This document shows, one piece after another, positions 1 to 64,000 of a stretch of DNA of 64,000 nucleotides. The stretch is from Phoronis australis (Eukaryota; Animalia; Phoronida): NCBI GenBank assembly GCA_002633005.1, contig NMRA01000831.1, positions 25,092-89,091 on the forward strand. Reading direction: 5' to 3'. The first letter of the stretch is position 1. Each line of letters begins with the position of its first letter. Under the pieces are notes generated by a model, which saw nothing but the letters and a program-made list of their open reading frames with translations, had not been told where the DNA came from and did not search any database. Both the position numbers and the translations under genes were made by a program.

Positions 1-342
1 CATGAAGGACGATACAGGTGCGTAACTTCTGTCATTAATTACATTTTTGTCTGGCTGATTGCTGTTACAGTTCTCCACCTATGGCAACTGTTTGGTGTAC
101 AGGTAGTTGTAACACGTATATGTTTTAAGTGTCGGCTGTATTTTACAGTAGTTGTACTTTGGGTTATACTCATACATTAGTGTTCGGGTCGAGATGACGC
201 ACATTTATTCAAATGGATATTCACTGAGAAGACTATGGCTTTAAGAGCAGAACTGCTGTCCGTGTAAATACTCTGAATATGCATTTAGTGAATTTATGTA
301 TTTCTGTATGAGTAAGCAAAGCCTACGATGTACAATAGGTGA

Positions 343-388
<46 letters not shown>
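343..388. repeat. (ATT)n microsatellite
   Basis: About 15 consecutive ATT units. Confidence 0.95.
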
Positions 389-636
389 GTTGATCATATT
401 TTGTTAACTTGGAAGCTCATAACTTAAATGTGTGTATATTATGTAAGTTGAGGTGTTTATATATTTTGATGCGCAGCATTTACAGATGTGTATTTTTTAA
501 CAGATCTCACTTTGTCCCTAGGTTCTCAATATTATTTTTTATAAACTAGAGTATTGTACGGTCATGTTTATTTTCTGGGTAAAGTTGTTTCCTTTTTCCT
601 ATTATATCTATTTGTATGCATGTTTTAAAAATAAAA

Positions 637-773
637 NNNNNNNNNNNNNNNNNNNNNNNNNNNNNNNNNNNNNNNNNNNNNNNNNNNNNNNNNNNNNNNN
701 NNNNNNNNNNNNNNNNNNNNNNNNNNNNNNNNNNNNNNNNNNNNNNNNNNNNNNNNNNNNNNNNNNNNNNNNN
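637..773. other. Assembly gap (N run)
   Basis: Run of N. Confidence 1.
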
Positions 774-3700
774 CAGGCCAGCCAGCTGGCTCTCTATTGT
801 GTTGGCAGGGAATGGGGTAATTGAAACTTGCGCTTCAGTTAACAATTCTGATTGGGTTTTGGCTTGAATTTTCAGCAGGGATAGATTCGTCATGGTACGT
901 GTACTAGTGGTGATAGATTAACAGCCTTGATTTCGCGAGCCCTTTAAATACATGGTGAAATGGCTTGCAGCCGTGCCAACTGAATCTGAGATTGCGTAAA
1001 AAGGGTGTTTCTATGAGAGGAAGTAAGCACGACCACATACAAAGGTAAGGTTTGTGATTATTTTAACGATTATTCCAAGATTATTCTACCGATGCCTGTT
1101 AAGTGAGGCACTCGCCGATGTCGACTTCGCGGCAGTCAGTCGCCAGGCAGAGTCTGGTTAATCTTTGTATGTTGTGATATGTGATACGATACTTGACGTA
1201 ACAATCGGGATCTTTTCGTACATCAAAGCATTATTATTGTTTGGAATGATTTCTAAAATTTTATCAGTGACAGTTACATCAATCAATGCTGAATGTTTAT
1301 GCTGTCAACTCGATACAGGTTAATGAGTTAAGATTACAATCCAATCCCAATGGGTACGTGAGTGATAAATATCCATTGCATTAGACTATTCAAGTTTGTT
1401 TACTACCTATCATATGTCTTCTGGAAATCTATTACACGTTGAAATGGAAATCTGTCACGTCTGTTTTCACGTAACCTTTGGTTTTTAGGTTTGAAGGCTT
1501 GTACCGTGCAGAGGAGATATGCATCGCTTCTGCATCGTCCCTGAATGGACAAAAATTGTTTTTTAGCATCTGACTGTAGCTAACCAACAAGATCTTCCCA
1601 TCATCCAGTGCAGATCTGTTGTCAAAGTCTACTTTCTATATTGGAGACAACGAACAAAGCCTTTGAAAAGGAACAGCTATTTTTAAAGTCATTTTGTTAA
1701 ATTACTTATTCAGGTCCCGAGGGGAGATTGGCATGGGGGGTTGTAATATTTGGTACAACTGAATGTGTGGAAATAACAGGTAGTACATGTTTGGGGAAAA
1801 GAGCATGGTGATGTAATTCTTAACCTTCACAAAGTCCCTTCAAGTTGATTTCATGAAACTGTTTTGCTACTTGTATCAATTGTAAAACCACGAAAATATA
1901 TTACATTTTCCGAATTCACAGTGACTGAATAGTCTATAACTCATGCCTTGAAATGTTGCAAGTCGTTATAAATTCAAATGACTGCCATTTTTGTGAAAAT
2001 TGCATTTTTGATGGTGCCTTACGACTTGTAATTACTCTTAAACAACAGAAAGATTATCCATCATTTTTAAATGACCCAAGTCTTCATATCTTCTATTAGA
2101 AGAAAAACGGTTCCCTCAACCTTAGGCTAGAAGTATGCTTGACAGACCCATGAACCTGTAATCTGAGTTTAAAATTGCTGAAAGTATCAAAATTAAAAAG
2201 GCTTGAAAATGGGTAACAAAGGTTTGAAGTTGTCTCAAAAAACTTGTATATTTTACAGACAAGTGATGCGTTTAAAGAATTGTTATGGCTAGGGATAAAA
2301 AATAAAGACACAGTTTTATGCAATACTCATTATATACACCCTTGGTTTCTGAAAATAGTAATTATTTACTTTTATGTGAAACTGTAAACCAATCACCATA
2401 TATTTTTGAAAAACAGGGATAACATTTTTGATCCAATCTGGAGTACTTAATTATTCATATTTCAATATTTGTTCCAGGTTCAGTGACATTTTAAGGCCAC
2501 TTCAAGCTGTATCATAGACAAGCTTTGTTACTCCGTTCTCTTCCCACAGCACTTCCACACACCAGCAGTGCTGCATGGCACAATGTGCAAGTCAGTGGCC
2601 CTGGAGAAATGTGAATCGCAGTACTAAGTTACCATAAGACAATGTGCCAGTGGAGTGTCTGTGTATCCAGATGAACTATATCTGACTGCTACACAAATAA
2701 GCCTTGTTGGTGAGGATGCCCTTTCATAGGCAATGAGTCATGTGTGGACAATAGCTTATTTCCTTTCCTGGAAGAAACATGAGGGACTGAAGCTAAAGAA
2801 GACCTAGTCACACTCTGGTCTAGTTCAGAGTCTGATTTTGGGCTCAAAACGATTCAAGTGATATGCTGCTGTGTTTACCTTCAAGGGTCTAATTGTGGAT
2901 GTTATTGAGGCTGAATGAGGTTACATGAAAGAAAGCCACGTGTTGAAACTGGACCTTTTTTACAAGCGCTTCTATAGGCCATTGAAACTAGAACCCAGTG
3001 AAATGAAAGCCAAAAGCTGAGTGACATTAAATTTTCCTTTCAGAAGAAAGGCTTTATACTATTGGTAAAAACTTTTCAATTTGGTACAGATTATGGGGAA
3101 ATGACATTCAGTGACTGCATCGATTGTCTTATTGTATGTTTTCAATTGTAGCTAGCTGGATAAGAATCTGCTATGCACAAGATTCGAGAATAAACAATTA
3201 TCAGTGTATTTAAAAACAAATGGCAAACTGAAAAAGCACAGAAAGAAACAACATTGCGAGGGAGTCCATAATCAGGCATATCAGGTGCTGAATTTCTGAA
3301 TTACGTTCAATTCTCTCAGGTTATTGCTGAAGGATTGCTTTTCACTTTGTCCAACGGTGAAATAGATGGTCAGGCGGTTGGTTTCAGTTGTTTTTTCTTG
3401 CCTGTAACAGAATAGAAATATTAGCAAATTGTAAAAGAAAAGACAAGACAAATCTACTTTTGTAAGGCAGAACATACTTGACATTTCATCTTCATGTTTA
3501 TGTGTAGAAACTAATAACCTTTGTACCCAAGTCTTATTTAATATCTGAATTAAAATATGTGAAACAGGCTAAAAGTGATTTAACAATGTGTATTTTTCAT
3601 GACACTTAAAATGTGCTTCTGATCTCAACAAGTAAAATTCATTCTAGGTGTCAATTTTTTTCCAATGCAATGTTACGACATTTACTGAATTAAGGCTTAT

Positions 3701-4046
3701 TCATGTTAATTCGATAACTGAGCTGGTGGTCCTGGGGGTGGGGTCCACGATAAAATAAGGAAACTCACTCATCTAGAGAATTTTATTGGAAACAGCATAG
3801 TTTTGAAGAGAAACTGCTGTGAAAAAGTCACTCTTGACTTCTGTGCATCACGTACCATACACCTCTTATTTTGGGAGCACTCCCACCCAGGACAATATGA
3901 ATATGTGCTGCTAGCCTACCCGGCATCGGGTGAGTTTCCAAAAAGAAACACTTAGTTCCACTCAATAAAACTGTTATTCAGTGGGGTAACTGGTGGGGAT
4001 AACATCACCGAACGATGTTGATAGAAACTGATTGCTAAAAACTTAC

Positions 4047-4207
4047 CAAGTAATGTTGTGTAGTCTCCGAATGGAACTGCATAGTCATAGACATAGAGCA
4101 CACACGGGGCTTCAGCATCCACACACTTTTTGTCAGTTAGTTGACCCTGTTGACCGCAATTGTCCACGAATATAGTAACCTTAGGTCTTTTGGGAATTTG
4201 TGGCCAC
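4047..4207 (-). CDS. Possible coding exon (WPQIPKRPKVTIFVDNCGQQG...YDYAVPFGDYTTLL); gene assignment uncertain
   Basis: cgacag acceptor, G|gtaagt donor, 161 nt open in phase 2 to 1; no recognisable domain. Confidence 0.3.
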
Positions 4208-4409
4208 CTGTCGAAGACTTGCACCAGGGAAATTAGCAGTAATAAGGCTTAGCGCGACGACGTATTTTGATAAAAATTCCATCTTTTACCAGTTGTTTAC
4301 ATGCAGACAGCCACGCATGCGCAATTCAATCACCACTAGTACAGCAGCGACACCGCGAGGAGAATTCTCCGAATAGCCCCATTCAATTACTACTTTCAAA
4401 CTTAATATT

Positions 4410-5691
4410 AACTAGAGCAACGTGGAGCGTTGAAATGCGCCCACGAATGCATTGCAAATGATGTGCTTTTAGGGTTATTTTTTGTATCATAAAAATGGCC
4501 ACTAGATCACGCAAAAACATACAATCCATTCAAAAACAGGAACATGCCATATTTCATAAAAATCTGACAAGGAACTTCAGAGAAACAAAGGAAAACAGAA
4601 TAAAATGAAATTGCCACTAGTGGGCACAGTGTCCGTTGGATTTGCCTGAAAGTCGCCGTCGTCTGTTGTTATCTTCATATAAATCACTTACTAAATTATA
4701 TAAAGATCCTGCAGTGGGTTTAAGAGATACAACTATGAGCGCGAAACAAACCTACCACTAGGAGGCGCCACAATAGTCAGTCACCATCATCAAAGGTCAT
4801 CTTCACACTGAGAACATATATGCCAATTTTCAAATGATTTGGTTGAAACGGGTGGACACCAAAAACCAAGGTTTGAAAACAGCAAACAATGGCCTGTAAG
4901 TGGTGCAAAATACCTCGATTGCATCCAAAAACAGGAAGATAGTGTCATCACACCAATAGATGCCTATATTTAAAATTTTATGAAAATCTTTTGAGGACCT
5001 TTGAAGATACAGCGTTAAACATAAAAATAAAATTGCCACTAGGGGGCACAGCAGTAGGCAGATCTGTCCAAAATTCGTCGTCATCTGTAGACAACATCAT
5101 ATAAATACAGTTGCTAAATTAAGTAAAGATCCTGCGAACGGCTTAGGAGATACAACCATAGGCGCAACAAAAAAAAATGCCACTAGACGGTGCCACAGTA
5201 GTCGAAATCGTCGGAATATCATCGTCAACCGTCCTCTTTATAGTAAGCACATACATGCCAATTTTCACAATCATCCTTTGAGAAGTTTGGTTGATAGAGG
5301 GGTGGACCCAAAAAACAGACTCGAAAATAGTAAAAATGGCCACTAGGTGGCGCAAACTACATCGAATCCATCCGAAAACAGGAGGATAGCGTCATCTCAC
5401 TAATAGGTAACTACATACTGAATTTCATGGAAAACTGTTCAAGACTTTTGAAGATACAAAGGTTAGCGTAAAAAACTAAAATTGCCACTAGGGGGCACAC
5501 CAGTAGTCGGATCTGTCCAAAAGTTCGCTCATGCCGTCCCATTCATGAATGGAACAAATGTGCCAAATTTCGTGAATGTAAGTCAAAGGGTTTTGGAGAT
5601 AAAGCAGCGGACGGCGGACGGACGCCGCCCGGACGGACGAACGGAGATGACGGCATAATGTGACCAAATATAAATATGTGGGCGCATAAAA
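4410..5691. mobile_element. HINE/Helentron-like non-autonomous element with GCCACTAG tandem core
   Basis: Starts ACTAGAGCAACG...AATGCGCCCAC and ends (GGAC)n...GTGGGCGCATAAAA (subterminal inverted repeat); same family as the 34.5-36.3 kb and 37.5-39.0 kb copies. Confidence 0.7.
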
Positions 5692-6017
5692 AGTGGCTAT
5701 AATTTGCCTAACTTTTTTCTACCCTGCCTGTCTTAATCATGTCATTTTTTCATTGTCGTAAATACTCTCACTGTTTAGAGTCATCTCTTTATTTATTTTG
5801 TCTGTCATAGTTAAATTTTCACCATTCTTCGTCATTTATTCATTGTCTTAATTCTCAAATTCTTTTAATTGTATCTTTGTAACATATATTTAATTGTTGT
5901 TTTATTGCTTCATTACATTATATTATTGTTTTTCTTGTTGAGGGCCCTCTTGGAAAGCAGTAATATCACTGAAGAGGCCACCCTCATTTTAAATATCACA
6001 ATTAATAAACAAATAAA
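5692..6017 (+). mobile_element. CR1/L2-type LINE 3' UTR fragment
   Basis: Reverse-complement match to the 3' UTR at about 60340-60650 (CCCTGCCTGTCTTAATCATGTC...GAGGGCCCTCTTGGAAAGCAG); AATAAA-rich tail. Confidence 0.7.
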
Positions 6018-6605
6018 TATTAAGTAAATATTCTGGTAGTGTGATTCCTGGTCATGGAACTAGAGAAGTAATAGGTGGCGTGGAAAGACAGGAATTCCAT
6101 ATGGACTTTCTCAATGAGGTGGTTAATACTCATCTTGTTAAATTGACCCTCATGTCTTTTAAACCATGGAAGGCCTCCGGGAAAGACATGGTATTTCCTA
6201 AGATGCTACAGGAAGCAGGAACCAAGCTTTTCCAAATCCTGTCTAATCTTTACAAGGCTAGTATTAGACTAGGCTACGTCCCAGAAACCTGAACTAAGGC
6301 GAGGGTCGTTTTTATTCCCAAACCTGGAAAGGATTCTTACTTATAAAGGGACTCCTTCATACCCATGCCATAACTCTAACTTCCTTCTTCTTAAAATGTC
6401 TTGAGAAATTGGCTATGTGACAGTTAGAAAAGCAAGATGTTATGAGCAGACTTCTGAGAAATCAGTATGTTTACAGAGCTGGATTTTCTACAGAGACACT
6501 GACTGCTCTTCATCACCTTGTCAGACAGCTTGAAAATACTGTATACAATAAAATGTTTGCTCTTGGTGCTTTCATCGACATTGTAGGTGACTTCAGGTAT
6601 ATTAA

Positions 6606-8315
6606 AGGAGAATGCCACCCGATTTAATTAGTCTTTTTTACCATCTTAATCGGTCTATATCCAAATCGCCTCTTATACGGACAACCTTACCTTACCGAGA
6701 GGTGTCGCATTAATCTTTGAGGAAGGTGAGAAGCGATGCAGTGACGTCAGTGCTTTGTCTGCAGAGTGAATGCCACCACATTGCGGTGCATGATTCCAGC
6801 TTGTCCAAACTATGAAGCTGTGAAGAAAGCGGGTTTATCGTTTTTTCGACTTCCTCGAGAGCCCGAAATGCTTAGGAAGTGGCTCGCGATAGTGAAGAAT
6901 GAAAGGTACACTGTTAATAGCAAGTATGAGGCCGTGAAACATCTCTGTGTCTGTGGCCGGCATTTCGTTGACAGTGATTTCTCTGACGAATTCCGGCTTA
7001 CCAAAGAACTATCCGTATGTTCCGTTGCCTGTGCATTTTCAAAGCGCCTCTCCAGTATTTCTTGATCAGTGTATTCCGGTTCGATTGAACTGATAGCCTG
7101 TGAAACCTAACAATCTGACCCGTGAAGTCTTCGCCGGATGAGTTCTTGACTAAGTCGGGATTGGCGCCAGGCGAGTTGCCACGTAGACGTTTATTATTCT
7201 GCGTTCTGTTTCAAAATGAATTATTCTCATCCTAACGAATGCTTATATGAAACTTAAACAAAGTCTGTCTCATTAGATACAATTTGTAACGCCTTGGAGT
7301 GCGCGAGTGCAAATGTTTTGAGAAGCCAGCAATGAATAAACCACTGCGTTACCGGTTTTTGATGCCGGCAACAAAGGTAACTGACCAGGCACCGAGGCCG
7401 TGTGAGCTCATGCTAATTCAGTGTTTGCTGACAGAAAGCGGTTGTGAAACAATATACTCGATTTTATATGTTATGGTCAAATGTTAGGGGGATCTTTATT
7501 TAGAAAAACAAATACATTATTGAAATCATTGTTACTGTACAACCTTTGCCCTAATGGTACCTGACTTTGCGGCCGGCCACCGACAAGTAGATTTTCAGTT
7601 TCGTGGCTAATTCACATAAATAATTACGTGCACATTATTTCTCTGGCTCACTATTATAGTCTTTTCGTGACTGAAGGTTTAATGGCCAACTCAAGCTGGT
7701 TTATGTTAGTGCCAGTCCCGGCAGCCGCGACGGGCCTGATCGGGTTCCGAGCCACTGGCCGGGATAACGAGTCAGTCTGGCCGCGACGGGCCTGACCGGG
7801 TTCCGAGCCACTGGCTGGGATAACAAGCCTGTTGTGTGTTTAGAACTCAAAAAATCACAAGTATAAACAACACAGATCTAGACTCTCCTGTCTGTATTTC
7901 ACGGAAGAATACTTCGAATTTATCTCCGAACAGACCCCAAACTCTTGCTACGGACTTTTGTAAATTGGCCTGCTGAACTTTGTAGGCTATGGTGTGTCCA
8001 AATACCAGTAAATCCGTAGCAGCGATATAAAACAACACATTTTTATAAGAACTCGGTGTATTTTTAAGGGTTTTATATCGAAGTTTGATTATTTATTGGT
8101 GTTAAACGATGAATTGAAGCGATAAACTGACACCAGTAACCTGTGATGTGAACTGCTGAACAGACTGCGTGTGAAACCAATTACGTCATTGGATAATTTC
8201 AACACCTCCGTCTGCCGTCAGGTGTTAGGTAACGCAACCGAACCTGCCGTTATCGAGTAGAACTACTTGATCTAAATTGACACAAAATAGGTTGTTTTTT
8301 GGGTGGCATTCTCCT
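6606..8315 (+). mobile_element. Kolobok-type non-autonomous DNA transposon, copy 1
   Basis: TTAA on both sides (6602-6605, 8316-8319); TIR AGGAGAATGCCACCC / GGGTGGCATTCTCCT; internal THAP ORF. Confidence 0.85.
6766..7065 (+). CDS. THAP zinc-finger ORF (truncated transposase N-terminus) inside the Kolobok-type element
   Basis: C2CH signature CMIPAC...FFRLP...KW...VCGRHF; no DDE domain follows. Confidence 0.7.
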   Translation: MNATTLRCMIPACPNYEAVKKAGLSFFRLPREPEMLRKWLAIVKNERYTVNSKYEAVKHLCVCGRHFVDSDFSDEFRLTKELSVCSVACAFSKRLSSIS

Positions 8316-9891
8316 TTAAACATGATGCTATCTATAATGCACTTGTTCAATTTCAGATTGACAAAGGGCTTATAAGGTAGATTATGTACATGCTGGGCAG
8401 TCAGACTGTAACAGCTAAGCTGGAGGGAGCTAATGAGACTGTCCATCTCACTAGAGGTACTCCACAAGGTGGTACCGCTTCACCTGCTCTCTTCAATATG
8501 GTCATGGACTGCCTGTTAAGGCAGCTGTTGGCTAACATTGGGAAAGGTCTAGTTGTACAGGCCTATGCTGATGACATTGTCTTCTGTGTGTCAAGTGTTG
8601 ATGCTTGCACTTGCCACAGGATTGTCCAGAAGGCAATTGGCTTGGAGATCAACAGCAGTAAAACAAAAGTGGTGATGTTCACGTGGAAGCCGAAGTGGAA
8701 TGTAAAACCATCAAAGCTCTATGGCACTGAACTCCCACTCCAAGAAAAAGTCACGTACCTAGGTGTTACTCTCCACCATCGCCTTTCTTGGACACCTCAC
8801 GTGATGGACAAGATAACCAAGGCCAAGTCGGACCTGGTAAGGTGTAGCCGGTAGTGGGTAAAACTTAGAGACTCTCTCCCAAGAATTCCCTCTGGTTCTA
8901 CATTGGTGTTTTCAGACCGATGTTAGCTTACGCGGTATAAACATGAATAACATCTCTTGAACAGAGCACTGTTAGAACTAAACTGACACAAATACAGCAT
9001 TTAGCTTGCTTGTTAGTTACTTCTGCTTTTCCAGGGACACCTATAGCTGCAATGGAAATGCTTATTGGTTTGCCACCCTTGCATATTTACCTCAGCGGTG
9101 AAGATGTGCTTGCAGCTTACCGTATGAGGTGTAATGGGCAGTGGAGTAAATGCGCGAATCAATGATACTGTTGCTCATAAGAGCCTAGTGTCCATTTCTG
9201 ATTTTGACAACTTGCTCTGCTACTTCTCAGCTTTCTCTGAAATTGTCTTTCTGCCATACTGACGTGATCATGTATCTATTGCATGCATGCACATTAACTG
9301 TAATGACCACATATATCACAAGTCTTTTTCGTTTCTGCCCTTAGTTATCCACTCAAACGTGCTGATGATTTAACTTTTATCAGAAACTTTGTATTAGTTA
9401 TAACACGTATAAATGTTATGTTTTCACTGTGTCTAATGAACTGTTTGCAGCGGGCCTCTGCGGAAGAGGAGTGGAGTCACTGATTGGCCAATTTTAATGT
9501 GAAATAATAATAAAAAACTGCTTAGTTGCCAGTACAGATACTAGTGCCTATGGTTTGATTTTGTGCCAAGCCACATATAAATGGCATTGCTATCATAAGT
9601 AACTTCAGTTATGGTTTGACTCTTGCTTTTGAGAAACGTAATATAGACATTACTTTTCTGGATCCCTTTGACCTGAAATATAACAAATCCGTGAGCCAAA
9701 AACAAAAACGTTGCGATTCATTTCAACCCTGGCAACGCCACACGGGCAATTACATGGAAGATGTCCACAGGACAAACTTAACATTTTGCACAAAATGAAC
9801 TTGCCTTGCTGTTGGCTACAAGGCTAAAGGGGTTCACCACTTCCTCAAGAAAATCATCCATCACACAAATGAGGTACGGTAAACAACTTAC

Positions 9892-10106
9892 CAAGTCCAA
9901 CAGAAAACAGGTCATGGGCCGGCTTATATTTCTTTCTACCCAAAATATCCGGATCAGAATAATCATGCTTCACTGTCAGTGTCACAGTGGCTGATGACTT
10001 TGCATTAGCCAACAGTTTACAGAAGCCAAGATCTCCTACGCGTATGTTATAGTATTTGTCTATCAGTATATTGGAGGTCTTTAGGTCTCGATGTAGCACT
10101 GCTTTC
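9892..10106 (-). CDS. Kinase exon, subdomains VIb-IX
   Basis: ttccag|G AAA GCA GTG...; KAVLHRDLKTSNILIDKYYNIRVGDLGFCKLL...YSDPD...HDLFSVGL; donor G|gtaagt. Confidence 0.92.
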
Positions 10107-13100
10107 CTGGAAAATTCACCAAAAATATCATGTTTGTACGTTTGTGTAGGTTTGTACTATAATAACACAATTAGCCAAGCTGAAGTGTGTGAGAGACAGA
10201 TGCAACGTCGCTAACTCAAGAAAGCAAATTCCAGTATTTGACTCATTTTTCTATATAAACTGAAGATGATCGGTAAGTAGTGCATGGGCGACTCAGCTGC
10301 ACATGCAGTATGTCCTTTGTTTTACGCTAATGTGTAGCAGGGGACAACTAGCCAATATACAACCCACTGCACCCAAAGAGCATAGCAGTTGTCATGCTGT
10401 CTCTGAATTATGCAAGGTAATCTCAGTTGTAACACATACTCACTTGTACTCTGATTTGCAGTGGAGATGATACACAGCTTCAGCAAGTTGAAAGGCAATT
10501 CTAATACGTATTGAAAAAGGAAGTTCTCCCGACAATTCCTTCTTGTCCAACACAGTTTCCAAGTCCCTAGCCATCTTGGGATATACGAGCTTACTTCTGG
10601 CATGTTCTTTGTCTTCATAAACTGCCAGGACAGGCACAACAAAGGGATGCTTTATCCATGCTGATTCCTTTTCCTGGAAAACAGGCATTATACTATTTGC
10701 TGTTGACAATACTTTCACTAAGAACAGCAAACAACAGAAATTCTCAAATATTTTAACCTGCACATGTTTCAAGATGAAAAAAAATTGGCATTTTGACATT
10801 AAAAAATCAACCTTCAGTAACAACATGTTCGGTTTATGGGACCATTCATAAAGTACATCATCATTGGGGGGGAGGACTTTGGAAAACATAATGCTTGATG
10901 ACAGGGGACGAGGGTTCGAGGTCTTGTGACTTCACCACTAATTACATAACTAAACCACTCAAAGATGAAGGATACAAGTTGTTATAAGAAAATGAAAATG
11001 CTTGTTAAAGCAGTGTGCATTAAGGCTTTTAGATTACAATAACATCCAATTATGTAACTGGTTGGCTATTTAAAAACAAATTTGGCCTTTGTGTTAAATT
11101 TGCCGTTGTTTTGTCATTAAAGCAATGTCATCAACCAGTGGGCAATAGTAAGTAATGGGTTCAATACCAAAACAGCTGAGAGAATGCAATTAGTGGCTGG
11201 AAAGAAGGGAGGGATGGTTAGGCCGTGATGACAAGTGATGACAGAGGGGAGACACGGGTAAAAAGAGGCAAATTTTGGATGACATAACATATGAACGGTC
11301 TCTTATTAGCTGTTGAGAAATGCAAATTTTAGAGGCTATACTAGATAAGTTTGATATGCACTTCATGCAAATCAAAGGATGTTCTAAACAAAATCAAAGA
11401 TCTCACAATACTATAAATACCATGATTGTATTACATATTGCATGCATGAACAAAATCTTAGCTCCCTCCCCAGCCCCCAAAGCTGAAGATCATTTCTCAC
11501 TTAGCCTCTTCGGTCTTATAGCTATATCCTGTCAAGAAAAGATCTACAGAAAATGAGCATGGAGATATCAATTACTGCACTGATATTTTTGAGTACCATA
11601 CTCGTCCAGGTTACCGCCCATGCTCGGTTTACCGCTCATCCCCAATTTTTCACAATCGAGACTTCCTTAAAAGTGTCTGTGCTTATATGAACATTCGTTG
11701 CACAAAACTAAGATTCTAAAACGTGCGCAACTCGCTTACGGACTATATTTCAGTGACAATCAGTTTTAGCAGAACCAGGAATTTGCCTTACTATGGGGGT
11801 AAAATACCCGTATTCTCATGCACTTTATTGAAGGAAACTCAATTATTTCATTTGGCTCACGCGCGGAACTCATGTCAGCATTTACTGATCACTGAGACAG
11901 CGCTAGGTCGAATGTACTTCATTGCCGTGTTCTACCTTTCTGTGATTCCCTAGCGGTATGTGCCGTGACAGTACACGAAACATCACCAAGCTGAGCAATG
12001 AAATAAGAAAAAAGCACGAGCACACCAACATTATTTTGGACGCATAGTTTTGAATACAAGCAGACACGAGTCATTGTGACAAGCCAACTTGTCTCGCTAT
12101 TCCGTTAAACACGTTTTTAATGGCTCACTCCCGACACCAAAATGGAAGCGCCCAATCAAAAGTAACAGCGCAAGAAATCAACTTTTTACGAAGCGCAAGT
12201 CAAACATTCTATCCACATCCACGTGGTCAAAAACTTATTTTTTTGAACTCTTGATTTGCCTGATGTCTTTTTACATGATGTGTTTTTGCTTCATTATTTT
12301 TGCAGCCGGCCTAGCACCCCTATGGCCCAATAGTAGTATCATCCGACTGTTGAGCAAGTGCTTTGAACAAGAGTGGTGTTGGCTGTTCAACTCAGAAAGA
12401 AATGTACAATGTATATAAAGTGTTTCATTTTTCAAACTAGCTTCAAAGCATTTTAATGTTCTTAAAATAACTGAGGTCTGTCAATCATTAGCATGTGCTT
12501 TGGTTGCCAAAGTGTCTAGGGGGAGCAAATCTACAAAATCGTCTGCTTCCCTTATAAATACGCAGCGCACTAGCAGAATCTTGCTTGATTTGCCTTTTCT
12601 ATGAAGAAACTTGCCCTACTGAATGCAAGCAGGAATACAGGAGAGACGACGAGCAGCGACGGAGGTACATAAAAAACCCAGTCACGCTCGGGATCATGGT
12701 GCCCTGTATGTGTGCGCTATTCCACTTCAGGGAGTGCAAGTCTGTAACTTCAATCCGCCGACGTATATTTGAACTGCTATTCTTGACGTCCGACGTCAGT
12801 GTAGCTCCGTGAGGGTAGAATTGGTCCTCCGTGCAGTAAGCACACACTCCTGACTTTTTAAAAAATTCGATTTCAACCGCCCATGCTCGGCTTACCGCCC
12901 ACCCCATTTTTTTAGATTCCCAATTTAAGCGCCCGGGGCGGTAACCTGGACGAGTACGCTAATTACTGAACTTCATAAATAAAAGGATCAAAATTCATGG
13001 ATTTACTTTGGTTCTGACTAAAAAAATTCTGTTATTTGTCATACAAGTAGCCATTGTCAGCACTAATATCTTAACATTTCAAAGCATACCATTTTATACT

Positions 13101-16100
13101 GTTTTACAGACAGTTCCCCTGTGTTGTGCTGTTTCTTCACTACCACGTCTATCTCATTGAACTTCACTTTTCCTGAAAGTTGAAATCAGTCATTAGATTA
13201 TACTTTATGAAAAAAGGAAAATCATTGACAAAAGCAATGTAAAGCATTGATATTCAACTACACTTCTGTCTAGTTTATGAGGGCATAGCATGAGGAAAGT
13301 TCCTTTTGAAACAGGGCCGCTGTAGTCATATCTTTAATAACTGATCCCATTTAGTTTGGCCAAACTTGCCTTAGTCTCAAAGTGTACAGAACGGTTTTGC
13401 ACTTTTTTATATCCACTTTGGGCCATAAAAAATGGTATGAAACAAATCTATATCTTACCCTAAACATATTTACAATGTTACAATTTTATTTCCTCCATTA
13501 CCATTTTCTTAATTAGTAGCTCAATTTTTGCCATGCGGAATATTACGCAGATTTTGCGGAATATTACGCAGTCAGTGCGGAATATTAAGCAGATTTTGCA
13601 AAATATTACGCACTTGCAGAATACTGTGAAAATTTTGTGGAATACAGTGCAGTTGCGAAATATTATGTATATTTTGTGGAATAATAAGCATAATAATAAT
13701 TTATTTTTAAAAATCAATGTGACAGTTGCAGAAGGGTTCCACAAACAGAAAAGTCTTGCCCAGGACTAAAATGCTTAAATTTTCTCCCGGTCAAATAAAC
13801 ATGAACTACATTCCCATCTCAATTTCACTTGAAAGTATAATGTGTTCACTAACAATAATTAATCAATGTGACAGTTGCAGAACGGTTCCACATCCGAAAC
13901 GGTTTCGCAAACAGAATAGTTTTTTGGAGCACTCAATTTTTTTGATTCTCATGCCCAATCAAGTTAAAATGCATTAAATAATCAATACGATTTGAAAGTA
14001 TCAATGCGACAATCCTAATAATAATTAGTTGATCAATGTGACAGTTGCGAACCGTTCCGCAAACAAGTTATGTGGAGCTCTCAATTTTTTAAAATTTCTT
14101 CTTGCACATTAAAGTTAAAAGGTATTCTATTCTCAATAACACAAAAATATCAATGTGTCAACATGTGTCAATAACTAATCAGTAGGGAACATGCGGAATG
14201 ATATGTGATGCAGAAACCTACCTCAAGCAGGCTCGAGAAAAATTGACATTTTGTCTATGCAATTTTACCGCTTTTGGTAGAATCTTAACTCAAGCCATGA
14301 AAATTTCAAATCTTAATGTGCAACAAGCATAAAACATAAAAGTATCAGAATTTCTATTCTAACAATAATTACTTAATAAAAGTGACAGTTGCGGAACCGT
14401 TTCGCATGCGGAACCATTCTGCATGCAGAACCGTTCCGCATGCAGAACCGTTCAGCAAGGAGAACGATTTCCCGAGCAGAATGGTTTTGTGGGGTATTTG
14501 TTTTACCCAATAAACTTAAAATACATTCCATTATCAATACCACTTGAAAGTATCAATGTGACAACCCTAACAATAATTACTTGATCAATGTGACAGTTGC
14601 AGAACCGTTACGCATGCAGAACCGTTCAGCATGCGAAACTGTTGCGCATGGGGAACGATTTCCCAAACAGAATGGTTTTGCAGGATATTTGTTTTTCAAA
14701 ATCAAATTAAAATGCATTCCAATATCAATACCACTTGAAAGTATCAATGTGACAATCCTAACGATAAATAGTTGATCAATGTGACAGTTGCGAACCGTTC
14801 CGCAGACAATAGTTTACTGGAGTTCAGAATTTTTTTCAATTTGTTCTTGCACATTAAAGTTCAAATATATTCTATTCTCAATAACACATGGAAATATTAA
14901 TGTGTCAACATGAACAGTGATTAATCAGTGGGGAACTTGCTGAATGATTTGTGATGCAGAAACCTACCTCAAGCAGACTCGGAGAAAAATTGACATCTTG
15001 TCTATGCCATTTTACCGCTTTTGGTAGAACGTTAACACAAGCCACAAAATATTCAAATCTTAACGTGAAACAAGCATAAAACATAAAAGTATAAGAATTT
15101 CTACACTAACAATAATTAATAGATGTGACAGTTGCGGAACCGTTCCGCATGCAAAATCGCTTCGCATGAGGAACGATTTCCCAAACAGAATGGTTTTGCG
15201 GGGTATTCTTTTTGCCCAACAAAGTTAAAATGTATTTCATTCTCAATACCAATTGAAAGTATCAAAGTGACAATCCTAACAATAATTAGTTGATCAATGT
15301 GACTGTTGCATGCTGAACGGCTCCACAAACAATGGCTTTGTGGAGCTCATCATCATTGTAATTATGTTCACATTCAAAAAATGTTGAGTACAGACCATTT
15401 ACACTTTTAAGCAAAAGAGATGAGCTTTTCAAAATTTCTTATATTCCTACATCTCTTCATTTGATTGCATAACTTTTGAAAAATATACAGACAATAGCGG
15501 ATTTGCAGCGCAAACGAACTACGCATTGCGCATGTGCGAGTTACTTCCTGCGCAAAGGCTCATGGGATAGCTTGTGGTCAGGCATGTCTTGAGCAGGCTG
15601 GATAGTGTGTGCATTTGGAGTGATTTGCAAACTAAAAACCATGTTTCATTTGCTTTATAATACCAAGCAAGTCCTCTCTCTCGTTTGTAAACACAGCGTA
15701 GCTATGATCAGTGACCGTGTGACCGAGGACACGACTGTCGTCATGTTCAGTATTGGGGCTATCGGCGTTGATTTCGAAATCTCCTCCGGTTTCAGACAAG
15801 TTGATAGTTCTTGGGTTGCTTAACTTTTGTAGCTTTCCCCGTGGATATGCTAGAGACGTTAATTTTAAGAGGAAACTCCGTCGGAATGTTGTTCTCATAC
15901 GTCTTTTTTCCACCAGGAAAATGTTCGCTGCACACACGATGGTCCCTAGGCAATTACATCGCCTGGATGCCGCAGGGGCGATAGTACGTCCTCACAAGAA
16001 GTTACTCATTTCAAAATACAGCAAATAAAATCAAATGAACCATACATATAGGAACACGGAGTTATAATTAACGCATACCACGAGTCTGGATACAATTTAG

Positions 16101-19100
16101 TCAGCAAAACTTGTCATGAACAAATCGATGAAAATCTGTCGCGGTTTGCTCGAGTTTCTCTCAGTTACCGGGTGCCATTTTGAGGAAGTTACGTGAAATT
16201 ACGCATGTTGACGAATAAAAAGTCTAAGGGACACAGATCTTACAAGTTTCACCCGAAACCTTCTCATGCTATTTTACAAGTGTCACGCGCTAGCGTCACG
16301 CGCTTCGCTGAGTCTCGCGCTAAGCCCGGCTTTGCCTAACTCACGTGATTCTGTGTGACATGCTTTATGGTTATCGCGCACGCGGTGATAAAATTAACGG
16401 CAACCAAAAAAGTGAAGTTGTAATTCCGCGCCAAAGTCAACTTAATTCTCACAACTAAGCTTAAGATATGTATAGAAGTAGAAAGGAACAATGATGAAAG
16501 TAAGCGTTTTTTAAATGATAGTTTTAAGTGTAGAATGTATTTTTGACGAGGTGAAAACTCGAAATCGGTAATCCAAATCCGGTCACGACCCATTTAAAAT
16601 ACACTGAAGTAACGAAATGAGTACAGAAAGCGAATGGAAGTATTGTAGCCCCTATATGGCCAACCGAGGGGCTACGTGTTGCCTACTAGATGGCTCCGCG
16701 TTGGTTTGAATGCGCTAAATCTCCCCTTACTCCCAGCTCTCCTAATATTGTTTATCCATTTTTCACGAAGTTCTTGGTTTGCAGGGAACACATAAAAACT
16801 CAGATTTTTATCTCTCTTGTTGTTTTTGAAGCAGCCAGGAACACAACAAGAGTATCCGCCGTAAGTTTTCTTCGCGCTCATACCGCGTATTATGCTTGAT
16901 ACTATGGCCACTTTCGGAATCCTGACCACAGCACCCACAATGCACCATTTTAACCTAATTTCAATATGACGTCGCTGCAAATCCGCTATTCTCAAGACAC
17001 AGCCACTAGGAGGCGCCAGAGTAGTCAAGGTAGTCACAAATCCTCGTCAGCCATGCTCTATACAGTAAAAGCATACATACCAATTCTCACAATCATCCTT
17101 AGAACGGGGGGGTGGAGGCCAAAAAACAGACTCGAAAACAGTAAAAATGGCCACTAGGTGGAGCAAAATACCTCGAATCTATCCGAAAACGGTAAGATAG
17201 TGTCATCTCACTAATAGATGCCAAATTTTATGAAAATCTGTTGAGGACCTTTGAAGATACAGAGGTAAACGTAAAAAACAAAATTGCCACTAGGGGGTGC
17301 AACGGTCGATCGATACATACGAATATTGTCATCATTCGTTGTCAACATCATGTGAATATACTTGTTACATCCAGTAAAAATCCTGCAAACAGTTTAGGAG
17401 AAACAGCCATGGCCGCAAAAAAAAACTGCCACTAAGAGGCGCCACTGTAGTCAAAGTCGTCAGAAAATCATTGTCAGTCACCCACAATAGGTACATATAC
17501 ACCAATTTTCAAAATCATCAGAGCTGTTTGCTTGATAAAAGAGCGGACGTCAAAAAAAAAACAGACTCAAAAACAGTAAAAATGGCCACTAAGTGATGCA
17601 AAGAACCTTGAATCTGTCTTAAAACGGGAGGACGGCATCATCTTACTAATATATGCCTAACTGCCAAATTTCATGAAAATCCGTTGAGGGCCTCCAAAAA
17701 TACAGAGGTAAGAATAAAAAACTAAAATTGCTACTAGGAGGCACACCGTCGTCAGCTTGATAGGCAAACATCTGTCAAATCTCATCAAGATCCTGTGAGA
17801 GATTTAAAAGATACCGCTGCGGACGCTAGATGCCCAGACGGCCAGACAGAGATGACGGCAATATGCGACTACACATAAATATGTGGGCGCATAAAATTTT
17901 TTGAGCCAAGACAATGACAAAAGTCTGTTAACAGTTACATAAGCAATTAAATTCAATGTCAGAATTATAAGCAGGTATCACTGTCAATTACTACACCAGT
18001 AATTCATGCATGCATATCATTTTTGGCACATCAACTTGTGTGATAACTTTGAAGCCATATATATGAAACCATGATAACTTCATTGTCTACTAATCGCTAA
18101 AGTTGGTTTGAAATTTTGAATTAACATTGTAGAAGCATAGATTTCATGACATGTCGTCTTCTCAGAATATTTCCTTTTGCCCAAATTTTGGCTCAATACT
18201 CAGATTGACCTGGTATTAAGATGCAACTTGGCAAATCAACTTGGTACTTTGAAAGCATCAGCTTATCATTTGTAAAGAGTAGCATACTCTTGACAAGCAT
18301 TTTTTCATCTTCTTAACACAGGAGCTCTGGCAAAAAAAGCAACCAAAGTTGTAAAAAAATTACCATCAAAAACTGATCCAAAACCACCTTCTCCGATTTT
18401 TTTCTCATCATTAATGCCAACGTAACGATCAAACTCGTCAAAGTCTTTGAACTGATGAAAGGGGTGGAAGTCACTTGCAGTACTAGTAGACGCACTCCCA
18501 GGTACTTCAGGCAGCACGAGTGTAAAACTTGAAATACAAGAAAAAATAGAACATTATTGCCCATAAAAGACAATAATAATCCGTACAATTTTTGTGTTTA
18601 TAAATTCATCATGAAAATAAAGTAAAATTACTTGATTTATATTTTCCATTAAATTGACTTTAGAATTAATTTTGCATGGATTAAATTGTATCAAATGTTA
18701 TAATTTAATTACTTATCATTATAACTTCTATCAAAAAATAATGTATTGGACTTAAACATAACAGAGTTGATTTCCGATAATGTTTGAGAAACAACTTTAT
18801 CACAATCTATTTTGCCCGGGGTATGCCACGAGCTACGATGAAGAGTAAAACAAGATGAGAATTGAAAGTAATGTCCTTTATTATGACGTAAGTAGAAGAA
18901 CTAAATGAAACTCAGCAAGATGGGCATGGAAAAAATTCAGAATACAAAGGTAGGTCTTGCAGATGACGAAGTAGATGGCTTAATGAGCTACACCACGTTG
19001 AATTGAATAAAGGAAATATGAGTGACCAATCAGGTGTCTAGTAGAGAAATGTATGAATACAAGAGTAGACCCTTGAGGATATAAATAGAGATGAGTAATG

Positions 19101-22100
19101 CAAATTAAACCCTAAGAGTTGATATAAAAATAAAGTGTCAAAATAATGATGATCAATGCATTTACCAAGTTAAATTTAATTTATTTAACACATATAAAAT
19201 ATGTCGCTGGTTCAGTGTGATCTTCCTGATGCAACAGGTGTTAATAAGCACTGCTTCAACAGATTCCTTCGGTAGCTAATAAGTTGGTTTACTTATTATA
19301 TTAGAATTGGACAAAAGAGGTCTCACTCAGTTTCTTCAGACTGGATGTCACCAAGTTTTTGTGCTAGTGGTGGTGCTAGAGCACCTTGCTGAGTAACAGT
19401 CTCATCTGAAAGCATTATATTAAAAAATTGATTATACACAGTACGTAAATTTCATGTCCATCACATAAAAGTGCAGTCTCTAACACAAATCTGACAGGCC
19501 AGATCTATCCACATAGCAAACAAATCTTTCAAGGGATGCCGAAGATACAGCACATAAACTCAGTTAACTGGAGACCAGTGCCCGGTTGCATGAAGTAGTC
19601 TCAAACAGGAACTCAACTTAGTTCCCTAAATCTACCTCTATTTGTGGATTTGTGAAAACACCTGATGTCCTTCATTATGCTGTTTTAGTTTTAGTACTAA
19701 GTCAACTTTTGGTATTTTTACATTAGTTTTAATACTAAGTCAACTTTTGGTATTGTTACAAAGAGAGAGTGAAATCGACGTTGAATTCTCAATATTTTTG
19801 AAAATGTATAGGGATCTTTTCATGCAATGCTCCTCACTTTAGGACTAAGTCCCTATTTAATTTCATTGAATTCGAGGATCAGTATCATCAATCAAAAGAG
19901 GAGCTCATAACAAACATGAATTGAAAAAAGATCACAGCGAAAAAATCAGAAAAATTCCACCAGAGACAGCAAAGCTATATGGTAGACCTGTGTATCCCCA
20001 AACTGCATTTGAGTACTTTGGACACCACATTTGCAGATTTTTCAGCAAAATTGCCGATTTTTACATAAAGACCAAATATCGAAAATTCGAACTTCCAGCT
20101 TGTTAGTCTATTCAGCTGGTACTTTTCCTAGTTAACTTGCCTCTGAAATAAGTTTTAAAATACACGAAGTGAATTGATCACCAATTATCAGAATTTAAGA
20201 GACGGTGCCCTCATTAATGAAAAGATCCAGTTAATCAATAGACAGATTCCTTACTGAACTTAAATAGTTATGTTAATACATGCTGCAACGGTAATATACA
20301 CCCTGAATCATGATAAGTTGGATTCACAACAGACAGTTCCTTGCTTCAAAAGTTGTGCTCATTTCTTAACCCAAAAACATATCTGCAAAAAAATGTTCAT
20401 GAACCTGCACTGGACAATGTTTTGTACCAGATGACATTTTCTTAACCACTCTCAAGAGTTTGGAATAATTATTCATTGCAAGTGTATGTGAACACGTACC
20501 ACTACACTGCCTGTGAAAAACCTCGAGTTTTACCATCGGCTAAATGTGCCACAAAGTCAGTGCAGTCACCATGTGCGCAAGAAAACAACACGCCACACAA
20601 CTAGCAGAACAAAACTGACAGTCCCTTCCATAAGACAATGTCATCCTTTGGCATAAAATGGCAAAAACAGATGTTCCCTTCTTTCAGAAGCTACTTTCTT
20701 CACAGCTCAGAATATGCTGCTACTCATGCTTTGCCTCTTTGCCAACAGTACATATTTAGCCAGAAATAGCCGAAACTGGACAAAGTAAGCAATCCACAAA
20801 TCACAGAAGTCATTGCTTATAGGTGAGGCCTGTGACAAACATACAGATAGAAGAGGCCTCGCGATTCGCCGATTATCAGGCTATTTCGAGAACGAGATGA
20901 AGCGAGTTTTCCGAGTTCGTAGCTTAACTTTTTGGATAAAATAAAGCTTTTACAATAAATATCTTTTAATATCTAACTTTAAAATCTTTTTGCTTTTCCA
21001 TTTCGACTACAAATCAGGGTATTAAGTGAGAAACAAACGGATTAATAATCTCTTTTGAATTAGCCAAATTTGCATATTTTTGTCTGGTCCTGCGTACTTG
21101 CGCACTGGAGGCTTGGTTTCCGTGTGCATCCACATTTTTGCACATGGTACACAGGTCTGATATGGCTCCAAAAACTAAAAAAAAAGAAGAAATGGCTGCC
21201 ACAATGCGATCTAAAGTCCAATTTTAATAAAAAACCATAGGCGTCACACCTTTTACAAAAATAACAAAACAAAAAAATTATGATACAGCAACACACAAGG
21301 GGAAATTTCATTTCACCGAGTAACAAACAAAAGGTATTTAAAATCTAACATACTAAGCAGAATCTACCATGGAAATGAATACATATTCAAGAAGATGACT
21401 TAATAAATGGAAGTAGAAAAACAAAAACTATGATTAGATGAAAGTTTCTCAAATTGCAAGCAAATAGAATTTTCAAATGTCATCAAAAGTGATTGACCTA
21501 CATACCCATGGATCTAGTATTTTGAAAGTCTTCTGTATTTCTCTTTTTATGAATACCCATCTCATGGCCCACTTCTTCTTTTTCTCTGCAAATGTTTAAA
21601 AGTGAAAGTAAGAAGATTAAAGTGTGTGTTTTCATCTAATAACGGAAAACGGACAGAATTCGCAAAACATGAAAATACTTTTTGTATTAATGTACCATTA
21701 TTATTTTTACGTAAAAACCTTTTTTTGAGTAAAAATTTTCATTTTTAAGAAAGGTACATTCATAGCAAAATAACCCTTCGGTCAATTTTAATGAAACTTT
21801 TTTTAAATGAAAACTTCACCAGTTACCTCAAAAACGCTGTTAGGAATTTTCGATTAGTCTTTTCATTTGGTTTCTATGACAAATCAACTCGCAAAACCAA
21901 AGGTATCTTTGTAAAAAACAGAAGTCATATTCGTCTCTGTTACATTACCCAAAAAATCGGCCTTTATACCGAAAATCCAAACAGTGTTTTAGAGACTGAT
22001 GACTAAATATTAAATTTTTAAAGTTTCAGCGAAATCCACCAAGCCGTTTTCGAGAACTCGTGTTCCTAAGTTCATATAAAGTCGATTTGCCGAAGCCGTG

Positions 22101-25100
22101 AAAAAAACAATTAAACTGGAGTGAGTGAAAATCTCAAAGTCTTCCAGTAATTATTCGGTGAAAACTTGTTTTCGGTACACATAGCCTATACAGGCCTTAA
22201 ATATGTTTGCTATTTCACCATTCACTCGCAATGTCAACTGATTTTGCAATACCTAATTAACTTATCATTAAAATGTACCATTCCCAGCTAACTCTTACAG
22301 TTGTTTGCGACCTATTTGACCTACTTCATATAAATAGGTCACAGTTCATTGTTATACTCATAGCCAGTAGACGTCACGTGCTGGGAGACTGATACGAAAC
22401 TAAGTAAGAAATGGATGACAAAAATCAAATCGGTGGTTAAAGCATGTCGTTAGCACGAGATTGAAACATGGAAATGTCAATTTATTAATCGAATGAAGGA
22501 ATTAGGGTGAGGATTTATCTCTTTTCACAATTTGCTGTGTAACATTTGTTCTCAATGCCAACGGTTGTATGCATGTAGACGCACAACTCCCTTTGGATCA
22601 AAACTGTTTTTTCTTTGTTTTCCTCAGCACCATTCTACCATAAGAACACCTCGTCTACTCAATGTTATGGCGATTTTGTGAAAGGACTGAGGGTATACAA
22701 AGCGGTTCTGTACCTGGCGGGAAATTCGATTTGATTGAAAGCCCTTTCACCTTGGATAAGTAGTAAACAAAATATCCACGCGGTTGTGCGGTTCCAAGGT
22801 GGTTTTGTTAAATCTTTTTTTTTCTCGCTACGCAGTATATATTTTGTATTTTAAGTTCCCCGAGAATGAAGATAAGGTATTTTACTAGACACATGAAATA
22901 TTGTAAAAATGTCCATTTTTCATGAATACGGAATAAGATATCCTTAATGAAGTGATTTTCTTGAACTAGTCTTCAGTCCATCATTGCACCCAAACCTGTT
23001 ACCACCCGTTGGTAACAACCTGCGCCCATCAATCCTCGGGGAAAACATGCCAGAGGCATGCTTATTCTGATGAAGGGGGAGGGTGTTGTGACAGTCAAAA
23101 AGCCTTTCTGTGTTGTTTGCCAAGTGGCAATTACCTCGTGACTGAATTGTTTGGATGCTTGGCTACTGCACGGCCAACCCTAGTTCATGTCTTGGGAGTA
23201 GGCAAATTCCAGGACACCAGGGTATTGTTTAGATCTGCAGGCAGGAGGCGTGCCTGCTACGAAGACACATAGATGAATAAATAAATAGCCACAAGGTGTC
23301 ATGAAATATGTAAAATTCATTTGAAAACAAAACGGCATTTTCGTCTCCTTTCTAAAACACTGTCGAATTTCATGAAAATTCATAAAGGAATGAACTCCGA
23401 AGACACAGAGGCAAAAGTAAGAAACATAAAATTGCCACTATGGAGGATAATGGAAGTTGGATCAATCCAAAATTCGTCATCTGTTTTCAGCTTCATTGAA
23501 ACACATCTGCCAGTTTCCATCAAGATCGTGTGCAGGTGGTTTGCCCACAGTTTGACAAAGAGAACAAGAAATTGCACAACATATATAGAGATCACAACGT
23601 AGAGATCACGTTTATTTTTTGGCCAAAATATGAGTGCAATGATTCATTGACCATTGGTCACACTATAGATTACTCTGATGTTCAGATCTTGGACAAGGAT
23701 GCTGCTACCATCAGGCTCCTCATAAACGAGGCTATGCATATTCGGCTGAATCACGTTAAGCGCTATTTGAATAGAAAGATTGGTTTATTTGAGCTCCAAC
23801 TGATTTCTGGTCTAGTTTCCCCTCACAATGCATTGTGTGCCTGAGCAAACTACCTGTCTCAAACCTAATTTTACCTGACTGGAATATTGTGAACTTTTGT
23901 CTTAAGAATGGTACAGTGATAATGAATCGAAACGTAGATTGCTATAATGTCTTTGTTTACAAGAGCACTGATTCTAAAGTTTGTGCTAAAATAAAGAAGC
24001 AGTCATGTTGCCACTAAGTGACACAACAGCAGTTAAATTTATCCAGATGTCCTTATCTGCAAGAATTTTCATAGGAACAAACTAGACAAATTTCACAAAG
24101 ACCCTCCAAGTAAAGAGATATGATCGCAAAGTAGTCATTGGAAACCTACTGAGTTCTTATCCAAGAGTATGTTGAACTTTATCAGTACAGGCTACAACAT
24201 TGAAAGTCTAGTCAGCAATACGAACACAACTGAAAGTAATATTAAGTATCTATGGCTACAGATGCAGGTTTGACTTACTTTTCTTCCACGCAGTGGTCAC
24301 CAGAACCACTGTAGAAAGCAGATTGAGGTTGGTTTACCACATTACTCCTGTAAAATAAAAATTTAAATAACACGTAGCACTACAACTAATTAACCGCAAA
24401 ATCAGCACAAGGGAGCTTCTGAAGTAGCTTTGCACCGATTGCGCGGCTGAGGGCAAAAAAACTGGCCAAATAAAATATGACCAAAATAGTGTGATTAAAA
24501 AATACAATATTCCTTGAGTAAACTAAATTATTTACTGGTGTTCTGTGTCAGTTTCTTTTTGCGCCGATTCTTAAATCAACTTTTCTTCCCTCACAAGGTT
24601 GTGTAAAAGTCACAAAAAATTTCAGAGCTGGTTTCATTTCGTTACAAATTTTAAGTATTTTAGTACCAGCAAACTGAATTTCAGAATAAATTTCGCTGCT
24701 GCGAAGCTGTCATCATCTCCCATGGGATGTTGTAAGAATTAGGACATGGCGTGTGCATATGTCACAAACTTACTGTTTCCAAAACAATGACAGATTTTTC
24801 TTTGTAACAAAAAGCGGGGAATAATGCAAGAAAATGATGTTCATAAGATTGTTTTCACTAAACAGCTGCAACAGGTAAGGTGAGTGTAGATTGACTCCCA
24901 GATTTTGCATGCACCCCCGCCGGTTTTTAGCTCTATAGATTGATATAATTTTCATGGCAAGGTGACAAGCAGAAATACACAGTTTGTGTGAAACATTGGA
25001 GTCTAACAGAGCTCAACACAATGTGGTTAAACTAGCGTTATTTTGACGATAGGCTTCTTACGGCTAGTTGGCTGGCTACATCTCAAGTAACTGCTTTTTG

Positions 25101-28100
25101 TTCATACCTGCCATAAAAGATCTAGCTGTGAATTGACACCCAATGTGAAGTATTTGTTCAGGGTTAATGCCCACACTCATCCAAACACACCCTCCTCCCA
25201 TAATTTTCTAAATTTTCATTTTTGTATGAATGCACATAATTATCAAAACTGCCGCCAGAGGCCTTAGAATATGCTGGAGCCGTGCGAAACTGGGCAGCTG
25301 TAACCTTCTTTATAGAAAAACATAACTCAAACTTTATGAAGTGCCACCAAGAGACTTCACACCGGCAAATGCAAAGAGAGGATATTGCTACAAAGAGGCA
25401 GGGCACAAGTCAGATCCGTACTGAAGTCAAGGTAAAAAGTATTTACATTGACACGAAAAATTAGGCCAACCAAAGAGAATGACAACCCTTTAAAGAAGTT
25501 GGTAGATATTGAAGCATTCACAAAAAATAAAACTGTCGCATCTGTTCAAAATCAATGCCAGTCTCTTGAATAGAAACATGATCTGTCAAATTCTATGGTG
25601 ATCCTTCACCAAACTAGGTGGATATTGCGGTCTGCATAAAAACCCAATACTGCCATTAAGGAACATAAAAGTATTCAGATTCCCAAATTCACTAAGAACA
25701 TCATGATGACGACCCTTCAAAACAATTGGCACATAGAAAACCACTGAAATTGTTATTAGGAAGTATGTGAAGATGCTGCCACTAAGTGGCACAGGAGCAG
25801 CTAAATTTGTCCAGCAGACATCCTCATTCGTCGTCATAACTTGATCATGGGTGCATAGCATCCACAACAACAGATACAGCTTTGACTTTAATTACACTTT
25901 CTCTATGTGGCCATCATCAAAATAATTGCCCATATCAGACTTAAGTGTTGTGAAAACCTGGTCACTGTAAAATAAAAAAATAAATATGTCAGGAATAGGC
26001 TGACAATGATATTAGTTTAATGAATTTCATTTTATTAATCTGTTTGTACACTTGCAGATAACACTTGATTGAAACAGACCCTTGAGGTCAGGACATTGAT
26101 GATGTATTTTGTACAACAAAAAATATTGTGCACTTAAGTGAATGATGTAATCTAGAACATTCTAGAGCCTAGTATTTGTTTGAGTAGAATACATGAAGTT
26201 CTAGAATGTGCTTTAATTGGCGTTTTGTTCCAGAATACCGTGAAAGGCTGAGAACTGAAGGCAAACCCGCGAGGCTGAAAAGCAGATGGACAGTAAACGA
26301 ATGGAGCAAAAGAGGGCACTAGCCACAATAAAAGCTGAGCAGGTTGCAACTGAGGGGAACCCAGTGAGGACAACTGGTGACGCCAAACTGCAGCTACCTA
26401 AGTTTAACGAAAAGCAGGACGATGTGGAAAACTTCCTGCAAAGGTTCAAAGGATATGCCAAGACTTCAGGTTGGATTCAGAGTGAATGGCAATTAGACTC
26501 AGTCCCCTGTTAACACAAGGGCTACAATCTACCTATGACTATGCACTGGACTATGTGACACTCAAAACGGCTTTCCTGAAGTGGTATGAACTCACTAAAA
26601 AGGAATTTCGCAAGCAGTTCTGATAACCAAGAGCTGACAAGGTCAAGATGGCTTACCAGTTTGTGGCCCACCTACAGCACTACCCAGACAGATGAATCAA
26701 CATGTAGAAATTTGATGAGTTGAGAGACCTGTTGGTACGTGAGCAGTAAAAGAAAAACCTGTGTAAGAGACCTGACCTTGTTCCTATGAGAGTGGACACC
26801 CAAGCCTGTTTCAGAGATGGTTGACTTGGAAGACAGGTATGCTGAGGCCCATGGAGTTGATGTATCAAGCACTCGGTCGTCAATAAAAGAGTCCCAAGAA
26901 TGACTAGTCAAGCCAGACACCCAGAAGGTCGACCAAAAGAAAACAGACCTCACAGAGGAAAGCTAGGTGCTTTCTCTGTCACAAAGCTGGACACTTGCCA
27001 AGAGACTGGTACACAAAAGTCAGCAGCAGTCTACCACCAAGGCTCCCAGAGTAAGGAGAGGGATTTGATGAAGCGTGCTAACCCTGAAGGTGCCTTCAAA
27101 GGAAAGCTACATCTGAAGGACGGATACGTTGGCATGAAGAAGGTCTTGGTGCCGAGAGACAAAGGCTACACCATCAACCATTGTGATTCGATCCAGTTTA
27201 ATTGAACTAAGAGTTATGACCTGCCCGAAGAGGTCATGCGAGTTGGCATACTCAACATAAAGACACCTTACAACATGGGAGAAGTGTTTGCGATGTGCAT
27301 GAAACATCCAGTGGCAGAATCGATTATCGAGAACGTCACTGGAGCCTTGGACTCTGGGGATATTGAGCAACAACAGACAACAGCCTAGTGGAGGGTACAA
27401 AAGATGACCCTCAAGTGGGTACTAGTGTGGAAATTATAAGGAGAGGTGAATTTCAATGGAACCAAGTGACAGCAAAGAGAAAGAGACTGTATTGGGGAAA
27501 ACAAAAGCAAAAACAAGACTGAGGACAAAGGTTAATCTACATCCTGCCCCCCCCACGAAACCAAAAAATATAACACCAGTCTAAACTGACAGTTCAAGAG
27601 GAAGTATGTCCAAAAACAACAGTGCTACAACAGTTAACGATAATATCCTGAGATGGGTTGTTTTCACGTTACCACAAGAATAATTGTGATCCTTCTCTAA
27701 TTAACCATCTGAGAGAAATGCGCGGGGAGTAACTGTAAACAGTAACAGTTTGTGGAGACTTTTGATCATGCACGGACCTGTGTGAAAGAAGCCGTCACCT
27801 GCGTAGGCAGCAAATACCAATCTAAGTGTAGTAGTTGCAGAGTCCTTTACGACAAAAAAGTGAGAAACAAGAATGCGAATTTTCTTCACTCCAAGGGTTT
27901 TCAAACTAGGCAAAACCTCAATATAACCCTTGTTGACATGCTCTTGATCTGCTGGTTTATTGGGGCAACAATGTTTTAAGTTATTAAGATAGGGACGTCG
28001 ATCACACCCTCAGATGTGGCAATGCCAATAGTAGATCCACCGACACGGTTAAGAGAAAAACTAACATGAAAGCCACTAACTCTTATGTCAACAAAATCAT

Positions 28101-31100
28101 TGATCTGTCCTACAAGAACATCGGCAACACTTTTCCTCAAATAACTTCTCTGAGAACCCTCGTCAAAAAATACGCATACCGTACAAACTTTACCGGTTGA
28201 ACTGACTGCCTTTGCTTTAACAGTCTTTAACAAAACACAATTTGAATGAGTCAGCTGATCAGGACTCGATTCATCCACACAACATGATGCCTGGGTCTCT
28301 GCTGAAGTAACACTAGGTTTGCTGCTATTGCTATGACTACCACACAAATGTTAACTGCAGTCAAGTTTATCAGCTGAACGCGAACTCTGGTGATTATTGT
28401 ATGATAACTGAACCACATGGACACTAGTATGGTGCAAACCACCACACTTATTTGTCGACTGGCAGGACCGCACAGTGTGACTAGACAGTAAAGACCGTTG
28501 TTGATGCCGTGCATCATTTTTTGTCATTAGTTATTGTGTTTTGTTTACTTATCACGCTGTTTATTTTCTTTATAGGTTGCAGTACATCTTTCGTCGTTGT
28601 GATTGGGTTTCTTTTAGTAAACCGGTTCATTCCAGTGACTACAATAGCATTTGCATAGTCTAATAGCGGGATAAGTTACGATTAAAACTTTGTGTAAATT
28701 GTTTTCGCCAACAAATTACGGTGAAATTTAGTTAGACATATCTTTACTTACTATTCTTCACGATTTAACAATGTTCACCAAATTTCAGCCTCGCAGTTGT
28801 TACTCATTAAGTGATAAGTGTGCTCACAATTCCCGTTGGACTTCGTCTCATTTCTGGCGGCACCAACAACATGGCGACTTTTGCTGAACTGAAAGGCATG
28901 TTCAATCGGCTACTTTGTAATTTGTGAAGATTTAACGTTAATACATTTTGACAAACGTTGCTACAGAAAAAAAACACTTAATTTTCGTGTTTTTTGAGCA
29001 AAAATATAAGATATATTTGAATTATTTTACTGTAAATTTCCCATTCAGGTGATCTTACACTAAGCTAAAAAAATAGTTGAAATAATTTTGAAATGGTTTT
29101 TTGTTTGACTGTCAACTGCTGTTCAAGACTTGATTCGGTGTCACAAAATGATTCATATTTTTCTAAATTTTAAGTCTCAATTGCTTTCAAGTCATGTTTT
29201 GTAACTTATTGCTTCTTAAGTCAGGTTATCAAGTCAACAATATGAATAATCTTAATTTGAGAAATAAGCTATGTTGGATTGTGAAGCTTCAAGCCTCTAA
29301 TTCTTGTTCCTTGCAACTTCATATTTTTTTAAATGATGCTTGTCAAATTCTGGTGAAAGGAAACACTATTCCGTCACCATGGTAATAGTTACACGTATGT
29401 CCACTTTCTTATAATGGAAACTGTTGCTGTTGAATAGTGTTTGTAATGCTAAATGTTGTAAAGTATTGGGCATTTTAAGTTACTTATTATGCTAAAAGTT
29501 TGAATCATTTTGGGTTAATGAATAAACAAGAGCAACGCAGAGCGTTGAAATGCGCCCACACTTGCACCGTATACGGTAACCTTCTAGGGTTGTTTATTGG
29601 TACCATAAAGTGGCCAGTAGAGGGTATATATGTAGTATGTTGTACTTTGCAAAATGGAAAGGCATGGTCATTGTCTCCTCAATAGGCTAGGGGCAAAATG
29701 TGAGTGATCTTCACAGTACAAGCACATCCTCTACATCAGTTGCTTAAAGTGTAATTTGCAAGGTCCAAGTAAGTTAAATTGCAATAATATCTTCAAGGTA
29801 TTACTATTTGGATGTATTTTATTTAAATCATCGTATTATTCTGTCTTGTTATTTTTAAAAAGCGAAAATAAGAAAATGCGCGAAAAGTTGACCTTTGACA
29901 CCGTGACATGGTGTTGGGGAACACAAACCAGATCATATCCCACAACGCAGTTCACTGCTATTATATCACAGTACACGAAGAACAAAGACCGTTCAACCTT
30001 GGCGTGTTTTAGCCATGGTGCATCTGTGTGTGTTCTAACGATTTTAACACCACTCAGGTGGAAGGCATGAGCCCATTTCAATTTTAAAAAGACAAGCATC
30101 TGGCTGCATAATGGCAGGTTTTCGTGTGCTCTGCTCGTCTTTTGAAAATGACTGTCGAGTCAGCCATCTGTCGGAGCCGAAATATGCTCCGACCATTTTG
30201 AGGACGGCTGCTTTGACGACAAACACATCATGAAGGTTGAAGCTGGTCTTATAAAAAAGTAAGTTACCTTGAGAATTTTGATGTCTAATAATTCATGACG
30301 CTTTCGCAGTGCCTGAACAATAACAATCTTTTTTCACAACCATCGTAGTTCTCAAGTGTTTAAAATCTGTTGTTTTTCCGTGAAAGATTTAGTTATAAAT
30401 GGATCAGTAAAACTAAAAGCCACAATAAATAAAGCTGATCTCAAAAGATGCATGTATTTTGAAGAGCATGCAGACTATGAATAAAGTAAAACAGGATGGT
30501 AACTCAATTCCAAGGTTTTGATTATTAAAGCAGTCTGCTTCAAAAAAAAAACAGGATTAAAATCTAGTTCTGGCATTTGCTTGAAGGTTATAAAAGAAGG
30601 CGAAAACTTGCAATTAGATATCATCGTGTTTTACTTTAATCATGGACTACTCTGGATTCAAAATGTTTTATTTTTTTTACTTTTGAATTGCCGCTGCTGT
30701 GCTTTTCAGAGTATGTAAATGAAAGGAGAACACCTTCCACTTAGTGCGGAACAAAAGAGATGCTGGAGATCTTAAAATTCACTTAGAAATTGATGCCCCT
30801 CCAATGCCGACTGCTGGTGCTCCAGATTTGTCCAAGGAGGATGCCGTGGCACAGATAAATTCAGACTTGGTGCTTTGTCAATAGACAGCACTGGAATTTC
30901 TTTCCGTCACATGTTTAACAGTCACTACCAATGTTTGAGATCAAATTTTTGATAGTGGTACAGATAGCAATGCCAGAGTGTTTATAGTACCAGTAGTGGA
31001 AATTGTGAAAAGCTTTTGTGTGTGGCATTTGGCTGTCCCATTTCTATAGATAAACCCAGTGATATACTATGTTCTTATATTGAAACTAGTGGCAGATTTA

Positions 31101-34100
31101 GAGGGGGGCCATGCCCCCCTAAAATTCTCCCAGATTCCATTTGACTGTTCAGGGGTGCGAATGTCTGACGGGCAAAATCCTGACTAATACCATGCCCTGG
31201 CCCCCCTAACTCAAAATCCTGGATCCGCACCTGGAAACATTTCAATGGTTCTTCAATACAATGACTATAAATATTACGGCATCATAGCTTTTTTAAGTAT
31301 ATTAATTTTGATTTGCACTACACTGTTGCTGTCCCATACAGTGGGTCGGTATTGGAAGACTTTCTTAAGTGGGGGTGAAAAGGTACTTGTTTGGGTCGTC
31401 AGTCTTTTCGTGCGACAATCTCATCTAAATTGTACACAGAATAATCACTTGCACAGAATTCGAACATTGTCTTGGGAATTTTTGAGTGAGTGGTATCAGC
31501 ACTCCCTACAGATTTCCCACTTCCTACTCATGTGCATACTTTTTGTGTTTTCATACCATGACATAGACATCTAAAGCTATTGCATACTGGAGCTTATGGG
31601 TTGAGATTCAGTGGTTGCTGTGTCGTGTTATTTGATTTCTCATTGAATTACAGTAGAACTCGCTACGTTGTATCCAGTGAGACTGAGATATTTCATCAAA
31701 GTTAGAGTTATTTGGAGGCGTTACTGCGGAATTAATGCTAACCTTTCTAAAGTTCCCACTGAAGCGCTACCAATTTAGAGAGTTCTACTGTATAAGAAGA
31801 GGGCAGAAGATTCAGTCTCGACTTCAGACTATGGCCCAGATTCAAAACTTTTAACTTTTTATGCAACAGCCATACTGTTCAATGTGTTCGCTTCAAGCAC
31901 ACAAACTGGGCTCCAATGAGACAAATTCCTCTGTTTACCTAGGTAAACCATAACTTTAAGTGATGTTGAGTTTAGAGGTTTATACATGTAGTCCTCGTTA
32001 AATTACACTTGTCCTGACCATGTTATCATAAGTAACCAGATTGATGAGCATCAATAAATGCTGCTCGCTGTGTTAATTATTTACCATTCTGAAACCACAG
32101 AAGTCTATTCATGGAATGCCTAATTCAATTTCATGCCGCTGAGGTTGCACTGCGATTGCATTCGTTTGTTACGATGTTTGATCTTTCTATGGAATTTGTC
32201 ACTACAACTTTTTGCAACTCGTTTGAATTACATAAAACTAGTTCCCGAGTCACAAGTTTTTATAACAGAATGCATAGGTCATGTGGAGGAGTTGGCATTC
32301 CAGGGCTAAGACAACTGTTGATATCTATAAATGGGTGAAGCTTAAGAAAATCCTTGGAACTCAAAAGTCTTCCTCATTTCCTGGCGGAGGGTAGAAAGCT
32401 CAGATGCAGGCTACTGCACATGCTAGAATGACAACACGGGCAGTTTGTCTTGAGTGACCGTGTACCCATTTTTGGAACTGTCTGTAGGCCACGTGTCAAA
32501 TCCTTTTATCCAAGGGTCTGTCATAGCCATCAGGATATTGGCTTTTGTACTGCAACAATGCAGTCTCCAAAACACCACGATTGATGTATACAGGTTTAAA
32601 CCCCCATGCTCCACAATACATTTTTTTCTTCGGTGTTAGTTGTCACGCTTCATTTCTTCATCAAGTTTTGCAACAACCTTGTCAACCTCTTGGCAACATA
32701 CTCTTTCTTCAACAACTGAGGTTGTCTGACAGTTGCCCCAGGTGCACCTGCAAGATGTGTCAACAATAATACATTATTTCAGTAAACATCAAAATTTCAT
32801 ATTGAAAAATTTACCAAGAGTGCCTCTACCAAATTTAGGGGTCTGCATACGACTTCAGTTTTCAGGAAAATTGATTGGAACATCACAACCTATTTATTTT
32901 TTGCACAAATTGATCATATATAGTAAAGATATTTACTTATCATACAAATGAATAGTGCTACACCCAAGGCAGTGGTAGATCATACCCGGGGGATATAGTA
33001 ATGGACATTAGTTGTTTGATTTTTAGCTGACCCTAAGACAAAAGGTAGTTGCCCTGATTCATTGATGGAGGGGACTTTTTGTATGTAGTCGTGAGACCTG
33101 TTCTCCCAATCTGAATCCTATCGGCACCCACATACCATTAATCAAACTAGACAATGACAATGGGGCAAACCAACTTGAAAAGCAGTGTTGCCACTCAAAG
33201 GGTCCCCCATATTTTAAATATTACAGTATACATTAAAACTTCTTGATATGCTATATGGGCAATCACCAATCCAATGGTATGCTCTCTTTACTCTATAGAA
33301 ACTTTACCCGGCGGTTCCTACCCAAGTCGACTCGTAACCAAGCCATGTACCATAAATAATGGCAACATTGGGTCAATGTACATCGACATGAAATGGTCGT
33401 TTCCATTTCAAGCATCGCCTTACAAAATAAAACTGTTTTGGAACACATGTGTAGATTGATATAGGTCCGAGTCGACTTGAGTACGAAAATGAAATGACTT
33501 GTTCTATAACCTATAGAATTATGCCGTCCCCCAGCACCAAGGTGAGAAAGTCTAAATTATAAAATTGCAATTCTTTCATCCTCTTCCTTACAATTCACAG
33601 TCGATTTTTCCAAAGTGGTTCTCATTCATTCCCTCGCATACATTTACTCACTCACTAGTAACACCCAGCTCGGTCTCGGAGAAGAAAGAGACAGTTTTGT
33701 TCAATGCTTATAATTGCATGCCAGTGAAACCCAGGATTCGAACCTGAGTCTCACGAGCTCAAATCACTGAGCCACACTGTCTACAAACAATCAGAGACAT
33801 GACACTTTTTGAGTGATTTGCTAAAATGCAAAAAAATCCACTTTTATCACTGAAACTGGCATTTATCCACGGCTGAAACACCATTCACCAATGGGGATAT
33901 GGGCGCCTGGGACTGACCGGTAAAGCACCTACTTTTGAATTAAAAAAAGACCAAGTTATAATTCACGGTTGTAGGATACATATTGATAATATTCTTACCA
34001 ATCACTAACATCTCATCGCATTTCCTGCGCACCTTCAGCCTGTTGACGTTCACAGGACGAACCCGCTGGGAGTGAGTCTTCGGCGACCAGAGAAAGGGCC

Positions 34101-37100
34101 GTGAAAGAGATCGAGGGTGAACGGCTCCACTACAGAAAAGCTGTGAACACATATTGTTCCTCTGGGATCTGTCACCTCCACCTCCACGTCTGAAAGGTCG
34201 GAATCATCTGAAAAGTCCACCTGTCCGTCCCTGTATCGTTCAAAGTATTCCTCATCTACGCTGCTGTACTCACTTGGACACACATTGTTCCCTTTGTGTT
34301 CCCCAACACCATGTCACAGATGTGCAACCAACGAAAATGGCGCCGTTTCTATTCTCCGTTACAACGATGGCGTTACAACACCACGGCACTAAATATGTAA
34401 ATAACTTTGTATAGCGGCGTACAATTCAGTTAATGTTAAGAATATAGCAATGATAATTATAAACCAGAATTTAGACCATATTGTTGTTCAGATTGGTTTG
34501 GACCTTGCAATTTCCTCTTTAAAGCACAACAGAAACATAGAATTAAAAACAAATTTACCAACATACGAGATTAGCACAGCATTAGAATTCCAAAAACAAA
34601 TTTCTACATGGAACTTTTCCTTCATAGTCACGAAGTAACACAAAGTATACAGCTGAAGACCTATGAAAATACAGAGGTCAATGTAAAATACTTAAATTGC
34701 CACTAGAGGCATACCGGTATTCAGAATCATCCTAAAGTCGTCATCGTCCGTTGTCAACATCACATAAATACACTTGCTAAATTTAGTAAAGATCCTGCAA
34801 ACGGTTTGGGAGATACAGCCATGGGCGCAAAAAAACAAAACTGCCACTAGGAGGCGCCACAGTAGTCCAAATCGTCTGAAAATCATTGTCAGCTGTCTTC
34901 CTTATAGTAAGCACATACACGCCAATTTTCACAATCATCCTTTGAGCGGTTTGGTTGATAGAGGGGTGGACGCAAAAATACAGACTCGAAAACAGTAAAA
35001 ATGGCCACTAGGTGGCGCAAACTACGTCGAATCCATCTGAAAACAGTAGGATAGCGTCATCTCACTAATAGGTGCCTACATACCAAATTTCATGAAAATC
35101 CGTTCAATACTTTTGAAGATACAAAGGTAAGCGTAAAAAACTAAAATTGCCACTAGGGGGCACACCGGTAGTCGGATCCGACCAAAAGTCGTCATCTTCC
35201 GTTGTTAACATCATATAAATATACTTACACAATTTGTAAAGATCCTGCGAACGGTTTAGGAGATACAGCCATAGGCGCAAAAAAACAAAACTGCCACTAG
35301 GAGGCGCCACAGTAGTCGAAATCGTCGGAAAATCATCGTCAACCATCCTCTACATAGTAAGCATATACATGCCAATTTTCACAATCATCCTTTGAGCGGT
35401 TTGGTTGATAGAGGGGTGGACGCACAAAAACAGACTCGAAAACACTAAAAATGGCCACTAGGTGGCGCAAACTATGTCGAATCCATCTGAAAACGGGAGG
35501 ATAGCGTCATCTCACTAATAGGTGCCTACATACCAAATTTCATGAAAATCCAATAAGGACTTGTGAAGATACAAAGGTAAGCGTAAAAAAATTAAAATTG
35601 CCACTAGGGGGCACACCGGTAGTCGGATCCGTCCAAAAGTCGTCATCTTCCGTTGTTAACATCATATAAATATACTTACACAATTTCGTAAAGATCCTGC
35701 GAACGGTTTAGGAGATACAGCCATAGGCGCAAAAAAACAAAACTGCCACTAGGAGGCGCCACAGTAGTCGAAATCGTCGGAAAATCATCGTCAACCGTCC
35801 TCTACATAGTAAGCATATACATGCCAATTTTCACAATCATCCTTTGAGCGGTTTGGTTGATAGAGGGGTGGACGCACAAAAACAGACTCGAAAACAATAA
35901 AAATGGCCACTAGATGGCGCAAACTATGTCGAATCCATCTGAAAACTAGAGGATAGCGTCATCTCACTAATAGGTGCCTACATACCAAATTTCATGAAAA
36001 TCCGTTCAGGACTTTTGAAGATACAAAGGTAAGCGTAAAAAATTAAAATTGCCACTAGGGGGCACACCGGTAGTCGGATCCGTCCGAAAGTTCGCACATC
36101 CCGTCCCATTTATGAATGGAACATATGTGCCAAATTTCATGAACGTATGTCAAAGGGTTTTGGAGATAGAGCAGCAGACGCCGGACGGACACCGCACGGA
36201 CGGACGGAGATGACGGCATAATGCGTCCATATATAAATATGTGGGCGCATAAAAATGATAATATGTTGTATTGGACTTGTCATACTTATGTGCTCGAACG
36301 AGCCCCTTTTTGGAGAACTGTAAAAAGGTCTGCCTCAGTCACAGACTGAGCACGAATTCCGAAAAAAGTAGAAAATGAGACAATATTCCACTAGAAGACA
36401 GGAAGTACCAAAATTTAGAGTCTACAATTCATAGCTCTGAACATACCCACTGAATATTATAGTAAAAGATAGACATTCCTAAAAATTCCAGCCCCCCCCA
36501 TTCTTTTAGTCTTGGTGCGCTCATACAAAGTCTAAGAAAATCTCTATTGAAAGCCAATAACTTTGCACAGTTCGCCAGAAGTACCCAAGTTCTAAATAAA
36601 CCTCGTTTGAGAGAGCGCTGTGGCCAGCGACCAGTTAGGCCTAAGGGTAGCCTTGGCGCAAAGCTGTATAGGCCTACTAACAAGCTGTATTTTGACGATA
36701 GTCTTCACAGTTGCTGGTGACTCAAGCTAACTAAGGTCTGCCGTGGCAGTGTGACACAGGACTAACCAGCCCGTAATTTCATGCAAGTGTCTGAAACTAC
36801 CCTTGAATATATGCAGCAATTATGATTTGATCATTTTACTTCGACAAAACAGCTTGCAACCGCATGCATTTACCGTTCGCCAGTGTCTGGTCTCGATCTG
36901 CACCGGGTCCGATAGGCTGCGGTCCCGAGTCTGGCAAAATAATTTCTATCAAAATTTATTCGCCACATTTCTTCAGCAAATTCGATAAAACTGTCCGTAG
37001 TTTGATTTTATTAAAATTAAGGCGCGCTGTGGATTATTTTATCCCAGTTTGCTGGCTGGTAACAGTACAGGCACTGCTCCAGTTGCACTGACGGCGTTTT

Positions 37101-40100
37101 CTCGGCCTGCGTTCCTGAATGAATTGTACTTCCGGGTTCGCGGTAAGTTCAAAATGGCGGTAGTTCTTCGGGTGCGAATCGTGAGAGGCGCATTCATTTA
37201 AACTTTTTTTCGAGTACGGATCTTGTATTAGTTATGGGGTAAGTAATTCTTGGATCCTGATAACATCCTCTAACCATGTAATAAGGGTTAACAACGCGCG
37301 AGATAACGACTTTAAGTATCTGTGGCTACAGATGCAGGTTTGACTTACTTTTCTTCCACGCAGTGGTCACCAGAACCAATGTAGAAAGCAGACTGAGGTT
37401 GGTTTACCACATTACTCCTGTAAAATAAAAATTTAAATAACACGTAGCACCACAACTAATTAACAGCAACAAGAGCAACGCAGAGCGTTGAAATGCGCCC
37501 ACAATTGCACCGTATACGGTATCCTTCTAGGGTTGTTTATTGGTACCATTAAGTGGCCAGTAGAGGGCAAATATGTAGTATGTTGTACTTTGCAAAATGG
37601 AAAGGCATGGTCATTGTCTCCTCAATAGGCTAGGGACAAAATGTGAGTGATCTTCATAATACAAGCACATCCTATACACCAGTTGCTTAAAGCACCACAG
37701 AAACATAGAATTAAAAACAAATTTACCAACATACGAGATTAGCACAGCATTAGAATGCCAGAAACAAATTTCTACATGGAACTTTTCCTTCATAGTCACG
37801 AAGTAACACAAAGTATACACCTGAAGACGTATGAAAATATAGAGGTCAATGTAAAATACTAAAATTGCCACTAGAGGCATACCGGTAGTCAGAATCATTC
37901 TAAAGTCGTCATCGTCCATTGTCAACATCACATAAATACACTTGCTAAATTTAGTAAAGATAATGCAAACGGTTTGGGAGATACAGCCATGGGCGCAAAA
38001 AAAAAACTGCCACTAGGAGGCGCCACAGTAATCAAAGTCATGGGAAACTCACGAGTCAACCGTCCTCTTCATAGTAAGAACATACATGCCAATTTTCACA
38101 ATCATACTTAGAGCGGTTTGGTTGATAGAGGAGTGGACGCCAAAAAACAGACTCAAAAACAGTAAAAATGGCCACTAGGTGTTGCAAACTAGGTCGAATC
38201 CATCCGAAAACGGGAGGATAGCGTCACCGCACTAATAGGTGCCTACATACCAAATTTCATGAAAATCCGTTAAGGACTTGTGAAGATACAGAGCTAAAAG
38301 TAAAAAAATAAAATTGCCACTAGGAGGCACACTGTTAGGCGGATCCGTGCAAAAGTCATCATCAACTGTTTTAATATCATATAAATATACTTATTAAATT
38401 TCATAAAGATCCTGCGAACGGTTTAGGAGATACAGCCATAGGCCCAAAAAAAACAAAACTGCCACTAGGAGGCGCCACAGTAGTCGAAATCGTCGGAAAA
38501 TCATCGTCAATCGTCCTCTACATAGTAAGCATATACATGCCAATTTTCACAATCATCCTTTGAGCGGTTTGGTTGATAGAGTGGTGGACGCACAAAAACA
38601 GACTCGAAAACACTAAAAATGGCCACTAGGTGGCGCAAACTATGTCGAATCCATCTGAAAACAGGAGGATAGCGTCATCTCACTAATAGATGCCTACATA
38701 CCAAATTTCATGAAAATCCGTTCAAAACTTTTGAAGATACAAAGGTAAGAGTAAAAAACTAAAATTGCCACTAGGGGGCACACTGGTAATCGGATCCGTC
38801 CGAAAGTTCGCACATGCCGTCCCATTCATGAATGGAACATAAGTGTTAAATTTCATGAACATATGTCAAAGGGTTTTGGAGATAGAGCAGCGGACGCCGG
38901 ACGTACGCCGGACGTACGCCGCCTGTACGGACGGACGGAGATGACGGCATAATGCATCCACATACAAATATGTGGGCGCATAAAAACAGCACAAAGGAGC
39001 TTCTGAAGTAGCTTTGCACCGATTGCGCCGCTGAGGGCAAAAAAACTGGCCAAATAAAATCTGACCAAAAATTTGTGTAATTAAAAAATACAATATTCCT
39101 TGAGTAAACTAAATTATTTACTGGTGTTGAAAAAATTGGCGTTCTGTGGCAGTTTCTTTTTGCGCCGATTCTTAAATCAACTGTTCTTCCCTCACAAGGT
39201 TGTGTAAAAGTCACAAAAAAATTCAGAGCTGCTTTCATTTCGTTACAAGTTTTAAGTATTTTAGTACCAGCAAACTGAATTTCAGAATAAACTTCGCTAC
39301 TGCGAAGCTGTCATCATCTCCCATGAGATATTGCAAGAATTTAGGACATGGCGTGTGCATATGTCACAAGCTTACTGTTTCCAAAACAATGACAGACTTT
39401 TCTTTGTAACAAAAGGCGGGGAATAATGCAAGAAAATGATGTTCATCAGATTGTTTTCACTTAAACAGCTGCAACAGCTAAGGTGAGTGTAGATTGACTT
39501 CCAGATTTTGCATGCACCCCCGCCGGTTGTTAACTCTATAGATTGATATAATTTTCATGGCAAGGTGACAAGCAGAAATACACGGTTTGTGTGAAACATT
39601 GGAGTCTAACAGAGCTCAACACAATGTGGTTAAACTAGCGTTATTTTGACGATAGGCTTCTTACGGCTAGTTGGCTGGCTACATCTCAAGTACCGTATTC
39701 GCCGTAATAACCGCCCAGGGCGCTTAGAAAAGTTCAGTTCAGGGGGGGCGCTTATTATAACCCAAGGCGGTTGAAACCCGGTCTCCAAAAAGGGTGAAAT
39801 CGGAAGCTAAGATTCATCAAATTTACGCTCTGTGACGTATATGTAATCTAGTATGAAAGACTTGCAACAAAACTGTGGAGCATTGCTATCAAACTTTGCT
39901 GCCAAATTACGATCAATTTACAGAAAATTGTGCTGAAATCCCAGAGCAAAAACTCGCCGACTGACTGCCTCGAAATCGCCGTCTTCGATATGGCGACTTC
40001 AATGCTTAAATAAAAATGGCTTCGACTCGAGCAAATTACCTGAAATCCTCATTAAGTTTTATAAGTAGCGTCTCTAAGATTTTTTTAGTTTCCGTGGACT

Positions 40101-43100
40101 GGATTAACGGCAGGTTTAAGTACAAATTAGTGCCAATATTCATTTCTTATCGATGCTATGCTACCCGTTTCATGAATGGATAGTTCCCAACTAATGTCTT
40201 TGAGGACAGGTTAATGTATGTAGCGCGAGCTTCCTGGCCACGTGCGTTTAACACCGAGTTATTTTTATTCATGAGATAGTCGATGTGTCTACTGAAAGGT
40301 CAGACCATAGTGGGACACGGTCGTCACGAGAGCGTAGCAACGCTGTTGCATTCTTTTTGAAGCACTGCGTTACTTTGAAGTGTAAAGTCACAGCTATATA
40401 TAAACGTAGCAGTGCCACTGGTGGTCTAGAAGACCCGTGCAAAATTTTTTTTGATAAATTGAAGACGTTACTGTAGCTGAGTTAGCATGTATGCGTTCAT
40501 GGACTGGACGCTTATTTCACCAAAGTCTGAAAACGCGTGGGGGGGCAAGGGCAGTTATTACGGCGAATACGGTAACTGCTTTTTGTTCATACCTGCCATA
40601 AGAGATCTAGCTGTGAATTGACACCCAATGTGAAGTATTTGTTCAGGGTTAATGCCCACATTCACCTAAACACACCCTCCTCCCATAATTTTCTAAATTT
40701 TCATTTTTATACGAATGCACATAATTATCAAAACTGCCGCCAGGGGCCTTAGAATATGCTGGAGCCGTGCGAAACTGGGCAGGTGTAACCTTCTTTATAG
40801 AAAAACATAACTCAAACTTTATGAAGTGCCACCAAGAGACTTCACACCGGCAAATGCAAAGAGAGGAAATTGCTACAAAGAGGCAGGGCACAAGTCAGAT
40901 CCGTACTGAAGTCAAGGTAAAAAGTATTTACATTGACCCAAAAAATTAGGCCAACCAAAGAGAATGACAACGCTTTAAAGAAGTTGGTAGATATTGAAGC
41001 ATCCACAAAAAAATAAAACTGGTACTAGATTGCATAACAACTGTTGCATTAGTTCAAAATCAATGCCAGTCTCTTGAATAGAAACATGATCAGTCAAATT
41101 CTATGGTGATCCTTCACCAAACTAGGTGGATATTGCGGTCTGCATAAAAACCCAATACTGCCATTAAGGAACATAAAGGTATTCAGATTCCCAAATTCAC
41201 TAAGAACATCAATGATGACGACCCTTCAAAACAATTGGAACATAGAAAAACACTGAAATTGTTATTAGGAAGTATGGTAAGATGTTGCCACTAAGTGACA
41301 CAGGATGAGCAGCTAAATTTGTCCAGCAGACATCCTCATTCGTGGTCATAACTTGATCATGGGTGCATAGCATCTACAACAGCAAATACAGCTTTGACTT
41401 ACACTTCCTCTATGTGGCCATCAGCTGTAGTCACATGCCCGATTTTAAGGTGATAACGAACACGATGGTGGCCATAATCACAATGAATTTCCATATCAGA
41501 CTGAGGTGTTGTGAAAACCTGGGCACTGCAAAATAAAAAATATGTCAGGAATAGGTTGACAATGATATTAGTTAAATGAATTTCAATTTATTAATCTGTT
41601 TGTACACTTGCAGATAAGACTTGATTGAAACAGACCTTTGAGGTCAGGAAATTGATGATGTATTTTGTATACCAAAAAATATTGTGCAACACTCTAGAAG
41701 ATTCTAGCATTTAGGTGAATGATGTAATCTAGAACACTCTAGAGCCTAGTATTTATTTGAGGAAAATACATGAAGTTCTAGAATGTGCTTTAATTGGCGT
41801 TTCGTTCCAGAATACTGTGAAAGGGTGAGAACAAAAGGCAAACCCGCGAGGCTGAAAAGCAGATGGAGAGTAAAACAATGGAACAAAAGAGGGCACTAGC
41901 CACAATAAAAGCTGAGCAGGTTGCAACCGAGGGTTGCCCAGTGAGGACAACTGGTGGCGCCAAACTGCAGCTACCTAAGTTTAACGAAAAGCAGGACGAT
42001 GTGGAAAACTTCCTGCAAAGGTTCAAAGGATATGCCAAGACTTCAGGTTGGATTCAGAGTAAATGGGCAATTAGACTCAGTCCCCTGTTAACACAAGGGC
42101 TACAACCTACCTATGAATATGCAGTGGACTATGTGACACTCAAAAGGGCTTTGCTGAAGTGGTATGAACTCACTAAAAAGGAATTTCGCAAGCAGTTCTG
42201 ATAACCAAGAGCTGAGAGGGTCAAGATGGCTTACCAGTTTGTGGCCCTACCCAGACAGATGAATCAACATGTAGAAATTTGGCAAAGACCTTGATGAGTT
42301 GAGAGACCTGTTGGTACGTGAGCAGTAAATGAAAACCTGTGTTAGAGACCTGACCTTGTTCCTATGAGAATGGACACCCAAGCCTGTTTCAGAGATGGTT
42401 GACTTGGAAGACAGGTATGCTGAGGCCCATGAAGTTGATGTATCAAGCACTCGGTCGTCAATAAAAGAGTCCCAAGAATGACTAGTCAAGCCAGACACCC
42501 AGAAAGTCGACCAAAAGAAAACTGACCTCACAGAGGAAAGCTAGGTGCTTTCTCTGTCACAAAGCTGGACACTTGCCAAGAGACTGGTACACAAAAGTCA
42601 GCAGTAGTCTACCATCAAGGCTCCCAGAGTAAGGAGAGGGATTTGATGAAGCGTGCTAACCATGAAGGTGCCTTCAAAGGAAAGCTACATCTGAAGGACG
42701 GATACGTTGGCATGAAGAAGGTCTTGGTGCTGAGAGACAAAGGCTACACCATCACCATTGTGATTCGATCCAGTTTAGTTGAACTAAGAGTTATGACCTG
42801 CCCGAAGAGGTCATGCGAGTTGGCATACTCAACATAAAGACACCTTACAACATGGGAGAAGTGTTTGCGATGTGCATGAAACATCCAGTGGCAGAATCGA
42901 TTATCGAGAACGTCACTGGAGCCTTGGACTCTGGGGATATTGAGCAACAACAGACAACAGCCTAGTGGAGGGTACAAAAGATGACCCTCAAGTGGGTACT
43001 AGTGTGGAAATTATAAGGAGAGGTGAATTTCAATGGAACCAAGTGACAGCAAAAAGAAAGAGACTGTATTGGGGAAAACAAAAGCAAAAACAAGACTGAG

Positions 43101-46100
43101 GACAAAGGTTAATCCACATCCTGCCCCCCCACGAAACCAAAAAATATAACACCAGTCTAAACTGACAGTTCAAGAGGAAGTATGTCCAAAAACAACAGTG
43201 GTACAACGGTTAACGATAATATCCTGAGGTGGGTTGTTTTCACGTTACCACAAGAATAGTTGTGATCCTTCTCTAATTAACCATCTGAGAGAAATGCGCG
43301 GGGAGTAACTGTAAACAGTAACAGTTTGTGGAGACTTTTGATCATGCACAGACCTGTGTGAAAGAAGCTGTCACCTGCGTAGGCAGCAAATACCAATCTA
43401 AGTGTAGTAGTTGCAGAATCCTTTACGACAAAAAAGTGAGAGAAAAAGAATGCAAATTTTCTTCAATCCAAGGTTTTTCAAACTAGGCACAACCTCAATG
43501 TAACCCTTGTTGACATGCTCTTGAAACACATCACAATAGGCTTTGACTAAATCCAACTGTTGAAGTCTCCTAATAACTTGTGTCTTAAACAAACTGAGCT
43601 GATCAACATCAACATTTTCCTCATGAAATATTGTATCATTGTCCATAATTGAATGAGATTCCACGCAGAAACAAGTCATGGTCGGGACATTTGTCGCACA
43701 CGTGACATTTAATGTGCCAGACAAAACAGCTCCACCAATGTTTGACAACTGTACAGTTGGTCCATTCCCAGTGACCAGTTTGCCAATTAAAAACTTCCAC
43801 GCGGAATTGGCACCGATGAGCATGTCGACAATAAACGCCTCACCCTTGAAGTCATTTGTGAACTCAATACCATCTAAACACGACAGTCCACGTGCAAGTT
43901 TCCAACCACACTGGTTTATTGGGGCAACGATGTTTAAAGTTATTAAGATAGGGACGTCGATCACACCCTCAGACACAAACATCGGCTACACTTTTCCTCT
44001 AATAACTTCTCTGAGAACCCTCGTCAAAGAATACGCATACCGTAAAAACTTTACCGTTGTTGATGCCGTGCATCATTTTTTGTCATTGGTTATTGTGTTT
44101 TGTTTACATGTCACGCTGTTTATTTTCTTTATAGGTAGCAGTACATCTTTTGCCGCTGCGATTGGGTTTCTTTTAGTAAGCCGGTTCTTTCCAGTGACTA
44201 CAATAGCATTTGCATAGTCTAATAGTAGCTTGACCTGCCGGCTATTATAATGTATTAGCCTCTGTATGTTACACGGGTTTTGATGACTAGCGTTTCTCGT
44301 GTATAGCGGCATTCGTTGACAAGATCGTAAAGCGAATCATGTGTTTTCCTCAGATGCTGCAACTTTTATATTAAGCACAGACTGTTTACCAAACTGTTGT
44401 AAGTACTGAGTATTATGGCATAGCATGTTGTACTCATGTGTACCTACTAGCTAAGTTCAAAGCGTGTATAGTTGTTGTTTAACGTAGTTTCATTCAGCTG
44501 CTTGTTTGGCGTATATGTTGCGCGGTACCCGGTTCATAGAATAAATAGTTATGGGTCGCAGTTAGGCAGTTGTTTGTGTATGGTAATGGTTCGCAGTTGT
44601 AGAATAGATACAACGGGTTCCAGTTAATTGTGTATTGTTAGCGAGGTACATGTAGTATTTGACTGTCATAGATTCATTGTCGCGAGTCTTTCTAACGCTC
44701 TTGGTATATAGTGCTTGTTAATTATGCTTGCTTGCCGAGTACTCAGACTGTGTGTCTTCATTACAGATAACCACTTTTCGGTTTCTCCTTTTCAACGCTT
44801 GTTCGGACACTTTTCATCGCTTGCAACTAAATAATAAAGTGTGTTATGCAAATGGCTTTTATCTTATCCCTGTAGTCAGACGCGGCTTCAACCGTAAACA
44901 AAGGCGCTTTGTGAATAAAAAATCTTTTTTTGCATTTGTTACTCAGTCCACAACTCTCTACACTTGATTCTGCTGACAAGTAACACGCATGGACACAATT
45001 CGCACTGAGCGACACTGTTGACAAAGGTTGGGTGTCGGGCTCAACATAACTTGCATTATACCTCTCATCTAAATCAACACGATTGTCATCATATTTCTCC
45101 ACTCGATGTTTTAAGAACTTGAGGAACAAATCTAGGTCAAATGAGTCAATCTCGTCGTTCATGTCTCTCCTAACCACGCTTGGCAATTTTAACTCCAAAG
45201 TGGGAATCAACACTGTTGCATACTGCAGCCAATATCTACCTCCAAAGATTCTAACAAGCACACATCCAACATAACGCTGTTACAGAAATCTCTCAGGGAA
45301 CTCCCACAAATATGGGGATTGGGCATTTGAGTAAGCCCCAAAATGTGAGCAGTGATAATCTTCTTGGGCTCTCCAAAATTATCTAGCAAAGTATCAATGA
45401 GGATGGCAAAATTGACTAGACAGCGGAGAGTGCGTCTCCTGTTAACAATCCATACAAATAGTCAAACTTTTTCACGTCAGATATGTCTGAGCGACTATCA
45501 ACTTCAATTAGAAACCACTCCCACAATGCCGTCCACTCGGTCAGGAAAATTTGGGCAAACTCAATTTTGATAATTTTGACACTGAGACCATGGGTTCAAC
45601 TTTGACACTTGGCTTGCTTTCTAATTCAGTAAAACTGTCGGAAAAAATCTCTAACATGTTATAACTTAAGTTAAAAGAGTTCCGCAAGGTAATCTCAAGA
45701 GACTCACCCGAGGCCTGCTCTGCCTCTTCTTCTGACAACTTCACTCAATGTTTGGTTTATAGAAGGGCAGATGCCAAAAACAAACTCGAAAACAGTAAAA
45801 AGGCCACTAGGTGATGCCAAATACCTCAAATCCTTCTAAAAGCTGGAAGATGGCATCATGTCTCTAACAGATGCCTATATGCCAAATTTTATGAAAATCC
45901 GTTGAGTACCTCCAAAGATACAGAGGTAAGCATAAAAAACTAAAATTGCCATTAAGGTCATAGGCGGATTTGGGGGGGGCAAGGGGGCCCGGCCCGCCCC
46001 CTTGGCTGCCGCAAAAAAATAAAAATCAAGAACGTAGGGAATGTTGAGTTTATTAATTAACCCCGGTAATTAACATTATACGGCGGAAACAAGATTTAAA

Positions 46101-49100
46101 TGTGTGCATTTTTAGTGAGTTTGGGGGGGGGGCTCAGATCCAATTTCGAGTGTCAAATTCAGAACACGGCTCAACTGTAACAAAACTATGGCTAAGTATA
46201 GGCTCTCCCGCGATATCCCAGGAAGTGGGGCTGTGGATTATGACTCTGTTTCCGTCGTCTGCTTCACTGTGCAATGAAGAAAATTACTTCATTTTTTTAA
46301 AGAAAATGGAATCTGAGTGACGATGAAAAAACAGAAGCTGCTGGTAAGATGTGAATTTTAATTGAAGCCTTAATGAATCACTCAGAAACTCATAATTCTC
46401 TCTTTGTCAAACCTTAACTTAAGACGATTTCCAAAGCAATCAAGTCATTAATGTCAACACAAAAACGGATTTGGTCTTTTGGGCAATTGAAGACTATTTT
46501 AAATACAACAAATTTGTTACGAACTGATCGTACAAATATAAAAAGTGTAATAAGCATTACAAAAAGAAGTAGGTTTCGCACGCAAACGCTGTGGACCATA
46601 AACAATTAGGTCTCTTATTATCAAGAACATGAGTGAAGTCGTGGTGGTGCAGTGGTAAAGCACGCACGCTCTATCAGCCAGGTCGTGAGTTCGAGTCTGT
46701 GATCACTGCCGTTTTTCACGTTTGGCACGTTCCGTTTTTTTCTTTTTCTTTGCCTTTTTTTCTTGGATAATACTTCAGGAATCAAGGAAAATGCTTGATT
46801 TTTAGAGAAAAACAGAAAAATTTTCCTTGGTGGGAGGGGGGTCTGCCCCCCATTCAGTGCTATGCGCATCTAATCGTGCTTTGCACAAATGTTGGCCCCC
46901 CTTGTGATATCCTAGATCCGCCACTGAGGGTGCACACTGGAAGTCAAAGAGGTCCAAAATTCATCTTCATCTGTCATCAGCTTCATAGAAACACATCTGC
47001 CAAATCTCATCAAGATCCTGTGAGGAGCTCAGGAGAAACAGCTGCAGACGCCAAACAACGGGTGCCCGGACACCGAGATAGAGAGATGATGGCAACGTGC
47101 AACCACATAAACATATGTGGGATGCATAAAAATGGCCACTTCAATTGGCACAAAACACCTCAAATCTATCTGAAAATGGCAGGATAGCCTCAACTTACGA
47201 ATAGATGCCAATAATACAAATATTAAGAAAATCCGTTGAGGAACCTTGAAGATGAAGTAAAGGTAAAAAAATAAAAATTGCCTATAAGGGGCATACCGGT
47301 GGTCGGATCGGTCCGACAGTTCGCTCATGCTGTCTCATCTACGAAAGAAACACATGTCTGAAATTTAATGAACATACGTCAAAGGGTTTTGGAGATTGAG
47401 CAGACTGACGCCAGACGGACGGAAGGACAAATCCACCGGGATGATGGCATAATGCATCCATTTATAAATAATTATTATGTGGGTGCACAACAAGGACATT
47501 AAGCTGAGCAATTCCTTGACGTCAGAACGCCAATAACAGTCACTACAACTTCTAAATGACTACCTTGGTATCTTCACCAATCGGCCTGGAGAGACCGATT
47601 TGGCCAGCTACATGATCTAGTTGACCGTAGAAAACCAGTGAGAACAAGACCACGTCAGATTGGTACACTACTAAGGATCTAGTGAAGAAGGATGTGTAGG
47701 GGATGTTGAAGATGAACATCACTGAACCTTTTACTTCAGCTTACAGTGTCTAAAAAGGACAGTACCACTAGCCTAAGTGTTGATTCCTGGCGGTCAACTT
47801 CAGTGACCAAATTTGACAACGAACCCATGGGTAACCCAGAAGCCATTACTGCGGCTCCATGGTCAACATTTCTTCTCCAAGCTTGACTTAACAAAGGGCT
47901 ACTGGCAAATTCCCATGGATAAGGCATGTAAAGAGAAAACATCATTTGTGTGCAATTACCATTTGGTTTGGTGAACTCGGAGGCCATGTTCAACAGGATG
48001 ATGAAGAGGATGTTGGAAGACTCAGATAATGTCGAGCAGTTCATTGATGATGTGCTACTGCACTGTCTCCTGGGAAGAACATCTCCTTACACTGAGAGAC
48101 TTTATTCAGAGAGTAATTAAAAGGAGCAGGATCAACAACCAGACTGCTGAAGAGAACCATTGAGAATCAGGAGGTGGAGTTCCTTGCACATCATGTTGGG
48201 ATGAGCTAGATAGCTACGGACAACCAAAAGGTAATGAGGAACCAGGACGCACCAACGGCATCTACCAAGATGGAACTGCAGTCATTCCAAGGGCTTGAAG
48301 GGGAGTACAGGAAATTTGTGCCTTGAACTAAGCACAGATAACGACGTACGCTTTTAAAAAGTTCCCGCCATACATTTTTTTAGTTTTGGGGGTTTCAGTT
48401 AGCCAATATGAAATGAATGCCATGCAATCTAACTAAATAAGCACTTTTTATGCCAAATAGTCGTGAATTCTATAATTTTGAAGAAAAAACAGTTATTTTC
48501 AAGTTTCCCACCAAATGATCTAATGGGTGGAATTAAGACCTTAGGTCACCTGACAATCAAGTGCAAAGGCGGAACACAGCGTATCAGAAGACTAGGATGA
48601 TTTTGAGCAAGAACTGGATAATTATTATGCAAGACAGAGAGGAGAGTGGATACAGGCACCACACTCAGGTACTTGAAGAATCAGACAATGAATTTGATTT
48701 CCCACTTAGCAAACTTTTGTTGGCTTTGTGGCTGTATGAACTTGACCTACTTACATGAGAAATGCTGCAGACATACATGTTTGTGAGCCACTGCAAATTG
48801 AACCAAGGGGTGGCCAATAATCACAAAATAGACACTTAATAATCATTGACAAAGGCCACAGTAAACCTGGGTCACTCATACCTACTATTGTCATGATGGA
48901 ATGAGCATGGTCTAAACAAAATGCACAAGCCTATAGTGTCATAGCACTCGATCTGGGCTGAGGTCGAGGACCTGGCCTCACTCGCCCTAGATTGGAAGGA
49001 GTTTTTTCGTTATTTATAAAATTTACAAATACACTTACAAGGTGGCGAGTCCTTCATTGTAACCCCGCTTTTTGTGTTTGGTCCAAACGCGATTCCTTGA

Positions 49101-52100
49101 AATGTGCTGAACAAAGTGCGGCTACTGAACTGACTGAATCACATCTTCCACACTGACATTCCACCCTCGTGCTGTGCACAAACCAATGCCATTTATGAGC
49201 AACGTTCGCAATTTGAACACAAAGATGTTCTCAGTCAGGTTGCTGTTACTACAGCCGCCACAACCACACATTTTCGTATCTGAAAAAGGTGGATCTCCAC
49301 GGACTTTCCTCTTAACTCCTCAGTAAGGCACTGGTAAAAGCACTGGAGGAGACTGTTTTCTACCCAGTACATACAATCCCGACGACAGAAAAAAAGTTTT
49401 TTGCAACAGGTATATTAAACACTACTAAATCGCTTAAGATGAATTAACAAAATTCTTTTTGAGACACAGGGTCATGGTGGGAACTCTTTAACAAACCTAC
49501 CGAAGAAGGGCCAGTAATTAAAAGTCGTGAGGACTGATATTCATGACCAAGTCACGAAGCTAAAGAAAGCAGTTGGAAGTGGTCCAATCCTACAAGCACT
49601 TCACCCAGACATTCATCATCAGGACAGACGCATTGAATGATTTAGGTGCAGTTTTACTGCAAAGTTTGGCAATGAGACACTCCTTACTGCGCATGCTAGC
49701 CAAAAAGCTGAAAGGGAGTGAACAGCATTAATTCACAGAAGAAAATGAGTATAAATTGGGAATAGTGTTTGCTTCCAATTTTAGTTCCACAAGACGGAAT
49801 TCATGGTGCAAACAGACCACAAGTCATTGGGTATATATTCAGCGCTTTACGATTGAGAGCCCCAGAGTTATGCAAAGGGCAATAAGAATGCAGAATTATA
49901 AATTCCATGTGGAAGATATCCTGAAAAACTCTAACATTGGAACTTAAGTCGACTAACGGATACAAGTCAGGGAGCACCTTAGAGAAGGACACAGAATCAG
50001 AAGATTATATATAAAAAATTATTGAGTAAGTGTCTCTTTGGCAGGGGTGTGTTGTCAGGAGAAAACTGACACTGTTCTTAGTTTAACTTTATTCTGACCT
50101 CCTTCGTGACTAATGACATTTTCTAATAATACAACTAAAATTTGAAGCCTTTATTCATTGAAAATAAATAGTCCTTAAACTACAAGCGTTGCATGAAAAG
50201 ATCCCAACTACATTTCAGTGATAATGTCAATTCAATGTAGAAAGCACTCTTGCCTTGAATCAAAGCTGAAAATTGAACAGGTATTGAAACTAAAACAGTA
50301 TAAGAAAGGACCTTCAGTGTTTTCACAAATCCACAAGATTAGATTGAGGGACCTTAGTGGAGTCCCTATTAGGGACTGCTTCATGAAACCATGCACTGGG
50401 AGAGACTAATAAGATTACCATGACCTGAGAGTGATGCAAAGAGATCCTAAACTTCTTTGATGAACACCAGGGGGGATGCAATCAATTTGATGCCTTTTTT
50501 CTATTACAGAAGCTACGGCGCATTTCAACTCCAACGCATCTTCCCTTACCTTTCCCACTAACTCCTCCCCACTAATGACAGTGGAGTTACAGCTAGTTTG
50601 CACTGAATTGAACACGTGTTTTTCAAAGAAAAAGCTCCAAGTCAATTGGTCTCAAAATGTTAAAAGGGCAAGGCAACCATTTTTGGGGTCAGTTTTGATT
50701 AAATTACAATTTTATGCTTATCTTAGATGAACTTTCAAGTTAATTAAATTCACCTAGGTTCCAATTAATTATACATACGTCTCTACAAAAGTGACGTTCA
50801 TGGCTCAAACCATCCCACCAGCTTTGTTAGTGTGATGATCCACTGTGGATATCTGTTCATTTCATATTTCTAAATAATTATCGCAATTATTTGCTGCTGA
50901 CAAGTCTTCTTAAACAAGCGTAGAATGAACTGTAATTCAGTTGAGTGGGATTAAAGGAGCATGCCACCTAAAAAACAATCTAATTTGTATCAATTTAGAT
51001 TGAGTACTTCTACTCCATAACAGCACGTTCGGTTGCGTTACCAGACACCTGACGGCACACGGAGGTGTAGAAATTATCCAGTGACGTAATTGGTTTCACA
51101 CGCAGTCTGTTAGCAGTTCACAACACGGGTTACTGGTGTCAGCTTATCGCTTGAAGTCATCGTTTAACACCAATAAATCATCAAACTTCGATGTAAAACC
51201 ATTAAAAATACACCGAGTTCTTACAAAAACGTGTTGTTTTATTTCCATTGTTGCGGATTTATTGGTATTTGGACACACCGTAGCCTACAAAGTTCGGCAG
51301 GCCAATAAGGTGCATAGCATGAGTTTGGGGTCTGTTCGGAGATAAATTCGAAGTATTTTTCGATGAGATACTGACAGGAGAACCTAGATCTGTTTTGTTT
51401 AGACTTGTGATTTTTTTGAGTTCTAAACATACAAAACGCTTGTTATCCTGGCCAATGGCTCGGAGCCCGATCACTAGGCCACTCGGGCCGGCCAGCCGGC
51501 CGCATTGACTCCGAGCGTTATCCCGGCCAGTGGCTCGGAAACTGATTAGACATCAAGAACATAAACCAGCCAAAGTTGGAAACTAAACTTCCAGTCAAGA
51601 AAATACTATACTAGTGAGCCAAAGTAATGTGCACGTGATTATGTTGTTGGTGAATTAGCCACGAAACTGCAAATCTACTTACTCGTCGGGGGCCGCGAAT
51701 TCAGGTTCTGATACAATGAGTTGTCCACAGCACCGGCCCTCAGGGCAGAAGTTGTACATTGACAATCATTATTTGAATAATGTAAATGTAAATAATGATT
51801 CCCAAATACCTGGCCGTGGGATGGAAATGAGTTATTTCACAACAGTTTCTGCTAGCAAACACTAAATTAGCATGAGCTCACACGGCCTCAGTGTCCCGTT
51901 GATAGCACCTAAAGCCGGTAACGCTGTGATTTATCTATTGCTGGCTTCTCAAATCATTTGCAGTCACGAACACTCCAAAGGCATTACAAATTGCATCTAA
52001 TGAGACAGACTTTGTTTCACTTTTATATAAGTATTGGTTAGGGTGAGAATAATTCATTTTGAAACAGAACGCTCAGTAATAAATGTCAACGTGGCAACTC

Positions 52101-55100
52101 GCAATCCTGAGACACGAGCTCATCAGTCCTGACGAAGACTTCGCAGGTGGATCGTTAAGTTTCACAGGCTATCAGTTTGAACAGGAATACAGTGATGAAG
52201 AAATACTAGATAGTCGCCGTGAACAAGCTCAAACGACAAAACGTAAGGATAGTTATTTGGTAAGCCGGCATTCGTCAGGCACTGTCGATGCCGGACTGCA
52301 GGCCACTGACACGGAGATGTTTCACGGCCTCTTACTTGCTATTGACAGCGTATTTTTCATTCTTCACTACTGCGAGCCACTTCCTAAGCATTTCAGACTC
52401 TCGAGGACGTCCAAAAATACGATATACCCGCTTTCCTCGCAGCTGCATAGTTCGGGCAAGAGGGAATGATGCACCGCAACATAGCGGCATTCACTCTACA
52501 GACGAACCACTGACGTCGTTTCTCACCTTCCTCACAGGTTAACGCGACACCTCTTGGCAAGGTAAGGTCGACCATATGCGAGGTGATGTGGATATAGACC
52601 GATTAAGACGGCAAAAAACACTAATTAAATCAGGTGGCATTCTCCTTTAAGCCTTGTTTGATATGAAGTGGATGTGAAATGGCTGGAGCCAGAGGCCAAA
52701 AAACACAAATCTAGTACATGCAGGGGAAGCTGTGATGGTAGCTAGCATTGGACGATGCCCAAACAACCACAACTAACACCAATTTTGTGATCTTGAGTCA
52801 CTTCATTGGCTGCAGCTTGCTTTGCATTTCAAATATAAAGCACCCCCAGCAGGTGGTGACGGAGCATAAAGAAAAATACCAACTGTAGGCATCCAACTTC
52901 AGAACATGTTTAGCAGGTTCTTTAAAGATCTCTACACACATGTCTTGTAATCTGACAACAAAAAAGTTTGCCGCACACACAAAAGTTTAGCTCCACTTTA
53001 GCTGTGGTGGGAACAGGTAACGCTGCTTTTTTGACATGAATGAGCCAAATCCGACCGATCTTGTTGTCTACTTGAAATTGATGAAACTGAACTCACACAC
53101 CCTCATGAAGCTTGTGGTATGCAACAACTTGCAGGCATACTCAATAAGATTCATGGAAAGACAAAAACGATCTCATCTTATTACAAGCTGGACCACAAAC
53201 AACACTTCCAGAGTGATTCAAGCCTAATCAATTAGAAACCGGCGGGACTTCACTCAGCACTTGTCTGGATGTTCTCATTAAAATAGACTGAATTTTGCAC
53301 TAGTTGCTGCTTTCATTCAAGACAAAATCTAGATTATTACTAGAGCAGGAACAATTTTGTTGGGCTTACCTTGACGTCAATGTTTTTTGTGCACCCAAAA
53401 CACTGCCTGAGTTACCAGAGCAAAGCACCTTTAGTTCATCTGTAGTAAAGAATAGGCACTTAAATTGCAATCATTAAGTAATTGTTCATGTTAACAAAGA
53501 CATGTGACTAATAGCTCATTCTCAAACAAATCCCACCTTCAGTTAAGCCCAAAGAAGGACTTCTGAATAGAAACAGTCAGGAAAAACAACCAAGCAGTAT
53601 GATTTGGGTTGTAGTACATGTGAAAGAAAACCCTTTAGACCATATTGTGTCATATAACATGAAACATGTTCTAGACTTGCCCCTTCAACGTACGATAATG
53701 TTCTACTAATTCAGCAAAAAATATAGCCGACAAGTGAAATTCCATAATGTTAAATTTCTCCACAAAAATAATAGAAAATTCCAGAACGGATCTTCAAAGG
53801 CTAAAGGTCAAGATAAAGGAAGCTTGTTTTCTTATTTGCTATTGTGTCTCGTTGACGTAATTGTTAAAAGTTTAGACAAAGTGTACTCAATTGTCTTTAA
53901 AGAAAATGCTAAGATATCAACCAAGGTGACTGTTGAGATAGAGTTCATGACTCCTGAGTAACAGTGGTTTATTATACTTTTCACTATCTTTTTAGTATCA
54001 TCCAATAAACAGAAACAGTAACAAGCTCAGTGGTCATTTCTTTTGAATTCACCATGGTTACAAAGACATAGAATAAAAGGTGAGAAACAAATTGCCACAC
54101 AGGGCACAGTGGTAGTGGAATTCATCCTAAAGTTGTCGCCATCCACAGTTATGGTACTCAGCTGCGTTCAAAATACACGCTGGCCTGGTGGCCCGGGGTC
54201 AGAGGATTTGTGGCCAGGACACTAACAGGTGGTTTACAGTTAAACCTGGTTTAAACTGTACTTAGACCAGGTTTAAAGATAATCTGCATTTCATAAAGTT
54301 GGTTTAACTTTTAGACCAGTGGTCTAGTAAAACCTGGTTTAACTCCAGTTTAAACCTGGTCTAAGTAAGTTTTCATTTCACCAACGAGGTCTATATTCTT
54401 TAGACCTGTATTAAGATCTTAAACCATGTACAATTCATTACCTTAGACATGGTCAGACCCAGGTTTAACTGTTAAATATGTCAGACTTGCATGGTATAGG
54501 TACAAGTGAATGATGCCGCGGAGTGCATTTGCGACGCAGTTTTAGAGTGAAAATGGACTATTTTCAATATTCAGTTTTACTATGACACAAGATCAAACGT
54601 AGCAGGGTCAGATCCAGGATTTTTTAAAGGGGGGGGACGGTCAAGGACTTTTTGAAAGGGGGGCCAAGTCAACAATTATAGATTTGATATCACTAAAATC
54701 AAGGGAAAAAGGGGACTCCGGAACCCATGACCCCCGTGGATTCGCCTATGCGTAGACCACTACTTGCTGGAGTGTGCCCAGTGGATTTCTCTAAATACGA
54801 CTGGTCGAGCAGGGCGTCATCGTCGTAAGCACTACGGATTTGACTAAAGATAGTATCTTCTGATTCTTCTGGCTGAGTTCCACCTCCNNNNNNNNNNNNN
54901 NNNNNNNNNNNNNNNNNNNNNNNNNNNNNNNNNNNNNNNNNNNNNNNNNNNNNNNNNNNNNNNNNNNNNNNNNNNNNNNNNNNNNNNNNNNNNNNNNNNN
55001 NNNNNNNNNNNNNNNNNNNNNNNNNNNNNNNNNNNNNNNNNNNNNNNNNNNNNNNNNNNNNNNNNNNNNNNNNNNNNNNNNNNNNNNNNNNNNNNNNNNN

Positions 55101-58100
55101 NNNNNNNNNNNNNNNNNNNNNNNNNNNNNNNNNNNNNNNNNNNNNNNNNNNNNNNNNNNNNNNNNNNNNNNNNNNNNNNNNNNNNNNNNNNNNNNNNNNN
55201 NNNNNNNNNNNNNNNNNNNNNNNNNNNNNNNNNNNNNNNNNNNNNNNNNNNNNNNNNNNNNNNNNNNNNNNNNNNNNNNNNNNNNNNNNNNNNNNNNNNN
55301 NNNNNNNNNNNNNNNNNNNNNNNNNNNNNNNNNNNNNNNNNNNNNNNNNNNNNNNNNNNNNNNNNNNNNNNNNNNNNNNNNNNNNNNNNNNNNNNNNNNN
55401 NNNNNNNNNNNNNNNNNNNNNNNNNNNNNNNNNNNNNNNNNNNNNNNNNNNNNNNNNNNNNNNNNNNNNNNNNNNNNNNNNNNNNNNNNNNNNNNNNNNN
55501 NNNNNNNNNNNNNNNNNNNNNNNNNNNNNNNNNNNNNNNNNNNNNNNNNNNNNNNNNNNNNNNNNNNNNNNNNNNNNNNNNNNNNNNNNNNNNNNNNNNN
55601 NNNNNNNNNNNNNNNNNNNNNNNNNNNNNNNNNNNNNNNNNNNNNNNNNNNNNNNNNNNNNNNNNNNNNNNNNNNNNNNNNNNNNNNNNNNNNNNNNNNN
55701 NNNNNNNNNNNNNNNNNNNNNNNNNNNNNNNNNNNNNNNNNNNNNNNNCAAAGGCATTACAAATTGCATCTAATGAGACAGACTTTGTTTCAGTTTTATT
55801 GGTTAGGGTGAGAATAATTCATTTTGAAACAGAACGCTCAGTAATAAACGCCAAAATGGCAACTCGCAATCCCGACTTAGGACGAGCTAGAGCTCATCAG
55901 CCCCGATTTCACAGGTGGATCGTTAAGTTCTACAGGCTATCAATTCGAACAGGAATACAGTGATGAATAAATACTAAAGAGGCGCCGTGAACAAGCTCAG
56001 ACAACGGAACGTATGGAGTTATTTGGTAAGCCGGCATTCGTCAGGCACGGTCGATGTCTGCTGGCCACAGACACGGAGATGTTTCACGGCCTCATTCTTG
56101 CTATTTACAGTGTACATTTCATTCTTCACTACCATGAGCCACTTCCGAGGAAGTAAAAAAAACGTTATACCCGCTTTCCTCACAGCTGCTTAGCTCGGAT
56201 AAGCGGGAACGATGCACCGCAACATAGCGGCATTCACTCTGCATATGAACCACTGACATCGCTAGCGTCGTTTCTCACCTTCCTCACAGGTTAACGCGAC
56301 ACCTCTTGGCAAGGTAAGGTCGACCGTATGCGACGCGATGTGGATATAGACCGATTAAGATGGCAAAAAAGACTAATTAAATCGGGTGGCATTCTCCTTT
56401 AAATCTGGTTTTGTTAAACCACCTTCATGAAATTGGCTGTAAAATTTCACATATAGGCCTTATGTGGTTGTGGTCTCGTATTTAAATAACTGGCCTAGCG
56501 GGCCAGCACATTCACTTGCTGAAGCTCAAACACAAGTAATCAGATAGAAATGCGTTAATTTGAAAAATTTAAGGGATAAGGGATCATGAGATACAGCCGC
56601 GGCTGAAAAAACCTGCCGCTAGGAAGCACTACAGTAATCCAAGTCTTTCAGAACTCGTTCACATCCCTCCTCTTTCCAGTAGGAAAACATATGGCAATTT
56701 TCATTTATAGTCTTTAAAATAGTTTAACTGATAGAAAGAGAAAGACACCACAGACTCAGAAATAATAAAATTGGCCACTAGGTGGTGCAAATCTGCCCAA
56801 AACTGGGAAGGTGTCATCTGCCAAATTTCATGAACATCTGCCAAGGAGATTGCATAAAAAAGTCGAGAACAGCAGTTGAAGTCATGACTAAGGAAGTCTT
56901 GATGGTTATATTATATATTAAAATCATTACAAAAACAGGAAAAGAGATAGCCGATTCCATCACCGGAACCCTTTTCAAAAGGGCCCCATACAGCTTAACA
57001 AGAAGTGTTATTTCATAAGACCAATGCCGAAACCGTTGATATGTGCCCACCAAGTGTATCGCATACAGCACAAATAGTACAGGGATGATTATTATAGTTA
57101 TTTTAAACATTCCCAATAGAGGGAGGAACACCTAGAAACTATATGTGAGAAAAACAGATGTCTAAAAGAAAATTCAGTGATTATACCTTTATATGCCTTG
57201 ATCTCTTCAGCCAGTGTCTTTTTACTGGAACTATCCGCATACTTTCTGAGCAATTCCAGAACATCCTTAGGTTCTTTTGTAACACGCTCTATTAAGTTAA
57301 ACAAACCATACACGTCTCTGCATTTGTCGACGTCACTAGATTCTCCAACTTCTTGCAGATTCAGAAAATATTTTAAATCACAAACATCATCCTCTAGCAG
57401 ATTGCCAGCAATTTTATACAGGAGGCGCCTAAAACACAAAGAAAATCAATAAGAACCAGTTTCAAACAAATCTATAACTGTAATTACAGTACATCAGCAA
57501 ATTCATTACACAGAGAAGTTTTGGGACATGGAAGTGTGCATTATACATGAAACATCATGTGCTCCCCCTATCCCCGGGTTATGCAGAGGGTACACTGACC
57601 ACATGGGCATTTCATTGATATTGACCTAAAAGAATTGGGCAGGGCTTCTGCCCTATCCCTGGGTTACGGCGGGGGTGCGTCAACCACATGGGTATTCATT
57701 GATGTTGACCTAAAAAATCGGGCAGGACTTGAGCCCTATCTTTGGGTTATGGCGGGTAATTATGCCGGACTCATATAGATTTCATTGATGTTCACCCAAA
57801 AAATGGGCAGGGATTCCAACCCCATCCCCGGGTTATAGTGGTGGTCTGCAGGCCAAGAGGGCATTTTGTGAGCATTTAGGTCGAAGAACCGTATCATAAT
57901 TTGTGGCTTGCAAAATAAAAATCGTGCAATAACTTTTTACACTTGCGACGTGGTGTGAGNNNNNNNNNNNNNNNNNNNNNNNNNNNAAACTGAATTGAGT
58001 TGAGCTGTCTCAAATATCCAATATGAACTCAAGGTTTAAAGGAGAGTGCCACCCGACTTAATTAGTGTTTTTTACCGTCTTAATTGGTCTATATACACAT

Positions 58101-61100
58101 CGCCTCTTATACGGTCGACCTCACCTTGCCGAGAGGTGTCGCGTTAACCTGTGAGGAAGGTGAGAGACGACGCAGAGATGTCAGTGGCTCGTCTGCAGAG
58201 TGAATGCCGCTATATCGCAGTGCATCGGTTCCCGCTTGTCCGAACTATGAAGCTGCGAAGAAAGCGGGTATATAACCCGAAATGCTTAGGAAGAGGCTCG
58301 TGGTAGTGAAGAAAGAAAGGTATCCTGTTAATAGCAAGTATGAGGCCATGAAACATCTCCGTGTCTGTGGCTGGCATTTTGTCGACAGTGATTTCTCTGA
58401 AAAATTCCGGCTTACCAAAGAACTATCCATACGTTCCGTTGCCTGTGCATGTTCACAGCGCCTCTCTAGTACTTCTTGATCAATGTATTCCGGTTCAAAT
58501 TGATAGCTGTGAAACCTACTGATCCGATCTGTGAAGTCTTCGTCAGATGAGCTTTTGACTAAGTCAGGATTGGCGCCGGGCGAGTTGCCATGTAGGCGTT
58601 ATCATTCTGCGTTCCGTTTCAAAATGAATTATTCTCATCCTAACCAATACTTATATAAAACTGAAACAAAGTCTGTCCCATTAGATATAATTTGTAATGC
58701 CTTTGCAGTATTTGTGAGTGCAAATGTTGAGAAGCCAGTAATGAATAAACCACTGCGTTACTGGTTTTTGATGCCGGCAATTACCGGGCACCAAGGCTGT
58801 GTGAGCGCATGCTAATTCAGTGTTTGCTGACAGAAAGCTGTTGTGAAACAATTACTCGATTTTATATCTATGGTCACATGTTAGGGGAATCTATATTCAG
58901 AAATTCAAATCCTTGTTACTGTACAACCTTTGCCCTGACGGTCTGTGGAAGGGGAACCCAACTTTGCGGCCCCCGACAATTAGTAAGTAGATTTTCAGTT
59001 TGGTGGCTAATTCCCATTATTTCTTTGGATAACTATTATAGTCTTTTCCTGACTGTCGGTTTAGTTTCCAACTCAAGCTGGTTTATGTTCGTGCCAGTCC
59101 TGGCTGCCGCGACGGGCCTGATCGGGTTTCGAGCCACTGGCCACCGGGAGAATGAGTCAGTCCAGCCGCGACGGGCCTGATCGGGTTCCGAGCCACTGGC
59201 CGCAGGGATAATGAGTTAGTCCGGCTGCGATGGGCTTGATCGGGTTCCGAGCCCTGGTCGAGATAGCAAGCGTTTTGTGTGTTTAGAACTCAAAAAATCA
59301 TAAATCTAAACAGCACAGTTCTAGGTTCTCCTGCCAGTATTTCACGGAAGAATACTTCGAATTTATCTCCGAACAGACACCAAACTCATGCTATGGACCT
59401 TGGTAAATTGGCCTGCCGAACTTTGTAGGCTACGGTGTGTCCAAATAAAAATAATTGTTTTTTGGGGTGGCATACTTCTTTAAATTTATTATTTTCATAG
59501 TGCATGAATCTCTCCGTCCCCATTACTATAGCAATTTTCAGCACATAATTTGTCGATTCAATATGCCTATGAATTGTTTGAGACTTGACACTGACTTTCT
59601 AGGAGTAAAAGCCGCAGACGACAACATGAAAATTGAGTTTGGGATCTGTTTTTAAATCAAAATGCATCATGTCATACGTTGTTAGATTTCTATATGTCGC
59701 AAGTGTAAAAAGTTTTTTGTGAAAAACTGGGAGTTTGCCGCCAAAATAGTCTTCTAATCGTCGTTTTGAAATTGTCATGGACAGACGACAAGCAGCAGCA
59801 TCTACACGAGATCTCAGTATGAAGCGAGAAATGGTCAATTACCAAGAATGCTGACCACTCCTACACAGCTGAACATTTCATTGCGGTAAGAGTGATTTCA
59901 GGGGGAGTGACAGACATGAAATGGAATATTCGCTAACTATTTTTAGGACTCGGAATCGAAGTGAGGATCTCCTTTGAGACTTGATTCAAGCTGATTGTGA
60001 GTCGACATGCGAGTAGGTACCCAAAATTAGTGTTTGTTGTCAAGTTGCTAAAGCACTCGCCAAGTTGGCGAATGGACTATTAACTCTACCATCAGCAGTG
60101 TCGCTCAGATTTCGCCAATGGTGAGTTAGCGAGCGGCTAGTGCAAGCCAAGTAGTTATAAAATGAATATTTTGGGAAATTGGAGTAAGCGTTTAGCCAAA
60201 AGACCTATGACATATTTCCTGGCACGAGCAGAGTAAAAAGACCACTTGGTGATTTGGAAACCGAATGAAGGAGTGCTCAAAAAAGTTTGACTGATGGAGT
60301 ATTTGTCCTAATTTTTATTTATTTATTTATTTATTTATTTATTGTGATATTTAAAATGAGAGTGGCCTCTTCAGTGATAGCACTGCTTTCCAAGAGGGCC
60401 CTCAACAAGAAAAACAGTAATATAATACAATGAAGTAATAAAACAACAATGAAATATACGTAACAAAGATACAGTTAAAACAGGTTGACAATTAAGACAA
60501 TAACTAAATGACAAATAATGGTAAAAATTTAACTAAGACAGATGAAATAAATTAAGAGATGATTCTAGACAGTGAGAGTATTTACGACAATGAAAAAATG
60601 ACATGATTAAGACAGGCAGGGTATAAAATGTCAAGTAAATTACAGCCACTTTTTAATATTTATTTTAAAGGTAGTAATTGAATTGGACCGTTTAATTTCT
60701 GGGCTAAAAGAATTCCATGTTATAGCAGCTGCATAGATAAAAGATCTCTTGCCCATCTCGGTTTTAATTCTTTTAGAATAAACATTGCCAGCAACAGAAG
60801 AACGTGTAGAATATACAGCCTGGCTGCTATTGAATTTACTGCTGAGATATGCTGGAGCCAAGCCATTGATACATCTGTACATACAACAGGCAGAGAGATA
60901 TTTATTTCTTTGTCTTATTTTCATAAATCCCAGCTTGGAATACAAGTCGTTGTTTCCTCTCTGTACGCAAAAGGTACTTATATAAATATATAAATGTAAT
61001 GGTTTGATCAGAATGCAGCATAATTTGCAGAAAAGCTTCCAGCGTATGAAAACTCTATGGGAGTATCACATTCTTTACAGCTATGTAGAGCCGATGGCAC

Positions 61101-61645
61101 TGTCTACTACTTCACATGAAGACACAAACAAAACATCGTCAGACAGTACACCACTAGTTGGCGAGTCGTTTGAGTTGTGGTAGCTGAATTCCCAGTAAAC
61201 AGATATTCACAAGGACATGGACAAATGTCACAAAGGTACAAAAATGGGATGGGCATATAACAGAGCGTGGCTTATTAAAAGTGCAAATTTTGGAGTCATG
61301 GACACTGATCTGGACATGTACAGTATACTAATAATTCTATCAAATTCCAATTCACCTGTACTTTGAAATTCTTTTTGGATGATGTTGATCTGATATCCCA
61401 ATTTTGTTTAACAGGCGATGCAGATTAGCACATTCCAGCAGTTCAGCCAGGATTGCTTGCCCATCTACTGTGTTCTTTTCCTGACGGAAGATTAATGCAT
61501 GTAGTTCTGTTGCATTTTTAACATTACTCAGGTCACTTGGCTCATAAATATCAGAGCACAAAAAAGTAATTTTTCTCAAGTCACTTGGCAAAAGTGCTCC
61601 ATTCAATGTTGCCCACACATAAGTCTTGTCTTGTCTGCCAGCCAT
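9892..61645 (-). CDS. Spliced gene encoding a tandem DED-DED / linker / IRAK-Pelle-like kinase protein (13 exons mapped; 3' end unresolved)
   Basis: Exons 61356-61645, 57187-57428, 53370-53439, 41403-41525, 37349-37417, 25896-25964, 24279-24347, 21506-21585, 19327-19405, 18364-18527, 13090-13172, 10444-10673, 9892-10106. All are GT-AG; junction phases 2,1,2,2,2,2,2,1,2,1,0,2 match; 594 codons open. Confidence 0.8.
10444..10673 (-). CDS. Kinase exon, subdomains III-VIa
   Basis: EKESAWIKHPFVVPVLAVYEDKEHARSKLVYPKM...LPFSIRIRIAFQLAEAVYHLH; phase 0 acceptor tttccag, donor AA|gtgagt. Confidence 0.92.
11596..12959. mobile_element. Tc1/mariner-superfamily (pogo/Tc2-like) non-autonomous TIR element
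   Basis: TA flanks; TIR CCATACTCGTCCAGGTTACCGCCC / GGGCGGTAACCTGGACGAGTACGC. Confidence 0.75.
13090..13172 (-). CDS. Kinase exon, subdomain II with the catalytic Lys
   Basis: ctttcag|GA AAA GTG...; GKVKFNEIDVVVKKQHNTGELSVKQYKM; donor ATG|gtatgc; phase 1 to 0. Confidence 0.88.
13533..13690. repeat. About 21-bp minisatellite (GCGGAATATTACGCAGATTTT-like)
   Basis: Roughly 7 degenerate tandem units; they account for the spurious ORFs here. Confidence 0.85.
13712..15345. repeat. Composite tandem repeat (ATCAATGTGACAGTTGCAGAACCGTTCC units, 14-bp GCGGAACCGTTCCGCAT subrepeats, ~745 bp higher-order duplication)
   Basis: GTGATGCAGAAACCTACCTCAAGCAG occurs at about 14205 and 14951; the TCAATGTGACAGTTGC motif recurs many times. 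Confidence 0.8.
15496..16987 (-). mobile_element. ISL2EU/Harbinger-like THAP transposon remnant
   Basis: TIR AGCGGATTTGCAGCG / CGCTGCAAATCCGCT with AT flanks; THAP N-half CCVPGC...FYVFP...KW (16690-16880), C-half VCSEHF...PTEFP (about 15870-15940) and a DHSY motif. Confidence 0.7.
17000..17896. mobile_element. HINE/Helentron-like GCCACTAG element, 3' part
   Basis: Repeated GCCACTAG subunits; ends GTGGGCGCATAAAA. Confidence 0.7.
18364..18527 (-). CDS. Kinase exon with the Gly-rich loop
   Basis: FTLVLPEVPGSASTSTASDFHPFHQFKDFDEFDRYVGINDEKKIGEGGFGSVFD; acceptor tatttcaag, donor G|gtaatt. Confidence 0.9.
19327..19405 (-). CDS. Linker exon (DETVTQQGALAPPLAQKLGDIQSEET)
   Basis: ctttcag acceptor, GA|gtgaga donor; phase 1 to 2 fits both neighbours. 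Confidence 0.72.
21506..21585 (-). CDS. Linker exon (EKEEVGHEMGIHKKRNTEDFQNTRSM)
   Basis: tttgcag acceptor, G|gtatgt donor; phase 2 to 1. Confidence 0.7.
23640..23815 (+). mobile_element. Penelope-like element, GIY-YIG endonuclease C-terminal fragment
   Basis: GHTIDYSDVQILDKD...RLLINEAMHIR...LNRKIG matches the PLE C-terminal pattern H-x-I-D...IL...EA-x-HI...LNR-x-x-G. Confidence 0.7.
24279..24347 (-). CDS. 69-nt linker exon (SNVVNQPQSAFYSGSGDHCVEE)
   Basis: tattttacag acceptor, AA|gtaagt donor; phase 2-2. Confidence 0.72.
25896..25964 (-). CDS. 69-nt linker exon (DQVFTTLKSDMGNYFDDGHIEK)
   Basis: tattttacag acceptor, GT|gtaatt donor; phase 2-2. Confidence 0.62.
25987..27545 (+). mobile_element. 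Gypsy LTR retrotransposon 5' part (LTR, gag, zinc knuckle, protease), degenerate, copy A
   Basis: LQLPKFNEKQDDVENFLQRFKGYAKTSGW, CFLCHKAGH knuckle and VLVPRDKG protease-like motif; duplicate of 41543-43120. Confidence 0.75.
27640..28660 (-). mobile_element. BEL/Pao retrotransposon fragment, copy A
   Basis: VLLKTVKA...FFDEGSQRSYL aspartic protease; SHFFVVKDSATTTLRLVFAA (start of RT). Confidence 0.75.
29748..34518 (+). mobile_element. Degenerate Kolobok transposon (THAP transposase remnant on +, KolX remnant on -)
   Basis: TTAA TSD at 29744-29747 and 34519-34522 (empty site GCTTAAAGCACC near 37685); imperfect TIR AGTGTAATTTGCAAGGTCCAA / TTGGACCTTGCAATTTCCTCT; THAP remnant ...ICSDHFEDGCFD at about 30014-30258. 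Confidence 0.8.
32355..32748 (-). pseudogene. KolX / P2X7 intracellular-tail-like Cys-rich protein remnant
   Basis: CTWGNCQ...ERVCCQEV...CIVEHGG/FKPVYINRGVLETA...*HVAYRQFQKWVHGH...RVVILACAVACI*AFYP, with stops and a frameshift; an acidic N-terminal exon is likely at 34050-34283. Confidence 0.78.
37349..37417 (-). CDS. 69-nt linker exon (SNVVNQPQSAFYIGSGDHCVEE)
   Basis: tattttacag acceptor, AA|gtaagt donor; phase 2-2; 2 substitutions relative to 24279-24347. Confidence 0.7.
37467..38985. mobile_element. Full-length HINE/Helentron-like element
   Basis: Both ends present (AATGCGCCCAC ... GTGGGCGCATAAAAA); absent from the equivalent site in duplication copy A (about 24400). Confidence 0.8.
39693..40572. 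mobile_element. Tc1/mariner-superfamily MITE
   Basis: TIR CCGTATTCGCCGTAATAAC / GTTATTACGGCGAATACGG with TA TSD; empty site CAAG-TA-ACTGCT at about 25088. Confidence 0.9.
41403..41525 (-). CDS. 123-nt linker exon (AQVFTTPQSDMEIHCDYGHHRVRYHLKIGHVTTADGHIEE)
   Basis: tattttgcag acceptor, GT|gtaagt donor; only the phase 2-2 frame is open. Confidence 0.68.
43200..45745 (-). mobile_element. BEL/Pao retrotransposon fragment (gag, protease region, RT start) nested in the Gypsy element
   Basis: KLSKLSLPKFS, DNFGEPKKIITAHI (gag), VDMLIGANSAW...IGGAVLSG, YCDVFQEHVNKGYIEVVP. Confidence 0.8.
45959..46926. mobile_element. hAT-like non-autonomous TIR element inserted in a HINE copy (about 45750-47490)
   Basis: Ends CATAGGCGGATT / GATCCGCCACTG with G/C-rich subterminal runs; no clean TSD seen. 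Confidence 0.5.
50955..52646 (-). mobile_element. Kolobok-type THAP element, copy 2
   Basis: TTAA flanks at 50951-50954 and 52647-52650; TIR AGGAGCATGCCACC / GGTGGCATTCTCCT; reverse complement of copy 1. Confidence 0.85.
53370..53439 (-). CDS. First linker exon after DED2 (DELKVLCSGNSGSVLGAQKTLTS)
   Basis: ctttactacag acceptor, AG|gtaagc donor; only phase 1 is open, matching the DED2 donor. Confidence 0.72.
54888..55748. other. Assembly gap (N run)
   Basis: Run of N. Confidence 1.
55749..56398 (-). mobile_element. Kolobok-type THAP element, copy 3 (cut by the gap)
   Basis: Ends GGGTGGCATTCTCCT-TTAA; homologous to 51977-52646. Confidence 0.82.
57187..57428 (-). CDS. DED2 exon
   Basis: tgttttag|G CGC CTC; RLLYKIAGNLLEDDVCDLKYFLNL...DKCRDVYGLFNLIE...LELLRKY...EEIKAYK; donor G|gtataa. 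Confidence 0.88.
57560..57870. repeat. About 85-90 bp tandem repeat (CCCTATCCCCGGGTTATG...TTCATTGATGTTGACCTAAAA), about 4 units
   Basis: Motif recurs at about 57566, 57651, 57734 and 57820. Confidence 0.8.
57960..57986. other. Assembly gap (N run)
   Basis: Run of N. Confidence 1.
58040..59479 (+). mobile_element. Kolobok-type THAP element, copy 4
   Basis: TTAA flanks at 58036-58039 and 59480-59483; TIR AGGAGAGTGCCACCC / GGGTGGCATACTTCT; THAP remnant KHLRVCGWHF. Confidence 0.85.
60311..60960 (-). mobile_element. CR1/L2-type LINE 3' end
   Basis: ORF 60640-60945 MYRCINGLAPAYL...YSTRSS...GKRSFIYAAAITWNSF...FKINIKKWL, followed by a 3' UTR and (TAAA)n tail. Confidence 0.85.
61356..61645 (-). CDS. 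First coding exon, DED1
   Basis: MAGRQ...LLPSDLRKITFLCSDIY...VKNATELHALIFRQ...LAELLECANLHRLLNKIG...PKRISKYR; donor AG|gtgaat; upstream tttcag acceptor suggests a 5' UTR exon further up. Confidence 0.88.
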
Positions 61646-63628
61646 ATTTCTGAAACGGTGTTCCTGAAATCAATAATCACATAGTGAACAAAGCTATTAC
61701 AAACTCGTGTCCAGTCAAAAAACAACATTCAAGTGGTTTTTTTGACCTGGAAAGAATTGATAGTTAGTGGTTAAGGCTCAATGAGTTGTCACGTGACTAT
61801 GAATGTCACCATTTATATTTGCAAAAAGAACAGTAACGACAATTGACAAATACAAAGGTAGATAACAAGAGCAACACAGAGCATTGAAATGTACTGTAAA
61901 TGGTATTTTTAGTATCACGAACATGGCCAATAGATGCGTCAAACCCATCAGAATTGAAAAGGAAGCACTATCTGTAATACAGAACTATCTGCCAAATTTC
62001 ATGAAAATAAGCCAAGGAACTCCTAAGACTTGAAGGTAAACGTAAAAAACAACTACCGTATTCGTCCATGCCCCTATAAGCGCCTCCCTCTGCATTTTCA
62101 GACTTTGCTAAAATAAGCACCCAGTCCATGCCTTACCTACAGTTCTAAAATTCTACAATAACATCTTCAATTTATCAATAAGAGCCAGCAGTCCTGAAAA
62201 AATAATTAAGCGCGGAATTTGTAAACCACGACCCTTGCCGCTATGTTGGTATTAAGCCGTGACCATACACTTCAAACTTCCGCCATGCTTCAAAAAGAAC
62301 GCAGAAGTTTTGTTGATCTTGTGAGGAACGTGTCCCGTTATGGTCTGGCCTTTCAGAACAGATACAGCGCGCATGCCAAAGGAATTGTATAGTATCTTTA
62401 CCGTACAGATCTGCTTCCTCAACAGAAATAAAATTTCTTTATAAACGTGAAAACCCCGAATCGAAGACTAATAAAAACTTTACCAGTGTTAAAAGCACGT
62501 GACCAGGAAGCACATGCGACATTCATGCACCTGTCATCGAAGATACTTGAGAACTATCTATTCATGAAACGGGTATATGAACAAATATGAAATATTTGTT
62601 TCATTTTAATGAACTAAATTTCTCTCAAGCGAACTTCACATAAGATAGGATACAAGAGTTGTTAATTAGAAACGTCAGAAATAAGTCATTGGACTTCATT
62701 AATAATCCATTCGAAAAATTGGGAGAAAATTTAGGAAGGTCGAGTAAAAAAATAAAAACACCATTTCGTAGTAATGTTGGGCCATTGGAGTAACTGTTTT
62801 TTTCAGAGTGGTGCACCATCGGAGTAGTGATCTGTTACACTCCAGTGTAGTCAACAGAAAGGCTAGTACCAATACTCTGTAGTTATCCGACCTCAATTTC
62901 TACTTAAATGAAGCCAAGTCTTATGAAGAGCTGATGGTTTAGCTGGATATGATTAATAACCACTCCTACCTTTGGATTATTTTTGTAAGTCAACACTGCT
63001 GTCTCTCATGTTTCTGTCTGAGCTTCTTCCTTCAACAACCCTGTCTCAAGGAGATGTTGATATATTTCTTTGTAGCAGGTCACCATAATTGTGTATGGTA
63101 TCTGCGCTGGTGTAACAGTTTTCAAAGTAAACCGAACAACGCGGAAACTCTTTTCGACTAGAATCCGACAAAACCTCCATGTACGTTGCCACTATTTCCA
63201 TAATTTTCACGTAAATCCACTCACAAACAGCTAGGCGCAATAACGTCAACTTAGACTATGACAAAAGTTTGACAAAGGTACAATACGTGTTCGACTAAGG
63301 TGCCAAACATTTCTGGCAAGAAGTTTATCACAAGTTTAGCAGCCTGCCAGATTTCTTTTGAAGTTTATATTGAAGTTTTCTGGGTGTGGAGCACCTTTCC
63401 AATAATATCAAGAAAGTTCTATTCAAAGCTGCGCACAGCTGTCAACACTGATGACAATACTACAGTACCAGCTGACCAATGTGAGGTACAGGCATACCAT
63501 ATATCAAACGAGTAAAAGGTTCTGGGATTATTAAGGGCATTTTAATGAGAGCTGAGCAATTGGTCAAGTGGTTATTAGAGTTTCAGCGGGTGTGCTCCCC
63601 TTGATACTGCAATGGAGCCGAGAGCATA

Positions 63629-64000
63629 CAAGGGTCGTTTAATAAGTTCTCAGCCTCACAAAGAAAACATGGATTCGGGTTAAATTTTTTCACACCATAG
63701 TAAAATTTCATCTTCTATAACAATACTGCGTTCATGCTGAATTAGCACGGTCAACTACCGCTAGGTGGCACTGCTTCAAAACAGCATACAACAACACATT
63801 TAGCAGCATGGAGATAACCGAGATGAGAGCCATCATAAAGTATTTGGGTAAAAAAGGAACGAAACCAAAAGATGAACAGATGTGAAAAGCACTCGGAACA
63901 GACTCCCCAAGCTACTCCTCAGTAAAAAAATTGTCAGCTTGTTTCAAGATAGGTAGAGAAAGCGTTGAAGGTGACCCTCACCCAGGATGTCCCATTTATC
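63629..64000 (+). mobile_element. Mariner transposon 5' end with degenerate transposase N-terminus (runs off the window)
   Basis: TA-CAAGGGTCGTTTAATAAGTT terminus; from 63808 MEITEMRAIIKYLGKKG...*...SPSYSSVKKLSACFKIGRESVEGDPHPGCP (mariner HTH region). Confidence 0.85.

Follow-up and report, generated by a model that had tools for sequence, protein, structure and literature searches.

The question raised by this locus is whether two sets of exons of Phoronis australis, lying about 39 kb apart in a window of 64,000 nt (the whole stretch of DNA that was analysed), belong to one gene: one set encodes two death effector domains (DEDs, modules through which cell-death proteins dock), the other an IRAK/Pelle-type kinase. 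The earlier note had read here 13 minus-strand exons joined in frame over 594 codons, and this was borne out exactly: from 61645 to 9892 the joined model is stop-free, and every intron has GT...AG borders. We consider it probable that the DED and kinase halves are one gene, expressed as a single transcript. We also lean towards a fuller reading, in which one animal gene encodes a tandem DED that is connected by a flexible linker to a kinase of the IRAK/Pelle type, and this kinase would be activated by clustering on a DED scaffold.

The first exon (E1, 61356..61645, minus strand as are all exons of the model) contains the ATG and, over aa 1-97, DED1 with its junction to DED2, and ends in a phase-2 donor; the second (E2, 57187..57428) encodes DED2 (aa 97-178) and has a phase-1 donor. 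Pfam, which the earlier note proposed as a check, matched both exons to DED (PF01335) and to no other family, with scores below the curated cut-off of 35.9 (E1: E 4.7e-6, 27.2 bits; E2: E 8.2e-7, 29.6 bits). Searching PDB sequences with E1 gave weak matches, all eight of them FADD (E 0.05-0.4), and the language-model Atlas returned DED clusters at 0.94. In caspase-8/10 and cFLIP, the two DEDs form a rigid tandem unit able to build filaments; here, E1 and E2 were each folded on their own. The best fold match of E1 was the caspase-8 tandem DED (Z 7.0, rmsd 3.8, 77 aligned), and it spans the tDED junction of caspase-8, with residues 6-97 of the model lying on 2-102 of the chain. For E2, the PDB sequence and fold searches gave no DED match, and the single-sequence model was poor (pLDDT 49). 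Of the tandem DED of caspase-8 type claimed from the sequence, the first half is thus supported as a DED by Pfam, PDB/Atlas sequence evidence and predicted fold, including the match through the caspase-8 junction, while for the second half the Pfam match suggests a DED.

DED2 is 21% identical to DED1. Where the alignments place the hydrophobic FL pair of FADD, DED1 has FL and DED2 has YF, and an RxDL motif is absent from both domains. CASP8 and CFLAR share an intron at the DED1-DED2 junction; here, a phase-2 intron cuts the Arg codon of this junction. The FL motif drives the formation of caspase-8 filaments (PMC11074299). The E2 donor is strong (98th percentile, E2 being itself an exon of the training set), its read-through meets a stop after aa 206, and no AATAAA is present within 1.3 kb of E2.

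On the kinase side, E10 (18364..18527) holds a pre-kinase segment and the glycine-rich loop GEGGFG, E11 (13090..13172) beta-2/beta-3 with the catalytic Lys (VVVKK), E12 (10444..10673) the alpha-C Glu, the HPF motif, the LVY gatekeeper segment and alpha-E, and E13 (9892..10106) HRDLKTSN, DLG, the activation segment ending in YSDPD and subdomain IX, with a phase-1 donor. Joined, these exons scored 126.8 bits against a kinase profile made of 35 domains cut from retrieved homologues, mostly plant receptor kinases; the three junctions were gapless and subdomains I-IX were covered. Furthermore, E13 matched Pfam Pkinase at E 7e-16. When a profile of E10, E12 and their best relative (P0002, see below) was searched against PDB, the top 41 of 158 matches were plant receptor kinases, IRAK4 or IRAK1, and no RIPK was found among the best 60. 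E12 alone retrieved five kinases from PDB, all plant RLCK or IRAK3 (E 0.017-0.36), and its gatekeeper LVY aligns with the LVY of a plant RLCK and the LIY of IRAK3. A tyrosine gatekeeper in an L-V/I-Y motif is a feature of RLK/Pelle/IRAK kinases. E13 alone is not discriminating: NEK2, PKC, CDK and PAK came directly after one plant kinase, and no IRAK was among its best 60 PDB matches. The kinase is divergent, its identity to the nearest full domains retrieved being about 25-32%. Judged by the PDB and database ranking, E10-E13 is an RLK/Pelle/IRAK-type kinase, in agreement with the earlier note, which had described an IRAK/Pelle-like kinase with subdomains I-IX.

The G-loop, the beta-3 Lys, the alpha-C Glu, HRD-x-K-x-x-N and the metal-binding Asp of DFG are all present, and no stop or frameshift occurs in any kinase exon; these are the catalytic residues expected of an active Ser/Thr kinase. 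DFG reads DLG in E13, and the segment preceding the APE-equivalent has no usual Gly-Thr, so that the P+1 region is atypical. Window positions 1-9891 yielded neither subdomains X-XI nor a stop codon for the kinase: the best gain among 244 candidate extensions was 8.8 bits (runners-up 7.5 and 7.0), X-XI was not found in the 44 ORFs downstream of E13, and the phase-1 donor of E13 found no downstream partner in the window. A next exon at 6105, with a plausible end of subdomain IX, was rejected for its purine-rich acceptor, its gain close to the runners-up and the adjoining repeat.

The DLG, the atypical P+1 segment and the absence of X-XI from these extensions and ORFs would suit a single gene in which the kinase is mostly a scaffold or a brake, weak or truncated after IX, and the tandem DED caps FADD/caspase-8 filaments in the way of cFLIP. 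Coherently, E12 resembles IRAK3, which is a pseudokinase. cFLIP itself blocks the growth of caspase-8 filaments (PMC11074299). We judge such a brake quite unlikely, given the conserved catalytic residues and the undamaged kinase exons; moreover, a last exon beyond the window is unremarkable, because the introns of the model reach 12 kb and only 9.9 kb of window remains past E13. The kinase is presumably complete, with its final exons outside the window.

Between the two halves, the model places predicted linker exons. By splice-site scoring derived from the domain exons only, they were ranked within a set of 361 candidate exon loci from this span. E3 (53370..53439, phase 1 to phase 2), E4 (41403..41525, phase 2-2), E5 (37349..37417, phase 2-2), E6 (25896..25964) and E7 (24279..24347, phase 2-2) are all in the top 10, with E3 at rank 10; E8 (21506..21585) ranks 40 and E9 (19327..19405), the weakest, 210. 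Splicing E3 directly to E10 keeps the kinase frame, whereas E2 to E10 breaks it, and E4-E9 can be removed without frame loss: E3 is the sole linker exon required by the frame. E8 and E9 are also dispensable as a pair.

Part of the linker derives from an intragenic tandem duplication (24242..43524; self-BLAST and exon alignments), in which the sequence at 37.3-43.5 kb is repeated, as a 93-94% copy, at about 24.2-27.9 kb. E4 and E6 are paralogues, E4 having 54 extra bases that keep the frame, and E5 and E7 are identical at 67/69 bases. From these alignments, the duplication is what turned the E4-E5 pair into E6-E7 as well. The E6 donor (76th percentile) is weakened by a 5-base insertion and the E6 bin has a read depth of 0-0.3; this exon is probably skipped. 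An ORF at 44830-45279 was rejected as a linker piece, as it lies inside a retrotransposon remnant with a DUF1759 match nearby.

A phase-consistent chain of exons could seem to be evidence for fusion, and we discarded it as such after a shuffle control. Indeed, in-frame joining is no better than chance, because 8 of 60 shuffles matched the real phase-consistent chain in length and the plus strand, used as a control, gave a chain of 6. RNA reads, whose mapping the earlier note had also proposed, came from three raw runs chosen by species label alone and were mapped on 6100-26050 (the E6-E13 region), where repeat-derived reads dominate. The kinase exon bins have low, mostly one-strand coverage, whereas the intron bin at 10762-11427, which is unique sequence, has 0-0.1; in the E10 bin, reads were 2.9/2.1/1.6 on one strand and 0/0/0 on the other. 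The kinase exons thus appear to be transcribed from the minus strand. Of the 160 read joints in 6100-26050, the 15 that were listed include none of the model's splice joints, and in this same region, i.e. the E6-E13 side, no read joint or contig links DED with kinase exons. Accordingly, of the claim that linker exons join the DEDs to the kinase, the open frame stands, but the chain length is at chance level and none of the listed read joints is one of the model.

These results bear on the alternative that two genes lie side by side on one strand: a short DED-only gene resembling cFLIP-S, ending by read-through of E8 (339 aa) or of E2 (206 aa), and a separate gene for an IRAK-like kinase, whose first exon would precede E10. 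Besides the chance-level chain, this alternative draws on the stop directly past the E8 donor and on the following 1.3 kb, intronic in our model (20086-21417), where one-strand reads have a depth equal to that of the kinase exons; such reads are compatible with a DED-only transcript that terminates after E8, and equally with a separate 5' end of the kinase. An in-frame ATG lies directly upstream of the weak E9 acceptor, and DED-only isoforms such as cFLIP-S are known (PMC5668880). Conversely, AATAAA is absent from the minus strand at 19300-21500, the phase-2 start of E10 fits the donors of E3-E7, and the kinase gene would be left without any death-fold domain in the Pfam ORF scans. The acceptor of E10 is strong (99.4th percentile), and since this exon offers no in-frame Met ahead of the kinase, an upstream exon is needed. 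Among the 159 minus-strand ORFs of at least 46 aa from E2 to E10, Pfam found neither a caspase nor a death domain nor any other cellular one, the sole match being a piece of retrotransposon gag; this empty scan is weak evidence, because single-exon Pfam scans are insensitive and missed even the kinase exon E12. Overall, we regard two genes as unlikely; if the halves were separate, they would be two ordinary lineage-specific immune genes. With a single gene, a DED-only isoform could end at the read-through stop of E8.

The single gene could also be longer than modelled, our exons being the inner part of a multidomain protein with extra N-terminal exons or a hidden linker domain such as TRADD-N, within the expansions known from invertebrates that combine DED, adaptor and variable effector. 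AG acceptors lie directly upstream of the E1 ATG and the frame is open back to 61669, so an additional 5' exon is possible, and both DED+TRADD-N+kinase and DED+DED+TRADD-N proteins have been tabulated (PMC8195603). We hold this to be very unlikely: DED1 begins within 10 residues of the ATG, as expected of a prodomain, none of the 11 ORFs upstream of E1 has a Pfam match, and the linker consists of short duplicated exons that the frame does not need. TRADD-N or any other Pfam domain was absent from the ORFs holding E4 and E8, the other linker ORFs being below the scan length.

As a single gene with a tandem DED, a linker and a kinase, the candidate can be compared with known systems. It resembles IRAK1-4, Pelle and Tube-like proteins in the order of N-terminal death-fold module, linker and C-terminal kinase, and in the PDB ranking of its kinase with IRAK4, IRAK1, IRAK3 and plant receptor kinases. 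IRAK and Pelle have a single N-terminal death domain for MyD88/Tube, whereas the N-terminal domains of the candidate match DED only; with two DEDs replacing the death domain, the recruiter would be a DED scaffold and not MyD88. Two adjacent N-terminal DEDs with hydrophobic residues retained at the FL position are shared with caspase-8/10 and cFLIP, from which the candidate differs in having no RxDL and no caspase domain in the 159 ORFs of the span and the 44 downstream; its DED1 sequence matches, moreover, are weak and point to FADD, not to caspase-8. As in RIPK1/RIPK2, a kinase is combined with a death-fold domain that ties it to receptor or NLR scaffolds, but the order is reversed, RIPK1-4 having an N-terminal kinase and a C-terminal DD or CARD (PMC11507063).

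By analogy with caspase-8 filaments and the Myddosome, DED-driven clustering of the kinase is likely: by binding to a DED scaffold, the tandem DED would bring kinase domains together, and these would then activate each other and relay a signal for immunity or cell death. Candidate scaffolds are FADD/caspase-8 and those NLR or RLR sensors that carry a DED. To our knowledge, vertebrates have no DED-bearing NLR and RLR sensors. In invertebrates, NLRs and RLRs with N-terminal DEDs are described, and the effectors proposed for them are caspases (PMC2575513, PMC8662601); IRAKs, for their part, become active inside a death-fold assembly (PMC10317173, PMC8403095). A more speculative extension, which we find rather doubtful, is a DED-based invertebrate Myddosome. 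Here the protein, polymerising by its tandem DED, would be the dedicated kinase output of DED platforms (FADD/caspase-8 filaments or DED-bearing NLR and RLR sensors) and would convert a death platform directly to phosphorylation, in rivalry with caspase-8; a DED-only isoform terminated at E8 would serve as its own inhibitor. RIPK2 is the kinase output of CARD-bearing NLRs. If our reading is true, DED sensors or FADD would gain a comparable output, as IRAK4 is for MyD88, and activation of a kinase by proximity on DED filaments, similar to that on death-domain helices, would become testable.

The earlier note knew of no named family with this architecture, while allowing for database entries. 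No tandem DED of caspase-8 type on an IRAK kinase was found in the homologue searches or in the literature searched (mostly non-subscription), and the sequence homologue searches gave no full-length relative with both DED and kinase. Nevertheless, the novelty claim is overstated, as chains with DED and kinase were tabulated earlier: at least 17 rows for Amphimedon (e.g. XP_019854336.1) and at least one for Apostichopus (PIK43142.1) in Figure 4 source data 1 of Kaur et al. 2021 (PMC8195603). In these sponge and sea cucumber proteins TRADD-N lies in between, the DED is single, often after Death or CARD, and many have SH3/SH2 preceding the kinase; DED+DED+kinase does not occur at any of the 36 'Pkinase' places listed in this table, which contains TRADD-N proteins only. 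What they have in common with the candidate is that domain shuffling within a lineage has put a death-fold adaptor together with an effector.

Searches with single exons gave no homologue of DED1 among 118 candidates (search for longer proteins) and none of E13 among 34. E12, compared with 1.84 billion representatives, had five matches, which are kinases without DED by Pfam, and 50 metagenome loci were retrieved with at most 41% identity over the whole query exon. In the profile search, with 3865 candidates, all 14 matches were plant kinase-domain proteins, five of them named receptor-like kinases. The best relative, P0002, is a fragment of 167 aa from a contig of 619 bases; it is 36% identical over 127 aa and aligns with the model across both junctions of E11.

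The window holds animal-type DNA (about 39% GC) with long, repeat-rich introns. It had been proposed in the earlier note that a tandem death effector domain (DED) prodomain is joined here to an IRAK/Pelle-like kinase, and the underlying model was recovered: 13 minus-strand exons, located by their boundaries and running from 61645 to 9892, join without a stop into 594 codons, with GT-AG at all introns. We consider the DED (exons 1 and 2) and kinase (exons 10-13) domains real, and their fusion through the predicted linker (exons 3-9) likely.

DED was the sole Pfam family matched by exon 1 (E 4.7e-6) and exon 2 (E 8.2e-7), both below the curated score. For exon 1 the assignment is well supported, with Pfam, PDB sequence, Atlas and fold matches in agreement. 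All eight PDB sequence matches, each weak, were to FADD, and Atlas grouped the exon with DED clusters (0.94). With its single-sequence model (pLDDT 68), Foldseek ranked the FADD DED first, no match reaching E < 0.001, and VIA-align placed the caspase-8 tandem DED first (Z 7.0, rmsd 3.8, 77 aligned; model residues 6-97 on caspase-8 2-102), nearly tied with PYD and CARD chains at a Z below 8, which is middling. The second DED is partly borne out: Pfam and a 21% identity to exon 1 speak for it, but PDB sequence searches and a search with its poor model gave no match. At the position of the FADD FL motif, DED1 has FL and DED2 has YF; RxDL is absent from both.

The three splices among exons 10-13 are sound, since the joined exons aligned to a profile of 35 homologous kinase domains (126.8 bits) without gaps at the junctions, and P0002, a 167-aa kinase fragment and the best relative of exon 12, aligned across two of them (36% over 127 aa). 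The G-loop, beta-3 Lys, alpha-C Glu, HRDLKTSN and the Asp of DLG were found, and the P+1 segment is atypical. Coherently with the earlier note, PDB and database matches of exons 10, 12 and P0002 place the kinase in the RLK/Pelle/IRAK family. The best 41 of 158 PDB matches to their profile were plant receptor kinases, IRAK4 or IRAK1; exon 12 alone matched only a plant RLCK and IRAK3 among PDB kinases, and all 14 database matches of the kinase profile were plant kinases. Exon 13 alone did not discriminate between kinase families. The 9.9 kb of the window beyond exon 13 yielded no subdomains X-XI, which may lie outside the window, as introns here reach 12 kb. It seems to us doubtful that the protein acts as a brake in the manner of cFLIP, its kinase being weak or truncated.

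P0002, from a 619-base ENA contig, belongs to a related IRAK-like kinase and has the same unusual HPF motif. Its likeness ends where exon 12 ends, which suggests that the two share an intron and belong to a wider, unnamed subfamily. A 67-codon ORF at 1435-1635 (minus strand), preceded by a good acceptor, could be a late exon of the gene; it has no Pfam match and its phase is incompatible with exon 13.

Exons 1-13 probably form one gene, with or without a DED-only isoform ending at exon 8. In favour of this, the acceptor of exon 10 is strong and the exon lacks an in-frame Met, so that the kinase must draw on exons further upstream; the donor of exon 2 is strong as well. A Pfam scan of the 159 minus-strand ORFs between exons 2 and 10 detected no caspase, no death domain and no other cellular domain; its sensitivity was low, as exon 12 itself was missed. 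A longer multidomain protein is quite improbable. By splice scores trained on the domain exons only, exons 3-7 rank among the ten best of 361 candidate loci, and the paralogous exons 4 and 6 differ by a 54-base indel that keeps the frame. Exon 3 is the only linker exon required to keep DED2 and the kinase in one frame; exons 4-7 are phase 2-2, and exons 8 and 9 can be dropped as a pair. In-frame joining nevertheless proves little, because phase-consistent chains of equal length arose in 8 of 60 shuffles and the top scores of shuffles were similar (mean best 10.0 in shuffles vs 11.5). This result and the absence from homolog searches of any relative carrying both DED and kinase count against one gene. 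Two separate genes are a reading that we regard as rather unlikely.

RNA reads from three runs of the same species label were mapped to 6100-26050, exons 1-5 lying beyond this region; most were repeat-derived. One-strand depth was 2.9/2.1/1.6 in the exon 10 bin and 0.6/2.3/0.8 in the exon 13 bin, against 0 on the other strand, the orientation that most stranded libraries would give for minus-strand RNA. A unique intron bin next to exon 12 was empty (0.1/0/0); the uniqueness of these bins refers to repeats within the window. The exon 6 bin had almost no reads. In favour of the single transcript proposed earlier are the open frame, the Met-less exon 10 and the lack of an intervening domain in the scan above; no model joint appears among the 15 of 160 read joints listed for the mapped region. 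A unique stretch at 20086-21417, intronic in the model, had one-strand depth of 2-6 in all three runs; it may represent nascent RNA, an exon missing from the model or the 3' UTR of a DED-only isoform. Reading through the exon 8 donor reaches a stop at aa 339, just before this stretch, as might be expected of a cFLIP-S-like end; the stretch contains no AATAAA.

The claim of a new architecture holds in part. DED and kinase on one chain are already known from Kaur et al. 2021 (PMC8195603), in at least 18 rows among 36 'Pkinase' places of a table (supplementary file 4) restricted to TRADD-N proteins; the rows listed (17 Amphimedon, 1 Apostichopus) all have TRADD-N and none has two adjacent DEDs. 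No tandem-DED IRAK-type kinase was found in the mostly open-access literature surveyed by titles and abstract openings, nor an architecture of this kind in passages of PMC9334734, PMC2246300, PMC5668880 and PMC8331091. An annelid caspase with a kinase prodomain is reported in PMC11463336. The candidate resembles IRAK in its presumed mode of action but lacks a death domain, shares its prodomain type with caspase-8 but not the caspase, and has the reverse domain order of RIPK1-4, as described in PMC11507063.

By analogy, we infer that the tandem DED would enter a DED helical assembly and cluster kinase domains, each tethered by a linker of 200 residues, which could then activate one another as IRAKs do in the Myddosome, described as the sole site of their activation (PMC10317173, PMC8403095). 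Tandem DEDs are presented as a rigid polymerising unit (PMC11874512), and caspase-8 filament growth as driven by the FL motif of DED2 (PMC11074299). FADD/caspase-8 is one candidate scaffold and a DED sensor of invertebrates another; PMC2575513 notes DED-NACHT proteins from amphioxus, sea urchin and Nematostella, and PMC8662601 places invertebrate DED-RLRs in one clade.

The gene contains a tandem duplication (24242-27947 vs 37312-43524, 93-94% identity), whose blocks carry retrotransposon remnants and the exon 4-5 pair. A 5-base insertion in the exon 6 donor of the 24242-27947 copy and the near absence of exon 6 reads suggest that this copy may be decaying; alternatively, the assembly may have placed two haplotypes one after the other. 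Other remnants contain DUF1759 (45419-45595, minus strand) and reverse transcriptase (47807-47971, plus strand). Around 15500-16900, a minus-strand ORF with a THAP domain (Pfam E 1.9e-9 at 16675-17046), followed by more ORF fragments, is likely a DNA transposon within the exon 10-11 intron, and the reads there (depth 24-64, both strands) probably come from other copies. One repeat element recurs in both orientations at 6602-8319, 50951-52656, 55749-56406 and 58030-59447 (79-88% alike), with high RNA read coverage that originates from other places. Units of about 450 bases form short tandem arrays at 4542-5692, 16999-17748, 34519-36255 and 37687-38986 (77-93% alike); for this family, RNA depth at 16756-17421 exceeds 200 and is strongly biased to one strand.
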